Source: Bacteroidota bacterium (GTDB lineage Bacteria > Bacteroidota > Bacteroidia > UKL13-3). Taken from it: a DNA stretch of 64,000 bases. Position numbers and translations under genes: made by a program. The notes under the pieces were generated by a model. It did no database searches, had not been told where the DNA came from, and saw only the letters and a list, made by a program, of their open reading frames with translations. The stretch covers positions 213,061 through 277,060 of the forward strand of contig JAIYAT010000010.1 of the NCBI GenBank assembly GCA_027488905.1. Direction: 5' to 3'. Shown one piece after another: positions 1 through 64,000 of this stretch (position 1 is its first letter; the number at the start of each line of letters is the position of its first letter).

Positions 1-1662
1 ATAAAAGTTCGTGTAATTGATCCTTTTAAGCTTCCATTATCAGATTTTGAATTGAGGTTTAAAGATAGTTCAAACTCAACTGTTAAAGGAGATACTCTAA
101 CAGGAAGTGCCACCTACTGGACTTTGACCGACCTTACGAATGGGACTGTTTATAAAGGAGAGCGCACAATTAACTCGCAAAATGAACAAGTTTTCTCAGA
201 TTTAGGTTTTTCTATTTCTGTAGGCCAAGTAGTTGGACCTGGACAGCCAACCAACCAATTGGATCAAGACAATGGTTTTGTGAGCTCATCAATTAGTTTT
301 TCAAATCCTACCAATCGTTGGTTTAGAGGTGTAAATGATGAAATAATTGCTTTACCACCTTTCAATTGGATTAGATCTGGAAATACGGGTACTCCAACTT
401 TTGATAGACCTTGGGAGCATGACTTCGCTATTAACCGCGTGCCAGTTGACCCTAGAAGACAGTATAATAAAGTTTTAGATGGAACTTGGGCACCATATTG
501 CCTAGCGGCTAGTGCTGTTGCTCCAACTGCTGTTACTTATGGTCCAGCTTGGAGCCCAACAGGTGATGGTAAATTTCCTTCTCAAGACCATTCACTTGCC
601 GACTTGCAAAGCGTGCAATTAGTAATTACTGCTGATAAATCTAAATGGTCTCGTTGTATCGTGTTAGAAGCAGGTGAAAATGCTGCAACAAATATTGGCG
701 GTGCTCAAAAGTTTGACAGAAGAAGATCTCCTTCGGTAGGTAAAAATGGTAAACCTGATGGCGATGGTAACGGCAAAAGCTGGTTCCCTGGATATGCTAT
801 TAATAAAGAAACTGGCGAACGTTTAAATATTTTGTTTGCAGAAGACTCTTCTCTACCACTAGATAATGGTTCGGATATGATTTGGAATCCAACTTCTACC
901 CTGTTCCGTCAAAATCCAACTTCAGGTATTGAGTATATTTTTGGAGGAAAACACCATGTATACATTATGGGTACAAAGAGATTGGTTACCAATCCAAATC
1001 GAGTTGGACCTAGATACGATGAATGTAAACTCTATGATTCACTTTTCAACCTAATTGAAAATAACGTTCAAGTGCCATCTAATAGAAGAAATATATTCAA
1101 ACAACCAATGTGGGTGGGTATGACATTAACAGACCCTAAAACACAATTGGGTAACTTAAATGATAATGGTGGTGGCATTCCTTGTGATGTAACTATAGAT
1201 ATTAATGTTAAACGTCCTTATGCTCAGAAGTTCTCTTTTGATGCCTCAGCTGCTGATACAAGTGGAATGCCTTTGTATAGATTCTCTACTAAGAATCTTG
1301 CACCAGTAGTTGGTAATTCAGAAACTATGAAAACAGCGCTTGACTTGGTTTCTATTACACCAAATCCATATTATGCTTATGCTGGTTACGAAGATCCAAC
1401 CAACCAATTGGATACTCGTATAAAAATTATTAACCTGCCAAAGAAATGTGTTATTTCAATTTATACACAAGGTGGTTATTTGGTGAGAAGAATCAGAAAG
1501 GATGATGATTCTAGAACCTTCGTAGAATGGGATTTAAAGAATGATGCTAATGTGCCTATTTCTAGTGGTGTTTATTTAATACATGTTTACGCAGATGGCA
1601 TGGGTGAGCGAATCATCAAATGGTTTGGTATCATGAGACCTGTGGATTTTGATACTTTCTAA
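1..1662 (+). CDS. T9SS C-terminal-sorting-domain protein, 5'-truncated at window edge; probably PorU-like given position directly upstream of porV
   Basis: Reading frame is open from nt 1 (no stop before the listed ORF at 52). Last ~80 aa (…GVYLIHVYADGMGERIIKWFGIMRP) look like a Por_Secre_tail CTD. Followed by a PorV-like gene, as in porU-porV pairs of Flavobacteria. Confidence 0.5.
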   Translation: MKVRVIDPFKLPLSDFELRFKDSSNSTVKGDTLTGSATYWTLTDLTNGTVYKGERTINSQNEQVFSDLGFSISVGQVVGPGQPTNQLDQDNGFVSSSISFSNPTNRWFRGVNDEIIALPPFNWIRSGNTGTPTFDRPWEHDFAINRVPVDPRRQYNKVLDGTWAPYCLAASAVAPTAVTYGPAWSPTGDGKFPSQDHSLADLQSVQLVITADKSKWSRCIVLEAGENAATNIGGAQKFDRRRSPSVGKNGKPDGDGNGKSWFPGYAINKETGERLNILFAEDSSLPLDNGSDMIWNPTSTLFRQNPTSGIEYIFGGKHHVYIMGTKRLVTNPNRVGPRYDECKLYDSLFNLIENNVQVPSNRRNIFKQPMWVGMTLTDPKTQLGNLNDNGGGIPCDVTIDINVKRPYAQKFSFDASAADTSGMPLYRFSTKNLAPVVGNSETMKTALDLVSITPNPYYAYAGYEDPTNQLDTRIKIINLPKKCVISIYTQGGYLVRRIRKDDDSRTFVEWDLKNDANVPISSGVYLIHVYADGMGERIIKWFGIMRPVDFDTF

Positions 1663-1672
1663 TAATAGTTAG

Positions 1673-1700
1673 TCTGGAGGTTTTTAACCTCCAGATTTTT
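1673..1700 (+). terminator. Intrinsic terminator/attenuator between PorU-like gene and porV
   Basis: 8-bp stem tctggagg / cctccaga, 7-nt loop, then TTTTT. Confidence 0.45.
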
Positions 1701-1719
1701 AAAAAATAAAATTAACAAG

Positions 1720-2850
1720 ATGAAAAGAACGCTATACAAAATTGGAATTGGGATGATGCTTCTGGTATCCTCTCAAGCATTTGCCGGAAATCCAGATAGA
1801 TCTGGAGGAGCAGGTGCCACCCAACTTACTGTTAATCCATATGCCCGCTCAGCTGGTTATGGGGGTATTAACACAGCTTCTGTTAGAGGACTCGAGTCCT
1901 TCAATTTAAATATTGCTGGTTTAGCTTATGCGCCAAGTACGGAGGTTGTTTTTTCTAGAATGGCATTTCTACAAGGCTCTGGAGTTAATATCAATAATTT
2001 TGGTTTGGCTCAACAGGTAGGTGAAAACGGTGAAGGTGGGGTTATTGGATTAGGTTTTGCAAGTTGGGATTTTGGTGATATTCCTATCACTACTTACAGC
2101 AATCCAGATGGTACTTTACCTAGTTTTAGCCCTCAAGTACTAAACGTTTCTGCTGCTTATGCTCGTAAATTCTCTAACAGCATAACTGGTGGATTTTTAT
2201 TAAGGATTATTTCTGAAGGTATTCAAGATGTAAAAGCGCAGGGTGTGGCATTTGATTTTGGAGTACAATATCAAACTAACTTAAATCCGAAAAGACCCAA
2301 CGCAAAAATTAAGAAGGAGGATTTTAGATTAGGTATTTCTATGCGTAATATCGGAAGCGATTTAAAGTACGAAGGTGCTGGTTTATCTTTCCGCGCCATC
2401 AACCAATCTACTGGTGCAGATAGAAAGGCCTTGTTTGCAGCTGATAAATTTAACTTGCCAACACTCGTAAATATTGGTTTAGCTTATGATATTAAGTTAG
2501 ACCAAAGCAAAGATGTATATAACCATAAGTTAACTACTTCCTTTAACTTTAACTACAATGCCTTCCAATCTAATGTTTATGGCTTAGGAGCAGAATATTC
2601 ATATAAAAATATGTTTATGTTGAGAACTGGATACAATTATATTGGAGAAGAAAAGGCATTTAAGGATGATGCTACTAATCCAACTTACAATTCTCCAGTT
2701 TATGGAATATGGACGGGCTTTACCTTTCAATTGCCTGTTTCTAAATCAGGAACTGCATTTGCCTTGGATTATGCTTATGCGCCAACCAGATTTTTCAGTG
2801 GCATGCATGTGGTGGGTGTCAAATTAACTATTGGAAGTAAAAAGGGATAA
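1720..2850 (+). CDS. porV: T9SS outer-membrane beta-barrel protein PorV (LptO) family
   Basis: Signal peptide. N-terminal motif ARSAGYGG…NIAGLA matches the PorV hallmark (AR.AG.GG … N.AGLA). Length 376 aa. Sits directly after a CTD protein. Confidence 0.65.
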   Translation: MKRTLYKIGIGMMLLVSSQAFAGNPDRSGGAGATQLTVNPYARSAGYGGINTASVRGLESFNLNIAGLAYAPSTEVVFSRMAFLQGSGVNINNFGLAQQVGENGEGGVIGLGFASWDFGDIPITTYSNPDGTLPSFSPQVLNVSAAYARKFSNSITGGFLLRIISEGIQDVKAQGVAFDFGVQYQTNLNPKRPNAKIKKEDFRLGISMRNIGSDLKYEGAGLSFRAINQSTGADRKALFAADKFNLPTLVNIGLAYDIKLDQSKDVYNHKLTTSFNFNYNAFQSNVYGLGAEYSYKNMFMLRTGYNYIGEEKAFKDDATNPTYNSPVYGIWTGFTFQLPVSKSGTAFALDYAYAPTRFFSGMHVVGVKLTIGSKKG

Positions 2851-2874
2851 ATTTTCGTATTTTCGTACCATATC

Positions 2875-2916
2875 AGAAACGTTCCACTGCTCAAGTGGAA
2901 CGTTTCTTTTTATTTT
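2875..2916 (+). terminator. Rho-independent terminator after porV
   Basis: Perfect 14-bp stem agaaacgttccact / agtggaacgtttct, 5-nt loop, followed by TTTTATTTT. Confidence 0.8.
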
Positions 2917-2930
2917 AATGCAAGCAGCTT

Positions 2931-3404
2931 ATGTCAGAAATTAATTATGTAACCAAAGAAGGATTAGAAAAATTGCAAGCAGAATTGCAAGATTTAAAGT
3001 ATGTGCAAAGACCTTTTATAACCAAACAAATTGCAGATGCTAGAGATAAAGGCGACTTAAGTGAAAATGCCGAGTACCATGCTGCAAAGGAAGACCAAGG
3101 TTTACTAGAGGCAAAGATTGCAAAGCTGGATGATCTTCTCACTAAAACTAGAATTATTGACGAATCAAAGCTTAACACCAATCAAGTGATGATGTTAACC
3201 AAAGTGACTGTTCTAAATCATAATACTAAGAAAGAGATTGTTTATACACTGGTTAACGAAAAGGAAGCAGATTTAAAAACAGGTAAGATATCCTTCAAAT
3301 CACCTATTGGCTTGGCATTAATGAATAAAAAGATTGGAGATATTTGCGAGGTCACTATTCCTGCCGGTCAAATTAAGTTAGAAGTACTTTCAATTAGTTT
3401 ATAA
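2931..3404 (+). CDS. greA: Transcription elongation factor GreA
   Basis: 157 aa. N-terminal coiled coil with DLSENAEYHAAKE motif and a C-terminal FKBP-like domain typical of GreA. Confidence 0.9.
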   Translation: MSEINYVTKEGLEKLQAELQDLKYVQRPFITKQIADARDKGDLSENAEYHAAKEDQGLLEAKIAKLDDLLTKTRIIDESKLNTNQVMMLTKVTVLNHNTKKEIVYTLVNEKEADLKTGKISFKSPIGLALMNKKIGDICEVTIPAGQIKLEVLSISL

Positions 3405-3805
3405 TGGCTAGCATCTTTACTAGAATTGTTAATGGCGAATTGCCTTGCCATAAGGTTGCTGAAACCAATGATTATTTAGCCTTTTTAGATATAAGACCGC
3501 TAACCTATGGCCATACGCTAGTAATTCCAAAACAGGAAGTTGATTATATTTTCGACCTTGAGGATGAAACTTATTTAGGACTGCAAATATTTGCTAAAAT
3601 GGTTGCTAAGGCACTTAAAATTGTTACCGGACAACGAATAGGAGTTTGTGTAATTGGCCTTGAAGTGCCTCATGCGCACATTCATTTGATTCCTTTTACA
3701 CAAATGGAACAAATGAATTTCTATAATCCCAAGTTAACACTCTCACAAGAAGAATTAAGCAGTTTAGCAAAGAAAATACAGGATGAGGTTTTGAAAGCCT
3801 CCTAG
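3404..3805 (+). CDS. HIT (histidine triad) family hydrolase
   Basis: 133 aa with histidine triad HAHIHLIP. Start overlaps the greA stop (TAATG). Confidence 0.85.
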   Translation: MASIFTRIVNGELPCHKVAETNDYLAFLDIRPLTYGHTLVIPKQEVDYIFDLEDETYLGLQIFAKMVAKALKIVTGQRIGVCVIGLEVPHAHIHLIPFTQMEQMNFYNPKLTLSQEELSSLAKKIQDEVLKAS

Positions 3806-4402
3806 CTATTTTTTAATTTTCTCAGGATTATTACTTACAAAGACTTCCCAAGTGGAAGTCTTTTTCTTTTTGGTAGGAAGTAGCTTTTGTATTTTATTTT
3901 TTTCGGTTTGAACCAATTTATTTTGAACCAAATGGCAAAACGCGGCTGCAAGTCCGTCTGTAGCATCAAAATATTGGTTATCAAACTCAAAGTTTAATTG
4001 TTGTTGCAACATAGCAGCCACTTGTTCTTTGCTTGCATTACCGTTGCCTGTAATGGCTTGTTTAATTTTTTTTGGAGCATATTCTACTACAACTAATTCT
4101 CTGCTCATAGCCGCAGCAATTGCAACGCCTTGGGCTCTGCCAAGTTTTAACATACTCTGAACGTTTTTGCCAAAAAAAGGAGCTTCAATTGCCAACTCAT
4201 CAGGCTTATACTCGTCAATTAAGCCTACCGTACGGTCAAAAATCTTTTTAAGCTTTAAAGCATAATCGGCATACTTATCTAACTTTAATACCCCTAAAGT
4301 AAGCACTTCTGTATTTTTACCTAAAGACTTAATTATGCCATATCCCATCACTGTTGTTCCAGGGTCGATTCCTAAAATGATGCGTTCTTGTTGGGCTTTC
4401 AT
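3806..4402 (-). CDS. ruvC: Holliday junction resolvase RuvC
   Basis: N-terminus ILGIDPGTTVMGYGII matches the RuvC catalytic Asp-bearing motif. ~190 aa. Confidence 0.9.
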   Translation of the reverse strand: MKAQQERIILGIDPGTTVMGYGIIKSLGKNTEVLTLGVLKLDKYADYALKLKKIFDRTVGLIDEYKPDELAIEAPFFGKNVQSMLKLGRAQGVAIAAAMSRELVVVEYAPKKIKQAITGNGNASKEQVAAMLQQQLNFEFDNQYFDATDGLAAAFCHLVQNKLVQTEKNKIQKLLPTKKKKTSTWEVFVSNNPEKIKK

Positions 4403-4465
4403 GCGAGAAGATTTGTTTTAGGAGGCAGGGAGTTGTTTCTTTGTCAAACATAGCTATTCAATCCT

Positions 4466-5407
4466 TTGTTTCAAATCAAAACACATAATAAGTACTTAAA
4501 GCTCGCTAGAGTTCTATTAATGCTAGCGGTAAGTGGTTTTGTTTTTTATAAATTGTTTGTGGCATATGACATAGATCGTTTATTTAAGGATTTTAAAACT
4601 GAAGGCGCTTTTGGTTCAACCCAATACCTGATAATTGCCTTGCTTCTAGGTCTATTTAACTGGGCTTTTGAAGCGCTCAAATGGCAACGAATCATTCAAA
4701 AATATGAACCTATTAGTTTTTCTTTGGCTATAAAGGCAGTGTTCTCAGGTGCTACTTTAAGCATTATTACCCCAAACCATATAGGTGATTTTGCTGGACG
4801 GGTTTTGCATTTGCAGGTTTTAGATAAAATAAAAGGTTCTTTGGCAACTGTAATCGGACATACTTCACAAGTATTGGTTACTTGTATTTTTGGTGCCTAT
4901 GCCTTATGGTTTTTTGGTGATACTGTTTTCAAGCAGCAATATGTGCATGTTGTTGGAATTGTCTTTGTCATATTAGCCTTGCTTATTTATTTTAAAATGG
5001 GTTGGTTATATCAGCATATTTCTGGCGTAAAGTTTTTCTCTAAATTCACACCTTACTTAGATGTATTTGGAGATTTCACTAGTAAAGAATTGGGTCAAAT
5101 TTTGTCCATTGCATTTATGCGTTATCTAATGTTTACCTCACAATATTTACTATTACTTAAGTTTTACCAAGTAGATGTTCCTTTAGCAAATGCATTTGCC
5201 TGCTTGGCCGGAACTTTCTTTGTGCAGTCTGTTGTTCCTTCATTTCTATTATTAGAAATTGGTTTAAGGGGAGCAAGTGCCTTGTGGTTTTTTACACTTT
5301 TTAGCTCCAATGTAACGGGTATTTTATTAGCAGCCTATTCTCTATGGATGATCAATATGCTGCTGCCAGCATTCGCAGGCTTGTACTTCATTTATAAAGT
5401 TAAATAA
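4466..5407 (+). CDS. Polytopic membrane protein, flippase-like (lysyl-PG synthase TM-domain / UPF0104-like)
   Basis: ~8 predicted TM helices. Typical partner of a GT2 glycosyltransferase, and its stop overlaps the next start. Confidence 0.5.
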   Translation: MFQIKTHNKYLKLARVLLMLAVSGFVFYKLFVAYDIDRLFKDFKTEGAFGSTQYLIIALLLGLFNWAFEALKWQRIIQKYEPISFSLAIKAVFSGATLSIITPNHIGDFAGRVLHLQVLDKIKGSLATVIGHTSQVLVTCIFGAYALWFFGDTVFKQQYVHVVGIVFVILALLIYFKMGWLYQHISGVKFFSKFTPYLDVFGDFTSKELGQILSIAFMRYLMFTSQYLLLLKFYQVDVPLANAFACLAGTFFVQSVVPSFLLLEIGLRGASALWFFTLFSSNVTGILLAAYSLWMINMLLPAFAGLYFIYKVK

Positions 5408-6543
5408 TGCCAGTTTTTTTAATTATATCTTTGGTTTTATTAGGAGCTTATATGCTGCTTATCCTAACCTATGCTATAGGTTGGTTACTCATTAAGTTTC
5501 GGTTTGAACCAATCAAAGATGCAGCGAATACTTTTACCATACTAATTCCTGCACGCAATGAAGCACAAACAATTGAAGCTTGTTTAAGGAGCATCACTGC
5601 CCAAAATTATCCAAGGCGTAAGTATGAAATAATTGTAATTGATGACCATTCAGAGGATAACACACAACAGGTGGTTGCCAATTTTATAATGTCTAATGAA
5701 AGCTATACTATTTCTTTGTTGTCCTTAGCAAAATTGGCCCCAAAAGGAAATAAGAAGGAAGGAATAACCTTGGGTGTTGAATGGGCAAAATCACCAAATA
5801 TCATCTTAACGGATGCAGATTGTATAAGAGGAACAGAATGGCTTGGTGCCATAGATTTATTTATGCAAGAGAAGTCAGTAAAAATGATGTATGCTCCCGT
5901 TTTCTTTTCAGCTTCAAATGCCTTTGAGCGTATACAATCCTTGGAGTTTTCTGGTTTAGTAGGCATTGGTGCAGCAGCAATACAATTAAAGAACCCAAAC
6001 ATGTGCAGCGCTGCCAATTTAATATTTAACAAAGCAGCATTCTTGGAAGTTGGAGGGTATTCAGACAACATACATTTGGCCTCTGGTGATGATGAATTTT
6101 TATTGCATAAGATATTCAAAAAATACCCTAATGAGGTTTGGTTTTTAAAAGATAAAAGAGCCATTGTAGAAACTTCACCAAACGGTTCTCTGCAGCAGTT
6201 GGCGCAACAACGCACACGTTGGGTTTCTAAAAGTACCAAGTATGAAGAGCGCTATATCACCGCCATTTTGGTTGGTGCCTATTTGTTTAACTTTAGCATT
6301 TTATTCAATCTAATCTATGGCTATTGGAATCCGCTATACTTAAAAATTGGTTTGGTTCAAACCGTATTAAAAATGTTTGTAGAAGGACTATTTTTGTTTC
6401 AGATAACTTCATTTTTCGCCAAACGAAACCTCATGTGGTTTTTGCCAATTGCAGAACCTTTGCATATTTTATATGTTATAATAATTGGTATTTGGGCAAA
6501 TGTTAAACCTTATACTTGGAAGAATAGAACACACTTTAAATGA
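5407..6543 (+). CDS. Family 2 glycosyltransferase with C-terminal TM segments
   Basis: ILIPARNE…IIVIDDHSED GT-A motifs and a DxD region, then hydrophobic C-terminus. Confidence 0.8.
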   Translation: MPVFLIISLVLLGAYMLLILTYAIGWLLIKFRFEPIKDAANTFTILIPARNEAQTIEACLRSITAQNYPRRKYEIIVIDDHSEDNTQQVVANFIMSNESYTISLLSLAKLAPKGNKKEGITLGVEWAKSPNIILTDADCIRGTEWLGAIDLFMQEKSVKMMYAPVFFSASNAFERIQSLEFSGLVGIGAAAIQLKNPNMCSAANLIFNKAAFLEVGGYSDNIHLASGDDEFLLHKIFKKYPNEVWFLKDKRAIVETSPNGSLQQLAQQRTRWVSKSTKYEERYITAILVGAYLFNFSILFNLIYGYWNPLYLKIGLVQTVLKMFVEGLFLFQITSFFAKRNLMWFLPIAEPLHILYVIIIGIWANVKPYTWKNRTHFK

Positions 6544-6812
6544 TACACGAAATAGACGAAATTGCTTATGATATTTTGAATTGCATTTACTTTGTAGAGC
6601 CATTCGATAAAATACTCGAGGAAGTTGATTATCCTGCAAACATTGTTGCGGATGTTTTAAAATCTTTGATTCAAAGAAAGCTTGTAGTGGCCATGTTTTG
6701 GAATGAAGAACTGCAAGAATATAAGCGAAGCTTTATCTATGATTCAGACAACATGAATGCCTATTCTTATCTTGCTACCAAGGAAGGTTTGTTGGCGCAT
6801 AACTCTAGATAA
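6540..6812 (+). CDS. Hypothetical small protein (90 aa), translationally coupled to GT2 gene
   Basis: ATGA start/stop overlap with upstream gene. No recognisable motif. Confidence 0.4.
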   Translation: MIHEIDEIAYDILNCIYFVEPFDKILEEVDYPANIVADVLKSLIQRKLVVAMFWNEELQEYKRSFIYDSDNMNAYSYLATKEGLLAHNSR

Positions 6813-6815
6813 GCC

Positions 6816-7547
6816 ATGCTATCTAAACTAAATGGAATTATTCTTGGGCATATTCCATATTCAGAAAATAGCATTATTCTAAAATGCTATACCGATGCAT
6901 TAGGCATGCAAAGTTATATGGTTAATAGCATCAAAGGGAAAAAGTCGGCCATTAAGCCTTCCCAATTATTGCCACTTACTTTAGTTGAGCTTGAAGTTTA
7001 TTTTAAGCAAGGAAAAGGACTTCAGCGTATCAAAGAATTGAAAGTAGCTCCCATGTTAAACGAATTGCATTTTAGAATAGAAAAATCAGCAATTGCCATG
7101 TTTATGGCCGAATTACTTGGCAAATGCTTAAGGGAAGAGCAGCAAACTGATAAAGACTTATTTGATTTCTTAACGGCATCTATTCAAATATTAGACTTGA
7201 CCCAAACCGCTATTGCAAATTTCCCCATGGTGTTTATGTATCAATTGAGCAAGTATTTAGGCTTTTATCCTAAACCTAATTTCAGCACAGAAACGCCTAA
7301 TTTTAGTTTGATGGAAGGACTTTACGTTGCCAAAAGCAACTTTGGTTCAGACCATATTGAAATGCCTATGAGCGAAAAATTATTTAACTTAGGGCAGATA
7401 AATTATCAAGAAATGGGAAAGCTAAGTTTAACAAGCCAAGAAAGAAGGCAATTGTTAACTTATTTTACTCGGTATTACCAATTGCATGTAATGTTGTTTG
7501 GCGATTTAAAATCGCCTGCCGTGCTACATGAAGTGCTTAACACCTAA
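6816..7547 (+). CDS. recO: DNA repair protein RecO
   Basis: N-terminal OB-fold pattern (GIILGHIPYSENSIILKCYT) and length 243 aa are typical of RecO. Confidence 0.85.
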   Translation: MLSKLNGIILGHIPYSENSIILKCYTDALGMQSYMVNSIKGKKSAIKPSQLLPLTLVELEVYFKQGKGLQRIKELKVAPMLNELHFRIEKSAIAMFMAELLGKCLREEQQTDKDLFDFLTASIQILDLTQTAIANFPMVFMYQLSKYLGFYPKPNFSTETPNFSLMEGLYVAKSNFGSDHIEMPMSEKLFNLGQINYQEMGKLSLTSQERRQLLTYFTRYYQLHVMLFGDLKSPAVLHEVLNT

Positions 7548-7556
7548 CTTTGTAAT

Positions 7557-8471
7557 ATGAAAAAATTACTATTTTTCTTCTTATTATTTGCTCAGTTTCT
7601 TTTTGCACAAGAAGTCATTAAACACCCTCAATTGAAAGGGAAAGTATATCGGTATACAGATGTGAAAGGAACTGGACTGTTACCTAGAAATGTAGATGTT
7701 TGGGTACCTGCAAATTTTGATTCTAGTGGGCGAACACGTTACGCTGTTTTGTACATGCATGATGGACAAAATTTATTTTTACCTGGCTACGCCTTTGGTG
7801 GTAAGGAGTGGGGGATAGATGAGGCAATGGACAGTTTGTTAAGGCTTAAGCAAATTAGACCAACTATTGTGGTGGGTATTTGGAACACCCAAAGACGCTT
7901 TATTGAATACAATCCAGAGGATGCTTACAAGCAATTAGATTCTATTCAAAAGCAAAAAATAGATGCCGAAAGGCCGGGCGGCTCTCAAGCGAATGCTTAT
8001 TTAGACTTTGTGTTTAACACCCTCAAACCAATGATTGATAATGTTTTTCCAACTAACCCAGACATGAAGCAAACTTTTATGATGGGCTCAAGTATGGGAG
8101 GCCAAATATCCTTATATGCACTTTGCAAATACAGTAATCAATTAAAAAGTGCAGCTTGCTTGTCAACTCATTGGCCTATAAGCCTAAAAGAAAACAACCT
8201 CACTGTGGGGGCAACCTACCAAGATTATTTCATTAGGAACCTTCCCAATCCGCGCAACCACCAGCTATATTTTGACCATGGTACCACAACTTTGGATGCT
8301 TGGTATGAGGTGCATCAAGTTCGCATGGATTCTTTGTGCAGAGAAAGTGGCTATAATACCATCAAAAGTTTCTTAACACTAAAATACCCGGGTGCTCCAC
8401 ACAATGAAGAAGCGTGGCGCAGCCGGGTATCTATTCCCTTGTTGTTTATGTTGAAACCTAGTACTTGGTAA
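7557..8471 (+). CDS. Secreted alpha/beta-hydrolase, putative esterase family
   Basis: Signal peptide and GSSMGG nucleophile elbow. Enterochelin-esterase-like layout. Confidence 0.65.
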   Translation: MKKLLFFFLLFAQFLFAQEVIKHPQLKGKVYRYTDVKGTGLLPRNVDVWVPANFDSSGRTRYAVLYMHDGQNLFLPGYAFGGKEWGIDEAMDSLLRLKQIRPTIVVGIWNTQRRFIEYNPEDAYKQLDSIQKQKIDAERPGGSQANAYLDFVFNTLKPMIDNVFPTNPDMKQTFMMGSSMGGQISLYALCKYSNQLKSAACLSTHWPISLKENNLTVGATYQDYFIRNLPNPRNHQLYFDHGTTTLDAWYEVHQVRMDSLCRESGYNTIKSFLTLKYPGAPHNEEAWRSRVSIPLLFMLKPSTW

Positions 8472-10050
8472 GACCTTCGCGCATTTTTCTTGCGTTTCCA
8501 GAGCTATATCCAAAATAAATAAGAAGACCAAAAACCAGCCAGGCGAATGCACTAATGAGGGTTGGAACAGGCAAACTAATAATCATTGCTAAACAAATTA
8601 CCATTCCTAAAATTGGAACTAAAGGCACCAATGGTGTTTTGAATGGACGCACTAATCCTGGTTCTTTTTTACGCATGATAATGATGCCAAGGCAAACTAA
8701 AACGAATGCAAATAAAGTTCCGAATGAGGTTAAATCTCCTGCAACACTTCCTGGAATAAAGGCTGCAAAAGCTCCTACAAAAATTAGTAAAATCCAATTG
8801 GCTTTGTAAGGCGTTTTAAATTTAGGATGTAACTCGCTAAAAGCTTTAGGTAACAAACCATCTTTACTCATTGAGAAAAACACACGACTTTGGCCCATTA
8901 ACATAACCAAAATTACTGAAGAGAAACCTGCGAGAATAGCAACGGTTACACTTGTGCCAAGCCATTCGTATCCTTTCATATACTGTTGTATAGCATAACT
9001 AACGGAAGCTTCTTTACCCGCAGTTTTAAATTCTTGCCAATTGGCTACACCTGTTAAAACATGTCCAAATAGAATATAAAGAATAGTGCAAATTACCAAT
9101 GAGCCTAAAATACCAATTGGCATGTCTCTACTTGGATTTTTTGCTTCTTGAGCAGCAGTACTTACAGCATCAAAACCTATAAAAGCAAAGAATACAATAG
9201 CAGCGCCACCTAACACACCACCCCAACCATGTTGAAAGAATCCTGAATGCCCAATGGTATCAGCAGGAATCATATAAGGCTCGTGGTTAGCAGGGTTAAT
9301 AAATTGCCAGCCAATTGCAATAAATAAAAGTACAATAGCCACTTTGATAAACACAATGATTGAGTTTACCAATGCTGATTCTTGTGTTCCTTTGATTAGG
9401 AGTAGGGTCAGCAATAACAAAATAACTAAAGCTGGCGCATTAATAAATCCTCTAGTTACTTCAACCAAACTGCTAAGATTTTCTGGTAAATGCTCATAAA
9501 CTTCATCGCTTATCAACAGCTTTCCATTTGATACAAATCTTGCTTGGTCTGGCAAGGCTGCTATAATTTGGTCGATATTGGCTTGGCCAATTACTTTTTT
9601 AGAACTTTCTAACGGCGAGTGACACCATTCATAAGGGATTGCACCTCCAAGCAGGTTGTTGAGGTATTCACTCCACGCAATGGCCACAGTGGCTGCGCCT
9701 AGGGCATATTCCATGATCAAAGCCCAACCAATAATCCATGCTACTAATTCTCCCATGGTTACATATGAATAAGCATAAGCACTACCAGCAATTGGAATCA
9801 TGGATGCAAATTCGGCATAACAAATTCCTGCGAATGCGCAACCTACTGCTGCAATCATAAAACTCATTGTAACAGCTGCACCAGCTGCCTCTGCGGAAGC
9901 CGCTGCAGTTCTAACAAATAAACCTGCTCCAATAATTGCACCTACACCTAAAGCTACAAGATTGGCAGCGGTAAGCGTTCGTTTTAATTGGGAGCCATCG
10001 TGGTGTCGAAGTAAATCCTGTAAGGATTTTGTGTAGAAAAAATTTGCCAT
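8458..10050 (-). CDS. Amino acid permease (APC superfamily)
   Basis: 530 aa, 12+ TM helices, N-terminal GAGLFV motif of APC transporters. 3' end overlaps the convergent esterase gene by 14 nt. Confidence 0.8.
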   Translation of the reverse strand: MANFFYTKSLQDLLRHHDGSQLKRTLTAANLVALGVGAIIGAGLFVRTAAASAEAAGAAVTMSFMIAAVGCAFAGICYAEFASMIPIAGSAYAYSYVTMGELVAWIIGWALIMEYALGAATVAIAWSEYLNNLLGGAIPYEWCHSPLESSKKVIGQANIDQIIAALPDQARFVSNGKLLISDEVYEHLPENLSSLVEVTRGFINAPALVILLLLTLLLIKGTQESALVNSIIVFIKVAIVLLFIAIGWQFINPANHEPYMIPADTIGHSGFFQHGWGGVLGGAAIVFFAFIGFDAVSTAAQEAKNPSRDMPIGILGSLVICTILYILFGHVLTGVANWQEFKTAGKEASVSYAIQQYMKGYEWLGTSVTVAILAGFSSVILVMLMGQSRVFFSMSKDGLLPKAFSELHPKFKTPYKANWILLIFVGAFAAFIPGSVAGDLTSFGTLFAFVLVCLGIIIMRKKEPGLVRPFKTPLVPLVPILGMVICLAMIISLPVPTLISAFAWLVFGLLIYFGYSSGNARKMREGLTKY

Positions 10051-10107
10051 AAGATATTGTCAATTCTGTTTGGCAATATAAAAGAAATCTGTAAATTTCA
10101 AAGAGGC

Positions 10108-12321
10108 TTATTCACCTTCCATAAAGTCAACTTTTTCTTCAGATTCCGACTCAAATTTATCGCAGTTTATTTCAATATTTAGCGGAGATTGCGGGCTAGG
10201 CCATTCATTCACAATATTAATTAAGCCAGGTGTTGCCGTAACTTTTTGCATGTATTCGGCCCAAACAGGCATGGCCAAAGCTGCACCAGAACCAAGGTCC
10301 ATGGTTCTAAAATGAATGGCTCTGTCCTCCCAACCCATCCAAAGTCCACTCACAAGCGTAGGCGTAATACCCATAAACCAAGCATCACTATAGTTTTGGG
10401 TAGTACCAGTTTTTCCTCCACAGGCACCTGGAATTTTATATTGGTATTTAATCTTGGCTGCTGTACCTGTAGTAGTTGTTTGCTCTAACATTTTACACAT
10501 TACATAAGCTGTTTGTTCGCTTAAGGCCTCTTTGGTTTGCGGCATGTTTTCGAAAATAACATTACCATTTTTGTCTACAATTTTTGTGTAATAAATTGGT
10601 TTAGTCCAAACGCCTTTGTTTGCAAATGCAGAATAAGCACCTATCATTTCATACAAAGAAATATCTGCAGTTCCCAAGGCAGAGGCTGGATAAGGTTCTA
10701 TCTTGCTTTTGATGCCAAGCCTGGTTGCATAATCTATCACCGTTTTGATGCCATCATCTCCGAGCATTTTTAAAACGTTTAGGCAAATTAGGTTAAAAGA
10801 AAGTTTGAGTCCTCTATACATCGTCATGGTTGGCGTGCTAAATTTCTCGTCTGCATTGCTTGGGTTATAATCTGGGTAACCTTCAAAGCTAACTGGTTTA
10901 TTAGGCACCATGGTGCATGGTGAAAAGCCATTGTCAACTGCCGCAGTGTATACAAAAGGTTTAAAGGTTGAACCAACCTGACGCTTGGCAGAAATGTTAA
11001 CATGGTCGTATTTAAAATATTTGTAATTATGACCACCCACCCATGCTTTTATTCTTCCGGTTGTTGGGTCCATACTCACAAAGCCACATTGCAAAAAGAA
11101 CTTATAGTATTTAATGCTATCCAAAGGAGACATGATGGTGTCAATTTCGCCTCGGTTATAACTAAAAACACGCATCTTCACTTTAACATTAAATTCAGCT
11201 TTGATAGATTCATCTGATTTGCCAAGTTTTTTTGCGATAATGTATCTATCGCTTCTTTTCATGGCTTGTACAATTCCTTCATTAAATTTACCCCAAGGTT
11301 CTCTTCCTTTCCAATGCGCATAAAACTTTCTTTGCTGGTCTTTCACATTAGATGCCACAACTTCTTCTGCAATTTTTTGTAAGGTAGGGTTTATGGTTGT
11401 GTAAATTTTTAAACCATCTTTATAGATATTGTAGCCATTTTCTTCGCACCAATCAATGAGTTCAATGCGGAGGGTTTCTCTAAAATAAGTTGCTAAACCT
11501 TCATTATGGCTTTCTTCTTGAAATTGTAATTGAATTGGTTGTTTTTTGAAATACGCCAAAGAGTCCTCAGAAATAAAGGATGCTTTACCCATTTGGTTCA
11601 AAACGGTATTTCTTCTATTGTATGCGTTTTCAGGATTTCTAATTGGGTTAAACTTTGTTGGACCTTTAAGCATTCCTACCAAAACAGCTGCTTCGGGCGC
11701 ATTAAGCTCTTTAGGGGATTTTCCAAAATAAGTTTTTGAGGCACTTCTAATACCAAAGGAGTTGTTCCCAAACTCAACGGTATTAAAATACATGGTAAGG
11801 ATTTCATCTTTGGTATAGCGTTGTTCAATAAATACCGCGGTAATCCATTCTTGAATTTTTGTAACTGCTTTATCTTTGAAACTCTTGAACTTTTTCCTTG
11901 GAAACAAATTTTTTGCTAATTGCTGAGAAATAGTGCTTCCTCCTTGTCTTCTGCCAATTAGGTTGTAGATAATTATGGTAAATAGCCTTCTATTATCAAT
12001 TCCGCTGTGCTCATAAAATCTTACATCTTCTGTGGCAATTAGTGCATTTATTAATTGCGGACTTAAATCTTCGTAATTGGCATTGCTGCGGTTCTGAAAA
12101 TAGTACTTGCCAAGCAAGGTTCCATCTTCAGCAAATACTTCACTTGCTAGTTGGGTTTTAGGATTTTCAAGTTCTTCGATAGGTGGCAATTGGCCAAACC
12201 AACCCATGCCAATGGCGGTTATTAAGCCTGAAAATAGCAATAAACCAACAAAAGCTCCTAGCCACAAAAACTTTATAAATTTCCAATATGGACTTTTCCA
12301 AAAATTATTTTTCCAACTCAT
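10108..12321 (-). CDS. Penicillin-binding protein 1A (bifunctional glycosyltransferase/transpeptidase)
   Basis: GT51 motifs EDVRFYEHSGID and GGSTISQQLAKN. Transpeptidase SxxK (STFKP), SxN and KTGT motifs. Confidence 0.85.
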   Translation of the reverse strand: MSWKNNFWKSPYWKFIKFLWLGAFVGLLLFSGLITAIGMGWFGQLPPIEELENPKTQLASEVFAEDGTLLGKYYFQNRSNANYEDLSPQLINALIATEDVRFYEHSGIDNRRLFTIIIYNLIGRRQGGSTISQQLAKNLFPRKKFKSFKDKAVTKIQEWITAVFIEQRYTKDEILTMYFNTVEFGNNSFGIRSASKTYFGKSPKELNAPEAAVLVGMLKGPTKFNPIRNPENAYNRRNTVLNQMGKASFISEDSLAYFKKQPIQLQFQEESHNEGLATYFRETLRIELIDWCEENGYNIYKDGLKIYTTINPTLQKIAEEVVASNVKDQQRKFYAHWKGREPWGKFNEGIVQAMKRSDRYIIAKKLGKSDESIKAEFNVKVKMRVFSYNRGEIDTIMSPLDSIKYYKFFLQCGFVSMDPTTGRIKAWVGGHNYKYFKYDHVNISAKRQVGSTFKPFVYTAAVDNGFSPCTMVPNKPVSFEGYPDYNPSNADEKFSTPTMTMYRGLKLSFNLICLNVLKMLGDDGIKTVIDYATRLGIKSKIEPYPASALGTADISLYEMIGAYSAFANKGVWTKPIYYTKIVDKNGNVIFENMPQTKEALSEQTAYVMCKMLEQTTTTGTAAKIKYQYKIPGACGGKTGTTQNYSDAWFMGITPTLVSGLWMGWEDRAIHFRTMDLGSGAALAMPVWAEYMQKVTATPGLINIVNEWPSPQSPLNIEINCDKFESESEEKVDFMEGE

Positions 12322-14978
12322 TTTATCTGTTGTGTTTGCTGCAATTGCTTTTTAAAGAAAGATTCAAATTCTGCCACTTTTTTGTCTTTCAAAACCTTTT
12401 TAAAATTAATACCTGAAATGACATATTCAATATAAGGGTCTTTTAGATTTAACTTTTTGTTTTTGAAGTCGGTAAGTTTTAACCCATTTAGGTAGTCATT
12501 TGCCTGTTTAAAATTTGCGAATTCTCTTACTACGAATAGTTGAAAACCTTCATTACTCATATATGCATTTACCCTCAAGCCATTGTCAGCCATGTATGAT
12601 TCGTTATATGCATTTATTTGAAGATTCATTTCATTCACATCGATTCCTGTGTTTTTAATGGCTAATACATAATAAAAACTAGTTTCAGTTTCAATGTCAA
12701 ATTGTAATTCAGAGTTGGTATCCTTTCCAATGAAGGCCGCTTTTTTAGCTTCCTTTTTTAGTGCGGTGAGGTATTCTTCTGCTGTATTTCCAGCTTCTGT
12801 TCCTTTGTGCAAAGCAACAATATTTGAAAGTGCTTTTTCAAAGGCAGTGCGGTCTTGCGTTTTCCCTATGCAAAGTGCCTCAAGTAAATCGTACTTTGGT
12901 TTAAGTCCGTTTTGAGGCCAATTTTTATCCAAGAATTCTTTTTTCTCAACAACAGTTTTACAATCCCCATTTTTAAATGATTCATAAATGGAGACATACG
13001 CTTCCTTTAGTTGCTTGTTGCTTTCGGCCTCGGCATTTACAGGTTTTTTGTTTTGAGCCAATAAAGCATAATTACTTGTCGGAAATTGTGAAATAAGCTT
13101 TTGCTTATTGTTTTCTGCTTTTAGATTGTTTTTTAGGTCAGAATACGCTTTAAACAAATAATAAAATGTAGCATCTTCATATTCACCAAAGGGGAATTTA
13201 GTTTGAATTTTTTCGCCGTATTTTATTGATTCTTCTGGGTTATGAAGGTTGTCATAATACATTACATTTAAGTTGTGCAAGGCATCTAACATCTTGGCAT
13301 TAGATTTTTCTAAGGATGCTGAGGTAAAAGGTACATTTTTTACCCAAGCATCCTTTTCTTTGTTACCAGTGATGTTAATGGTTTCAATGTTTTCAGAAGA
13401 GCCATCTTCTTTTTTAGTTTCTTTTTTATCTTCTGGCGTATTTGTATTTTTTTGTGCTGAAACGCCAGTTGTATCTGCTACTTCCTGATTTTTCTCCTTG
13501 GCTGCAATTCTCCAATAGTCTTCATTTTTGCGTTGACCCCATTTTTTGTTGCTAAAAAACTCTGCTGCACCACTAGACATTAAAGAAGAATTGTAAAAGT
13601 ACCATTCGCCTGTTCCGCTTCCCACTGCGGGCGCAGCAGGTAAAAAGTTGCTAGCATTACCCGCTACACTTGCTTGCACCTTTGCTCTTTTTTTAGCTTC
13701 TTTTTCTTCTTGCAATTTCTTCTTAGTGAAAGCTGCAATCCAAGAATCTATTCTTCTGCCCAATTCATCCTTGCTTAATAAGGCTAATTTTTGAAGAGAG
13801 TCTTGGGTTTCAAAAGCTACTAAATTACTAATTAAATCACCTAAGGTTGTTTTGGTGTTCTTAATTTCTTTGTAGTCTTTAAATTTTGGGTCAAGCGTTA
13901 ATATCGTGCTATCGTAATACGCCTGAGAATTTTTGTAATCTTTTTTGTTGAAATAGATTTTGGCAATTTCATGAAAAGCTAAACCTTTTTGATTTCTGTT
14001 TTTTGTACTCAAGTTGGCTGCCTTTTTGAAATTTAAAATAGCCTCCTCTTCCTTATTAATGGCCATATTTATTTTTCCCATTTCAAACCAAATCTGGTCA
14101 TAATAATCAAGGTTCTTTTCATCCCTCGCCATTTTCCTCAAACTACGTTTAACCTTGGCTACTGATTTTGGGTCCTTTAAATCGTATAACTTTAGTAAGG
14201 CTAATGTGGCATTAAATGCATAATCATAAGGTGGAACAAATTTAATTACCTTATTAAAATGGTAGGTAGCTTGGGGATTTTTCTTTTGTTCAAAATTTAA
14301 TTGACCCAAAATATAATGGTAGCGAATTTTTTGATCCTTTGTTAGTTTTCCTTTCAAAGCTAGGGTAAGGTGTTCTATTGCCTTTCCTGGTTTGTTGGTT
14401 TTTAAATCAATATCAGCCGCATTTGCATAAATAAAGCCAATGTCTTTTTTATGATAGTTTTTTACCAAAAGTAACTGGCCCATGATGGCTTCTGCCTCTT
14501 GAACTTTATTTAGTCCTAAATAGCATTTTGCAATCCAACAAGTACTTGCATTTGTAAAAGGGCCATTTTTATACTTTCCTAAAATAAACTGAAAGGTTTC
14601 TATGGCGGTGTAATAATCTTGTTTATAATACCTTGTTTTGGCAATAGCAAAGTAGGCATCATCTGTATAGCTGCCAACTTGGTGCAGTTGAATGGTGGTA
14701 GAGAATTTTTTAAGTGCTTCATCTAAAATATTTCCGGCAGATTTAGCAGCCTCTGGAGTTCCAATTTGAATGACATCTATGTTTTGGGTATAATCATCTA
14801 AATGTGAGACCTCAATTTGTTTAATGGCGTCTAACAATTTTTGCTCACCATTGAAATAGACGTTATAATGCCCTGTAAGGGAATGAAATTTTTTATTAAG
14901 CCATTTCTCTTTTGTTGGACTGCATGCAAACACCAACAAAATTAAGGTAGCGAGCGGTATGTTTCTTTTTATTAGCAA
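12318..14978 (-). CDS. Large tetratricopeptide-repeat lipoprotein with Lys/Glu-rich linker (SprE/PorW-like candidate)
   Basis: Lipobox LVFAC. Multiple TPR-like repeats and a KE-rich low-complexity segment. Overlaps the PBP1A start by 4 nt. Specific SprE/PorW identity is a guess. Confidence 0.55.
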   Translation of the reverse strand: MLIKRNIPLATLILLVFACSPTKEKWLNKKFHSLTGHYNVYFNGEQKLLDAIKQIEVSHLDDYTQNIDVIQIGTPEAAKSAGNILDEALKKFSTTIQLHQVGSYTDDAYFAIAKTRYYKQDYYTAIETFQFILGKYKNGPFTNASTCWIAKCYLGLNKVQEAEAIMGQLLLVKNYHKKDIGFIYANAADIDLKTNKPGKAIEHLTLALKGKLTKDQKIRYHYILGQLNFEQKKNPQATYHFNKVIKFVPPYDYAFNATLALLKLYDLKDPKSVAKVKRSLRKMARDEKNLDYYDQIWFEMGKINMAINKEEEAILNFKKAANLSTKNRNQKGLAFHEIAKIYFNKKDYKNSQAYYDSTILTLDPKFKDYKEIKNTKTTLGDLISNLVAFETQDSLQKLALLSKDELGRRIDSWIAAFTKKKLQEEKEAKKRAKVQASVAGNASNFLPAAPAVGSGTGEWYFYNSSLMSSGAAEFFSNKKWGQRKNEDYWRIAAKEKNQEVADTTGVSAQKNTNTPEDKKETKKEDGSSENIETINITGNKEKDAWVKNVPFTSASLEKSNAKMLDALHNLNVMYYDNLHNPEESIKYGEKIQTKFPFGEYEDATFYYLFKAYSDLKNNLKAENNKQKLISQFPTSNYALLAQNKKPVNAEAESNKQLKEAYVSIYESFKNGDCKTVVEKKEFLDKNWPQNGLKPKYDLLEALCIGKTQDRTAFEKALSNIVALHKGTEAGNTAEEYLTALKKEAKKAAFIGKDTNSELQFDIETETSFYYVLAIKNTGIDVNEMNLQINAYNESYMADNGLRVNAYMSNEGFQLFVVREFANFKQANDYLNGLKLTDFKNKKLNLKDPYIEYVISGINFKKVLKDKKVAEFESFFKKQLQQTQQIK

Positions 14979-15055
14979 AGTGTGTGGTTTGATTACCTAT
15001 ATTTGAATTTTGGATTGTACAATTTTAGCCAAAGTTTGGCAATATTAGTAAAGGT

Positions 15056-15433
15056 ATGGAACCTGCAAAGAAAAAATTCATTCATAAACTGCGTTATAAG
15101 TACAGATTAGTGCTTATAAACGATGAATCTTTTGAAGAAAAAATCTCTTTTAAGCTTACACCCATGAATGTTTTTGTTGGGTTTAGTTCTGCTATAATGT
15201 TATTCGCCATCTTAATTATTTCGCTGGTGTTTTTTACTTCTGTTAGGGAATTTGTGCCAGGCTATACCGATACTAAGACCAAACGTAATTTACAGGAACT
15301 ATTGTATAAGACAGACTCTTTAGAGCGTGTGCTCAAAACCAAAGAGCTTTATTTTCAGAATGTTTCAAATATCATGAAAGGCGGGGAGGGCTTGTCGGAT
15401 AGTTTACCCAAAACGCCTAATCTAAAACCCTAA
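15056..15433 (+). CDS. Hypothetical single-TM membrane protein
   Basis: 125 aa with a basic N-terminus and one TM helix. Resembles N-terminal anchors of M23-peptidase-like proteins but lacks a catalytic domain. Confidence 0.4.
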   Translation: MEPAKKKFIHKLRYKYRLVLINDESFEEKISFKLTPMNVFVGFSSAIMLFAILIISLVFFTSVREFVPGYTDTKTKRNLQELLYKTDSLERVLKTKELYFQNVSNIMKGGEGLSDSLPKTPNLKP

Positions 15434-15443
15434 TTGGGTTAAA

Positions 15444-15474
15444 GTTGCAAAAAAGCAAAAATTTGCTAGTTTTG
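15444..15474 (+). promoter_or_regulatory. Candidate Bacteroidetes-type promoter (-33 TTG / -7 TAnnTTTG) for bactofilin-atp operon
   Basis: TTG at 15444-15446 and TAGTTTTG at 15467-15474, spacing ~20 nt, ~40 nt upstream of the bactofilin start. Confidence 0.25.
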
Positions 15475-15515
15475 TAAGTGGTTCATTTTGTGTTGAACCA
15501 ATAAATATTACAACT

Positions 15516-15959
15516 ATGTCGATGTTCAAACCAGCCAAAAACACAACCTTTAACCCACAAGAAATTAATATCCTCAATGCTGGTACGCGCATTACAGGTG
15601 ATTTAGCTTCAGAAGGCGACTTACGTGTTGACGGTTCGGTTCAAGGCAATATAGAGGTAAAAACCAAATTGGTTTTAGGTCAAAGTGCCCATGTTAAAGG
15701 AAATATTATCGCTCAAAATTCTGATATTTCTGGCGTTGTTATAGGTAATGTGACCGTTTCTGAGCTTTTAACCATAAAGGCCACTGCAAAAATTACAGGT
15801 GATATCGCTTGCAGTAAATTAATTATTGAGGCTGGAGCAGAGTTTAATGGTAATAGTGCCATGAGGCCAGCGGTTGTTGCTGCTGATTTTAGAAACATTA
15901 CTGCCAAACAACAAAAAAATGCAGAATCAAAAGAATCTTTAATTGCCGAACAAGCTTAA
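15516..15959 (+). CDS. Bactofilin (DUF583) cytoskeletal protein
   Basis: Repetitive beta-helical core (ITGDL…VDGSVQGNIEV…VKGNIIA…) with a disordered C-terminus. Confidence 0.8.
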   Translation: MSMFKPAKNTTFNPQEINILNAGTRITGDLASEGDLRVDGSVQGNIEVKTKLVLGQSAHVKGNIIAQNSDISGVVIGNVTVSELLTIKATAKITGDIACSKLIIEAGAEFNGNSAMRPAVVAADFRNITAKQQKNAESKESLIAEQA

Positions 15960-16164
15960 CAAACCAGACTCAGGTCCAAAAACCTGGCTGCGTTACACAA
16001 ATCTTGGTTTTCAAATGATTGGAACAATGGTAGTTTGCGCTTTAGGAGGCAAATACCTTGATAAGTACCTAGAAATGAAGTTTCCTGTTTTTACTTTGGT
16101 ACTTGTACTTTTTGGTGTATTTGCTGCCCTTTATCAGGTGTTAAAAGATTTACTTAAAAAATAA
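15943..16164 (+). CDS. AtpZ/AtpI-family small membrane protein (ATP synthase operon leader gene)
   Basis: 73 aa with two TM helices. Overlaps the bactofilin stop by 17 nt. Confidence 0.6.
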   Translation: MPNKLNKPDSGPKTWLRYTNLGFQMIGTMVVCALGGKYLDKYLEMKFPVFTLVLVLFGVFAALYQVLKDLLKK

Positions 16165-16219
16165 TTAAAATCCAATTGGTTTCTGGCAAATCAAAAGGTA
16201 CTTTTGCGGGCGTTAAAAA

Positions 16220-16618
16220 ATGTCTAAATTAAATTTCCATAAAAGTTTGGTGGCGCTAACCCTTCTATGCGGGTTTTTTATATATGCCTTCCAAGTGTTT
16301 CAAACAAAATGGGTTTTAGACTCTCTGGCTTGGATTTCTTTATTTTATTTTTTCGGACTCACTTGGCTTACATTTAAAATAGCAAACTCTGGGGTCAAAA
16401 AGGATAATAAAACCTTCATTGCCAGAACTTACGGAGCAATTGGAATACGTTTTATATTCTCCATTTTTCCGCTTTTTATCTACCTTGTTTTCTATCCTAA
16501 AAGAGAAATGCCGTTTATAATTACCTATCTTTTATTGTATTTCTTTTACACAGCTTTTGAAATTTATTTCCTCGTGGTTAACTTGCGACCCGATTTAAAC
16601 AAAAAGAATCCTTCATGA
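16220..16618 (+). CDS. Hypothetical 4-TM membrane protein in atp operon
   Basis: 132 aa hydrophobic protein. ATGA overlap with the atpB start. Confidence 0.5.
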   Translation: MSKLNFHKSLVALTLLCGFFIYAFQVFQTKWVLDSLAWISLFYFFGLTWLTFKIANSGVKKDNKTFIARTYGAIGIRFIFSIFPLFIYLVFYPKREMPFIITYLLLYFFYTAFEIYFLVVNLRPDLNKKNPS

Positions 16619-17781
16619 ACGCCATCAAAAAGAAGAGTATCAATTATTTAGTTTTAGCTTTTTCCCTTCTAACGCTATCGTCTTTTGGCGCTATAAATGC
16701 TTTTGCGCATGATTCTACACACCATGAAGCCGAAATTCACGCTACAGATTCTGCTATCAACTTGCATGCTGAGGCAGCGCATAACCCAGCTGAAGCTCAT
16801 GACGAAAAAGAAGGAGTAGATGCAGGTAAATTAATTATGGAGCATATTGGGGATGCACATGATTGGCACATGGCTACTATTGGACATACGCATGTAACTA
16901 TTCCTCTTCCAATTATTATTAAAGACGCTGCCGGATTTCATATTTTTAGTTCTTCTAAATTTCACCATGGCCATGATGCTTATAATGGTTATAAATTGGA
17001 GCATGGTAAAATTGTAGCAGTAAACGAAGATGGCAGCATCAATGAATCTGCTTCATTCTTCGACTTATCTATTACAAAAAATGTTGCGGCTATGCTGATT
17101 TCAGTGATAGTGCTCATTTGGATGATGCTAAGTGTTGCCAGTTCTTACAAAAAAGGCAAAGGAGCTGCTCCAAAAGGATTTGCCAACTTAATAGAAATGG
17201 GTATTCTTTTCATAAGAGATGAGGTTGCTAAACCAAGTATTGGTCCTAAATACATGAAGTTTATGCCTTATTTATTAACCATATTCTTCTTTATCTTTTT
17301 AAATAACCTATTTGGTTTAGTGCCATTCTTTCCAGGAGGTGCAAACGTTACGGGTAATATCGCTGTTACTTTAGTTTTGGCCTTGTTTACCTTTGTGATT
17401 ACTTCAATCAATGGAAACAAAAGCTATTGGGGACATATCTTTATGCCTCCGGGCGTACCAAAAGCTTTATGGATTTTATTGATACCAATCGAAATCATAG
17501 GAATGTTAAACAAGCCAATTGTATTAATGATTCGTTTGTTTGCCAATATCACAGCTGGACATATTATCATGCTTGGATTTTTCTCGCTCATTTTCATCTT
17601 TGGTGCCATGAGCGAAGGATTAGGTTTAGGCGTTTCGGTAATGTCAGTTGCCTTTACAACTTTCATGAACTTCCTTGAATTATTAGTAGCTTTTTTACAG
17701 GCATATGTATTCACTTTACTTTCTGCGCTTTACTTTGGTTCAGCAGTAGAAGAACATGCCCACCACGACGAACATCATTAA
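16615..17781 (+). CDS. atpB: F0F1 ATP synthase subunit a, with His-rich N- and C-terminal extensions
   Basis: Conserved LFANITAGH motif with the essential Arg. 388 aa. HDSTHHEAEIHA…HDEKEG at the N-terminus and EEHAHHDEHH at the C-terminus. Confidence 0.9.
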   Translation: MNAIKKKSINYLVLAFSLLTLSSFGAINAFAHDSTHHEAEIHATDSAINLHAEAAHNPAEAHDEKEGVDAGKLIMEHIGDAHDWHMATIGHTHVTIPLPIIIKDAAGFHIFSSSKFHHGHDAYNGYKLEHGKIVAVNEDGSINESASFFDLSITKNVAAMLISVIVLIWMMLSVASSYKKGKGAAPKGFANLIEMGILFIRDEVAKPSIGPKYMKFMPYLLTIFFFIFLNNLFGLVPFFPGGANVTGNIAVTLVLALFTFVITSINGNKSYWGHIFMPPGVPKALWILLIPIEIIGMLNKPIVLMIRLFANITAGHIIMLGFFSLIFIFGAMSEGLGLGVSVMSVAFTTFMNFLELLVAFLQAYVFTLLSALYFGSAVEEHAHHDEHH

Positions 17782-17800
17782 TTAAATTATAATCAACTAA

Positions 17801-18079
<279 letters not shown>

Positions 18080-18088
18080 TTATTAATT

Positions 18089-18119
18089 GCAGAGATACAG
18101 TTGATTACTGTGTCTCTGC
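18089..18119 (+). promoter_or_regulatory. Stable intercistronic stem-loop between atpE and atpF
   Basis: 12-bp stem gcagagatacag / ctgtgtctctgc (one G.U), 7-nt loop, no clean U-tract. Confidence 0.4.
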
Positions 18120-18156
18120 TTACTTTCTCTCAATTCAAAAATAACAATCAAACAAA

Positions 18157-18651
18157 ATGGAATTAGTTAAACCTGGTTTAGGTCTTATCGTTTGGATGAC
18201 CATTACTTTTAGTATCGTATTGTTCATTCTATCCAAATTTGCATGGAAGCCAATTCTTGCAGCCATTAAAGAAAGAGAAGACTCTATCAACAATGCATTA
18301 AACTCGGCAGAGGATGCGCGCAAACAAATGGATGCCTTAAAAGCAGACAACGAGAAATTGTTAAACCAGGCACGTGCCGAGCGCGAGCTAATGCTAAAAG
18401 AGGCAAGTGAAATGAAGGAAAACATCATTGCACAAGCCAAACGTTCTGCTGATGAAGAAGGCAGAAAAATTATTGCCAAAGCCAATGAGGCCATCGAATC
18501 GGCTAAATTAAATGCGATGAATGAACTTAAAACCCAAGTGGCTGTATTATCAGTAGATTTGGCAGAAAAAGTGCTTCGCAAGAAAATGGAAGACCGCAGC
18601 CAACAAGAAGCTTTTGTAAACGAAAATTTGAAATCAATTACCCTGAACTAA
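18157..18651 (+). CDS. atpF: F0F1 ATP synthase subunit b
   Basis: N-terminal TM helix then a long charged coiled coil. Confidence 0.85.
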   Translation: MELVKPGLGLIVWMTITFSIVLFILSKFAWKPILAAIKEREDSINNALNSAEDARKQMDALKADNEKLLNQARAERELMLKEASEMKENIIAQAKRSADEEGRKIIAKANEAIESAKLNAMNELKTQVAVLSVDLAEKVLRKKMEDRSQQEAFVNENLKSITLN

Positions 18652-18652
18652 C

Positions 18653-19204
18653 ATGTCAGAACAAAGAGTATCCGGCAGATATGCTAAGTCACTCATAGAT
18701 TTAGCCTTAGAGCGCAAAGCCTTGGATGCGGTTTACGCCGATGTGGTTTTGCTTAAGCAAACCATTGAAGCCAATGCCTCTCTAGCCAATATGCTAAAGA
18801 GCCCAATCATTAAAGCAGATAAAAAACAAGCCATTATCAAGCAAGTTTTTTCGAGTTACCTTTCTGAACTTAGCCTACTATTTATTAATTTAGTTACAGC
18901 TAAAAACAGAAGTTTCTTCTTGCATGATATCGCTGTGCAGTTCATTGTTCAATACAATGAAATAAATAAAATTACTACCGCCCATGTTAAAACCGCTGTG
19001 AGCATTAGCGCCTCGGTTCAAGCAGAAGTGAAAAGCTTTTTAGAAGCCCAAACTGGTAAGCGCGTAGAATTAAAAAATTCAGTAGATCCAGAATTAATTG
19101 GTGGAATGGTCATTCAAATAGAAGACCGTTTATACGACGCCAGTATTTCAGGTAAACTGAAAAAAGCAAAACACGAATTATTAAACACTTACATTTCAAA
19201 ATAA
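18653..19204 (+). CDS. atpH: F0F1 ATP synthase subunit delta
   Basis: 183 aa. Position between atpF and atpA, OSCP-like N-terminus (RYAKSLIDLA). Confidence 0.8.
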   Translation: MSEQRVSGRYAKSLIDLALERKALDAVYADVVLLKQTIEANASLANMLKSPIIKADKKQAIIKQVFSSYLSELSLLFINLVTAKNRSFFLHDIAVQFIVQYNEINKITTAHVKTAVSISASVQAEVKSFLEAQTGKRVELKNSVDPELIGGMVIQIEDRLYDASISGKLKKAKHELLNTYISK

Positions 19205-19213
19205 CAGTTCATT

Positions 19214-20794
19214 ATGGTAGAAATAAGACCCGATGAGGTATCAGCCATCATCAGAGAGCAATTAAGCAGCTTTAAGTCTGAAACCGAATTAGAAGAAGTA
19301 GGTACCGTACTCCAAGTGGGTGATGGTATTGCTCGTATTTACGGCTTAACCAAGGTTCAGTCGGGAGAGCTTATCCAATTCTCAAATGGAGTAGAAGGCA
19401 TCGTACTTAACCTTGAAGAAGATAACGTAGGTGCTGTATTATTAGGTTCTTCAGACCAAATAGTAGAAGGCGATACCGTTAAAAGAACAGGTAGAATTGC
19501 CGCTATCAATGTTGGGGAAGGAATGGTTGGTCGTGTATTGAATACCCTTGGAATGCCAATAGATGGTAAAGGTCCATTAACAGGTGATTTATACGAAATG
19601 CCATTGGAGCGCAAAGCACCAGGGGTAATTTACCGCGAACCCGTTAAAGAACCACTTCAAACTGGTATCAAAGCGATTGACGCGATGATTCCAATCGGAC
19701 GTGGACAACGTGAGTTGGTTATTGGTGACCGTCAAACTGGTAAAACAGCAGTTTGTATTGATACCATCATCAATCAGAAAGAATTTTATGAAGCAGGGAA
19801 ACCTGTATATTGTATTTATGTAGCATGTGGTCAAAAAGCGTCAACTGTTGCGCAGGTGGTTAAAACCCTTGAAGAGCGTGGTGCAATGCCTTATACCATC
19901 ATCGTTTCAGCTACTTCATCAGATCCAGCGCCAATGCAATTCTTTGCGCCTATGGCTGGTGCAGCTATTGGTGAGTTTTTCCGCGATACAGGTAGACCAG
20001 CTTTGGTAATCTATGATGATTTATCAAAGCAAGCTGTTGCTTACCGAGAAGTATCCTTGTTGTTACGTCGTCCTCCGGGCCGTGAGGCTTATCCTGGTGA
20101 CGTATTTTACTTGCATAGCCGTTTGCTAGAGCGTGCTGCAAAAATCAATGCAACCGATTCAATTGCACAACAAATGAACGATTTGCCTCCTTCTATCAAG
20201 CACATGGTAAAAGGTGGAGGTTCTTTAACTGCACTTCCAATTATCGAAACACAAGCTGGTGACGTTTCTGCTTATATTCCAACCAATGTAATTTCTATTA
20301 CTGACGGACAGATATTCTTAGAAGCCAACTTGTTTAACTCGGGTATCCGTCCTGCGATTAACGTAGGTATCTCGGTATCACGTGTGGGTGGTAACGCCCA
20401 AATCAAATCAATGAAGAAAGTTGCGGGTACCTTAAAGTTGGATCAAGCCCAATACCGCGAATTGGAAGCTTTCTCTAAGTTTGGTTCAGACCTAGATGCC
20501 GCTACAAAATCTGTTTTGGCAAAAGGTGCTCGTAACGTAGAAATCTTGAAGCAAGGACAGTTTGCACCTTTGCGTGTAGAACAACAAGTAGCGATTATTT
20601 ACTTAGGTACAAAAGGTTTATTATCTGCAGTTCCTGTAAATAAGATACGTGAGTTTGAAGCTGACTTCCTAAACTTTTTGGAAAACAAACACATCGATGT
20701 GTTAAATACCATTAAGAAGGGTGGCATTGGCGACGATGTTACAGGCATACTAGAATCAGTTTGTAAAGAATTAACAGCTAAATACAGCGCATAA
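19214..20794 (+). CDS. atpA: F0F1 ATP synthase subunit alpha
   Basis: Walker A GDRQTGKT. 526 aa. Confidence 0.95.
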
Positions 20795-20827
20795 TTCGGT
20801 TTGAACCGAAAGGCTTAACATAAACAC

Positions 20828-21697
20828 ATGGCCAATTTAAAAGAAGTAAGGATAAGGATTGCATCGGTAAACTCAACGCAACAAATCACCAAGGCGATGA
20901 AGCTGGTGAGTGCAACCAAGTTGAGACGTGCGCAGAACGCCATTCTGCAAATGAGACCCTATGCACAAAAGCTAAACGGGATTTTGGCAAATCTTTCAGA
21001 CTCAATGGATATTGATTCTTTAAAAGTGTATTTTGACCAACGCCCAATTAACAACGTGCTATTGGTAGTAATTACCTCGGATAGGGGATTGTGCGGTTCG
21101 TTTAATGCCAATGTAATTAAACTAGCCAACAAGCTTATCCGCGAAGATTATGCAGGAAAGAACATTACCATTTTGCCAGTAGGCAGAAAAGGAGCAGATT
21201 TCTTTGCAAAAGCAGAAGGCGTAAAAGTGAATGCTTCTTTTAAAGAAACTTTGCAAAACCTAAATGCCAAAGCAGGTTTTGAAATTGGAGAATACGTTTT
21301 GAACCAATACAGCGCTGGTAAGTTTGACAAGGTAGAAGTGGTATACAATCAGTTTAAGAATGCGGCAACGCAAATTTTAAGCAACGATGCTTTTCTACCT
21401 ATTGCAAAACAAGCTGGCGCACAAGCTTCGAAAACAGATTTTATTTTTGAGCCAGGTAAAGAAGAAATCTTGTTAGAGTTAATTCCAAGAATTTTAAAGA
21501 CCCAGATTTACCGCTCATTGTTAGATTCATTTGCTTCTGAACATGGTGCCCGTATGGTGGCCATGGATAAGGCAACAGACAATGCTGGTGAATTAATTAA
21601 AGCCTTAAAATTAGAATACAACCGTGCCCGTCAGGCAGCCATTACCACAGAGATTTCTGAAATCGTAGGTGGAGCCGCCGCCTTGAGTGGAGCCTAA
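20828..21697 (+). CDS. atpG: F0F1 ATP synthase subunit gamma
   Basis: 289 aa with conserved N- and C-terminal helices (MANLKEVRIRIASV… ITTEISEIVGGAAAL). Confidence 0.9.
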   Translation: MANLKEVRIRIASVNSTQQITKAMKLVSATKLRRAQNAILQMRPYAQKLNGILANLSDSMDIDSLKVYFDQRPINNVLLVVITSDRGLCGSFNANVIKLANKLIREDYAGKNITILPVGRKGADFFAKAEGVKVNASFKETLQNLNAKAGFEIGEYVLNQYSAGKFDKVEVVYNQFKNAATQILSNDAFLPIAKQAGAQASKTDFIFEPGKEEILLELIPRILKTQIYRSLLDSFASEHGARMVAMDKATDNAGELIKALKLEYNRARQAAITTEISEIVGGAAALSGA

Positions 21698-21720
21698 TTA
21701 GGTGTAACATACATTACAAA

Positions 21721-21759
21721 CAGCCGAATCACGAGAAGTGGTTCGGCTGTTTTTGTTTT
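21721..21759 (+). terminator. Rho-independent terminator of the atp operon
   Basis: 12-bp stem cagccgaatcac / gtggttcggctg (one G.U), 5-nt loop, TTTTTGTTTT. Confidence 0.8.
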
Positions 21760-21811
21760 GTAAGTGCCTTTATACTAATTAAAAAGAATAGTTTATTTGA
21801 TTGATTGACTT

Positions 21812-22864
21812 TTAGGCAAAGGCACTAGGAATAGCCTTTTTTATTTGTTTGGATATTTTTTTCTCAATAAACTCATACACTATGACTGATGCGATGATTG
21901 TGACCAAAACTTGAAGTAAAAAAATAAAATATGGTTTGTACGAAAAACTGTAAGGTTGCAGTGCCAAAGGGGTTAAATGAATTATAAAAGGATGAACTAG
22001 ATAAATAGAGTATGAAATATCTCCAAGGTAAACCAAAAACTTATGAGGTTTAGGGACACGTTCTAATTTTTCTAGTTGAATTAAGGAAAAAACCAAAAAG
22101 CCGCAGATAATTAAATCTGAAAGGTAAAATTGAATTAATCCGAAGTAGAAAAGGATAAAAATTAGTAGTGATAATCCTGTAAGAAGGTAGGCAACTTTTT
22201 TATTAAGTTTAATCTTGTCATACATGTTGCCGATAATTACCCCTAATAAAAACTGCAAAAGTAATGGGCTGGAGATTTGATTCAAAAAAAATGAATTGAA
22301 ATATGTAGGATGGTACTTAGTTAAATCAATTTGCAGATTAAAGAAACTAGGTAAAATAAAAACGAGACCTAAAATAGCGCAGTATATAAAGTAAAATCTA
22401 AGTTTTGAGAAGAACAAAGAAAATGCAAAAATTAAATAGAAAAACATCTCGTAATTCAAAGTCCATCCAACATACAATGGTGGGAATTTTGCAATTGGTA
22501 TAAAGGTTAAAATCTTGATTAAACTTATTATCCCAGAAAAATCTAATAAGTATAATTTGAGATTATTTTCAAGGAATATTATCCAAGAAAGAGTTAAAAT
22601 ACAGTAAAGAGGTGCAATTCTTGCCACCCTTTTTATTAAGAAATTTTTGAAGTTAATCAATGGTGATTGATTTGATATTCTTGTAGTTTGAACCATTAGA
22701 AAACCACTTAAAATAAAGAAAATCTGAATTCCCAAAAAACCATTTCTAAATAATAAATCTCCTAAATTGAATGAACCTATGTTAAGTCCTATTCTTGCAT
22801 GAAAGCAGCAGACAAGAATAGCTGCAATACCTCTAAGAACTTGTAAGTATTCAATTTTTTTCAT
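21812..22864 (-). CDS. Acyltransferase family 3 membrane protein
   Basis: 350 aa with ~10 TM helices. N-terminal VLRGIAAILVCCFHA motif of the acyltransferase_3 family. Confidence 0.7.
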   Translation of the reverse strand: MKKIEYLQVLRGIAAILVCCFHARIGLNIGSFNLGDLLFRNGFLGIQIFFILSGFLMVQTTRISNQSPLINFKNFLIKRVARIAPLYCILTLSWIIFLENNLKLYLLDFSGIISLIKILTFIPIAKFPPLYVGWTLNYEMFFYLIFAFSLFFSKLRFYFIYCAILGLVFILPSFFNLQIDLTKYHPTYFNSFFLNQISSPLLLQFLLGVIIGNMYDKIKLNKKVAYLLTGLSLLIFILFYFGLIQFYLSDLIICGFLVFSLIQLEKLERVPKPHKFLVYLGDISYSIYLVHPFIIHLTPLALQPYSFSYKPYFIFLLQVLVTIIASVIVYEFIEKKISKQIKKAIPSAFA

Positions 22865-23118
22865 AGTTTAAAATATTCTTGGAAGTAAAATCACTCAACA
22901 AATATGAAATATTCCTAATTGATAAGAAACATTAGTTATAATAATCAATTTGGAGGTAAATAGGATTATTTAAGTATTGTAAGCCAACCTGAATGCCACA
23001 TAAGATTAAATTCCAAAGTTTATTTCTTGATTTGTGAGTTGTTAAGGGCACTTTTCAAAATAAAATAATGATGAATTAAAATATCACTTATTTTTACGGC
23101 CATAAAATTTTATACAAG

Positions 23119-23553
23119 ATGGCAAAAGCAGAAATACACACCGCCAAAGGCGTTATGACCGTTGAATTCTTTGAGAAAGACGCTCCCAATACCGTTGCAA
23201 ACTTTTTAAAATTAGCCAAAAGTGGCTTTTATGATGGGGTTAGTTTCCATCGTGTAATTCCTGATTTTGTGATCCAAGGTGGAGACCCAACTGGCACTGG
23301 TGCAGGTGGTCCTGGATACAAAATTAATTGCGAATTGGACGGCGAAAACCAATTTCATGACAGAGGCGTTCTTTCTATGGCACATGCTGGAAGAAACACA
23401 GGTGGCTCTCAATTCTTTATTTGCCATAGCCGCAAAAATACTGCTCACCTAGACAGAAACCATACTTGCTTTGGCAAAGTTGTAGATGGTCTTGATGTAA
23501 TTGATGCCATCCGTCAAGGTGATGTGATGACCAAGGTGGTTGTGGTAGAGTAG
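23119..23553 (+). CDS. Peptidyl-prolyl cis-trans isomerase, cyclophilin type
   Basis: [19 protein letters not shown] and SMAHAG…GSQFFI cyclophilin signatures. Confidence 0.9.
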
Positions 23554-23595
23554 TCCATGGTCGATAGACCATAGACCATTGTAATCTACCAGAAG

Positions 23596-24702
23596 CTAAT
23601 TGCCAGCAGCCCTTATTGCAAGCTTAATCATCGTTTTAAACGACATGTCTGGGTGTGCAATTTGGTTGACGGTTCCTACTATAAACATATTTTCTTTTGG
23701 ACTGTAGTACGCCAATGCGCCAGATAATCCTGAGTGCCCAATAAAAACAGGTACTGCGCCAGTGGGGTTAAACATCCAAGGCAACTTAAATAAATGCAAA
23801 CCTACACCCGATTGCATGGGGAAGAAGATTTTGTTCCAAACTTGCATCCAATCTAAATAGGTTTTAGGGAATAATTTTCCTGTAAAATAAGCTTCAATAA
23901 ATACCAACATGTCTTGGTTGGTAGAAACCATGCCTCCGTCTGCGCCAAACGAACACATGGCTTTTGGGATGTTTAGCGGAGCTGCTTCGTAATACAAAGC
24001 TTTGGGTTTACTATCGCTTATGTCTGCATAAAGATAGGTGTTCGTAAGTCCAAGTGGTTTTAGGATGTGCTCTTGGCAATTTTCTAAATATGGTTTTCCA
24101 GAAACTACCTCAATAATTTTTCCCAACATTTGGAAATTTGCATCCGAGTAATGCGCTTTTCCTTTGGTGCCAGGTGCAAATAAGGGTTTCATGTTTTTGG
24201 TTCGAACCAACACCTCTTCAAAAGACCAAAATTGGTCGTTTCCCTCTTTGAGTGCGTCTTCTAAGCTCTTGCCATTTGGCCCCTTGTCTTGAAAATAATC
24301 GGGTAGGCCAGAGGTATGCGCTAAAAGTTGTCTAAGTGTGATGTCGAAAGAATATTCTTTTCCCTTATAAACATGCAAGCCTTTGAGCAAATTGCTATCT
24401 ATATATTTACTAATTTTATCGTCTAAGTCTAAGATTTTTTGTGAATGAAACTTTAGGATAATTGCACTGGTAAACAACTTGGTGGTACTCGCTATAAAAT
24501 AGGCTTGGTTCAAACCGATATTACCCGCTGCGCCTTCCCAAACAAAGCTGTCTTTTTTGATGGCAAAGGTGCTACCCAAGATTTTCTTTTGGTCGACTGT
24601 TTTGTTAAGAATTTGCTGTAGGTCGTTTTTGCAAGTTTCGGTTTGAGCCAAACTAGAAGTGAGTTGCATAAATAAGATTGCTAAAGTGAGAATTGTGCGC
24701 AT
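23596..24702 (-). CDS. Serine hydrolase of the beta-lactamase/PBP family
   Basis: Signal peptide and SxxK motif (ASTTK). Start moved to the internal Met (MRTILTLAILF…); the ORF track extends to 24726. Confidence 0.7.
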   Translation of the reverse strand: MRTILTLAILFMQLTSSLAQTETCKNDLQQILNKTVDQKKILGSTFAIKKDSFVWEGAAGNIGLNQAYFIASTTKLFTSAIILKFHSQKILDLDDKISKYIDSNLLKGLHVYKGKEYSFDITLRQLLAHTSGLPDYFQDKGPNGKSLEDALKEGNDQFWSFEEVLVRTKNMKPLFAPGTKGKAHYSDANFQMLGKIIEVVSGKPYLENCQEHILKPLGLTNTYLYADISDSKPKALYYEAAPLNIPKAMCSFGADGGMVSTNQDMLVFIEAYFTGKLFPKTYLDWMQVWNKIFFPMQSGVGLHLFKLPWMFNPTGAVPVFIGHSGLSGALAYYSPKENMFIVGTVNQIAHPDMSFKTMIKLAIRAAGN

Positions 24703-24771
24703 AATATAAGAATTTCTTGAGGGCAAAGTTCTTACTTAAGACTAGCATTAATTTTACCATTGGGTAAAAAA

Positions 24772-25356
24772 TCATTTAATCACTTTTTTGATTCTGCTTA
24801 AACTTTGAGGTGTGATGCCTAAATAAGAAGCAATATGGTTTTGCGCAATTCTATTTTGAATATTTGGGAACATTTGTAGCATAATTTGGTAACGCTCTTT
24901 AGCCGAAAGTGTAAGCAATTCTATCTGTTGTTGCTGTTTGCCAACAAAAGACATTTCTGCTGCCACCAAGCGAATGATTTTGCCAATAGGCTGCTGCGTG
25001 ATGAGGTCGTAGCTGTTTGTGGTCATTCTAAGCATTTCGGTATTTTCTAGGGCAACCACTTGTAAAGGCGTAACTTGTTTGGTGAGCAAAGACATATAGT
25101 CGGCACAAAATTGTTGATCGAAGGCAAAGTCGAGGCACACAAAATTATTTTCTTTCCAGAGAAAAATTCCCACGCTTCCTTTGAGTATAAAATAGAAATA
25201 GCGTTCCTTAGAATTTTCTGCCTTTATAACTTCATCCTTTTTAAACTGCACCACTTCGCAATGCGAAACAAACTCATCCCAAGTTTCTATTGGTGCGTTA
25301 AAGAAGGTATCAAAGGTGTTTTTGAGAAGTATGGAGTAGGATTCGGGATTTTGCAT
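24772..25356 (-). CDS. Crp/Fnr-family transcriptional regulator
   Basis: N-terminal cNMP-binding beta-roll and a C-terminal HTH (ASYLGITPQSLSRIKK). Confidence 0.75.
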   Translation of the reverse strand: MQNPESYSILLKNTFDTFFNAPIETWDEFVSHCEVVQFKKDEVIKAENSKERYFYFILKGSVGIFLWKENNFVCLDFAFDQQFCADYMSLLTKQVTPLQVVALENTEMLRMTTNSYDLITQQPIGKIIRLVAAEMSFVGKQQQQIELLTLSAKERYQIMLQMFPNIQNRIAQNHIASYLGITPQSLSRIKKVIK

Positions 25357-25413
25357 GTATTATATTTTGGTTGAATTTTATGAACCAAATTAAGACTTTC
25401 AGATGCAGATTCT

Positions 25414-25842
25414 TTAATTACTTTTAACTCTTTCCCAAGATTCTGTTGCATAAAACATTCCCCAATAGCCCCTTAATCTCAAGGTGTTATTTTCAATCCA
25501 AATTTTACCTGTATAAGTTTTACCATCTCTGCTGTCATAAATGCTGCCATTGATAAATTCTTCTCCTTTTTTCTCAAAGCCCCATAATAATACAGAACCT
25601 AATAAGGGTGAATTTCTTTTACTTTCATTTGGATTATTGTCATCTAACCAAGCTTTGCCTGTTTTAGGATTGATAGGTTGTTTTAACCAAACAATTTTAC
25701 CATAATATTTACCTGCGGTATAGAATATTTCAATATGTGCGTCTTTATCGGCGGTTATCCATTTACCTAGAATTTTCTCGGGCGTTTGAGCAGTTAAAAA
25801 GTTTGTGACAAATAATAAAATGATTATAAGTAACTTCTTCAT
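25414..25842 (-). CDS. Secreted DUF2147-like protein
   Basis: Signal peptide plus ILGKWITADKDAHIEIFYTAGKYYGKIVW pattern. Confidence 0.55.
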   Translation of the reverse strand: MKKLLIIILLFVTNFLTAQTPEKILGKWITADKDAHIEIFYTAGKYYGKIVWLKQPINPKTGKAWLDDNNPNESKRNSPLLGSVLLWGFEKKGEEFINGSIYDSRDGKTYTGKIWIENNTLRLRGYWGMFYATESWERVKSN

Positions 25843-25903
25843 TTGAGGTTTTTGATGATTTATTTTTTAGAATGGATGGGCAAATAGGAGAACGCCGACT
25901 ATG

Positions 25904-26482
25904 CTATTTTGTTTTTCGTCCTAAATCTACCATTTTTTCGAGCCAAGATTTTCTAAATGAATCACTAGAATTTCTAAGTGTTGCGATATAAGTTACTTTC
26001 ACTGGGTTGATGCCACAAAACTGTAAGGTTCCTCTTTTGAATTGTTTAATAGCAGGGCTTCCCATAAAGAGATAGTCATACCACCTTGGCGTATCGGCAG
26101 TAATAATTAATTGAGCAGTTTTGCCTGTAAATAATTTTTTAGGCAGGGGCTTTCCTTCTACGTATTCAAATGCAATTCCTGGCAAAAAGGTGCGATCTAT
26201 AAAGCCTTTTAACAAAGCCGGAATACCATACCACCACATAGGAAAGAACCAAACTAAATGTTCTGCTTTTTTAATTTTTTCCAAAGCCATTACTAAATCA
26301 GGTTCTAGCTCAGTTCTTTTTCTGTACCCATATTGTAAAATAGGATTAAAAGTTAGGTCGGTTAAATTGATAACTTCAACTTCCCAAACAGACCTATCTA
26401 AACCCACTTCAAACGATTGAGAAAGCGCATGGTTGAAGCTTTCTTTGTCGGGGTGTGAGTTGATGATAAGAAGATTTTTCAT
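25904..26482 (-). CDS. Flavodoxin-like NAD(P)H (quinone) oxidoreductase
   Basis: N-terminal LIINSHPDKESFNHAL and flavodoxin-fold layout. 4-nt overlap with the upstream membrane-protein gene. Confidence 0.7.
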   Translation of the reverse strand: MKNLLIINSHPDKESFNHALSQSFEVGLDRSVWEVEVINLTDLTFNPILQYGYRKRTELEPDLVMALEKIKKAEHLVWFFPMWWYGIPALLKGFIDRTFLPGIAFEYVEGKPLPKKLFTGKTAQLIITADTPRWYDYLFMGSPAIKQFKRGTLQFCGINPVKVTYIATLRNSSDSFRKSWLEKMVDLGRKTK

Positions 26483-26865
26483 GCTTTTGTTGGTGAAAGT
26501 TTAAAGATAATTAGACTTGCAACAAATGCTTCTAGTAAGCTTAAAGGAATTGCAATAGGTAAAATTTTAAACGGCAAAACATTCAAATTGCCAATGACCA
26601 GCCACATCATCACAAAGCCAATAAACCACGCAAATAGAGCGGTTTGAACCGAGCTAAATTTTCTGCTAAAAATGTAAATTGATACAGCAAAGCAAAGCGA
26701 CCAAATGCCCCAAACTGCACCGTTGATAGATTGTTCTGGAAAGGTTTGCCCAAGGTTTTTGTAGTGTTCTACCCAATGCGAATGCAACAAAAAAGTGTTT
26801 CGCACAAACTCAGAAATGCTAATCCAAAAGGTGGCAAGCAAGATGGCAAGAAATGTGTTTTTCAT
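26479..26865 (-). CDS. Hypothetical 4-TM membrane protein
   Basis: 128 aa hydrophobic protein, co-oriented and overlapping with the oxidoreductase gene. Confidence 0.45.
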   Translation of the reverse strand: MKNTFLAILLATFWISISEFVRNTFLLHSHWVEHYKNLGQTFPEQSINGAVWGIWSLCFAVSIYIFSRKFSSVQTALFAWFIGFVMMWLVIGNLNVLPFKILPIAIPLSLLEAFVASLIIFKLSPTKA

Positions 26866-26923
26866 AGTAGTGTAAAGGTAAAAAAGTTCTCTAGAAATCT
26901 TAGCTTTGCCTTCAAATTAAATT

Positions 26924-26951
26924 GCCAGTGGCCAGAAGCCAGCGGCCAGAA
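26924..26951 (+). repeat. GC-rich 14-bp tandem direct repeat (CCAGYGGCCAGAAG x2) in serS leader
   Basis: ccagtggccagaag immediately followed by ccagcggccagaag, ending 9 nt before the serS ATG. A reverse-complement copy (gctggcttct) lies just after the serS stop at 28231-28245. Confidence 0.5.
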
Positions 26952-26959
26952 GCTACACT

Positions 26960-28228
26960 ATGCTAACACTACAATACTTACGCGAACAAACTGCCGAAGC
27001 AAAAACTAGGATCAATAAGAAAAACCCAAAACATGTTGAAACCATTGATTTGGTTTTGAAATTAGATGAAGAAGGTAGAAAGGCCAAAGCCCTAATGGAG
27101 GCAAACCAAGCCGAAGCCAATGCAATTGCCAAGAAAATTGGCGAACTCATGAAGTCAGGCGACAAGGCTGGTGCCGAAACTTTAAAAGCACAAACTGCCC
27201 AATTAAAGGAAGCTGGAAAGACCTTAGAAGAAAGTTATAAGCAATTAGAAGTTCAACTGAATGAAGCCTTGGTTACTATTCCAAATTTACCACATACTTC
27301 TGTGCCATTGGGTCAAACCCCAGAGGAGAACGAAAATATTTATGAGCATGGCACTATTCCAACATTGCCCGCAGATGCCGTTCCACATTGGGATTTAATT
27401 AAAAAATACGACCTTATAGATTTTGAATTAGGCGCAAAAATTACTGGGGCTGGATTTCCTGTTTACAAAGGCAAGGGTGCGCGCTTGCAGCGCGCCATGA
27501 TTAGCTTTTTCTTAGACGAAGCAATCAAAGCAGGCTATCAAGAAATTATGCCTCCCTTGTTAATCAATGCAGATAGTGGTTTTGGCACCGGACAATTGCC
27601 AGACAAGGAAGGCCAGATGTACCATGCCACGGTGGATGATTTGTATTTAATTCCGACCGCCGAAGTGCCCATTACCAACCTGTATCGCGATGTAATTGTA
27701 AAAGAAGAAGATTTGCCCATTAAGAATGTAGGTTATACGCCTTGTTTTAGAAGAGAAGCAGGCGCTTGGGGCGCACATGTAAGAGGTTTGAACCGATTAC
27801 ATCAGTTTGACAAAGTAGAGATAGTGCAAATTGCCCATCCTGACAAGTCTTATGAGATTTTAGAAGAAATGGTGAAGCATGTGCAAGGCTTGTTAGAGAA
27901 GTTAGAGTTGCCTTATCGTATTCTTAGGTTATGCGGTGGCGACATGAGCTTTTCTTCTGCTTTAACTTATGATTTTGAAACGTATAGTGCTGCACAAGGC
28001 CGTTGGTTAGAAGTTAGTTCAACTTCAAACTTCGAGAACTTTCAGAGCAACCGCATGAAGTGTAGGTTCAAAAATAAAGAGGGTAAAAACCAATTGGTGC
28101 ATACTTTAAATGGCTCGGCCTTGGCATTGCCTAGGATATTGGCTACCATGCTAGAGAACAACCAAACAGCAGATGGAATTAGGATTCCGAAGGCCTTGGT
28201 GCCGTATTGTGGGTTTGAGGTAATTTAG
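26960..28228 (+). CDS. serS: Seryl-tRNA synthetase
   Basis: N-terminal coiled-coil arm and class II motifs (FRREAGAWG…, GSALALPR). Confidence 0.95.
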   Translation: MLTLQYLREQTAEAKTRINKKNPKHVETIDLVLKLDEEGRKAKALMEANQAEANAIAKKIGELMKSGDKAGAETLKAQTAQLKEAGKTLEESYKQLEVQLNEALVTIPNLPHTSVPLGQTPEENENIYEHGTIPTLPADAVPHWDLIKKYDLIDFELGAKITGAGFPVYKGKGARLQRAMISFFLDEAIKAGYQEIMPPLLINADSGFGTGQLPDKEGQMYHATVDDLYLIPTAEVPITNLYRDVIVKEEDLPIKNVGYTPCFRREAGAWGAHVRGLNRLHQFDKVEIVQIAHPDKSYEILEEMVKHVQGLLEKLELPYRILRLCGGDMSFSSALTYDFETYSAAQGRWLEVSSTSNFENFQSNRMKCRFKNKEGKNQLVHTLNGSALALPRILATMLENNQTADGIRIPKALVPYCGFEVI

Positions 28229-28365
28229 CAGCTGGCTTCTAGCACTTTCTCTACCCATCTTGTATTTTTGAATATTTACATTTTAATAGCAGCCATTAAA
28301 ATATATTTTCATTTGTTACAATCAAATTAAAATATAAATTGGCACTGTTAAAAACGTATTAAGAT

Positions 28366-30489
28366 ATGAAGAAATTCCACCTGTTTGCTTTCAGCTTTTT
28401 GTTATGTCAATTTGCTTTTAGTCAAATGCTTAGAAACCCATCTGGAATTTATTTTAACCAAACCACTATTACTGAATTTACGATTACTAATGCGCTAAAA
28501 AATAGTAAACTGCCCAAACCATATACGCAACAAGATTGGGAAAGCAATTTATCATCTGCAGATAGTCACAATATTTACTTAGAAAGTAGAATCTTAGAGC
28601 TTAGGCGGCAGAGAACAGACCTTGCTTTAAAACTTAAAAAAGTGCTCAGCAATCAGGATGTTTCGAGTTTGTTAAAGCTAGCACAGAACAAAAGAGATAG
28701 CCTAAAACTTGTACCTCAAAAAACGCAAGACTCTTTGGCCGAAATTGGTTTAAAAGGCAATTATATCTGTGTCGTTCGCGCGCTTGGTTCAGCCAAAACC
28801 AATACAGATTATTTGCTTAGAACAAATAAAGCAATAGGGAAAATGGCTGTTTCAGATTTAAACAAAGTATTTTTTAATAGTTTTATAGACCAAAAGAAAG
28901 GATTGTTTGATACCACTGCTCTAAAACCTATACTTAAAGGGAAGGCAAACCCTCACGGAAATTCATTTTATTTAAGTTTAACTTCTAATAAAAAATTCTT
29001 TTTGTTAGGGGTGGCCTTGGAGGTTAATCCGCTAAAGTTAGACGCTCAAAAAGAAACTGCTGCTTCGCCAGTTTCTCAAGTAGTGGCTTGCATCAATATG
29101 TTGCAAGACGAAACAAAAATAAAAAGTGATTTGAAGAAGGTTGGGATTAATGAAGCTGATATTACCAAAGTCTTTCAGTCGTATAAACAGTCTCTGTTTG
29201 CAGATCAAATCTCTCAGCATAATTTGAAGAAACTAGAAGCTGCAAAGAAGTTAAATGCAGAAGGGAAAGCCAATTATCTCCGACTTCAAACAGATGTTGC
29301 AGATTTGGAGAGTTCAATGACAAATCATGAAAAGTTGGTAAATGATTTGCTTCAAGCCTTTAACTTACCTATTGCTTCAGGCAATAGCAAGCAAGAAATT
29401 AGGAGTTTGACCCAATTTATGCTTGGCAGAATGAAGCAAATGGAGGATAGCATTTTATATTATGTAAGTGAAAAATTTGAACATCTTGAAAACGAGGTAA
29501 ATCAAACAGGAAGTATTAGTTTAGATATGTCTAGGGTTGCTTTAGGTGGTTTGACCCAATTCAAAGCCCGCAAAAGCGTATTTGGTTACTTGCAGTTTTT
29601 TAAATTCAAAGAGGGTCTGCTGGTAAGCAATGCTGTGGAAAAGGAAGTAAATTTTACCAGAGAAGTTAAGGAGTTTTGGATGATGCCAATTCAGGTTCAA
29701 ACCAATAAGTACAGGGTAGGAATGATTGCTCGTTACAAAATTGTGAAGGGAAATGCCATTCCAGATGAAGATACAACAACCTGTGAAGCTTGCACAGATT
29801 TACAAAGAAGGGTAGCAGAAGAAATTGCTTCAAACATGGTAAGTATTTCTGGTGGGACATTTATGATGGGCTGCAATGCTGGGGATTCTACCTGTCAGAA
29901 AGATGAATATCCCAGCCATTCTGTTACATTAAGTGATTTTAAAATGAGTAAATTTGAGGTAACGCAAAGTCAATGGCTAGTTATTATGAATACTAAGCCT
30001 AGTGATTTCAAGGAATGTCAAGAATGTCCAGTTGAACAAGTAAGCTGGGAAGATGCACAAGCTTTTATAACCAAGTTAAATAAACTAACTGGCAAAGCCT
30101 ATAGGTTGCCAACTGAAGCAGAATGGGAATATGCAGCAAAGGCTAATAAAAATGAACTATATTCAGGTTCAAATAACTTAAAAGAAGTTGCTTGGTTTGG
30201 GGATAATTCGGGCAATGAAACCCATATTGTTGGTCAATTGAGCGCAAATTCATTTGGTCTTTACGACATGAGTGGAAACGTTTGGGAATGGTGCAATGAT
30301 TGGTATGGCCCTTATTCTATCAATGACCAGACTAACCCACAAGGCCCAAGTAATGGGCTGTATCGCGTGATTCGTGGAGGAAGTTGGAACAATAAAGCCA
30401 AGAGTTGTAAAGTATCTGCTCGTTATAACAATACCAGAACCAACAGGTATTTTAACCTTGGTTTCAGATTGGTTCAAACACTAAAATAA
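28366..30489 (+). CDS. Secreted formylglycine-generating-enzyme (SUMF1/EgtB/PvdO) family protein with ~480-aa novel coiled-coil N-terminal domain
   Basis: Signal peptide. C-terminal ~220 aa carry the FGE-sulfatase fold signature (GGTFMMGC…YPSHSVTLSDF…RLPTEAEWEYAA…RGGSW). Confidence 0.75.
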   Translation: MKKFHLFAFSFLLCQFAFSQMLRNPSGIYFNQTTITEFTITNALKNSKLPKPYTQQDWESNLSSADSHNIYLESRILELRRQRTDLALKLKKVLSNQDVSSLLKLAQNKRDSLKLVPQKTQDSLAEIGLKGNYICVVRALGSAKTNTDYLLRTNKAIGKMAVSDLNKVFFNSFIDQKKGLFDTTALKPILKGKANPHGNSFYLSLTSNKKFFLLGVALEVNPLKLDAQKETAASPVSQVVACINMLQDETKIKSDLKKVGINEADITKVFQSYKQSLFADQISQHNLKKLEAAKKLNAEGKANYLRLQTDVADLESSMTNHEKLVNDLLQAFNLPIASGNSKQEIRSLTQFMLGRMKQMEDSILYYVSEKFEHLENEVNQTGSISLDMSRVALGGLTQFKARKSVFGYLQFFKFKEGLLVSNAVEKEVNFTREVKEFWMMPIQVQTNKYRVGMIARYKIVKGNAIPDEDTTTCEACTDLQRRVAEEIASNMVSISGGTFMMGCNAGDSTCQKDEYPSHSVTLSDFKMSKFEVTQSQWLVIMNTKPSDFKECQECPVEQVSWEDAQAFITKLNKLTGKAYRLPTEAEWEYAAKANKNELYSGSNNLKEVAWFGDNSGNETHIVGQLSANSFGLYDMSGNVWEWCNDWYGPYSINDQTNPQGPSNGLYRVIRGGSWNNKAKSCKVSARYNNTRTNRYFNLGFRLVQTLK

Positions 30490-30495
30490 AAAAGG

Positions 30496-31107
30496 CTATT
30501 GATTTAATTCTTTAGCAGTATTTTCACTGGCTTTTTCTGCTAGTTCTTCATCTCTACTTACTGCGTTTTGCATTAGTAATATTACTACAAATCCAATACT
30601 AATGGCAGCATCGGCAATGTTAAATACAGGGCGAAAGAATTCAAATTCTTCACCAGCCCAAAACGGCCAACTTTCTGGAATGGTAGTTTGTATAATAGGG
30701 AAATACAACATATCTACCACTCTTCCATGAAACCAGTCGTCATAGCCAAAATAAACGCCATAAAATACGCTATCTATAATATTCCCTAAGGCTCCTGCGA
30801 TGATAAGCGTCCAGCCTAATACATATAAATTCCTAGTTCCTTTATCAATGAGCGTTTTAACATAGTAAGCAATTACCCCAACAAAAATGATTCTAAAGAA
30901 AGTAAGGAAGTATTTGCCAATTTTTCCTCCGAATTCAAATCCAAACGCCATTCCATAGTTCTCGGTAAAATGTAGTTTGAACCAATCGCCGATGATTTTC
31001 TTTTCTTCTCCAAGGTAAAAGTTGGTTTTTATATAAAATTTGAACCATTGGTCTACCAATAGTATGAGAAACAAAATTGATAATGCACTAAGGTATTTCG
31101 ACTTCAT
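30496..31107 (-). CDS. lspA: Lipoprotein signal peptidase (signal peptidase II)
   Basis: DQWFK…GxxxxxxHFTENYGMAFG motifs. Start placed at the internal MKSKYLSALSILF; the longer ORF to 31167 would run into a terminator hairpin. Confidence 0.85.
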   Translation of the reverse strand: MKSKYLSALSILFLILLVDQWFKFYIKTNFYLGEEKKIIGDWFKLHFTENYGMAFGFEFGGKIGKYFLTFFRIIFVGVIAYYVKTLIDKGTRNLYVLGWTLIIAGALGNIIDSVFYGVYFGYDDWFHGRVVDMLYFPIIQTTIPESWPFWAGEEFEFFRPVFNIADAAISIGFVVILLMQNAVSRDEELAEKASENTAKELNQ

Positions 31108-31150
31108 ATTGACGTAACTATAATTGTTGCTAATGTTGTTGGCAAGGTAT

Positions 31151-31183
31151 AAAAAAAGGGCAGCCATTACGGCCGCCCTTTTT
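31151..31183 (-). terminator. Hairpin terminator between traR-like gene and lspA (bidirectional-looking)
   Basis: gggcagcc / ggccgccc stem (one mismatch), 5-nt loop, A-run on one side and T-run on the other. Confidence 0.55.
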
Positions 31184-31198
31184 CAAAAGGTCGTTCTT

Positions 31199-32374
31199 TT
31201 ATTTGTATTGCTGCAATTTGGCTTCCATACTTAAAGTTGTATGAGGCACTGCACGCAAACGTTCTTTAGAAATTAACTTGCCTGTTACTTTACAAATGCC
31301 ATAAGTTTTGTTTTCAATTCTTATCAAGGCATTTTCTAAGTTTTCAATAAACTTGCGTTGACGGGCAGCCAATTGGCTTAAATATTCTTTTTCAGAAGTT
31401 GAAGCACCATCGTCAAGTTTGCTATGAGAGTTGTCTGTATCTGTAACTCCATTAACTCCTTGATTTTGCATTTGGCCCATCAAGTTGTTTAATTCATCCT
31501 TAGCTACGGCTAACTTTTTATTGATTAATTCTTTAAACTCATTTAGTTCAGAATCACTGTAGCGTAAAGTGTTCATTGGGGCTTCATCCACCACAGGTGT
31601 TTCAAAAACTGGTGTGGTGCTCACAACTGGTTTCAACTCTTTTTTAGGCGCTGCTGGCTTTTTAGGAGTTAACACAACTGGCTTAGCAATTACTTTGTTT
31701 TTTGGTTCAACCTTTTTAACAATGGCCTTGCTAACTACTTTCTTAACTTCTACCTTGGCTTTAACTACTGGCTTAGCAACAGGTTTTGCTTTAACTATTG
31801 TTTTGCTTACAACTTTTTTAGCAATTGGCTTAGCAACAGGTTTAGAAACAAGCTTCTTTGAGGCAACTTTTACAACTGCTTTGTTATTTGGCTTGCTAAC
31901 TTTTTTAGGTGCTACCTTTTTTGAAATTGTCTTTTTTATTGGTTTGCTTGCTGGCTTAACAGCTTTTTTTGCTATTACTTTCTTAAGAGCAACTTTCTTT
32001 AAAGGAGCTTTGCTGCTTTTCTTAGCCACTACCTTTTTAACAGCGGCTTTCTTTGCAACTACCTTCTTTGCAATTACCTTTTTGGCAATTGTCTTTTTAG
32101 CAGCTACCTTTTTAACAGGTGCCTTTGTTGATTTTTTAACAGGAGCTTTAGCCACTTTTTTTACTACCTTTTTAGGAGCAGTAACTTTTTTCACTGCTTT
32201 TTTAGGAGCAACTTTTTTAGGAGCTACCTTTTTAACAGGAGCTTTTTTAATCGCCTTTTTAGGAGCTGATGCTTTCTTGGCAGCTTTTTTAGGAGCAGCT
32301 TTTACCGCTTTTTTTGCGGCCTTTTTTGCAGGAGCAGCTTTCTTAGCACTGCTTTTGGTAATTTTCTTCGCCAT
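31199..32374 (-). CDS. DksA/TraR-family C4 zinc-finger regulator fused to a long histone-H1-like Lys/Ala/Pro-rich N-terminal tail
   Basis: C-terminal ~120 aa hold a coiled coil plus CxxC…C zinc finger (YGICKVTGKLISKERLRAVPHTTL). N-terminal ~265 aa are AKKAAxK / PKKVA repeats. Confidence 0.8.
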   Translation of the reverse strand: MAKKITKSSAKKAAPAKKAAKKAVKAAPKKAAKKASAPKKAIKKAPVKKVAPKKVAPKKAVKKVTAPKKVVKKVAKAPVKKSTKAPVKKVAAKKTIAKKVIAKKVVAKKAAVKKVVAKKSSKAPLKKVALKKVIAKKAVKPASKPIKKTISKKVAPKKVSKPNNKAVVKVASKKLVSKPVAKPIAKKVVSKTIVKAKPVAKPVVKAKVEVKKVVSKAIVKKVEPKNKVIAKPVVLTPKKPAAPKKELKPVVSTTPVFETPVVDEAPMNTLRYSDSELNEFKELINKKLAVAKDELNNLMGQMQNQGVNGVTDTDNSHSKLDDGASTSEKEYLSQLAARQRKFIENLENALIRIENKTYGICKVTGKLISKERLRAVPHTTLSMEAKLQQYK

Positions 32375-32379
32375 AGTTG

Positions 32380-35300
32380 TTAAGCTTTTTCTATTGTAAC
32401 CTTAATGCTAATTTCATCTACGAGTATTTCACTTGCATCCGATAAATCAGCCACTAAGGAAATATCCGTTGCCAAAATTTCGCTGCAAATATAGGTTTTG
32501 AATTGATTTATAGCACGTTTTAAATAGTTATTGTCCACCATTTTTACACTTATTTTGTCGATAAGATTTAAATCAAGCTCTTTTCTCAAGCCTTGAAGTT
32601 TACTTACCAATTCTCTTGCAATACCCTCATCTCTTAGGTGTTCGGTGATGTTAATGTCTAATGCAACCGTTATTTTACCCTCATTAGCAACTTTATATCC
32701 AGAGATTTCTTTAGATATTATTTCTACATCATCTCTTAAAATTTCTACGGATTCTCCTTCTAAAGAAATGATTGTGTTTCCATTTTCCTCAATTTTTTCA
32801 ATTTCAGATTGTGGCATTTGCAAAATTAGCTCTGACAATGCCTTCATTTTTGAACCTACTTTTTTACCCAAAGTTTTGAAATTTGGTTTGATAGATTTGT
32901 CTATTGCCTCCATAAACTCCAATTCTTTCACATTCACTTCAGCTAAAATCAATTCCTTTACATGAATTATTTCTTCTTTAATTTTTGGGTCAACCACAGG
33001 AATTAAAATTTTCTGAAGTGGCTGACGTACTTTCAGGTTTTCTTTTTTCCTAATGCTCAAAACCAAAGAACTTATTTTTTGCGCATATTCCATTTGTGTT
33101 TCGAGTGTTTGGTCTACAAATGCTAGGTTCACATTAGGGAACTCCGCTAAATGAACGGATTCAACTGCCTCTTTCCCACTAATTAAATTTAAATCCTTAA
33201 ACAACCTTTCTGCATAAAATGGTGCAATTGGACTCATTAATTTCGCCACTGTGGCCAAACAGGTGTATAGCGTTTGATAGGCAGAAATTTTATCTTCAGT
33301 GTATTCTCCTTTCCAAAATCTTCTGCGGCATAGTCTCACGTACCAATTACTCAAATTCTCACCAACAAATTCTTGTATAGCTCTAGCCCCAGGTGTTGGA
33401 TCGTATTGGTCCATTTGGGTGGCTACTTTTTGAACCAAAGTGTTTAATAAACTCAATATCCAACGGTCTATCTCTGGCCTGCTTTCATGCGGAATTTCTG
33501 CTTCCTTGTAAGTAAACCCATCTAAATTGGCATACAATGCAAAAAAGTTGTAAGTATTATAAAGTGTTCCAAAGAATTTTCGTTGCACTTCTGCCACCCC
33601 TTCAAGGTCGAACTTTAAATTATCCCAAGGATCACTGTTAGTAAGCATGTACCAGCGGTTTGCATCGGCTCCATATTGGTCGATAGCTTTAAATGGGTCG
33701 ATGACATTGCCCAAACGCTTGCTCATCTTATTGCCATTTTTATCCAGCACCAAGCCATTTGCAATTACATTTTTATAACTGATGCTATCAAAAAGTAAAA
33801 CACTCAGGGCATGCAAGGTGAAAAACCAACCACGCGTTTGGTCAACTCCTTCAGCTATAAAATCTGCAGGGAAGTTCTTACGGAAAGTTTCTTCATTTTC
33901 AAAAGGCCAATGCCATTGTGCATAGGGCATTGCACCAGAATCAAACCAAACGTCTATTAAGTCTGCCTCACGTTGCATTTTTTCGCCCTGTGAGGATACC
34001 AAAACAACATGGTCCACAAAGGGTTTATGAAGGTCCTTAATTTCAAAGCCAGATTCCATGAAGCCAGCTTCAATTGCTTTCTCTATTTCTTGGTTCAATT
34101 CTGCAATAGAACCTATGCATTTTTCTTCACTGCCATCGGCTGTGCGCCAAATAGGAAGTGGGGTTCCCCAATAGCGAGATCTACTCAAGTTCCAGTCTAC
34201 CAAGTTTTCTAACCAATTACCAAATCTGCCAGTACCTGTGTGTTCAGGTTTCCAATTGATGGTTTTGTTTAATTCTACTAGCCTGTCTTTAACGGCAGTT
34301 GTTTTAATAAACCAGCTTTCCAAAGGGTAATACAATATTGGCTTGTCTGTGCGCCAGCAATGTGGGTAGGTATGTTCGTATTTCTCAATTTTAAAGGCTT
34401 TGTTTTCTAGTTTTAGTTTTAAACCTATTAAATCGTCTACACTTAGATATTTGTCGAGCTTTGGAATGATGGCGGCTAATCGCTCTTTCTGAATATCAAG
34501 TTCTATTTGTTTTTCTTCTTCATTTAGGTATGCTTCTTTAACAAACCTACCCTCTAAAGGGAAAATATCATCCTTAACTGTTTCTAAGAACTTTCCTCGC
34601 TTGTCTACCAATGTTAAAGAGCCTATGCCATTTTGTTTGGCAACCCTAAAGTCGTCTGCCCCAAAACTTGGTGCAATATGCACAATTCCAGTTCCATCTT
34701 CGGTTGTAACAAAGTCGCCTGCGATAACCTTAAATGCATCTCCATCGGTGGGTTGCTCAAAAGGTAATAATTGTTCATACCTTAGGCCAAGCAACTCTTT
34801 ACCTGTAAATTCCTTTACTACTTCAAAAGGTATTTTTTTATCACCTGCTTTATAGTCGCCAAATGGTAATTGAGCATTTTCTGCCGGGAAATGTTTATTC
34901 AGTAAGTCTTTGGCCAAAATTACTTGCATTTCTTTATGCGTGTAGGCGTTATAGGTTCGAACCAACACATAATTTATTTTTGACCCTACTGCCAATGCTG
35001 TATTGGAAGGTAAAGTCCAAGGGGTGGTTGTCCAAGCCAGCATAAAGCAATCTTGTGCATTACCAATAAATGTTTCTGCTTCTTTAAGTTTAAATTGGGC
35101 AACAATGGTTATGTCCTTTACATCTTTATAAGTGCCAGGTTGGTTCAACTCATGAGAGCTAAGGCCTGTTCCTGCGGCGGGACTGTAAGGTTGAATGGTG
35201 TATCCTTTATACAAATAACCTTTGTCGTAAAGCTTCTTTAGCAAGTTCCAAAGGCTTTCTATGTAATTGTTTTCGTAAGTGATATATGGGTCGCTTAAAT

Positions 35301-35730
35301 CTACCCAGTAGCCCATGCGGTCTGTGAGGTTGTTCCAGATGTCGGTGTATTTCATGACATCTTTGCGGCAGGCCTCATTGTATTCTGCAACCGATATTTT
35401 TTTACCAATGTCTTCTTTGGTAATTCCCATCATTTTTTCAACTTGCAATTCTACAGGCAGGCCATGCGTGTCCCAACCAGCTTTTCTTTTTACCTGAAAA
35501 CCTTTGAGTGTATTATATCGGCAAAAAATATCCTTAACCGCTCTAGCCATTACGTGGTGAATGCCGGGCATGCCATTGGCGCTGGGAGGTCCTTCGTAAA
35601 AAACGTAGCTTGGGCTTCCTTCGCGGGAGCTTACACTTTTTTCGAAGATGTTTTCTGATTTCCAAAAAGTTAAGATTTCTTGCTCAAAAGCAGCGAAATC
35701 CATTTTCTTATATTCCTGATACTTACTCAT
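32380..35730 (-). CDS. ileS: Isoleucyl-tRNA synthetase
   Basis: 1116 aa. HIGH (PSANGMPGIHHV) and KMSKS (KMSKRLGN) motifs. Confidence 0.95.
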   Translation of the reverse strand: MSKYQEYKKMDFAAFEQEILTFWKSENIFEKSVSSREGSPSYVFYEGPPSANGMPGIHHVMARAVKDIFCRYNTLKGFQVKRKAGWDTHGLPVELQVEKMMGITKEDIGKKISVAEYNEACRKDVMKYTDIWNNLTDRMGYWVDLSDPYITYENNYIESLWNLLKKLYDKGYLYKGYTIQPYSPAAGTGLSSHELNQPGTYKDVKDITIVAQFKLKEAETFIGNAQDCFMLAWTTTPWTLPSNTALAVGSKINYVLVRTYNAYTHKEMQVILAKDLLNKHFPAENAQLPFGDYKAGDKKIPFEVVKEFTGKELLGLRYEQLLPFEQPTDGDAFKVIAGDFVTTEDGTGIVHIAPSFGADDFRVAKQNGIGSLTLVDKRGKFLETVKDDIFPLEGRFVKEAYLNEEEKQIELDIQKERLAAIIPKLDKYLSVDDLIGLKLKLENKAFKIEKYEHTYPHCWRTDKPILYYPLESWFIKTTAVKDRLVELNKTINWKPEHTGTGRFGNWLENLVDWNLSRSRYWGTPLPIWRTADGSEEKCIGSIAELNQEIEKAIEAGFMESGFEIKDLHKPFVDHVVLVSSQGEKMQREADLIDVWFDSGAMPYAQWHWPFENEETFRKNFPADFIAEGVDQTRGWFFTLHALSVLLFDSISYKNVIANGLVLDKNGNKMSKRLGNVIDPFKAIDQYGADANRWYMLTNSDPWDNLKFDLEGVAEVQRKFFGTLYNTYNFFALYANLDGFTYKEAEIPHESRPEIDRWILSLLNTLVQKVATQMDQYDPTPGARAIQEFVGENLSNWYVRLCRRRFWKGEYTEDKISAYQTLYTCLATVAKLMSPIAPFYAERLFKDLNLISGKEAVESVHLAEFPNVNLAFVDQTLETQMEYAQKISSLVLSIRKKENLKVRQPLQKILIPVVDPKIKEEIIHVKELILAEVNVKELEFMEAIDKSIKPNFKTLGKKVGSKMKALSELILQMPQSEIEKIEENGNTIISLEGESVEILRDDVEIISKEISGYKVANEGKITVALDINITEHLRDEGIARELVSKLQGLRKELDLNLIDKISVKMVDNNYLKRAINQFKTYICSEILATDISLVADLSDASEILVDEISIKVTIEKA

Positions 35731-35867
35731 GTTCTTAATTAAGACGTGCGAAAATAGTCATTTGGAAATAAGCAGAAAAGTATTAGTTTAGCACTATGAT
35801 TTTAATGGGGGCAACAACCGCACGTCATCCAGATTTATTCCTATTTATGATGGGAATGGTTACACTT

Positions 35868-36026
35868 TTATTTGTTTTGGCCAATTTTAATAATTGGCTC
35901 AAGGCTTTCGATACTTGGTTGTATAAGCGTTTTGGCGGGCTTTGAGGGGCTACAATAGTCGCAAATCTCAAGGTCTTCGGTAAAGCCTTTTCCTTCGCAA
36001 ACCGGGCAAACATATCCGCAAGTCAT
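35868..36026 (-). CDS. Small Cys-rich zinc-ribbon protein (52 aa), absent from the ORF track (below 60-aa cutoff)
   Basis: Translates as MTCGYVCPVCEGKGFTEDLEICDYCSPSKPAKTLIQPSIESLEPIIKIGQNK, with two CxxC pairs. Co-oriented upstream of ileS. Confidence 0.35.
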   Translation of the reverse strand: MTCGYVCPVCEGKGFTEDLEICDYCSPSKPAKTLIQPSIESLEPIIKIGQNK

Positions 36027-36083
36027 AGTGGCAAGTTAGGGGAATTTTAACAGATTATTCATCCTTTGGTTCAACCCGAAAAC

Positions 36084-36320
36084 TTACTTGATAAGCCATT
36101 TATAAAAAATTCTCTGCAATTGAGGTAAAGCTACAAACACCATGAATGGCACTAAGATTAGCGACATCACCAAAACTCGTATAGGTATGGCTAAGTCTGT
36201 CATCAAAGGCATAATTAGGTAATTCAATAGCATTAAAGTTGGATAAATTACCAACCATACTAATATGGCCAATTTCCATTTTTTTGGTGGATTAATCTTC
36301 TGAGATGTCATCGGGTTCAA
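36084..36320 (-). CDS. Small 2-TM membrane protein, downstream partner of MMPL transporter
   Basis: 78 aa hydrophobic protein. Overlaps the transporter 3' end by 29 nt. Confidence 0.4.
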   Translation of the reverse strand: MNPMTSQKINPPKKWKLAILVWLVIYPTLMLLNYLIMPLMTDLAIPIRVLVMSLILVPFMVFVALPQLQRIFYKWLIK

Positions 36321-38649
36321 ATTCTACAAGTGAGGTGCCTAGTTCTTTTTTGGCATTAATTGTTTTTTCCAAAGAAAGTAACATGGCTGGCAAAAGCAGC
36401 AGGTTCATAAACATGCCAAAAATTAATGAGAGGGAAGTTAAAACGCCTAAAGCAACTGTACCACCAAAATCAGAGGCTGCAAAAATAATGAAGCCAGCAA
36501 ATAGCGCTACAGCGGTGTAAATAATGGAGGGGCCAGCTTCTGCGAGACTTTCTGGGATAGCATATTTCATGTCCCAATTGTGTTTTTTGAGCGAATGCCT
36601 GTATTTGGCAAGATAATGAATGGTAAAATCTACCACAATGCCATAAGCAATACTAAAAATAATAATGGTAGAAGGCTTAAGTCTAATTCCAAAAAATCCC
36701 ATGATTCCAAAGGTCATGAGCAATGGAATTAAATTGGGTATCAAAGAAATAAGCACCATTCTCCAACTAAAGAAAAGAAAGGCCATCATAATTGAAATAA
36801 TTACCAATGCCGAAATCATACTTTGTATAAGATTTTCGATTAAGTAATCATTTCCCTTTAAGAAAATTGCACTGGTGCCAGTAATTTTAACATCGTAATC
36901 TGCTTTCGGGAAAATGCTATCAATCTTTTGGTTGGCTTTGGCAGTAAGCTTTTTCATTTCCACAGAACCAATATCTGCCATTTGTAAGCTAACACGGGCC
37001 TGCCTAAAATTGCTATCCACCATAGATTTAAGCAAAGAAACTTGGCCAGAACCTTTAGGGAGGTAATCCACAATTTCTGTGATGTCTACAATGTTGGGAA
37101 CGATGTAATATTTTTCCTCGCCGTTGTGCATACCTTGATTGGCAAACTTTAACAAATCAACTATGGAAGTGGCTTTGGAGAGCTCTGGAAATTGAGCCAA
37201 TTCTTTTTGAAGTTTATTTATTTTTTGCAGGGTTACATAATCTTTGATTCCATCATTCCTTTTAGAATCAATCCTTATCTCAAAAGGCAAGGTTCCTTTA
37301 AGGTGTTTTTCAAAGAACTTTAGGTCTTGATAAACGGGGTCATTGTCTGGCAAATCGTCTACTACATAGCCAAGGTTTTTAACTCGGGTTGAACCAAACA
37401 AGGATACAAGCACCAAAAGTATGGTAATTCCATAAATCCAAGGTCTTTTGTTGTAAACGAGGGTGTTACATTTTTCTAAAACTTTATTTAGTCTAATGCT
37501 TTCTAAATGTTTGGTATGCTTAGGTTTTGGTGGAGGCAAGTAGCTATAGGCAATAGGTATAAATAACAGTGAGATGACATAAACCAATAGAATTACCAAT
37601 CCCGAAACGATAGAAAATTGGTCTAACATGGCGCTACCAGAGAAACTAAAAACCACAAACCCCACTGCTGTGGTGGCATTGGTTAGAAATAAGGCTAAAC
37701 CGTTTTTAGAAATAAGTCGCAAAATGGCCATCATTTTATTCCCATGTGTGGCAAATTCTTGGTGATAGACATTGAGCAAGTAAATGCAGTTTTGAACACC
37801 AATGATAACCATGAGTGGGGGTAAAATTCCAGTTAGGATTGTGATTTTATAGCCAAATAGGGCTAAGAATCCCATAGTTGCAATAACCCCAATAATTACA
37901 ACTATTAAAGAGAATATTACTGCACTTAAAAACCTAAAGAAGATAAAAATAAACAGTGCGGTAATAAAAATCGATAGAAAAGTAAAAATTTTAATTTCAT
38001 CTGCAACCCTAGAGCTCATGATGGTGCGTACATATGGCAATCCAGAAATATGCATTTGGCTGCCATGATTTTCTCCAAATTGCTTTGCTCGAGCTTCAAT
38101 GCTTCTAACAAGTGGAATTCTTGCTTTGCTATCTAATTGAGATTTCTTTAGGGTAATGGCCATTATAGCCAAGCTGTCCTCTGGCACATAAAGCAAACCA
38201 TGGTAAAACTTTAAAGTGCTAACAATTTTTAGGATGGAATCTAGCTCAGTTTGAGTTTTTGGTTTTTGTGATAATACGGGTTTTGCTTCGAGTTGGGCAA
38301 TAGAATCATTTCTGCTCAATGCGTAAATATTGGTTAAAGAAACAACTTTTTCAACTCCTTCTATGCCTTCCAAATCTTTGTTTAGGTCATACCAATCATT
38401 AAAATAATTTAGTTTAAAAACATCAGGATGCTTGGTGCCGATTACTAAAATATTTCCATCCTCGCCAAAGGTTGCTTTAAATTTTACATAATCTATAAAA
38501 TCTGGGTCGTCTTGTGGAACAACCTTTGCAAAATCATAAGTCATTTGGACTTTAGTCGCAAAATAGCCGAAAAACAAGGTGAGAACACCCAAAGCAACCA
38601 GTAGCCAAAACCGGTTTCGTATTGTGAAAGAGCCTAAAGAATGCCACAT
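36292..38649 (-). CDS. MMPL/RND-superfamily exporter (12-TM, two large periplasmic loops)
   Basis: Two repeats of a 6-TM bundle with large hydrophilic loops. Start set at the internal MWHSLGSF; the ORF track extends to 38721. Confidence 0.7.
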   Translation of the reverse strand: MWHSLGSFTIRNRFWLLVALGVLTLFFGYFATKVQMTYDFAKVVPQDDPDFIDYVKFKATFGEDGNILVIGTKHPDVFKLNYFNDWYDLNKDLEGIEGVEKVVSLTNIYALSRNDSIAQLEAKPVLSQKPKTQTELDSILKIVSTLKFYHGLLYVPEDSLAIMAITLKKSQLDSKARIPLVRSIEARAKQFGENHGSQMHISGLPYVRTIMSSRVADEIKIFTFLSIFITALFIFIFFRFLSAVIFSLIVVIIGVIATMGFLALFGYKITILTGILPPLMVIIGVQNCIYLLNVYHQEFATHGNKMMAILRLISKNGLALFLTNATTAVGFVVFSFSGSAMLDQFSIVSGLVILLVYVISLLFIPIAYSYLPPPKPKHTKHLESIRLNKVLEKCNTLVYNKRPWIYGITILLVLVSLFGSTRVKNLGYVVDDLPDNDPVYQDLKFFEKHLKGTLPFEIRIDSKRNDGIKDYVTLQKINKLQKELAQFPELSKATSIVDLLKFANQGMHNGEEKYYIVPNIVDITEIVDYLPKGSGQVSLLKSMVDSNFRQARVSLQMADIGSVEMKKLTAKANQKIDSIFPKADYDVKITGTSAIFLKGNDYLIENLIQSMISALVIISIMMAFLFFSWRMVLISLIPNLIPLLMTFGIMGFFGIRLKPSTIIIFSIAYGIVVDFTIHYLAKYRHSLKKHNWDMKYAIPESLAEAGPSIIYTAVALFAGFIIFAASDFGGTVALGVLTSLSLIFGMFMNLLLLPAMLLSLEKTINAKKELGTSLVEFEPDDISED

Positions 38650-38720
38650 AAGTGGCAAAAGTATGTAAAATTGTACGAATCTTACTTTGATGTCGTTTAT
38701 TTGTGATCCAAAGCAAAGCA

Positions 38721-41033
38721 ATGAATAAATTAGGTCTGTTTTTCTTTTTAACGCTCTACTATTTCCAAATCAATGCCCAAATAGCAAATGAAGCTTGGAG
38801 AGTGCATTTGCCTTATCAATCCAATAATGCAATAACTACTGTTGGATCAAAACTTTATGCTGGCTCGGCAAGCGGCTTGTTTGTTGCAGATATTTCAACA
38901 GGCGAAATAGAGCGACTTTCCAAAATTCAGGGATATTCAGATGTGGAGGTAAAATTTGTAAAGCACCAAGTTGATTTGGGTCAAACCTTAGTAATTTACC
39001 AAAATGCCAACATAGATATCATTGATCATAAATTAAATAGAATTGTAAATATTCCTGATATCTTGATGAAGCAAATCATTGGAGAGAAAACAATTAATGG
39101 ATTTTGCTTCTATGAAAGTCGCGTTTACCTAGCTTGTAGCTTTGGCATTGTAGTTATAGATTTAAACAAAAAGCAAATCATAGATTCATATCAAAATCTT
39201 GGAGCCGGCGGGAGTAATTTGGCATTTGATGCAGTGAGTATTTTTCAAGGTTCTATTTATGCATCTGCTGCAGATGGTATTTATAAAGCCTCGCTAACTG
39301 CAAGCAACCTGAGCGATTTTAATTTTTGGGTAAAGGAAATAAATTCAACAGGGAACAAATTTAGCCAAGTTTTCAAGGGTAATTTATTTGCTCAAGTAGA
39401 TTCTGTAATTAAAGTTTATGATGGTTTTACTTGGAATAATTACTTGCCTTCTCAAGGGTTATCAGTTAAGAATTTGCAACTAGCAATTTACACCAATAAC
39501 AATGCGCTACCCAATAAACTTTTGGTTATTTCCAATGAGAAAATATTGGTAGAAGATGGGGGTAATGCCACTTGGTTTGTAAATGAGGCCTTTAGAACAG
39601 ATGCCACACTCGACAACAAAGGCCGAATTGCTATGGTGGATGGAAGTTTTGGAATTACAATTCATAACAAAAATGATAATTCATTAGACTACTACACACC
39701 TAACGGGCCTAAATCTAAAACGTTTGCTAAAATGCTGTATGAATCTGGAAAACTCTGGGTTTGTGGTGGATCTGTAAATGATAGGTGGGATCCTTTGGTA
39801 TTTAATAATTCTAAGTTTTACCAATTTAAGCAAAATAATTGGTTAAATTATGAGGAAGAAAAACAGCCATTACTTAAAGACATTAAAGATATAATTGATG
39901 TAAAGAAAAGTCCAATCAATGGCGAATTATACTTTTCGAGTTTTGGCAATGGAATTCTAGAAGTTAAAAATGATGCGGTGGTAAACCATTGGAAGGAATC
40001 TAATTCTACGCTTCAACGTTTAGATGTGGGGATTCCAGGGTATAACCCATTGTTAACGGGCGGATTAGACTTTGATAACAATGGTAATTTATGGGTAAGT
40101 AACTATGGTGTAAATAAACCTTTGAGTGTTAAAACCCCTGCAGGAGATTGGTTTTCATTTAATATCGGAACATTGGTAGGAAATAATGAATTGGGATGGC
40201 TTACTTGCGATGACTTCAATAATAAATGGGTTACCACTTTGCGTGATAAAGGAATATTAGTCTACAATGACAATGGTACCCCAGCTAATGTCAATGATGA
40301 TAAGTTCAAAATTATAAATAAGGAAGTAGGGCAAGGTGCTTTACCAGGAAATTCGGTCCTTTGTATCAGCAAAGATCTTAATGGTGAGATGTGGATAGGA
40401 ACTACCCAAGGATTAGCAATAATTAGTAATCCTAATCAAATTTTTGGTTCAGACAAAGAAGATTTTGATGCTCGTCAAATCATCATCAAAGTTGGTAGTA
40501 ATTATGAGATTTTTCTTGGCAAAGAACAAATTAACTGCATTAAAGTAGACCCTGCCAACCGAAAATGGATTGGCACTCCCAATGGTGTTTGGTTGATTTC
40601 TGAAGATGGGTATACAGTTTTAAGGAATTTTACAACTGTCAATGCGCCATTATTATCAAACAACGTAATGGAAATTGGAATTGATGAAAGCACTGGAGAA
40701 GTATTTTTTGGAACAGAAAAAGGCATTATCTCTTATATGGGTGATGCCACAAATGGCGCTACAGAATTTGGTAAAGTAGAGATATTCCCAAATCCTGTTA
40801 AGCCAGATTATACAGGTAACGTTTCTATTCGCGGTTTAATTGATAATTGCATAGTTAAAATTACAGATATAGCTGGCAACTTGGTCTATGAAACCACTTC
40901 TAATGGAGGCTTTGCGATTTGGAATGGCAATAATTTCAATGGCAGGCGAGTAGCTACAGGTGTTTATATTATTTTTGCAGCTAGTAAGGATGGGTCAAAA
41001 ACCTATTCTGGAAAAATCTTGTTTATAAATTAA
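38721..41033 (+). CDS. T9SS CTD protein with beta-propeller repeats (PorZ-like candidate)
   Basis: Signal peptide (start set at MNKLGLFFF), repeated propeller-blade-like segments, and a C-terminal Por_Secre_tail (…VEIFPNPVKPDYTGNVSIRGL…KILFIN). ~770 aa, as for PorZ. Confidence 0.5.
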   Translation: MNKLGLFFFLTLYYFQINAQIANEAWRVHLPYQSNNAITTVGSKLYAGSASGLFVADISTGEIERLSKIQGYSDVEVKFVKHQVDLGQTLVIYQNANIDIIDHKLNRIVNIPDILMKQIIGEKTINGFCFYESRVYLACSFGIVVIDLNKKQIIDSYQNLGAGGSNLAFDAVSIFQGSIYASAADGIYKASLTASNLSDFNFWVKEINSTGNKFSQVFKGNLFAQVDSVIKVYDGFTWNNYLPSQGLSVKNLQLAIYTNNNALPNKLLVISNEKILVEDGGNATWFVNEAFRTDATLDNKGRIAMVDGSFGITIHNKNDNSLDYYTPNGPKSKTFAKMLYESGKLWVCGGSVNDRWDPLVFNNSKFYQFKQNNWLNYEEEKQPLLKDIKDIIDVKKSPINGELYFSSFGNGILEVKNDAVVNHWKESNSTLQRLDVGIPGYNPLLTGGLDFDNNGNLWVSNYGVNKPLSVKTPAGDWFSFNIGTLVGNNELGWLTCDDFNNKWVTTLRDKGILVYNDNGTPANVNDDKFKIINKEVGQGALPGNSVLCISKDLNGEMWIGTTQGLAIISNPNQIFGSDKEDFDARQIIIKVGSNYEIFLGKEQINCIKVDPANRKWIGTPNGVWLISEDGYTVLRNFTTVNAPLLSNNVMEIGIDESTGEVFFGTEKGIISYMGDATNGATEFGKVEIFPNPVKPDYTGNVSIRGLIDNCIVKITDIAGNLVYETTSNGGFAIWNGNNFNGRRVATGVYIIFAASKDGSKTYSGKILFIN

Positions 41034-41034
41034 A

Positions 41035-42033
41035 ATGAAAGCAGCAGTTTTACATGGAATAAACCAACCCTTTGTTTTTCAAGACTTTGAAAATCCAATT
41101 GTAGGTGAGGATGAATATTTGGTTCAAATTAAACATGCGGCACTTAACCATAGAGATGTTTGGATTCAAAAGGGTCAATATGCAGGTTTATCCTTTCCTA
41201 TTGTATGCGGAAGCGATGGCTGTGGTATTGTTGTTTCGGGTGGTTCTGCCACAAATAGTAATTGGGTTAGTAAAGAGGTAATCATTAATCCTTCCTTAAA
41301 TTGGGGTGAAAACCCTCGTGTTCAAAACAAGGATTATGTAATTTTAGGCTTACCACATCATGGCACATTTGCAGAGTATGTTAAAATAAAGGCAGATTTA
41401 GTGTATGAGAAACCTGCTCATTTAAGTTCAGAATCTGCTGCTGCTTTGCCATTAGCAGGATTAACAGCTTGGAGAGCACTCATGGGAAGGGCTAAAGCCA
41501 AAAGTGGAGAAACAGTTTTAGTTACTGGAATAGGCGGTGGCGTAGCCTTGTTTGCCGCGCAATTTGCTATGGCAAACGGGTGCAAGGTTTTTGTAAGCAG
41601 CGGAAGCGATGAAAAATTAGCTACTGCGAAGCAATTGGGATTTGATGGGATTGCAAATTATAAAACCCAAGATTGGCATAAAGCTTTGGCAAAAGAAAGC
41701 GGTGGTTTTGATGTAATTGTTGATGGGGCTGGCGGTTCAGATTTTTCAAAACTTATAGACCTTGCCAAACCAGGTGGAAGAATTGCTGTATATGGTGCCA
41801 CTGCCGGAAATTTAAACATAGGAGTACCCGCAAAAATATTTTGGAAGCAACTGGATATTCTTGGTTCAACCATGGGAACAAATGAAGAGTTTTCAGATAT
41901 GTTGCAGTTTGTTTCACTCCATAAATTGGTGCCAAGCGTTTCTAAAGTTTTCGGTTTGAACCAATGCGAAGCGGCTGCAAGATTTATGGATGAGGGACAA
42001 CAATTTGGTAAGATTATTTTAGAGATAAACTAA
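41035..42033 (+). CDS. Zinc-type alcohol dehydrogenase / quinone oxidoreductase (MDR family)
   Basis: GxGxxG Rossmann motif (VTGIGGGVALFAAQFA) and MDR catalytic-domain layout. Confidence 0.8.
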   Translation: MKAAVLHGINQPFVFQDFENPIVGEDEYLVQIKHAALNHRDVWIQKGQYAGLSFPIVCGSDGCGIVVSGGSATNSNWVSKEVIINPSLNWGENPRVQNKDYVILGLPHHGTFAEYVKIKADLVYEKPAHLSSESAAALPLAGLTAWRALMGRAKAKSGETVLVTGIGGGVALFAAQFAMANGCKVFVSSGSDEKLATAKQLGFDGIANYKTQDWHKALAKESGGFDVIVDGAGGSDFSKLIDLAKPGGRIAVYGATAGNLNIGVPAKIFWKQLDILGSTMGTNEEFSDMLQFVSLHKLVPSVSKVFGLNQCEAAARFMDEGQQFGKIILEIN

Positions 42034-42064
42034 ATATAAATAAAGGTGTTTATTTTGCATCACA

Positions 42065-43018
42065 ATGAAAGTAACAGAACGAATTAAAGCTTCAGACGAA
42101 ACGCTCTTCTCAATTGAGATTTTGCCACCCTTAAAGGGGAAAGACATTAACTTCATATACGCCGGTATAGATCCTTTGATGGAATTTAAACCAGCCTTTA
42201 TAGATGTTACCTACCACCGCGAAGAATTTGTTTTAAGAAAACGCAAAGATGGCGGGTTTGATAAAGTTTTTACAAGGAAACGACCAGGAACCGTTGCAAT
42301 TTGTGCGGCTCTCATGAACAAATACCACGTAGATACAGTTCCACATTTAATATGTGGCGGATTTAGCAAAGAGGAAACCGAGAATGCTTTAATTGATTTA
42401 CATTTCTTGGGAATTGATAATGTGTTGGTTCTTAGAGGTGATAATATTAAAAACGAATCCAATTTTGTGCCAGAGCCAGATGGAAATAAAACCTCTTTAG
42501 AATTGTTGAACCAGGTTGTTTCGATGAATCACGGAAAATTTCTAGATGAAGAAATTGAAAATGCAACGGCCTCAGACTTTTGCATTGGTGTTTCTGGTTA
42601 CCCAGAAAAGCATTTCGAAGCACCAAACATGCACAACGATTTGAAATGGCTAAAGCAAAAAGTTGATGCAGGGGCGGATTATATAGTTACACAAATGTTT
42701 TTTGACAACACAAAGTATTTTGCCTTTGTGGAGTCTTGCAAAAAAGCAGGTATAACCATTCCTATCATTCCAGGTCTCAAGCCGCTTACCTCAAAGAAGC
42801 AGTTGACAATACTGCCAAAAGTGTTTCATATTGATATGCCTCAAGAATTGGTAGAAGCAGTTGAAGCCTGCAAAGATGACAAAGCTGTTAAGCAGGTTGG
42901 AATTGAATGGGCTATTGAACAAAGTAAAATTTTAAAAGCAGCTAAGGTGCCCGTTTTGCATTATTATACAATGGGTGTTGGAGAGGTAACAAGGCAAATC
43001 GCATCAAAAGTTTTCTAA
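42065..43018 (+). CDS. metF: 5,10-methylenetetrahydrofolate reductase
   Basis: N-terminus SIEILPPLKG… and TIM-barrel MTHFR pattern. 317 aa. Confidence 0.85.
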   Translation: MKVTERIKASDETLFSIEILPPLKGKDINFIYAGIDPLMEFKPAFIDVTYHREEFVLRKRKDGGFDKVFTRKRPGTVAICAALMNKYHVDTVPHLICGGFSKEETENALIDLHFLGIDNVLVLRGDNIKNESNFVPEPDGNKTSLELLNQVVSMNHGKFLDEEIENATASDFCIGVSGYPEKHFEAPNMHNDLKWLKQKVDAGADYIVTQMFFDNTKYFAFVESCKKAGITIPIIPGLKPLTSKKQLTILPKVFHIDMPQELVEAVEACKDDKAVKQVGIEWAIEQSKILKAAKVPVLHYYTMGVGEVTRQIASKVF

Positions 43019-43761
43019 TGAGTGAAATGGAAATTCCAGTTGAACCTTGGATGGGCCGAACAGAACTCCTCTTAGGAAATGAAAGGCTCAAGAAATTAGT
43101 AAATTCAAATGTTTTGGTGGTAGGTTTAGGTGGAGTAGGTGGAATTGCTGCAGAAATGATAGCGAGGAGTGGGGTTGGAAAAATGACCATAGTAGATGCA
43201 GATACGGTTGATCCAACCAATCGCAATCGCCAGATACCAGCATTAAAAAGTACTGAAGGGCTTGTAAAAGCAGAAGTGTTGGCAGATAGATTATTAGATA
43301 TCAATCCCAATTTGCAGCTTAAAGTAATCCCTGCTTATTTTAGAGACCAACTTACAATGGATGTTTTGGATAGCGATAAGTATGATTACGCGTTAGATTG
43401 TATAGATACTTTGTCACCCAAAGTTTATTATATTAAAGCTTGTATTGAAAGGGGAATTCCGATTGTAAGCAGCATGGGTGCAGGCTCTAAGGTAGACCCA
43501 ACGCAAGTTAGAGTTGCAGATATTTCAGAAACATATAATTGTCATTTGGCTAGATACACCAGAAAATATTTGCACAGACTTGGAGTTTATAACGGGGTAA
43601 AAGCCGTATTTTCACCAGAGCAAAGAATGGCCTTTTCAGGAGTTATGTTGATGCAAGCCAATAATAAGAAATCAGCGGTAGGTACCATTAGCTATATGCC
43701 AACAGTATTTGGTTGTACAGTGGCTTCGGTTGCAATTAGGGATTTATACAATAGAAAATAA
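43018..43761 (+). CDS. tcdA: tRNA threonylcarbamoyladenosine dehydratase (ThiF/MoeB fold)
   Basis: VLVVGLGGVGG…TIVDADTVDPTNRNRQ nucleotide-binding motif. Confidence 0.8.
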   Translation: MSEMEIPVEPWMGRTELLLGNERLKKLVNSNVLVVGLGGVGGIAAEMIARSGVGKMTIVDADTVDPTNRNRQIPALKSTEGLVKAEVLADRLLDINPNLQLKVIPAYFRDQLTMDVLDSDKYDYALDCIDTLSPKVYYIKACIERGIPIVSSMGAGSKVDPTQVRVADISETYNCHLARYTRKYLHRLGVYNGVKAVFSPEQRMAFSGVMLMQANNKKSAVGTISYMPTVFGCTVASVAIRDLYNRK

Positions 43762-44955
43762 TTAAGCTTCCTTACCAAGCTTTTTACTTTTTCTTTGGAA
43801 AAAGAACAATAAGTTTAATAGGATTCTTAGCAGTTGAAAACTAAAGAAGTTTCTCATTCTAATGATTCGCGAATCTTTATCACTATAAGCCTTTACTTCA
43901 ATTTTATTACTTAGTGGTAAAGTATAGGATAACAGCTCAGATTTACATTGAGAAGCAACCAATTCGTTTCTTATTTCTACATTACATTCAATGCTTCCAA
44001 AATCGCTTAAATGATTGAGGTTGTATGAGCCAATGCACATCCAATTGTCATCTGCAAAGGCAAGTTTTGCATGCAGCACGCTTTCTTTATATTCATAGAT
44101 GGTTACACCAGCTTTTAGCAGATCATTATAAAAAAACTCACTTGCGTATTTAACAAGTTGAACATCGGATTGTCCACCAAGTATTAAATTGACGCTAACC
44201 TTTCTATTTGCTGCTTTCTTTAATAATCTGAGTAAAGCATTTGAGGGAACAAAGTAGCTGTTAATAATCCATAACTCTTTTTTGCAGAACCTTGTTTGTG
44301 CTTTATACTGCTTGCTAATGCCAAATTTACCTTTCAACCAGTTATTTTCTAATACACGTATATGGTTTTGTTCTTGGTTTGAACCAAGCTCCGAAGGTAT
44401 AAGTGATTTGATTGGTTCAAACCGAACCCTTTTAAACCTATTACCAGTTTTTTGACAAATTCTATGGAGGTCTTTTGTTATCTCTCCAGAAAGTTTGATG
44501 GCAAAATCGAGCCAGGGTTTATTCCCTTCATAACCGCTATAATGATTAGCAATGTTTATTCCACCAATTAATGCAATATTTCTATCAAAAACCATGATTT
44601 TATGGTGAAGGCGCATGCCCAAAGGTTGTTTGCTCCATAATTTAAAAGGAGAATAAAACGCTATGCGTAAATTTGGATGGAGCTGATTTTGAGTTAAAGA
44701 TAAAAAATTAGAACTGCCATAAGCATCAAGGTGTAAACTTACTAAAACGCCTCTCTTAGCAGCATCTTCCAAGGCTTCCCAAATTTTTTTTCCTGTTGTA
44801 TCCCATTCAAAAATGTAGACTTGAAATTGGATTTCGGATTTAGAGTTATGAATACAATCAAGCAGTTCTTCAAAGAAATGAGCACCACTTTGAAGAAATT
44901 TTGTTTGGTTGAAACTCCTCCAAGGGTAGATTCCAATTTTGAACCGCCAATTCAC
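43762..44955 (-). CDS. Phospholipase-D-family protein with two HKD motifs (cardiolipin-synthase-B-like)
   Basis: LHHKIMVFD…GGINIAN and LHAKLAFAD…GSYNLN HxK(x)4D motifs. No N-terminal TM. 4-nt overlap with the upstream histidine kinase gene. Confidence 0.75.
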   Translation of the reverse strand: MNWRFKIGIYPWRSFNQTKFLQSGAHFFEELLDCIHNSKSEIQFQVYIFEWDTTGKKIWEALEDAAKRGVLVSLHLDAYGSSNFLSLTQNQLHPNLRIAFYSPFKLWSKQPLGMRLHHKIMVFDRNIALIGGINIANHYSGYEGNKPWLDFAIKLSGEITKDLHRICQKTGNRFKRVRFEPIKSLIPSELGSNQEQNHIRVLENNWLKGKFGISKQYKAQTRFCKKELWIINSYFVPSNALLRLLKKAANRKVSVNLILGGQSDVQLVKYASEFFYNDLLKAGVTIYEYKESVLHAKLAFADDNWMCIGSYNLNHLSDFGSIECNVEIRNELVASQCKSELLSYTLPLSNKIEVKAYSDKDSRIIRMRNFFSFQLLRILLNLLFFFQRKSKKLGKEA

Positions 44956-44957
44956 AT

Positions 44958-46358
44958 TTAGATTGATATTGATTTAGTGATGTTTTTCCCTTTTTTAAGG
45001 TTTTTTAATGTTACACAAACGGTGGTGCCTTTGCCAATATTAGATTCAATTTCAACTTCACCTTGATGCATTTCAACTGTTTTCTTTACTAGAGAAAGGC
45101 CAATTCCATAGCCATGTACATTTCTAGTTTCGTTTGAACGGAAAAAGGGTTCAAAAATGTGCGGTAAATCTGTTTTTGAAATACCTGGCCCATTATCTGA
45201 AATGATTATTTTTATTTGCTCTTCTTCAAATACTAAATCTACCCAGCATGATTTATCCTCCGCAAATTTACAGGCATTTTCTGCTAGGTTAATAAATACT
45301 GATTTTAACAAAGAGAAGTCGCCTTTAATTTTAATTTGTTCTTCATTATCAGGGAACTCTTTAAGATTTAATTTAATTTTATATTGAGGTTTTCGCTTTT
45401 TAATTTCTTCCTTTGTCTCAAGAAAAACTTCAATTACGGAAATTTCTTTGAAAGTTACATTTGGAAAGTTAGCATTTGCCTTGGCCAATTCATTTAATCC
45501 ATTAATTAGTTCTATTTGATTTTCAATGTCTTCAAGAAGGGAATTAAAAGTATTTTCATATTCATCAATTGTTCTCTTTTTTAACAAGGTAACTTCAATT
45601 TGGCCTTTCATAGAGGTTAGCGGAGTTCTAAACTCATGAGATGCATTTGCTACAAACATCTTTTGAAGAAAAAAGGAACGTTCGATTCTCTCAAGCATTT
45701 TGTTAAAGTTGATAGCTAATAAAGCAATTTCGTCTTTACCGTTGCCTTCATGTACTCGTTTATGAAGATTAGTTTCGTTTATTTTATCTACTTGATTAAT
45801 TACAGCTTTGATAGGGCTTAATGCATTTTTCGAAAAAATCCAACCTGTAATTGCTGCTAAAATAATACCAGCAAAATTTAAAATTACTAACAGGGATTGT
45901 AGGAAGGAAAGTTTTTGTTTTCCAGCTTTATCAACAGCACTGTTTACAATATAATAGTTTTTTCCATCTATATTAGATAAGAAGGCCACATATTCAACAT
46001 CCTTGTCATTTATACTAATTTCTTTTTTAACTTGCAGCAAGTTGTTTAACAAATTTAGTTCAACATCATTTGGATTGTGAGAACTGAAAATAATATTTTT
46101 TATTGAATCAGCTATGATTAAACGTTCATTTGGAAATCTTGTTAATTGTTCCTGATAAATAATTTTTAAAACATCAGAAGTTACAAAATTCTTTTCTAAA
46201 TAACTTTTAGCGACTTTTTCTGCAACCCCTTGAATTCTATCTGTAAAAGCGTTTTTTCTGAAAATTTCTGAAAATTCATAAGTGAAAATTGAAAATACCA
46301 ATAAGATTGCTGCAACAATTCCCGTAAATTTTAGAGTTAGTGAGGTTTTTATATTCAT
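44958..46358 (-). CDS. Sensor histidine kinase with periplasmic sensor domain
   Basis: Two TM helices flanking a ~150-aa loop. H-box ASHEFRTPLTSM and N/G boxes. Confidence 0.85.
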   Translation of the reverse strand: MNIKTSLTLKFTGIVAAILLVFSIFTYEFSEIFRKNAFTDRIQGVAEKVAKSYLEKNFVTSDVLKIIYQEQLTRFPNERLIIADSIKNIIFSSHNPNDVELNLLNNLLQVKKEISINDKDVEYVAFLSNIDGKNYYIVNSAVDKAGKQKLSFLQSLLVILNFAGIILAAITGWIFSKNALSPIKAVINQVDKINETNLHKRVHEGNGKDEIALLAINFNKMLERIERSFFLQKMFVANASHEFRTPLTSMKGQIEVTLLKKRTIDEYENTFNSLLEDIENQIELINGLNELAKANANFPNVTFKEISVIEVFLETKEEIKKRKPQYKIKLNLKEFPDNEEQIKIKGDFSLLKSVFINLAENACKFAEDKSCWVDLVFEEEQIKIIISDNGPGISKTDLPHIFEPFFRSNETRNVHGYGIGLSLVKKTVEMHQGEVEIESNIGKGTTVCVTLKNLKKGKNITKSISI

Positions 46359-46369
46359 TTACATGCATT

Positions 46370-47044
46370 TTAGCTTTTAATTATATACCCCATGCCCACC
46401 ATAGTATGAATAATTTTTACCTCATAGTCTTTATCAATTTTCTTTCTCAAAAAATTAATGTAAACATCAATAACGTTTGTTGTAGTATCAAAATTTGTTG
46501 ACCATACATTTTCTAATATCTCATTTCTTGATATAACCCTGTTTTTATTTCGAATTAGATATTCTAACAACGAATATTCCTTTGCAGTTAAATCTATAGT
46601 TTTACCTCCTCTTCTTGCAACTTTTCTATTTAAGTCTAATTCTAAATCAAATAACTTTAAAGTATCATTGGCTTGAAAGTTTTCTACGTTTCTTTTCAAC
46701 AGCGCCCTTATACGAGCTAATAGTTCTTTGAAGTCGAATGGCTTCACTAAATAGTCATCTGCACCTGCCTCTAAGCCCTCTACCTTTTCATCCACTGTGC
46801 TTAAGGCCGTTAGTATCAATATTGGTGATTTTACCTCTGCATTTCTTAGTTCCCTTGCAACCTCAATTCCATTTTTATAAGGAATCATAATGTCCAAAAT
46901 AATTACATCATAAGAATTTTCAATTCCAAATTTAATTCCTAATAATCCGTCTGAAGCAATGGTTACTTCAAATTGGTGTTCTTCTAAACCTTGTTTTAAA
47001 AATGAGGCAACCTTAGGTTCATCCTCTATTACTAGAATCTTCAT
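46370..47044 (-). CDS. OmpR-family response regulator
   Basis: REC domain (DD…D…K) plus winged-helix C-terminus. Confidence 0.9.
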   Translation of the reverse strand: MKILVIEDEPKVASFLKQGLEEHQFEVTIASDGLLGIKFGIENSYDVIILDIMIPYKNGIEVARELRNAEVKSPILILTALSTVDEKVEGLEAGADDYLVKPFDFKELLARIRALLKRNVENFQANDTLKLFDLELDLNRKVARRGGKTIDLTAKEYSLLEYLIRNKNRVISRNEILENVWSTNFDTTTNVIDVYINFLRKKIDKDYEVKIIHTMVGMGYIIKS

Positions 47045-47116
47045 TCGTTAAAATTTTGGCTAAAATACATTCCAATTTTAACAATCGCATTAAACCGACA
47101 TTAACGTTTAAAAATA

Positions 47117-47458
47117 TTACCCACCAGCTTTTTTAGCCTTGTAATTTTCTTTGATTAACCAATTTAGAATTTTGTCTCGGCAATCTCCTTGAATAAGAAT
47201 CTCGCCATCCTTAGCCGTTCCGCCTGTTCCACATAGTTTCTTTAAGTTTTTGCTTAGTTCTTCTAAATCACCAGGCGTTCCAATAAAGCCAGTTAATCTG
47301 CTAACCATTTTCCCGCCACCTTTTCTATCAAGGTAGATTTTTAACTGCTGCTGTTGCGGTGGCAAGGTATCCAATTCGTTTCCAGGTTCGAACGAATAGG
47401 AAAAATTTTCGTCTGTGGAATACACCACGCCATCTTTCTTTTTGTTCTTGTTACTCAT
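47117..47458 (-). CDS. SUI1/YciH-family translation initiation factor
   Basis: 113 aa with [12 protein letters not shown]…GTGGT pattern of eIF1/SUI1. Confidence 0.8.
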
Positions 47459-47518
47459 ACCGCAAGCAATTTAGTAATTATTACAAATACCCTCGCTGCT
47501 TTTATTATCTTCGAACCA

Positions 47519-48853
47519 ATGAATTGGAAAACATTGCTGCAACCCTTGCGAGAGGGTGATTTGGAGCCACGTAAACATGATCCTAAAAGTGAACGTTCTA
47601 TTTTTGAACAAGATTATGATAGAATTATTTTTTCAACACCTTTTAGGAGACTTCAAGATAAAACACAAGTTATTCCGTTGCCTGAACACGACTTTGTTCA
47701 CAACCGATTGACGCATAGCATCGAAGTAAGTAGTGTTGGCAGGACATTAGGGAAAATTGCTGGGAAGCAATTGCTTGAAGCCTATCCAGAAATTGAAAGT
47801 AATTTAAGTGTGCACGACCTTGGCGCTATTGTAGCTGCCGCCTCCCTTTCTCATGATATTGGAAATCCCCCCTTTGGTCACAGTGGAGAAGCTGCCATAG
47901 GCGAGTTCTTTTCTACTGGTAGAGGAAGAACCTATAAAAAGTATTTGTCTGAAAAAGAATGGGAAGACTTGATTTCTTTTGAAGGTAATGCAAATGGCTT
48001 TCGTATTTTAACAAATCCATATGCCAGTGGAAATGGAGGATTACGTCTTACTTACCCAACTTTAGCAGCATTTACAAAATATCCTAAATGCTCCTTGCCA
48101 AAAATTATTTCACCTAAGGCCAGTCAAAAAAAGTTTGGTTTTTTTCAATCTGAAGCTCCTATTTACGCTGGAGTTGCTCAAAAGTTAGGCATAGAAGCTG
48201 TTGAGTTAGGTTCAAACCAAGAATACCTTAGACATCCATTTGCATATTTAGTAGAAGCGGCTGATGATATTTGCTATCAAATTATAGATTTTGAAGACGG
48301 ACTTAGATTAGGTTGGGTTGATTTTACTTATGCAGAAAGCCTATTGATTAAAATCGCAGGAGAAAGCTTCTATGATAAAAATTATAATCAGCTCAATTCA
48401 AAGGAAGAAAAAGCTGGCTATTTAAGAGCGGTTGCCATTAATAACTTAGTCAAGGAAATGGCCGCTTTATTTATTAAACATGAAAAGCAGATGTTAGATG
48501 GCAGTTTTAATCAATCTTTGATGAGCTTAAGCCTTTTTGCTGACCCTTTGGCCGAAGTGAAAAAAATATCACTTGAGAAAATTTATAAAGCAAGACAAGT
48601 TCTAGAGATTGAAGCTGCCGGGTTTGAGGTCATTGGAGGATTGCTTGGCTTTTTTGTTGATGCTGTTTTAAATGAAAGACCGAGTCAACAAGAAAGAAAA
48701 ATGCTAGAATTAATCCCAACAGAAGTTAAAAATAAAGAAATGTCTGATTATTGTAAGTTACTTAACGTATGCAGTTACGTTGCTGGTTTAACTGATAAGC
48801 ATGCTATTAATTTGTATAGAAAATTAAAAGGTATTGAACTACCAAAGTGGTGA
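47519..48853 (+). CDS. dgt: dGTPase-like HD-domain triphosphohydrolase
   Basis: HSIEV…HDIGNPPFGH HD motif. Start set at MNWKTLL; the track ORF from 47354 overlaps the divergent SUI1 gene. Confidence 0.85.
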   Translation: MNWKTLLQPLREGDLEPRKHDPKSERSIFEQDYDRIIFSTPFRRLQDKTQVIPLPEHDFVHNRLTHSIEVSSVGRTLGKIAGKQLLEAYPEIESNLSVHDLGAIVAAASLSHDIGNPPFGHSGEAAIGEFFSTGRGRTYKKYLSEKEWEDLISFEGNANGFRILTNPYASGNGGLRLTYPTLAAFTKYPKCSLPKIISPKASQKKFGFFQSEAPIYAGVAQKLGIEAVELGSNQEYLRHPFAYLVEAADDICYQIIDFEDGLRLGWVDFTYAESLLIKIAGESFYDKNYNQLNSKEEKAGYLRAVAINNLVKEMAALFIKHEKQMLDGSFNQSLMSLSLFADPLAEVKKISLEKIYKARQVLEIEAAGFEVIGGLLGFFVDAVLNERPSQQERKMLELIPTEVKNKEMSDYCKLLNVCSYVAGLTDKHAINLYRKLKGIELPKW

Positions 48854-48945
48854 CAAACTTTCATAACTTTATGACGTTAATAATTTGGCATAGCTATTGA
48901 AACTCCCATTCAACTTAATATTTTTGAACCTAAACAAACACAAAC

Positions 48946-49635
48946 ATGAATTACGGAAAAGAATTTAGAAAGTATGCCATTAAACATGAAGGCATCAGTA
49001 GCATAAAAGTAGATGCCTACATTGAAAGCTCTATGGAAGGTATGACACGCACTGTTATTGAAGAACGCCCAATGAATTTTAGAGAGATTGATGTATTTTC
49101 GAGGTTGATGGCTGATAGAATCATTTTTCTTGGTATGCCAATCGACGATTATGTTGCTAATATTATTCAAGCACAACTTTTGTTCTTAGATTCAATGGAT
49201 GCTCGCAGAGACATTCAAATGTATATCAACTCTCCAGGTGGTTCTGTTTATGCGGGTTTAGGCATTTATGATACAATGCAATGGGTTAATCCAAGTGTGG
49301 CTACTATCTGCACTGGTTTAGCTGCATCCATGGGTGCCGTGCTATTATGCGCAGGAGCTGCAGGCAAAAGAAGTGCATTACCCCATGCGAGAGTAATGAT
49401 TCATCAACCACTTGGTGGAGCTCAAGGGCAAGCTTCAGATATTGAAATTACTGCTAGAGAAATTCAAAAGTTAAAAAAGGAATTATATGATATTATTTCA
49501 AACCATTCTGGTCAGCCATTTGATAAAGTTCAAGCAGATAGCGACCGTGATTATTGGATGATTGCGAGTGAAGCAAAAGAATATGGAATGATAGACGATG
49601 TTTTAACAAAACATAAGCCTGAAGAGAAGAAATAA
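48946..49635 (+). CDS. clpP: ATP-dependent Clp protease proteolytic subunit
   Basis: Catalytic Ser in GLAASMGA context, His and Asp present. Confidence 0.95.
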
Positions 49636-49668
49636 ATTTGCTTATTTGAGCTATCTTTGTAAACTATT

Positions 49669-50904
49669 ATGGCAAAGAAAAAGGAAGATCAATGCTCTTT
49701 CTGCGGGCGTAACCGCAGTGAAGTCAACTATTTAATTTCTGGTTTAGACGCATTAATTTGTGAGAATTGCATTGGTCAAGCCTTCAGAATTATCAATGAA
49801 GACAAAGAAGGTGGCCAAAAGGAACCTGTTGTTGCTGCTTTAAAAAACCTTAAACCGGCTGAAATTAAGGCGCATTTAGATGAATACGTGATTGGGCAAG
49901 AAGATGCAAAAAAAGTTTTAAGTGTGGCTGTTTACAACCATTTTAAGCGGATTTCGGCAGTTAAAACAAATACAGATATTGAGTTAGAGAAGTCTAATAT
50001 ATTGATGGTTGGAGAAACAGGAACAGGTAAAACCTTGCTTGCAAAAACGCTTGCAAAAATTTTACAAGTGCCTTTTTGCATTGCAGATGCTACAGTTCTT
50101 ACAGAGGCAGGTTATGTTGGAGAAGACGTAGAAAGTCTTCTCTCTAGATTGCTTCAAGCTGCAAATTATGATGTTGCCGCCGCAGAAAGAGGAATTGTAT
50201 ACATTGATGAAATTGATAAAATAAGTCGCAAAAGTGATAATCCTTCTATCACCAGAGATGTTAGTGGTGAAGGAGTTCAACAAGCTTTATTGAAAATTTT
50301 AGAAGGTACCATAGCTAACGTCCCACCCCAAGGTGGACGAAAGCACCCTGAACAAAAGATGATTCAAATAAATACCGAGAATATCTTATTTATTTGCGGT
50401 GGAGCTTTTGATGGCATTGATAAAATGATTGCTCGAAGATTGCAAACACAAGCGATTGGGTTCAAATCTTTAGACCCTTTAAAATCTCAAGATAAAGAAA
50501 ATTTCTTGCAATATATTTCGGCGGCAGATTTAAGAACCTTTGGCCTAATTCCTGAAATTATTGGAAGATTGCCTGTAATCTGTCATTTGGATCCTCTCAA
50601 TAAAGAAATACTAAAAAGGATTCTGGTTGAACCAAAGAACGCGCTCATCAAACAATATATTCATTTATTTAAAATTGAAGATATTCAATTGACTTTTGAA
50701 GATACAGTAATTGATTTAATTGTTGAAACAGCATTTGAGCTTAAATTAGGAGCAAGAGGCCTTCGTAGTATTTGTGAAGCCCTAATGATTGATTATATGT
50801 ATGATGCCCCTTCAAATATTGACCAAAAGGATATTGTAATTACACTAAAAGAGGCTCAGCAGAAAATGGAATTGGTTAAACTTAAGAATTTTCAGGCTGC
50901 TTAA
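49669..50904 (+). CDS. clpX: ATP-dependent Clp protease ATP-binding subunit ClpX
   Basis: N-terminal C4 zinc finger (CSFCG…CENC), Walker A GETGTGKT, Walker [10 protein letters not shown]. Confidence 0.95.
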
Positions 50905-50956
50905 AACTTATTCAACTTAGAAAATGTTTTACTGACAATTAATTAAATAAATTGTC

Positions 50957-51841
50957 ATGAAATCTATTTATCACTTTGCAGCACTTTTATTAGTTACTTT
51001 TTTATCTTCTTGCGCCACTATTCTTCAAGATGAAGTGGCTGTTAAACGTACTCTTGGAAAGCTAAATGATCATATTTATCCTTCAGGAGTTAGGTTTTTT
51101 AATCCCTTTTTATCTAAAATGATTAGGGTTCCAATTAATACTATCAACCTTGAAATCAATGTTGGACTTCCTTCAAAAGAGGGATTGACAGTTCAGTCTG
51201 AAATATCAATTTTGTATAAAGTTAAAACCAGTGAGGTTCATAATATTTTAAAGTATACTGGACTAAATTATCAAGGGGTTTTAATTCTGCCTGTATTTAG
51301 GTCTGCATCTGCAGATGTTTGTTCTATGTTTGATGCAAAAGACATGCATAGTTCAAAACGTGCGCAAATCGAAACCAAAATCAAAGAAAGAATGATGGAG
51401 GTTTTGGAAGCCAAAGGATTTATCATAGAGGCCGTCCTCTTAAAATCTATTGTTTTACCTCAAGGTTTGTCTAAGGCTATAGAAGAAAAACTACAAGCTG
51501 AGCAAGATGCTCAACGCATGGAGTTTTTGAAAGACAGAGAAAAAAGAGAGGCAGAACGTAAGGTTTTACAAGCCGAAGGGGATAAAAACTCCAAAATTAT
51601 TGCTGCAGAAGGACAGAAACGAATTTTAGAATTGGAGGCTGAAGGAAGAGCAAATGCTACCAAAATAGAGGCAGATGCAAATGCTAAAGCAAATGACATG
51701 TTAGAAAAAAGCCTTACACCACAAATTTTAAAGTTTAAGCAAATAGATGCCTTTAGGAGTTTGTCTACTTCTCCAAATACTAAAACTATTATCACTGATG
51801 GAAAAACTCCCTTGATTGGGTTGCCTGCAGATGGCAAATAA
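50957..51841 (+). CDS. SPFH/band-7 (prohibitin-like) lipoprotein
   Basis: Lipobox LSSCAT. SPFH domain then a coiled-coil EAEG/Ala-rich tail. Confidence 0.75.
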   Translation: MKSIYHFAALLLVTFLSSCATILQDEVAVKRTLGKLNDHIYPSGVRFFNPFLSKMIRVPINTINLEINVGLPSKEGLTVQSEISILYKVKTSEVHNILKYTGLNYQGVLILPVFRSASADVCSMFDAKDMHSSKRAQIETKIKERMMEVLEAKGFIIEAVLLKSIVLPQGLSKAIEEKLQAEQDAQRMEFLKDREKREAERKVLQAEGDKNSKIIAAEGQKRILELEAEGRANATKIEADANAKANDMLEKSLTPQILKFKQIDAFRSLSTSPNTKTIITDGKTPLIGLPADGK

Positions 51842-51845
51842 ATAA

Positions 51846-52868
51846 TTACTTAACAAATAATTGCATAAGGGAGGCCCTTAAAAGGTCTCCCATATTTTTT
51901 GCTTTCAAAAATCGGGGCGATTTATAATAATTGGCAAGCTCTGTTTTTAACTGGATAACATTACTCTCTGGTGCAATTTCATCTTTTTGCATCGCAGCTA
52001 ATAGGTTATGAATTGGCCAACGAGCCGCGCGCATTCTGCTTAACATCATGGCTCTTTCTTCACTTTGATATTGTTCTATACTTTCTTTGCTTAAGTACTT
52101 TTTTACAAGGTCTACAAAACTTTGATTCTGTTTGTAAAACTGCGGCAGATAGATGTTTTTTCGGCCTTCAAAGCATTGTTGGTCGAAATCAATAGGTCTT
52201 ATTCTGTAATTTGTTTCATCAAAATCCGGTGTTATTTGTACCACAAAGTTTGATGAATGCATATCTCCCAAAAGTCTAATTAGACATCTTTCATTAAATT
52301 TTACAAATTCTTTGGCAACACGAGTAGCATTAAAATTATCTATATTTAGGTAGTTTTTAATGAACTCATCACCAGGAATGCCCGCAATATGCTCTTCAAT
52401 TAAGGTATCTCCACTCACCAAATAGCTTATTCGATTTGGAGAGAGTAAATGTTCTAATTCAAGCCCGTAAATTCTGGATGCATCAGCATTTTTAACATAA
52501 AAGTAATCAAAATTATCATTCATTTTATTGATTACTCGAATTCTAAAAGGCATTGTGTTTCCATACAAACAACTGTCAATTCTATCTACACGCAGGTGAT
52601 CAACAACACGTAAGTCACCGCCAACTTTTAACAAAGCATAAATTTGAAGTAACTGTAAATGAATTTGTTGTTGCTCTTCTGGTCCAAATATGCAGGTTTC
52701 CCAAAGGGTGTCCTTTCCTTTCTTATCATATAATGCTACACTGTCTCTATAGTTTTTTAAATCTGGATAATGAATAGGAATATCCGTGCTTCTGCCATGT
52801 CCTTTAAGATAAATTCGAAGGTGATTTCCTATTTTGTAGGTTAGTTTTTTTTTGCTGATATGTGGCAT
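51846..52868 (-). CDS. Hypothetical protein with protein-kinase-like fold signatures
   Basis: LLGDMHSSNFVV resembles the HxDxxxxN catalytic loop, and IDFD resembles a DFG/metal-binding motif. No other homology recognised. Confidence 0.4.
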   Translation of the reverse strand: MPHISKKKLTYKIGNHLRIYLKGHGRSTDIPIHYPDLKNYRDSVALYDKKGKDTLWETCIFGPEEQQQIHLQLLQIYALLKVGGDLRVVDHLRVDRIDSCLYGNTMPFRIRVINKMNDNFDYFYVKNADASRIYGLELEHLLSPNRISYLVSGDTLIEEHIAGIPGDEFIKNYLNIDNFNATRVAKEFVKFNERCLIRLLGDMHSSNFVVQITPDFDETNYRIRPIDFDQQCFEGRKNIYLPQFYKQNQSFVDLVKKYLSKESIEQYQSEERAMMLSRMRAARWPIHNLLAAMQKDEIAPESNVIQLKTELANYYKSPRFLKAKNMGDLLRASLMQLFVK

Positions 52869-52929
52869 GTTCGGACGAATATAAAATAGGTTGTTTGAAA
52901 TTTACACTTAAATACTATTTTGCGTTTTA

Positions 52930-54336
52930 ATGGAGCACAAATTAAACGATCCAAAAATAACACGAGCTTGGTCTATGTACGACTGGGCCAATTCGGTATT
53001 TTCTTTAACCATTACCACTGCAATCTTTCCTCCATTTTTTGAAAGTGTGAGTAAATCGGCATCAATTGCTTCTGGAAATGCACTCAATGGCATTTACTAT
53101 ATTGACGTATTAGGATTTAAAGTGGTTAATTCTGCTTTGTATTCCTATGCAATTTCTTTTGGATTTTTATTGATTGCGCTAATTAATCCTTTTCTTTCTG
53201 GCATTGCAGATGCGCAACAATCCAAAAAGAAATTTATGAAATTCTTTTGCTATTTAGGTTCATTTAGCTGCATGTTATTGTATTTTTTTACACCAGACAA
53301 TCTTTGGTTTGGCCTCCTTTGTTTTATTTTGGGATTGTTTGGTTTTGGTGGAAGTATTGTGTTTTACAATGCTTTCCTCCCAGAAATTGCTACCGAAGAC
53401 CAATATGATTCTTTGAGTGCCAAGGGTTTTTCTTATGGGTACATTGGCAGTGTGCTATTGTTGTTAATAGATTTAGGTGTTATCTTAAATGCTGACAAGA
53501 TTTTTCCTGTGGCAGAGAAGGCCTCTGAATTAATGCAATCAAACCCATTACTTAATTTAGATGCTGCCTTAATTGAAGCAAAATCGTATTACAGCGGTGT
53601 TGCAAGCAAACTAGCTTTCGTAAGTGTTGGCGTTTGGTGGGCTGGGTTTGCCCAAATAACATTTAAAAGATTACCAGAAACCACTTTAAAACATGTGGGA
53701 GGGAAAGGAGCTTTAACCAAAGGAATCGAAGAGCTAAAGAAAGTTTTCCGCGAGATTCAGCTCCCCCAAAACAAAACAATTAAAATGTACTTGTTAGGTT
53801 TCTTTTTTAGCGCAATGGGTGTACAAACTGTTATGTATGTTGCTTCACTTTTTGGCAAACAAGAACTAAACATGGAATTAGGGAAGCTTATTGCAACTGT
53901 TTTGATTATTCAGATTATTGCTGTTCTCGGAGCGTGGAGTTTTTCTAAATTGTCTGCTAAAATTGGTAATATTTACACCTTGTTAATTATGATTGTGGTT
54001 TGGATTGGTATTACTCTTTCTGCCTATTTTGTTAATACGGATAATCAATTTTATGCACTAGCTGCAGCTGTTGGTATTGTAATGGGTGGCATACAAAGTA
54101 TGTCTAGAAGTACCTTTGCAAAACTAATTCCAGATGGCACCAAAGAAACAGCGTCCTATTTTAGCTTTTATGATGTCTGTGAAAAAATGGCTACTGTTTT
54201 AGGAACCTTTGCTTTTGGGTTAATTAATAACTTTACCGGGAATATGCGGTCTTCTGTTTTGGCTTTGTTGGTGTTCTTTATTATCGCTGGAATAATTTTG
54301 ATCCAAATCCCTAACTTTAAAGAAAAGCACCCTTAA
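52930..54336 (+). CDS. MFS transporter (UMF1/Atg22-like)
   Basis: 12-TM MFS topology over 468 aa. Confidence 0.7.
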   Translation: MEHKLNDPKITRAWSMYDWANSVFSLTITTAIFPPFFESVSKSASIASGNALNGIYYIDVLGFKVVNSALYSYAISFGFLLIALINPFLSGIADAQQSKKKFMKFFCYLGSFSCMLLYFFTPDNLWFGLLCFILGLFGFGGSIVFYNAFLPEIATEDQYDSLSAKGFSYGYIGSVLLLLIDLGVILNADKIFPVAEKASELMQSNPLLNLDAALIEAKSYYSGVASKLAFVSVGVWWAGFAQITFKRLPETTLKHVGGKGALTKGIEELKKVFREIQLPQNKTIKMYLLGFFFSAMGVQTVMYVASLFGKQELNMELGKLIATVLIIQIIAVLGAWSFSKLSAKIGNIYTLLIMIVVWIGITLSAYFVNTDNQFYALAAAVGIVMGGIQSMSRSTFAKLIPDGTKETASYFSFYDVCEKMATVLGTFAFGLINNFTGNMRSSVLALLVFFIIAGIILIQIPNFKEKHP

Positions 54337-55055
54337 TGAAAATAGAACTTTTCATACCATGCTTTGTAGACCAAATTTCACCTGAAACTGGCTTTAACAT
54401 TGTTAAGGTTTTAGAAAAAGCTGGTTGCAAAGTTCATTACAATGTTGAACAAACGTGTTGCGGACAGCCTGCTTTTCATGCAGGTAGGTGGGAAGATGCA
54501 AGAGAAGTTGCAGAAAAATTACTCAACGAAGTTTCTCCAAATAATACATTGGTTTGTGGGGCAGCTTCCTGCACAGCTATGATTAGAAATTCTTATGACC
54601 TTCTGTTTCAGAATTCATCCTTTCATAATAAATATAGGCAACTCCAAAAGAAAAGCTTCGAATTAAGTGAATTTCTTATTGATGTTTTAAAGGTTGAATC
54701 TTTTGGGGCTTCCTTGCCTATTAAAGCTGTTTATATGGATTCTTGTCAGGCTTTAACACATTGCAATATCTCGGTTCAACCCAGAACACTGCTTAAAAAT
54801 GTGGAAGGATTAACTCTGCTAGAATTAAATGATAATGGCCAATGCTGCGGTTTTGGTGGAATTTTTTCGGTTAACTTTACCCATTTGAGCATCAATATGG
54901 GGGAACAAAAATTAAATAATATAATTGAACTTGGTGCAGAGGTTATAATTAGCAATGATTATGCTTGTTTGATGCATTTAGATGGTATAATTAAAAAGAA
55001 AGAATTGCCTATCAGGATTATGCATTTAGCTGATGTTTTGGCAAGTGGATGGTAA
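54336..55055 (+). CDS. CCG-domain (Fe-S)-binding protein, LutA/GlcF-like
   Basis: Two Cys-rich CCG motifs (CCGQPAFHAG…, CCGFGG). Confidence 0.75.
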   Translation: MKIELFIPCFVDQISPETGFNIVKVLEKAGCKVHYNVEQTCCGQPAFHAGRWEDAREVAEKLLNEVSPNNTLVCGAASCTAMIRNSYDLLFQNSSFHNKYRQLQKKSFELSEFLIDVLKVESFGASLPIKAVYMDSCQALTHCNISVQPRTLLKNVEGLTLLELNDNGQCCGFGGIFSVNFTHLSINMGEQKLNNIIELGAEVIISNDYACLMHLDGIIKKKELPIRIMHLADVLASGW

Positions 55056-55058
55056 AAT

Positions 55059-56111
55059 ATGATTGTAACAAAAGAACAACTTCTCAAATTTTGTTTTGAA
55101 GTTTTTACGGCATGTGGTATGCCAAATGATGATGCAAACTTAGCCTCTGAGGTATTGGTGAGTGCTGATTTGCGAGGAATAGATTCGCATGGAGTTGCTC
55201 GATTGAGCGGCTACATTAGGTTGTGGGAGGCAAAACGTGCAAACCTTCAAGCAAACCCTAAAATAATTTATGAAACGCCTTCCACAGCAACCATAGATGC
55301 AGATGCCGGACTAGGTTTGGTTGTTGCCCCTTATGCCATGAAAGTGGCCATTGAGAAGGCAAAGCAAGTTGGAACAGGTTGGGTTGCTATAAAGAATTCT
55401 AATCATTTTGGCATAGCGGCTTACCATGCCATGATGGCTTTGGAAGAGGATATGATAGGGTTTAGTATGACAAATGCAAGCCCTTTGGTTGCGCCAACAA
55501 ATGCGATGGAACGCATGTTAGGAACCAACCCAATTTGTATTGCAGTTCCTGCCGGAAAAGAGCAACCCTTTGTGATTGATATGGCTACTTCTAATGCTGC
55601 AAATGGTAAGCTTGAAATTGCTCAAAGGGAAAATAAATCTATTCCATTGGGTTGGGTTCAAACCGAAACCGGTAAAGAAAGTACTGATGCAAATGAACTT
55701 AAAAAGGGAGGGGCTTTAATGCCTTTAGGAGGTCATAAGGGATATGGTTTGGGCGCTGCTGTTGATATTTTAAGTGCTGTTTTATCTGGTGCAAATTATG
55801 GTCCTTGGGTTCCTCCATTTGTTTCGTTTTTAAACCCATTGCCTAATTTACCAGGCCAAGGAATTGGGCACTTTGTGGGTGCCATGAGGGTAGATGCCTT
55901 TAGGCCAAAAGAAGATTTTAAAATGCATATGGACAATTGGATTCAAAGGTTCAAAGAAGCACAAAGAATAGACCCGGAAATTGAAGTATTAATCCCTGGT
56001 GAACCAGAATTTCGCATGCATCAAGAACGCTCAATCAATGGTTTCGGTTTGAACCAAAATGTTGCAAATGATTTAATGGATTTGGCGAAAAAGTTTAACT
56101 TAACCCTATAG
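55059..56111 (+). CDS. Ldh_2-family (malate/L-lactate/sulfolactate dehydrogenase family 2) oxidoreductase
   Basis: GGHKGYGLG motif and 350-aa length. Confidence 0.75.
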   Translation: MIVTKEQLLKFCFEVFTACGMPNDDANLASEVLVSADLRGIDSHGVARLSGYIRLWEAKRANLQANPKIIYETPSTATIDADAGLGLVVAPYAMKVAIEKAKQVGTGWVAIKNSNHFGIAAYHAMMALEEDMIGFSMTNASPLVAPTNAMERMLGTNPICIAVPAGKEQPFVIDMATSNAANGKLEIAQRENKSIPLGWVQTETGKESTDANELKKGGALMPLGGHKGYGLGAAVDILSAVLSGANYGPWVPPFVSFLNPLPNLPGQGIGHFVGAMRVDAFRPKEDFKMHMDNWIQRFKEAQRIDPEIEVLIPGEPEFRMHQERSINGFGLNQNVANDLMDLAKKFNLTL

Positions 56112-57005
56112 CCATTGTTTGCGTTTGAACCATTGAAAAATAAGAATGGTTACAAGAAGCATAAATATTAATATGGCTGGGTAACCATATTGGTAATGGA
56201 GTTCTGGCATAAATTCAAAGTTCATTCCATATACGCCAACAATAAACGTTAATGGTAAAAAGAAAGCCGAAAATACTGTAAGTATTCGCATCACTTCATT
56301 TGTTTTTTGAGAAGAAATGCTCAAATAAAGATGCAACAAAGATTGAACATCCTCATGCAGCTGTTCGGTAAAAACTTCCATGCGCAGATAATAATCTCGC
56401 ATGTCTTCAAAGTATGAATTCCTTTTGTAAGACAAATGCATATTGTCTACTACCATTTTAGAAACATAGTTAAGTCGCTTAAAAACATGAATTTGACGTT
56501 TAAGCAAATACAAGTTTTTAAGTAAGTCTGGCGTTCGCTTTTTCAAAAATATCTTACTCTCAAAATTGCTTATGGTTTCATCAATGCTATTTAAAGGTTC
56601 TTCAAAAGTTTCAAAAGCATTTTTTACAATTTTACAGGATAAGTCAAATGGGTGTTTCATTTTAGCGGTATTGCAATACTTTTGAGCTACCTTATCTAGT
56701 AGTTCAAATTTGCTTCTATGAATGGTTAAGATAAATTCTGAATTGAAAAAGATTGCAACTTTTCTGGTCAATTTTTGAATGCTATCACTGTCTTGCTTGC
56801 AGTTTTGGTCATAAAAGCGTACAATTATGAAAAAATATTTTTCAAAAGATTCAAATTTTGGTAAATGTTCTGATTCTAAACAATCAATAACAGCTGCTTC
56901 TGGCAATTGGTATGTTTCGGCAAGTGCTCGCAATTCTTCTTCGGTAGGGTCATAAACATCAATCCAGTCAAATATATACCCAAGCGGTTTTAAATTGGTT
57001 TGCAT
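56106..57005 (-). CDS. corA: CorA-family magnesium/cobalt transporter
   Basis: GMN motif (YGMNFEFMPEL) before two C-terminal TM helices. Confidence 0.85.
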   Translation of the reverse strand: MQTNLKPLGYIFDWIDVYDPTEEELRALAETYQLPEAAVIDCLESEHLPKFESFEKYFFIIVRFYDQNCKQDSDSIQKLTRKVAIFFNSEFILTIHRSKFELLDKVAQKYCNTAKMKHPFDLSCKIVKNAFETFEEPLNSIDETISNFESKIFLKKRTPDLLKNLYLLKRQIHVFKRLNYVSKMVVDNMHLSYKRNSYFEDMRDYYLRMEVFTEQLHEDVQSLLHLYLSISSQKTNEVMRILTVFSAFFLPLTFIVGVYGMNFEFMPELHYQYGYPAILIFMLLVTILIFQWFKRKQWL

Positions 57006-57051
57006 AGCTAAAAATGGTACTTTTGTTTAATTAGAATTCAAAGAAAGTAAA

Positions 57052-59685
57052 ATGACTGATATGTTTGTCTTTAAAATAAAAAGTCTTTTCATCTGTTTAT
57101 TTATAGTAGGTTTATTTCAGCCAATTGCAAAAGGTCAAGCGATAATACCCAAAAAAGCGGGAATATGTTTTAGATTCGACGATTATCAAGACTCTAGCAA
57201 GATAGCCTCTGTTCTTCAATTATTTGATAAATACAATGGAAAGTTTACTTATGCAGCAAATGCTGGAATTGCAGAAATAGTAAGTAACCAGCAATTTTGG
57301 TCATTTCTCAGGACAATGCAAACCAACGGACATGAGGTTGCAGACCAAACCCCGTCGGATGTTTCACACTTTTTTGATGCAATAAATGCTACAGAAGCGA
57401 AGAAATACTTAGGCTTGCCAGGTGTGGATCATATCCGTGACGGTTCTAGACGTATTTGTTTAAAGTATACTGTCCTTGACAATTCCGGGACTGGGGATGA
57501 AGGTTTAGTAGATATTAAAGGTGACCTTATGATTAGTAAACAGCCAGGTGAATTTTCTAACCTTCGATTGTTTAATAATAAATTTGTAGTTGCTTTCTAT
57601 TTACCTGGTAGCGGGGAGCTAATTGGTTTTAGTGGATTCTCTAACCTAAATTCAAACGATCCTGATACTGCATTTTTAAGAGATTTTTGGTTTGAACCTA
57701 TCAATTTAGGAAACAGAAGTAATATCAATTACAATAAACTGTCACCTTATCAGCTTACAGTTGATAAGCAAGGACTTCAATTGATGTTAGAGTATTCCTC
57801 AAAATTGTTTGCCAAACATGGCGTTCAAATCCCAACTACCTTAGTGCATCCAGGCGGTTACCATCCATATGTAAGTTCATCAATAATAAAAGAAGTTTCA
57901 CAATCTATGGGTTTTACTGGCGCAGCCTCTTACCCAGCCAAAAGAAATTTTCTTACGTATTACAATCCTGCAGGCTTAAGACAATTTAACTTTCAAGGAG
58001 TTGATTTTACACCAGAAACGCAAACTGCAACTGAAATCAAAAAGATAATTGCCAATTTTTATGCCTTGAACCAAGTTGGCGTTTGCATTAACCATATGTC
58101 TTTTGGTGGCCCAATTAATTCTTTTAGCCAAATGCTTGCAAATATGGAAGAAGTATTGGTTTGGGCAAAAAGCAAACAAATTCCTGTTTTAACTTATAAA
58201 GATTGGACCAATCAGCTTGCTAATGGACATTATAACCCAGCCGAAGATATTTTTCCAGCTTTACAAAATGACTTAGACGGCAATGAAGAAATAGATGGTA
58301 TCGATTTAACCAATCCTAATTTTTTAGATAAAAATGCTGGCCTAGCCTATAATGCCAATTATGCCTTAACTACAAATAGTGTTTCAACTTTATTTTATAT
58401 CCAAAATCTTGGTGGCATCACAAAAGGCTTAAATACTTTCACCGTTTCTACCAGAGGTGGTAAAGATGCCTATGATTATTTTAGATTGCTTGTTTATTAT
58501 CCAGAATTAGGTACCACTCAGTTTTTCGATATACCAACCAATTCGATTGGTTTTTTAGAAAGAAAAGTAAGTTTCTATGTTCCAGAAGGTGTTACCTATT
58601 TAAACCTAACACTAAACTATAATACTGATAAAGCTACCCGAGCCTATGCAAGTGGTTTCAAACTCAATGCAGAACTTAAGCCTGTCATTAAACCAAGTAC
58701 CTTAGAGATAAACACCAATGAAATTGCTAAGCCAATTTCCTTAGATTCTTTTGCTTCTTGCGTAGGCTATACTTTTAATCAATTAAAATGGAGCGTACTT
58801 AAAAGTCCATTTTTATTTGATGCGAGCTTTGAAAATGGGAATAACCTAAAATTAGTTCCTAAATTCCAGAAATTCCCAATAACATTTGATTCAATCCAGT
58901 TGAGGGTAACTGCCCCAAATTCAAAAACTGATACTGCTTGGTTTTATATTAGAACAAAGCATGCTCAAATCTGTAATGGGCAAGTTACAACCATTAACTT
59001 TTCTCGGATTCCAAGTATAGAAAAGTCTTATAGTTGGTCGGCTCAAAACCAAGATCCCTTGTTTAGCAATACACAAGACTCGTTTATTTGGGTCAGACCA
59101 AGTAATAATAATTTATATACATTACAAGTTCAACCAATTAGCGGTAACCAAGTTAGCCATAGCATTCCAGTAAGTGTTATTCCAACTAGAATTGCTGGAT
59201 ACCCAAATGAAACCAAGCAGTTTTTAGGAGCTCAAACTGTAGCATTCAATTTAAACTATAACCCAGAATACCGAGTTTATTTTTATGAATTGCCACAAGC
59301 TGAGGCAAAAGTTACAATACAAGGGAAAAAGGTAATAGTTGGCAGAGATGTTAATTTTAGTGGAAATTTAGAAGTGAAGTTATTGGTGGTTAGTCCAACT
59401 TGTGAGGCCTATTTGCATAGTTTGAATGTAAATACATGGGCATTGGGGAATAATAAATTATTGCAACAAGAAGTTAAGGTTTACCCAAATCCAGCCCAAG
59501 CAATTATTTCAGTAAATGGGCTTTCAAATTTTGAAGCGGCCATTTATGATTTGCAAGGCAAGTGCATAAAAAGTTTCGGGTTGAACCAAACACTAGATAT
59601 TTCGGCTGTTGAAAATGGCATTTATGTGCTTAAATTGTCAAATGAAATAAGCGAATATGTGCAAAAAATAATCATTGCTCATTAA
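57052..59685 (+). CDS. Large secreted T9SS CTD protein (877 aa), function unknown
   Basis: Signal peptide and a C-terminal Por_Secre_tail (…VYPNPAQAIISVNGL…GIYVLKL…). Confidence 0.6.
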   Translation: MTDMFVFKIKSLFICLFIVGLFQPIAKGQAIIPKKAGICFRFDDYQDSSKIASVLQLFDKYNGKFTYAANAGIAEIVSNQQFWSFLRTMQTNGHEVADQTPSDVSHFFDAINATEAKKYLGLPGVDHIRDGSRRICLKYTVLDNSGTGDEGLVDIKGDLMISKQPGEFSNLRLFNNKFVVAFYLPGSGELIGFSGFSNLNSNDPDTAFLRDFWFEPINLGNRSNINYNKLSPYQLTVDKQGLQLMLEYSSKLFAKHGVQIPTTLVHPGGYHPYVSSSIIKEVSQSMGFTGAASYPAKRNFLTYYNPAGLRQFNFQGVDFTPETQTATEIKKIIANFYALNQVGVCINHMSFGGPINSFSQMLANMEEVLVWAKSKQIPVLTYKDWTNQLANGHYNPAEDIFPALQNDLDGNEEIDGIDLTNPNFLDKNAGLAYNANYALTTNSVSTLFYIQNLGGITKGLNTFTVSTRGGKDAYDYFRLLVYYPELGTTQFFDIPTNSIGFLERKVSFYVPEGVTYLNLTLNYNTDKATRAYASGFKLNAELKPVIKPSTLEINTNEIAKPISLDSFASCVGYTFNQLKWSVLKSPFLFDASFENGNNLKLVPKFQKFPITFDSIQLRVTAPNSKTDTAWFYIRTKHAQICNGQVTTINFSRIPSIEKSYSWSAQNQDPLFSNTQDSFIWVRPSNNNLYTLQVQPISGNQVSHSIPVSVIPTRIAGYPNETKQFLGAQTVAFNLNYNPEYRVYFYELPQAEAKVTIQGKKVIVGRDVNFSGNLEVKLLVVSPTCEAYLHSLNVNTWALGNNKLLQQEVKVYPNPAQAIISVNGLSNFEAAIYDLQGKCIKSFGLNQTLDISAVENGIYVLKLSNEISEYVQKIIIAH

Positions 59686-59753
59686 TTGGCAAGGTCTTGA
59701 TATTTTTCTTAATGGAGACTCCTCTAGAGTTTCAATAAATGCACGATAACTAT

Positions 59754-61355
59754 ATGAAAAAATGGTCTCGCCTTCAAATAGTATTATGGCTTTTTATATG
59801 CATGAGTTCTGTAACCGTAATGGGTCAAAGCAATGTTTTAATACCTTATAGAGACGGAAATCTCTTTGGATTGGCCAATAAAGAAGGGAAGGTTTTACTT
59901 AAGCCTGCCTACCACAAATTGCAAATCATGGGTGGTGGTTATTTTAAATATTGGAAGCAAGTAAAAGCAGCCACAGGTAATGAAGAAGAGGAGTTTGAAA
60001 TAGGAGTGCTAGCTGGAACAAAACCTATTATCCAAGAAGAAGGATTAACCCATTTTGTGTATCTCGCCCAAGGCATAATTATTGGAACAGCCAACTTATA
60101 CAATAGCAATAACTGTAAGTTTTATGATGTAACAGGTAAGCCTTTTTTTAAGGAAAACTTCAAGACTTGCAGGGTGGTGAATCCCTCTTCGCAAGAAAAG
60201 GGTGAGCTACATGCTTTGGCCCTTTTGGTAGAGAAATACGATGAATCTATTAGCATATTGATATTTGATCCTAATACAAAAGACTTTACAACTCCTTTAT
60301 TAGAGAATGTAAGAGGTTTCTCTTTGCAAGCAGCGCTTGTGCCTAGATACATATCGGTTATTAATTATATGGATGCCGATAATCGTCTACAGAAAGACAT
60401 GTTTTACTATAACTATGCTACCCAAAAGCATGTACGAGCTCCTTTCCAAAGCCAAGAAGCACTTTATAAATTGTATCAATCACCAGAGGTATCCCCCAAA
60501 CCAAAAACGATTGCCAAAAAAGAAATGGCAGCAACAGAAACACTTTCTCCCCCTTATTTTAGGTTCGAAAGCAAAACACATGTAAAAAGGGGAGAATATG
60601 AAATAACGCTGGCGGCCAATGAAAGCATCGTCCCAATTTCAATTTATTCAAATCAGGCTCAAGAACAACTGCCCATTCTTAAACAAGGCAAACAATATGC
60701 CTTGCTATTGCCAGACTTAGGCAAAAGCAAAGAGCTTTATGATAGTTTGGTATATGTAAAACAACTTTTCAATTCAAAAGATAACAAGAATCAATGGTGC
60801 TATTTGGCGGCTAAAAGATCTGAGCAAGGTGTCCTTCAATGGGGAATCTTAAACGAAAAGGGAGATGCGAGTGTGCCACTTATGTATGATTCTATTGGAT
60901 TTAAATTAGCAGAATCAAGTTACTTTGAGGGCCAAGGCAATTACCAAATTAAATACCCAGGCAGTTATGTCACTTATGCCCCTTACATCGAAAACAGCTT
61001 ATTAGGATTGTTTTTGGTAAAGAAAAATGGCAAGTATGGACTTGTAAACTTAGTAAATGAGGAAATTGTAGCTGTAAATGCATCCAAGATTTGGCGAAAC
61101 AATATTTCTATTCCAGAAATATTAGGACTTGAAGAAAGATTTTATGTATACCAGCAAGCAAATAGTTATGGTGTTTTTCAACTGAGTTTAGAGGGTGTCG
61201 TATCTAGGAAGACTGGGCCTGTTTTTATAGATATTCCTGTTGCTTTTTATCCAAACTATATGGAAATCCCAGGCTTGGACATTTACTTCGTAATCAAAAA
61301 TCAGGAATTATTTTTTGGCTTGGTTAGCGATGAGGGGAAGAGATATTATCGTTAG
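59754..61355 (+). CDS. Secreted WG/KWG-type repeat protein, hypothetical
   Basis: Signal peptide (start set at MKKWSRLQIVLW). Recurring NGKYGL / DGNLFGL repeat units. Confidence 0.5.
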   Translation: MKKWSRLQIVLWLFICMSSVTVMGQSNVLIPYRDGNLFGLANKEGKVLLKPAYHKLQIMGGGYFKYWKQVKAATGNEEEEFEIGVLAGTKPIIQEEGLTHFVYLAQGIIIGTANLYNSNNCKFYDVTGKPFFKENFKTCRVVNPSSQEKGELHALALLVEKYDESISILIFDPNTKDFTTPLLENVRGFSLQAALVPRYISVINYMDADNRLQKDMFYYNYATQKHVRAPFQSQEALYKLYQSPEVSPKPKTIAKKEMAATETLSPPYFRFESKTHVKRGEYEITLAANESIVPISIYSNQAQEQLPILKQGKQYALLLPDLGKSKELYDSLVYVKQLFNSKDNKNQWCYLAAKRSEQGVLQWGILNEKGDASVPLMYDSIGFKLAESSYFEGQGNYQIKYPGSYVTYAPYIENSLLGLFLVKKNGKYGLVNLVNEEIVAVNASKIWRNNISIPEILGLEERFYVYQQANSYGVFQLSLEGVVSRKTGPVFIDIPVAFYPNYMEIPGLDIYFVIKNQELFFGLVSDEGKRYYR

Positions 61356-61547
61356 GCAGCTTTTTGTATTTGTAAAGGTTTTGTTTGAACCAAAAATGCA
61401 CAAAACGCTATAATTTAATTGCCTATAATTCAGTTTTTTATATTGGAGTTGTAATTTTAATTCAATCTCAAAAAAACTATTCGAGGCTTAAATAGTTTTA
61501 CTTAGGAGTGAGTAAATTTTCATAATTAAGCGTTGTTGAAAGGCAAC

Positions 61548-61586
61548 AAAAAAGGGCACCTTGAGTAAGTGCCCTTTTATTTTTTT
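61548..61586. terminator. Bidirectional rho-independent terminator
   Basis: Stem agggcac / gtgccct with 9-nt loop, A6 on the left and T-rich run on the right. Serves the + gene upstream and the minus-strand tRNA-Cys. Confidence 0.75.
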
Positions 61587-61659
61587 GGAGGTACCGAGCA
61601 GATTCGAACTGCTGTAGAAGCTTTTGCAGAGCCTTGCCTAGCCTCTCGGCCACGGTACC
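61586..61659 (-). tRNA. tRNA-Cys (anticodon GCA), CCA encoded
   Basis: Hand-folded: 7-bp acceptor stem GGTACCG/CGGTACC, anticodon loop CTGCAAA, T-loop TTCGAAT, discriminator U73 (the Cys identity element), 74 nt. Confidence 0.9.
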
Positions 61660-61764
61660 AATTGAGAACTTCAAATATAAGATTTTTTTTTAGCTAGAGA
61701 AGAACTTAGCTAAATAATTTTTGTGATTTCATACCTTTGACCTTATCAAAACAAAAATAAATAA

Positions 61765-62277
61765 ATGAAGAACATCTTAGTTGTGGCAATTGCTGCCTTA
61801 TCTTTGGCCGCTTGTGGCGGTAATGCATCTCAAACAAAAACCAATGCAGACTCTACAGAAAATCAAACAACCGTAATTGATACAGTAGGCATGTCTTACT
61901 ATGGCGAAAAAATTACGCCAGATAGTGCGGTTTCTGTTGGAGATTTAGCCACATTAATGGGAGATAAAACAGAATTAGCATGCAAAGTATCAGGAGAAAT
62001 TGAAGCGGTTTGTCAAAAAAAGGGTTGTTGGATGGACATTAAGAATCCTAATGGCGAATCAGTTAGAATAACATTTAAAGACTATGGATTTTTTATGCCA
62101 AAAGACGCTTCTGGAAAAAAAGCAATCATGTTAGGTTTAGCTAAAGTTGAAGAAACTAGTATTGCAGATTTACAAGAATATGCTAAGGATGCAGGTAAAA
62201 CGAAAGAAGAAGTAAAAGCAATTACTACTCCAAAAAAGGAACTTGTTTTTGAAGCTAGCGGTGTAATTCTTCAATAA
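61765..62277 (+). CDS. Lipoprotein, DUF4920-like
   Basis: Lipobox LSLAACGG. CQKKGCWMD motif. 170 aa. Confidence 0.55.
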   Translation: MKNILVVAIAALSLAACGGNASQTKTNADSTENQTTVIDTVGMSYYGEKITPDSAVSVGDLATLMGDKTELACKVSGEIEAVCQKKGCWMDIKNPNGESVRITFKDYGFFMPKDASGKKAIMLGLAKVEETSIADLQEYAKDAGKTKEEVKAITTPKKELVFEASGVILQ

Positions 62278-62282
62278 GGTTT

Positions 62283-62753
62283 ATGAGGCAATTATATTTT
62301 GCATTTGGCTTATTGTTTTTAATTAGCTTGTTGGTTCAAGCATGCAGTAATGAGCCAAAACCTGCCACAAAGGCTGAGGCTGAGAAGTCAGATTCTTTAG
62401 ACGCTTGTGCAACCATTAAAGACCCAAATCAACCTAAGCCAATGGCTTTGATGATGCGTCAAATGGCTGCAAATTCAGACAGTATGAAAGCGAAAATAAG
62501 TCGTGGTGAAGTTTTAGATTCTTTACAATATCCATTTATAAGATTTTATGCGGTTGAACCAACAGACCCAAATGTGTTAGAACCAAATTTCTTTGAAAAG
62601 GCTAGGTTGTTTCAATCGGCATACAAGGCGTTATTTCAGCATCCTTCTGAGCAAAAAAAGTATTATAATCTAATGATTCAAGCTTGCGTTAATTGTCATG
62701 AAAATTATTGTAGTGGTCCTTTAAAACGAATAAGGAAATTACCCATTCAATAA
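62283..62753 (+). CDS. Small lipoprotein with single CXXCH haem-binding motif (mono-haem cytochrome c-like)
   Basis: Lipobox LVQAC. C-terminal CVNCH. Confidence 0.55.
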   Translation: MRQLYFAFGLLFLISLLVQACSNEPKPATKAEAEKSDSLDACATIKDPNQPKPMALMMRQMAANSDSMKAKISRGEVLDSLQYPFIRFYAVEPTDPNVLEPNFFEKARLFQSAYKALFQHPSEQKKYYNLMIQACVNCHENYCSGPLKRIRKLPIQ

Positions 62754-62782
62754 GTTATACAGAAATTAATTCATACATTTGA

Positions 62783-63916
62783 TTGAAAAACAACCAATCA
62801 AAATTTATGAAAACTTTTTTTACCACCAAAAGACCTATGAAAGTTATACTACTTTTCATGGGTCTTTTTGTTTCTGCCTCTGTTTACACCTACGAAACAG
62901 GAGCTTCACCCGGGTACACTGGAGCTCCTGGAAACAGCAATTGTTCTTCTTGTCATTCTTGCACGCCAATTACTACTGGCAGTGTTTGGGGAGGGATTAC
63001 CTTGACAAGAGTTGGCGGTTCCTTAGCAAGTATTACTGCAAATGCTTCAAATCCAATGAGTCTTTCTTTTTCTTCTTTAACTAGCACTAAGTTTGGATTT
63101 CAATTGTGTGTTTTGCCATCTTCAGCAACCAGTACCACTGCATCTGTTGGTTCTTTAAGCGTGGGGACTTCCACCTTGATTCAAACCTCAAGCACTACTT
63201 CCCCTGCCAGAACTTACCTTAATCAAACTTCTGCAGGTACAGCAGCTAGTTCTGGCAACGCCACTTGGAATTTCAATTGGATTACACCTGCTAGTTATTC
63301 TGGTGGAGCAACTTTTTATGTAGTTATTAACGAGACAGATGGAAATAGCAGTTCTTCTGGTGATCAAATCTACCTTAAAACATTTTCTACGACGGTATTG
63401 CCCGTTAGGTGGTTAGATTTTAGCGCCCAAGAAACCAATGAAGGCGTTATGCTTAAATGGAGCACTGCGACCGAAGTAAACAATAATTATTTTGAAATTG
63501 AAAGAAGTGAAGATGGGTTAAATTTTGAATTTGCTGGAAAAGTAAATGGAATTGGAAATGCAAACAAAATTTCAAGCTACCGCTTTTTAGATGAGGTAAA
63601 TCCTAGCAGAACTTGGTTTTACAGACTAAAGCAAGTTGACTTTGATGGGATAGAAGAGTTTAGTAGAACTATTACCTACCAATCAAATGTTGAACAAGCT
63701 CCAATAGTTTATACCCAAGGTGATTTAAACCAATTGGTTATTAAATCTGAAAGTCCAGCCAATTCAATAAGTGTGTTTTCACTTTCAGGAAAGTTAATAA
63801 CTAAAATAGAGGGTGATGGAAGTAATCAATTTGAACTGCCACAACACCTTAAAGGTCTTTATTTGGTTAATGTTCAAATCGGTTCAAACAATTACTACAA
63901 GAAGCTTTTGTTTTAG
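62783..63916 (+). CDS. Secreted T9SS CTD protein with N-terminal CXXCH motif
   Basis: Signal peptide (alternative start at 62807), GYTGAPGNSNCSSCHSC near the N-terminus, Ser/Thr-rich middle, C-terminal sorting-domain-like tail. Confidence 0.55.
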   Translation: MKNNQSKFMKTFFTTKRPMKVILLFMGLFVSASVYTYETGASPGYTGAPGNSNCSSCHSCTPITTGSVWGGITLTRVGGSLASITANASNPMSLSFSSLTSTKFGFQLCVLPSSATSTTASVGSLSVGTSTLIQTSSTTSPARTYLNQTSAGTAASSGNATWNFNWITPASYSGGATFYVVINETDGNSSSSGDQIYLKTFSTTVLPVRWLDFSAQETNEGVMLKWSTATEVNNNYFEIERSEDGLNFEFAGKVNGIGNANKISSYRFLDEVNPSRTWFYRLKQVDFDGIEEFSRTITYQSNVEQAPIVYTQGDLNQLVIKSESPANSISVFSLSGKLITKIEGDGSNQFELPQHLKGLYLVNVQIGSNNYYKKLLF

Positions 63917-64000
63917 CGATAAAGCACCTCTTTAACTGCTTTGCTTACGCGCTCAACGTTTGGTAAGAACTCTTGCACAAATGTTGGTGCGTAGCCAAGC
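63913..64000 (-). CDS. 3' end of an unidentified minus-strand gene running off the window
   Basis: Open frame …LGYAPTFVQEFLPNVERVSKAVKEVLYR then stop at 63913-63915. Too short to identify. Confidence 0.3.
   Translation of the reverse strand, partial: LGYAPTFVQEFLPNVERVSKAVKEVLYR

Follow-up and report, generated by a model that had tools for sequence, protein, structure and literature searches.

An abundant, clade-restricted and oriented DNA word in a freshwater Bacteroidota lineage as a putative DNA uptake sequence

The word (T)TTCGGTTTGAACCAA is an oriented DNA motif found on both strands, with roughly one copy every 1.2 kb, in an uncultured freshwater Bacteroidota lineage, as found in a 64-kb stretch of one contig (hereafter the window). 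Its oriented consensus, tTTCGG(T/G)TTGAACCAA, covers ~13-16 nt, with TTGAACCAA as the core. Among the four explanations offered by a first-pass annotation of the same DNA, a signal resembling the known uptake sequences (DUS/USS) fits best, and we give about even chances to the motif being a sequence of this kind, driven by biased transformation. Such a word, together with a one-letter dialect in a sister lineage, is how uptake sequences show themselves in genomes. To our knowledge, uptake sequences are so far known solely from the relatives of Neisseria and Haemophilus; if the reading is right, this would be the first outside Proteobacteria.

TTGAACCAA/TTGGTTCAA is the commonest 9-mer of the window, with 30 exact copies (17 on the plus and 13 on the minus strand) versus 3.15 expected from the third-order Markov formula, 2.9 (maximum 7) in the corresponding simulations and a mean of 1.62 (maximum 5) in dinucleotide shuffles, an over-representation greater than first claimed. 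GGTTTGAACC was found 15 times versus 0.30 expected, and one-off variants are likewise above expectation, 82 9-mers with one mismatch being counted versus 50.5 +/- 7.2 in third-order Markov simulations. The 15-mer TTCGGTTTGAACCAA is matched exactly at 5 places, at 12 when up to one mismatch is allowed and at 19 when up to two are, versus 0.21 expected; the first-pass annotation had listed about 11 of the 12, overlooking 24505-24519(-), with coordinates correct or a few bases out (24641-55 becomes 24637-24651, 36063-77 becomes 36066-36080 and 55654-67 becomes 55653-55667). The longer identical matches it reported were all recovered, namely an 18-mer common to 5498 and 44409 (reverse complement), TTTTGAACCAAATGG at two loci, and GGTTCGAACCAACA at both ~24199 and 34954. 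Scanning with a weight matrix (PWM) trained on this same window yielded ~53 sites versus 1.7 in simulations (Table 1). Relative to 37 GC-matched loci of other Bacteroidota species (619 kb), exact 9-mers reach 4.7 versus 0.27, and sites 8.3 versus 0.21, per 10 kb. Comparable densities appear in separate motif-rich housekeeping contigs (L183, L280, L238 and others), and none of the viral contigs checked was enriched.

Table 1. Motif sites detected by the PWM in the window, with score in bits.
Class	Sequence	Position	Strand	Location	PWM	Remarks
motif	TTTCGGTTTGAACCAA	3901..3916	+	ruvC	24.3	exact 15-mer
motif	ATTTATTTTGAACCAA	3916..3931	+	ruvC	15.2	exact 9-mer core
motif	TATTGGGTTGAACCAA	4611..4626	-	hypothetical gene	22.0	
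motif	TTTCGGTTTGAACCAA	5497..5512	+	GT2 glycosyltransferase	24.9	exact 15-mer
motif	ATACGGTTTGAACCAA	6352..6367	-	GT2 glycosyltransferase	23.2	
variant	ATTAGACTTGACCCAA	7190..7205	+	recO	17.2	
variant	ATATGGTCTGAACCAA	7342..7357	-	recO	16.4	
motif	TTAAAGGTTGAACCAA	10961..10976	+	PBP1	19.4	core common to L007
motif	TACCGTTTTGAACCAA	11593..11608	-	PBP1	16.6	
variant	TTTTGTTTTGAGCCAA	13046..13061	+	TPR protein	18.1	
motif	TTTTGTGTTGAACCAA	15486..15501	+	intergenic	18.2	
variant	TATTGCCTTGAACCGA	15636..15651	-	bactofilin	16.2	arose via non-synonymous changes vs L007-L010
variant	CTTCTGCTTGAACCGA	19013..19028	-	atpH	15.3	
variant	TCTAGGTCTGAACCAA	20481..20496	-	atpA	18.3	
variant	ATTCGGTTTGAACCGA	20794..20809	+	atpA-atpG spacer	21.0	identical in strains L002-L006
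motif	ATACGTTTTGAACCAA	21292..21307	+	atpG	18.9	also in L007, not in L008-L013
CG-centre variant	TTTTGGTTCGAACCAA	24195..24210	+	beta-lactamase-family gene	19.9	retained in 90-95% identical strains
motif	TATCGGTTTGAACCAA	24505..24520	-	beta-lactamase-family gene	21.2	retained in L002, L004
variant	TTTCGGTTTGAGCCAA	24636..24651	+	beta-lactamase-family gene	22.4	L002 differs only at off-consensus base
variant	GAGCGGTTTGAACCGA	26637..26652	+	hypothetical gene	16.8	
variant	CTGGGGTTTGACCCAA	27308..27323	-	serS	16.8	
variant	AAGAGGTTTGAACCGA	27781..27796	+	serS	17.1	common to lineages down to 77-78% IleS
variant	GTTTTGGCTGAACCAA	28784..28799	-	FGE-sulfatase gene	16.5	
variant	TAAAGGCTTGAAGCAA	29347..29362	-	FGE-sulfatase gene	17.0	
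variant	AGGTGGTTTGACCCAA	29544..29559	+	FGE-sulfatase gene	17.3	
motif	TTAGTGTTTGAACCAA	30469..30484	-	FGE-sulfatase gene	20.8	
motif	ATGTAGTTTGAACCAA	30970..30985	+	lspA	17.6	ortholog in L288, L290: CTGAACCAA
motif	AAAAAGGTTGAACCAA	31702..31717	-	Lys/Ala-repeat protein	17.0	
variant	CCTGTGGTTGACCCAA	32985..33000	-	ileS	15.2	
motif	CTACTTTTTGAACCAA	33423..33438	+	ileS	17.3	ortholog in L288: TTTCTGAACCAAAG
CG-centre variant	TATAGGTTCGAACCAA	34950..34965	+	ileS	18.9	
motif	TCATGAGTTGAACCAA	35140..35155	-	ileS	15.9	85-100% lineages TTG, 77-79% CTG, <=75% none
motif	TTTCGGGTTGAACCAA	36066..36081	-	intergenic	24.9	
motif	ACTCGGGTTGAACCAA	37382..37397	+	MMPL transporter	22.2	
variant	CTAAGGTTTGACCCAA	38976..38991	-	PorZ-like gene	18.5	
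variant	TCTTTGTCTGAACCAA	40444..40459	-	PorZ-like gene	16.9	
motif	TTTCGGTTTGAACCAA	41949..41964	+	zinc alcohol dehydrogenase	25.4	ortholog in L288: TTCGGTCTGAACCAATGC
motif	TCTTGGTTTGAACCAA	44372..44387	+	PLD gene	23.1	inverted pair with 44412..44427
motif	GTTCGGTTTGAACCAA	44412..44427	-	PLD gene	23.4	exact 15-mer
variant	TCTTGGTTTGAACCTA	48207..48222	-	HD-domain gene	19.5	
variant	TTGCAGCTTGAAGCAA	50149..50164	-	clpX	15.9	
motif	ATTCTGGTTGAACCAA	50620..50635	+	clpX	21.5	
variant	TTCTGGGTTGAACCGA	54771..54786	-	CCG-domain gene	18.5	
variant	TTTCGGTTTGAACCCA	55653..55668	-	Ldh_2 gene	22.5	
motif	TTTCGGTTTGAACCAA	56042..56057	+	Ldh_2 gene	25.2	exact 15-mer
variant	TTTGCGTTTGAACCAT	56118..56133	+	corA	15.1	
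variant	TTTTGGTTTGAACCTA	57685..57700	+	T9SS-tail protein	20.8	
motif	TTATGCCTTGAACCAA	58059..58074	+	T9SS-tail protein	16.6	
variant	ACTTGGTCTGACCCAA	59088..59103	-	T9SS-tail protein	18.0	
motif	TTTCGGGTTGAACCAA	59574..59589	+	T9SS-tail protein	24.0	
motif	GTTTTGTTTGAACCAA	61378..61393	+	intergenic	18.3	
motif	TATGCGGTTGAACCAA	62547..62562	+	hypothetical gene	17.8	
variant	TAATTGTTTGAACCGA	63879..63894	-	T9SS-tail protein 2	15.9	

The force behind this enrichment works on DNA rather than on protein, as had been proposed. Five of the six reading frames are occupied inside genes, the unused sixth being the one in which TGA would fall in frame. Coding sequence holds 27 copies, whereas shuffling synonymous codons leaves 4.6 +/- 1.9 and shuffling the codon order leaves 1.7. 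Nine of the 15 LNQ tripeptides are written as TTGAACCAA, versus 1.1 expected, and all 7 LVQ as TTGGTTCAA, while LNQ and FEP are themselves over-used ~3-fold (15 versus 4.4 and 8 versus 2.4 expected, respectively). The peptides noticed earlier were likewise found, FGLNQ three times, RFEPIK in the GT2 and PLD genes, and LVQTE/WVQTE in ruvC and the Ldh_2 gene, as was the copy in the atpA-atpG spacer. Intergenic sites number only 4-5, matching the ~6% non-coding fraction of the window.

The motif is restricted to one clade. Its density drops with IleS distance, lineages at 100, 94, 91, 85, 79, 78, 77, 75 and 74% identity showing 8.3, 6.9, 5.6, 3.0, 5.1, 2.1, 2.6, 0 and 0.4 sites per 10 kb, respectively. 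Ortholog comparison indicates that sites in conserved genes originated by substitution without indels. Among strains that are 98% identical, not one of 456 core nucleotides differs, versus 1.94% overall, and cores survive in a gene with just 90-95% identity between strains.

Lineage-specific dialects, a feature absent from the first-pass annotation, were also observed, within a thin sample of one ~20 kb locus per lineage. The sister lineage at 79% IleS identity uses a one-letter C-dialect, TTCGGTCTGAACCAA. In L288, which carries this dialect, CTGAACCAA is the commonest 9-mer (11 copies in 23 kb), and TTGAACC has become CTGAACC at 4 of 10 orthologous sites, with T kept in none; the switched sites span three frame contexts and include one K-to-R change. 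There the Leu codon CTG is rare (4% of Leu), yet it precedes AAC-CAA in 3 of 3 cases, versus TTG in 9 of 9 in the window.

From this genomic pattern, in which abundance, DNA-level origin, orientation, conservation, clade restriction and dialect switching are directly visible, we infer uptake, receptor and recombination drive alike. Cells of the clade would be naturally transformable, with a surface or periplasmic DNA receptor preferring the word, so that fragments bearing it, or near-matches bettered by mutation, would be imported and recombined more than word-less alleles. The resulting molecular drive would spread the word by point substitution across the core genome, letting it rest wherever the protein permits, in any stop-free frame, and a shift in receptor specificity (C in place of T immediately 5' of TGAACC) would convert old sites and give rise to dialects. 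Competence genes, which the first-pass annotation advised looking for, were sought in the 64-kb window and none was found, its content being housekeeping only, including ruvC and recO. A serious rival is a HIP1-like internal process, since any sequence-specific internal drive, such as biased repair, would yield every genomic feature cited for uptake, and cyanobacterial HIP1 has most of these features without a proven uptake link (PMC5861425). The HIP1 analogy drawn earlier holds for abundance but fails for architecture, the present motif being asymmetric.

Indeed, the motif is an oriented word without palindromic symmetry. CGGTT-TG-AACCAA occurs seven times and CGGTT-CA-AACCAA never; the left half alone lacks enrichment (GGTTTG, 76 versus 68 expected), while the right half is enriched by itself (TGAACCAA, 36 versus 6.9), and a change of the base between GG and core leaves the GG register intact (CGGGTTGAACCAA). 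The symmetric GGTT-YR-AACC palindrome first proposed, with a TG/CA centre left by deamination of methylated GGTTCGAACC, is thus not supported, as the centre follows asymmetric flanks; TTCGAA is neither depleted nor enriched. Strand polarity is absent (39 plus and 42 minus), despite a GC skew climbing steadily along the window. A nucleoid or partition protein that binds palindromes as a dimer, which would account for an iterated site, is therefore unlikely as the cause.

Regarding the uptake reading, Neisseria uses a type IV pilus with the receptor ComP, both of which are missing from the Bacteroidota studied to date (PMC8459023); natural competence with a preference for self DNA occurs in Riemerella species, which we count as an in-phylum precedent, with no uptake sequence found there (PMC7965970, PMC8459023). 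Terminators harbour roughly half of the known DUS/USS, frequently arranged in inverted pairs (bioRxiv 10.1101/2025.10.24.684340), whereas the present sites are not concentrated in non-coding DNA. An in-frame TGA is found in most DUS dialects too (PMC3630211), and tripeptides encoded by USS and DUS are about doubled (PMC2817400). Finally, the density of the motif is comparable to that of known uptake sequences, which number 1,471 per genome for the USS in H. influenzae and 1,892 for the DUS in N. meningitidis (PMC2817400).

The 9-mer TTGAACCAA and its reverse complement were found 30 times in the 64 kb window, 17 copies on the forward strand and 13 on the reverse one, making it the commonest 9-mer of the window and placing it ahead of every A/T-rich low-complexity word. 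Dinucleotide-preserving shuffles held a mean of 1.62 copies (maximum 5), and a third-order Markov model predicted 3.15 by formula and 2.9 in simulations (maximum 7). The huge over-representation reported in the first-pass annotation is therefore borne out, the window count lying well beyond the approximately 2-fold excess over the Markov expectation below which that annotation was ready to abandon it; the coordinates, long identical matches and encoded peptides it listed are also correct, some with offsets of a few bases. In addition, GGTTTGAACC occurred 15 times (0.30 expected) and TTCGGTTTGAACCAA, with up to two mismatches, 19 times (0.21 expected). One-mismatch versions of the 9-mer were similarly in excess (82 versus 50.5 ± 7.2), with TTGACCCAA, TTGAACCGA, TTGATCCAA, CTGAACCAA and TCGAACCAA, among others, each 5- to 14-fold over expectation.

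Alignment of the copies and iteration of a weight matrix yielded the consensus tTTCGG(T/G)TTGAACCAA, of about 17 bits, with one site per about 1.2 kb. At least 15 bits were reached by 53-54 window sites and at least 17 bits by 38, versus 1.7 and 0.6, respectively, in Markov-3 simulations. Since the matrix was trained on the window itself, more weight is carried by an independent control comprising 619 kb in 37 loci of matched GC content from other species of Bacteroidota. Per 10 kb, these loci showed 0.21 sites and 0.27 exact 9-mers, compared with 8.3 and 4.7 in the window, a 40-fold difference in sites. Copy numbers of around one per kb, or hundreds to thousands in a genome, far over the compositional expectation, are those described for uptake sequences.

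The window encodes mainly housekeeping functions (greA, ruvC, recO, PBP1, the atp operon, serS, ileS, lspA, clpPX, T9SS cargo proteins and others), and the word is distributed as coding DNA is: coding sequence makes up about 94% of the window and genes contain about 94% of the sites, the 4-5 intergenic ones out of 53-81 matching the non-coding fraction. Five of the six frames are used, giving LNQ and xEP in sense and LVQ, xGS and WFK in antisense orientation, and the unused sixth, T-TGA-ACC, contains a stop codon; accordingly, 26 sense and 50 antisense sites are what two versus three permitted frames predict. Synonymous-codon shuffling within genes left 4.6 ± 1.9 copies (maximum 10 in 500 shuffles) and codon-order shuffling 1.7, versus 27 observed in coding sequence. 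Both codon and tripeptide usage are distorted, as also happens with uptake sequences: LNQ is encoded by TTGAACCAA in 9 of 15 cases (1.1 expected) and LVQ by TTGGTTCAA in all seven (0.7 expected), while LNQ itself occurs 15 times against 4.4 expected and FEP 8 times against 2.4. Codon-level alignment of orthologues showed sites created by substitution, without indels, through both synonymous and non-synonymous changes, as in atpH or in bactofilin (DGSVQGNI versus DGT/QVKGNV). Such an origin excludes a protein repeat, codon bias and MITE/REP insertion, the latter elements being intergenic, insertion-derived and hairpin-forming, unlike these predominantly coding sites. The force on the word acts at the DNA level, as had been proposed from its frame independence, and the copies do not trace to one frame of a repeated protein domain, a possibility raised at the same time, but to five frames on both strands.

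Regarding its architecture, the strongest matrix positions are those of TTGAACCAA, with a GG at a fixed distance 5′ of it, and this register is unchanged when a G precedes TTGAACC (TTCGGGTTGAACCAA). CGGTT-TG-AACCAA is present seven times in the window and CGGTT-CA-AACCAA not once; the left half by itself is unenriched (GGTTTG, 76 versus 68 expected), the right half is enriched (TGAACCAA, 36 versus 6.9 expected), TTCGAA is at its expected count, and the perfect-palindrome form GGTTCGAACC is a minority variant with 2 sites. The word is oriented and asymmetric, and a symmetric palindrome is ruled out. The palindromic unit drawn in the first-pass annotation is consequently not supported and, with the centre coupled to asymmetric flanks, its interpretation of TG and CA centres as deamination products of methylated GGTTCGAACC has to be removed; the dimeric symmetric binder it contemplated is likewise disfavoured. 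Sites are shared by both strands (39 forward, 42 reverse) under a cumulative GC skew that climbs across the whole window, in line with the oriented, non-palindromic and strand-balanced nature of uptake sequences and without the strong co-orientation with replication of polar motifs. Neither terminator enrichment nor frequent inverted pairs were found in the window, the single close pair lying inside the PLD gene. A hairpin or cruciform role of single sites was rejected, as their folding energy (-2.6 kcal/mol, z = -0.1) does not improve on that of shuffled sequence. Rfam and tRNA scans detected only a tRNA-Cys, leaving the motif outside any known RNA, and a likeness of GGTTCGAACC to the tRNA T-arm was dropped because the sites are in coding DNA and on both strands.

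Among strains about 98% identical to the window (L002-L006), the 12-nt cores exhibited no differences in 456 positions, versus 1.94% overall, and cores also remained intact in a beta-lactamase-family gene in which strains are 90-95% identical, the single difference affecting a base already off consensus. The same sites are present in independent Logan, ENA, JGI and NCBI assemblies. Inserts in the slot between atpG and the PPIase gene, which varies among strains, are motif-poor, the 1.4 kb toxin-antitoxin insert of L002 having 0 sites (about 1.8 expected) and the window slot one weak site. The 5.2 kb flanking the window hold one weak site versus about 5 expected, and this flanking DNA may be recently acquired or fast-evolving. 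For both the L002 insert and the flanks the sequence is too short to be more than suggestive with regard to accessory DNA.

Several further features were located in the window and in related loci (Table). The mosaic divergence of strains around the atp operon would fit a population in which homologous recombination is frequent. The ruvC and recO genes carry two sites each versus about 0.5 per gene, numbers far too few for a test, and they echo the reported bias of DUS/USS towards genome-maintenance genes. The top k-mer of the close relative L007, AAAAAGCCT, was rejected as an alternative dialect, being a KKPVA tandem repeat within a protein.

Table. Location of individual features in the window and in comparison loci.
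Locus	Positions	Strand	Feature	Details
Window	52-1662		1279-aa protein without Pfam match, across window start	Nearly motif-free, taken together with comparison locus L092, 1-3080
Window	3806-4402		ruvC	
Window	6816-7547		recO	
Window	21760-23115		Slot between atpG and PPIase gene	Acyltransferase-3 gene
L002 (strain)	11958-13356		Same slot	PIN/DUF6364 toxin-antitoxin pair; strains L004 and L006 have neither insert
Window	23116-24997		Mosaic divergence versus strains L002, L004 and L006	atp operon about 98%, adjoining beta-lactamase-family gene 90-95%; SNP clusters up to 40 per 500 bp
Window	31199-32374	-	Hypothetical protein beside ileS	15/30-bp tandem repeats at 32022-32303; Lys/Ala/Pro-rich, histone H1-like units; no Pfam match
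L007 (close relative)	15.9-16.4 kb		Orthologue of the protein beside ileS	KKPVA repeats
Window	41949-41964		Site to be compared with C-dialect word TCGGTCTGAA	
Window	44372-44427		Two strong inverted sites in PLD gene	24 bp apart (about 38 bp start to start); could give a 12-bp-stem hairpin (-12.1 kcal/mol, z = -4); sole DUS-pair-like arrangement of the window, away from gene ends
L095 (comparison locus)	18943-21053		Motif-poor flank past window end	2.1 kb
L280 (metagenome contig)	5989-6124		Three head-to-tail 57-bp repeats inside a 570-aa ORF without Pfam match	Full motif copy in each (TCTTTCGGTTTGAACCAAGGTG); motif amplified by a coding repeat

The nearest named relatives of the window lineage are Sphingobacteriales-type MAGs from lakes and ponds. 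When 80 species-representative genomes were sampled around atpA, the motif appeared in the closest one (L007) only, at about half the window density, and the others showed no comparable non-low-complexity word there. Loci of about 16-23 kb around ileS, one per lineage, were also ordered by IleS identity to the window, giving 8.3 sites per 10 kb for the window itself (100%), 6.9 for L285 (94%), 5.6 for L286 (91%), 3.0 for L287 (85%), 5.1 for L288 (79%), 2.1 for L289 (78%), 2.6 for L290 (77%), 0 for L291 (75%) and 0.4 for L292 (74%). Enrichment in close relatives and absence from distant Bacteroidota, which had been proposed as a check, are hence observed as a gradation with IleS identity that is gone at 75% and below.

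The main new result, beyond what the first-pass annotation observed, is that the word has lineage dialects, a T form as in the window and a C form with a single T to C change 5′ of TGAACC. Loci at 85-94% contain 7-10 copies of TTGAACCAA each and none of CTGAACCAA, and the window 30 and 5, respectively, while in L288 (79%) the top 9-mer is CTGAACCAA, with 11 copies, and the extended words TCTGAACCAA (n = 8), GGTCTGAACC (n = 6) and CGGTCTGAAC (n = 5) lead to the C-dialect consensus TTCGGTCTGAACCAA. Two further loci, L007 and the metagenome contig L280, belong to the C type or are mixed. At 10 comparable orthologous sites L288 has CTGAACC in four and TTGAACC in none, the four switched sites being in lspA, ileS (two) and an alcohol dehydrogenase, in three frame contexts and with one K-to-R change; in the 74-75% outgroups, 0 of 8 and 0 of 10 comparable positions show the motif. 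Although CTG is rare, at 4% of the Leu codons of either genome, L288 uses it for Leu preceding AAC-CAA in 3 of 3 cases, while the window uses TTG in 9 of 9. With one locus per lineage, the dialects are clade-specific and congruent with phylogeny (T at 85-100%, C at 79%, none at 75% or less), and this concerted one-letter change at orthologous sites is the pattern known from the DUS dialects of Neisseriaceae (PMC3630211). At the 78% and 77% loci (L289, L290) only the 6-mer TGAACC is enriched, with 34 and 28 copies per 23 kb versus 11-20 in outgroups and no extended consensus around it; the motif may be nascent or decaying in these lineages, or may have other flanks.

Scanning metagenomes with the motif gave 13 motif-rich loci out of 120 among the matches listed, which were mostly chance singletons. 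Independent housekeeping contigs rich in the motif from other metagenomes (among them L183, 10 sites in 12 kb; L280, 10 in 14 kb; L238, 5 in 4.8 kb) show that the word extends across the genome and occurs in several populations, at GC contents of 0.32-0.40. Viral contigs scanned with the 15-mer provided 66 single chance matches and no virus with an enriched motif.

The most fitting description is that of a hyper-abundant, uptake-sequence-like word of a Bacteroidota clade, with dialects; it is real, highly non-random and shaped at the DNA level. The DUS/USS signature is usually explained by molecular drive, and here too biased uptake followed by homologous recombination would spread the word. 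Considering that it (i) reaches about one copy per kb, oriented and on both strands, (ii) uses all stop-free frames, distorting codons and tripeptides, (iii) is accompanied by an excess of one-off variants, (iv) arises by substitution and has conserved cores, and (v) is confined to one clade and shows dialects, its features match the genomic signature described for DUS/USS (PMC2817400, PMC3630211, PMC1626085). This match, together with the existence in the phylum of competence with preference for own DNA, makes a candidate DUS-like uptake sequence the most likely reading, at roughly an even chance; among the options initially listed it is also the best supported, the palindrome with deamination having yielded to the coupling of centre and flanks. 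We do not place the word in the DUS/USS family proper, as host, sequence and presumably receptor differ. Somewhat more tentatively, the word may represent a third independent origin of uptake sequences, the first outside Proteobacteria, operating with the pilus-independent apparatus of Bacteroidota, which would imply a new sequence-specific receptor whose specificity shifted by one base between sister lineages (T/C), raising a recombination barrier between freshwater populations. Neither the window nor its flanks encode a competence gene or a sequence-specific receptor. Literature searches turned up no uptake sequences in Bacteroidota, and those made with the word itself returned primers and miRNA sites only.

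It is rather unlikely that the word is instead made and kept inside the cell, in the manner of HIP1, by a repair, methylation or nicking ratchet or a chromosome-level function converting near-matches, with no DNA uptake. Sequence-specific conversion inside the cell, or a chromosome-level role of the kind debated for HIP1, would produce the same genomic traces, and cyanobacterial HIP1 does share most features of the window word (PMC5861425), which is of comparable abundance and conservation, has dialects, and lacks the terminator association typical of DUS/USS. The orientation of the word, with its one-sided enrichment and TTCGAA at expectation, is nonetheless at odds with a perfect HIP1-type palindrome, and no methyltransferase, Vsr-type or restriction-modification gene lies within the window. 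Methyltransferase targets are, besides, usually shorter than about 17 bits over 12-16 positions.

Less probable still is that the sites are selected as targets of an abundant chromosomal protein with sequence specificity, be it nucleoid-associated, condensin-loading or a self/non-self marker, which would bind differently in T and C lineages. Although invariant cores among strains, a spacing at most slightly evener than random (CV 0.75-0.86, p about 0.05-0.18) and a dialect shift that could follow altered protein specificity would suit such a protein, about 50 sites per 64 kb altering codons or amino acids would demand selection on every one of them, the sites have no intergenic preference, the asymmetric word is unlike the usual palindromic targets of dimers, and close relatives at 75% IleS identity or less do without it entirely. 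A polar recombination or segregation signal, either Chi (AddAB/RecBCD) or a KOPS/SRS-type FtsK guide, is very improbable and was rejected: the word is over-represented and frame-independent and has copies in ruvC and recO, but its strands are balanced (also for exact copies) while the cumulative GC skew rises throughout, and its 13-16 nt consensus with 10- to 50-fold excess goes beyond the 5-8 nt and modest excess known for Chi and KOPS. A by-product without DNA-level cause (protein motif, codon or dinucleotide bias, MITE/REP relics or assembly artefact), at which the recurrence of FGLNQ and RFEPIK in unrelated window proteins could hint, has a negligible chance: it is refuted by the use of five frames across the two strands, by dinucleotide, Markov-3, synonymous-codon and codon-order controls that never reach the observed counts, by the substitution origin of sites in conserved genes, and by their identity in independent assemblies.

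To our knowledge, sequence-specific DNA uptake is documented in two proteobacterial families only, and its evolutionary logic is under debate between molecular drive and a selected "sex with kin". If the DUS-like reading holds, the phenomenon would evolve repeatedly, free-living environmental bacteria included, the host here being an abundant uncultured freshwater Bacteroidota clade. The word would then provide a concrete oligonucleotide for probing why competent Bacteroidota, Riemerella for instance, prefer their own DNA, a lead towards a novel type of DNA receptor in uptake machinery that lacks pili, and a sequence tag for placing metagenomic contigs in the clade and tracing recombination barriers among its species. 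Were it made inside the cell, it would constitute a second HIP1-type puzzle, whose possible mechanisms would be limited by asymmetry and dialects.

Compared with known systems, the DUS of Neisseriaceae (AT-DUS, ATGCCGTCTGAA) resembles the window word in being an oriented word of 9-12 nt with weaker flanks that occurs about once per kb on both strands, and in having an in-frame TGA blocking one frame, one-off variants in excess, and single-nucleotide dialects tracking phylogeny (PMC3630211). The C-dialect word TCGGTCTGAA (L288, L007, L280) and the Neisseria DUS GCCGTCTGAA agree in 8 of 10 positions, the essential CTG core and GTCTGAA among them, a post hoc likeness that is probably coincidence. 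On the contrary, the DUS hosts are Betaproteobacteria, competent Bacteroidota have no known ComP or type IV pilus (PMC8459023), and about half of known DUS/DUES are in terminators (bioRxiv 10.1101/2025.10.24.684340), unlike the mostly coding window sites, whose uptake role we infer. Pasteurellaceae USS (AAGTGCGGT / ACAAGCGGT) share with the word a 9-nt core with flanking consensus, mostly coding copies (65% in H. influenzae), over-used encoded tripeptides (about 2-fold, versus about 3.3-fold in the window), preferred frames and possibly a lack of copies in homologue-less genes (PMC2817400), and differ in their unrelated sequence and host, in their AT-rich, helically phased flanks and in their inverted-repeat terminators. 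HIP1 of cyanobacteria (GCGATCGC), 15- to 300-fold over-represented, coding, frame-independent and with variants such as GGGATCCC, is similarly hyper-abundant, conserved beyond codon preference and variable among lineages (PMC5861425); in these respects the HIP1 likeness raised in the first-pass annotation holds, but not in architecture, the perfect 8-bp palindrome on methylation sites contrasting with a longer and asymmetric word.

Within the same phylum as the window host, Riemerella anatipestifer and R. columbina (Flavobacteriales) are experimentally competent and prefer their own DNA, taking it up through a pilus-independent apparatus with ComEC, ComF, DprA and novel outer-membrane or surface proteins, and their k-mer counts show A-rich low-complexity words only, with no candidate uptake sequence (PMC7965970, PMC8459023). 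Riemerella offers experiments without a candidate word, and the window clade a clear candidate word from sequence alone.
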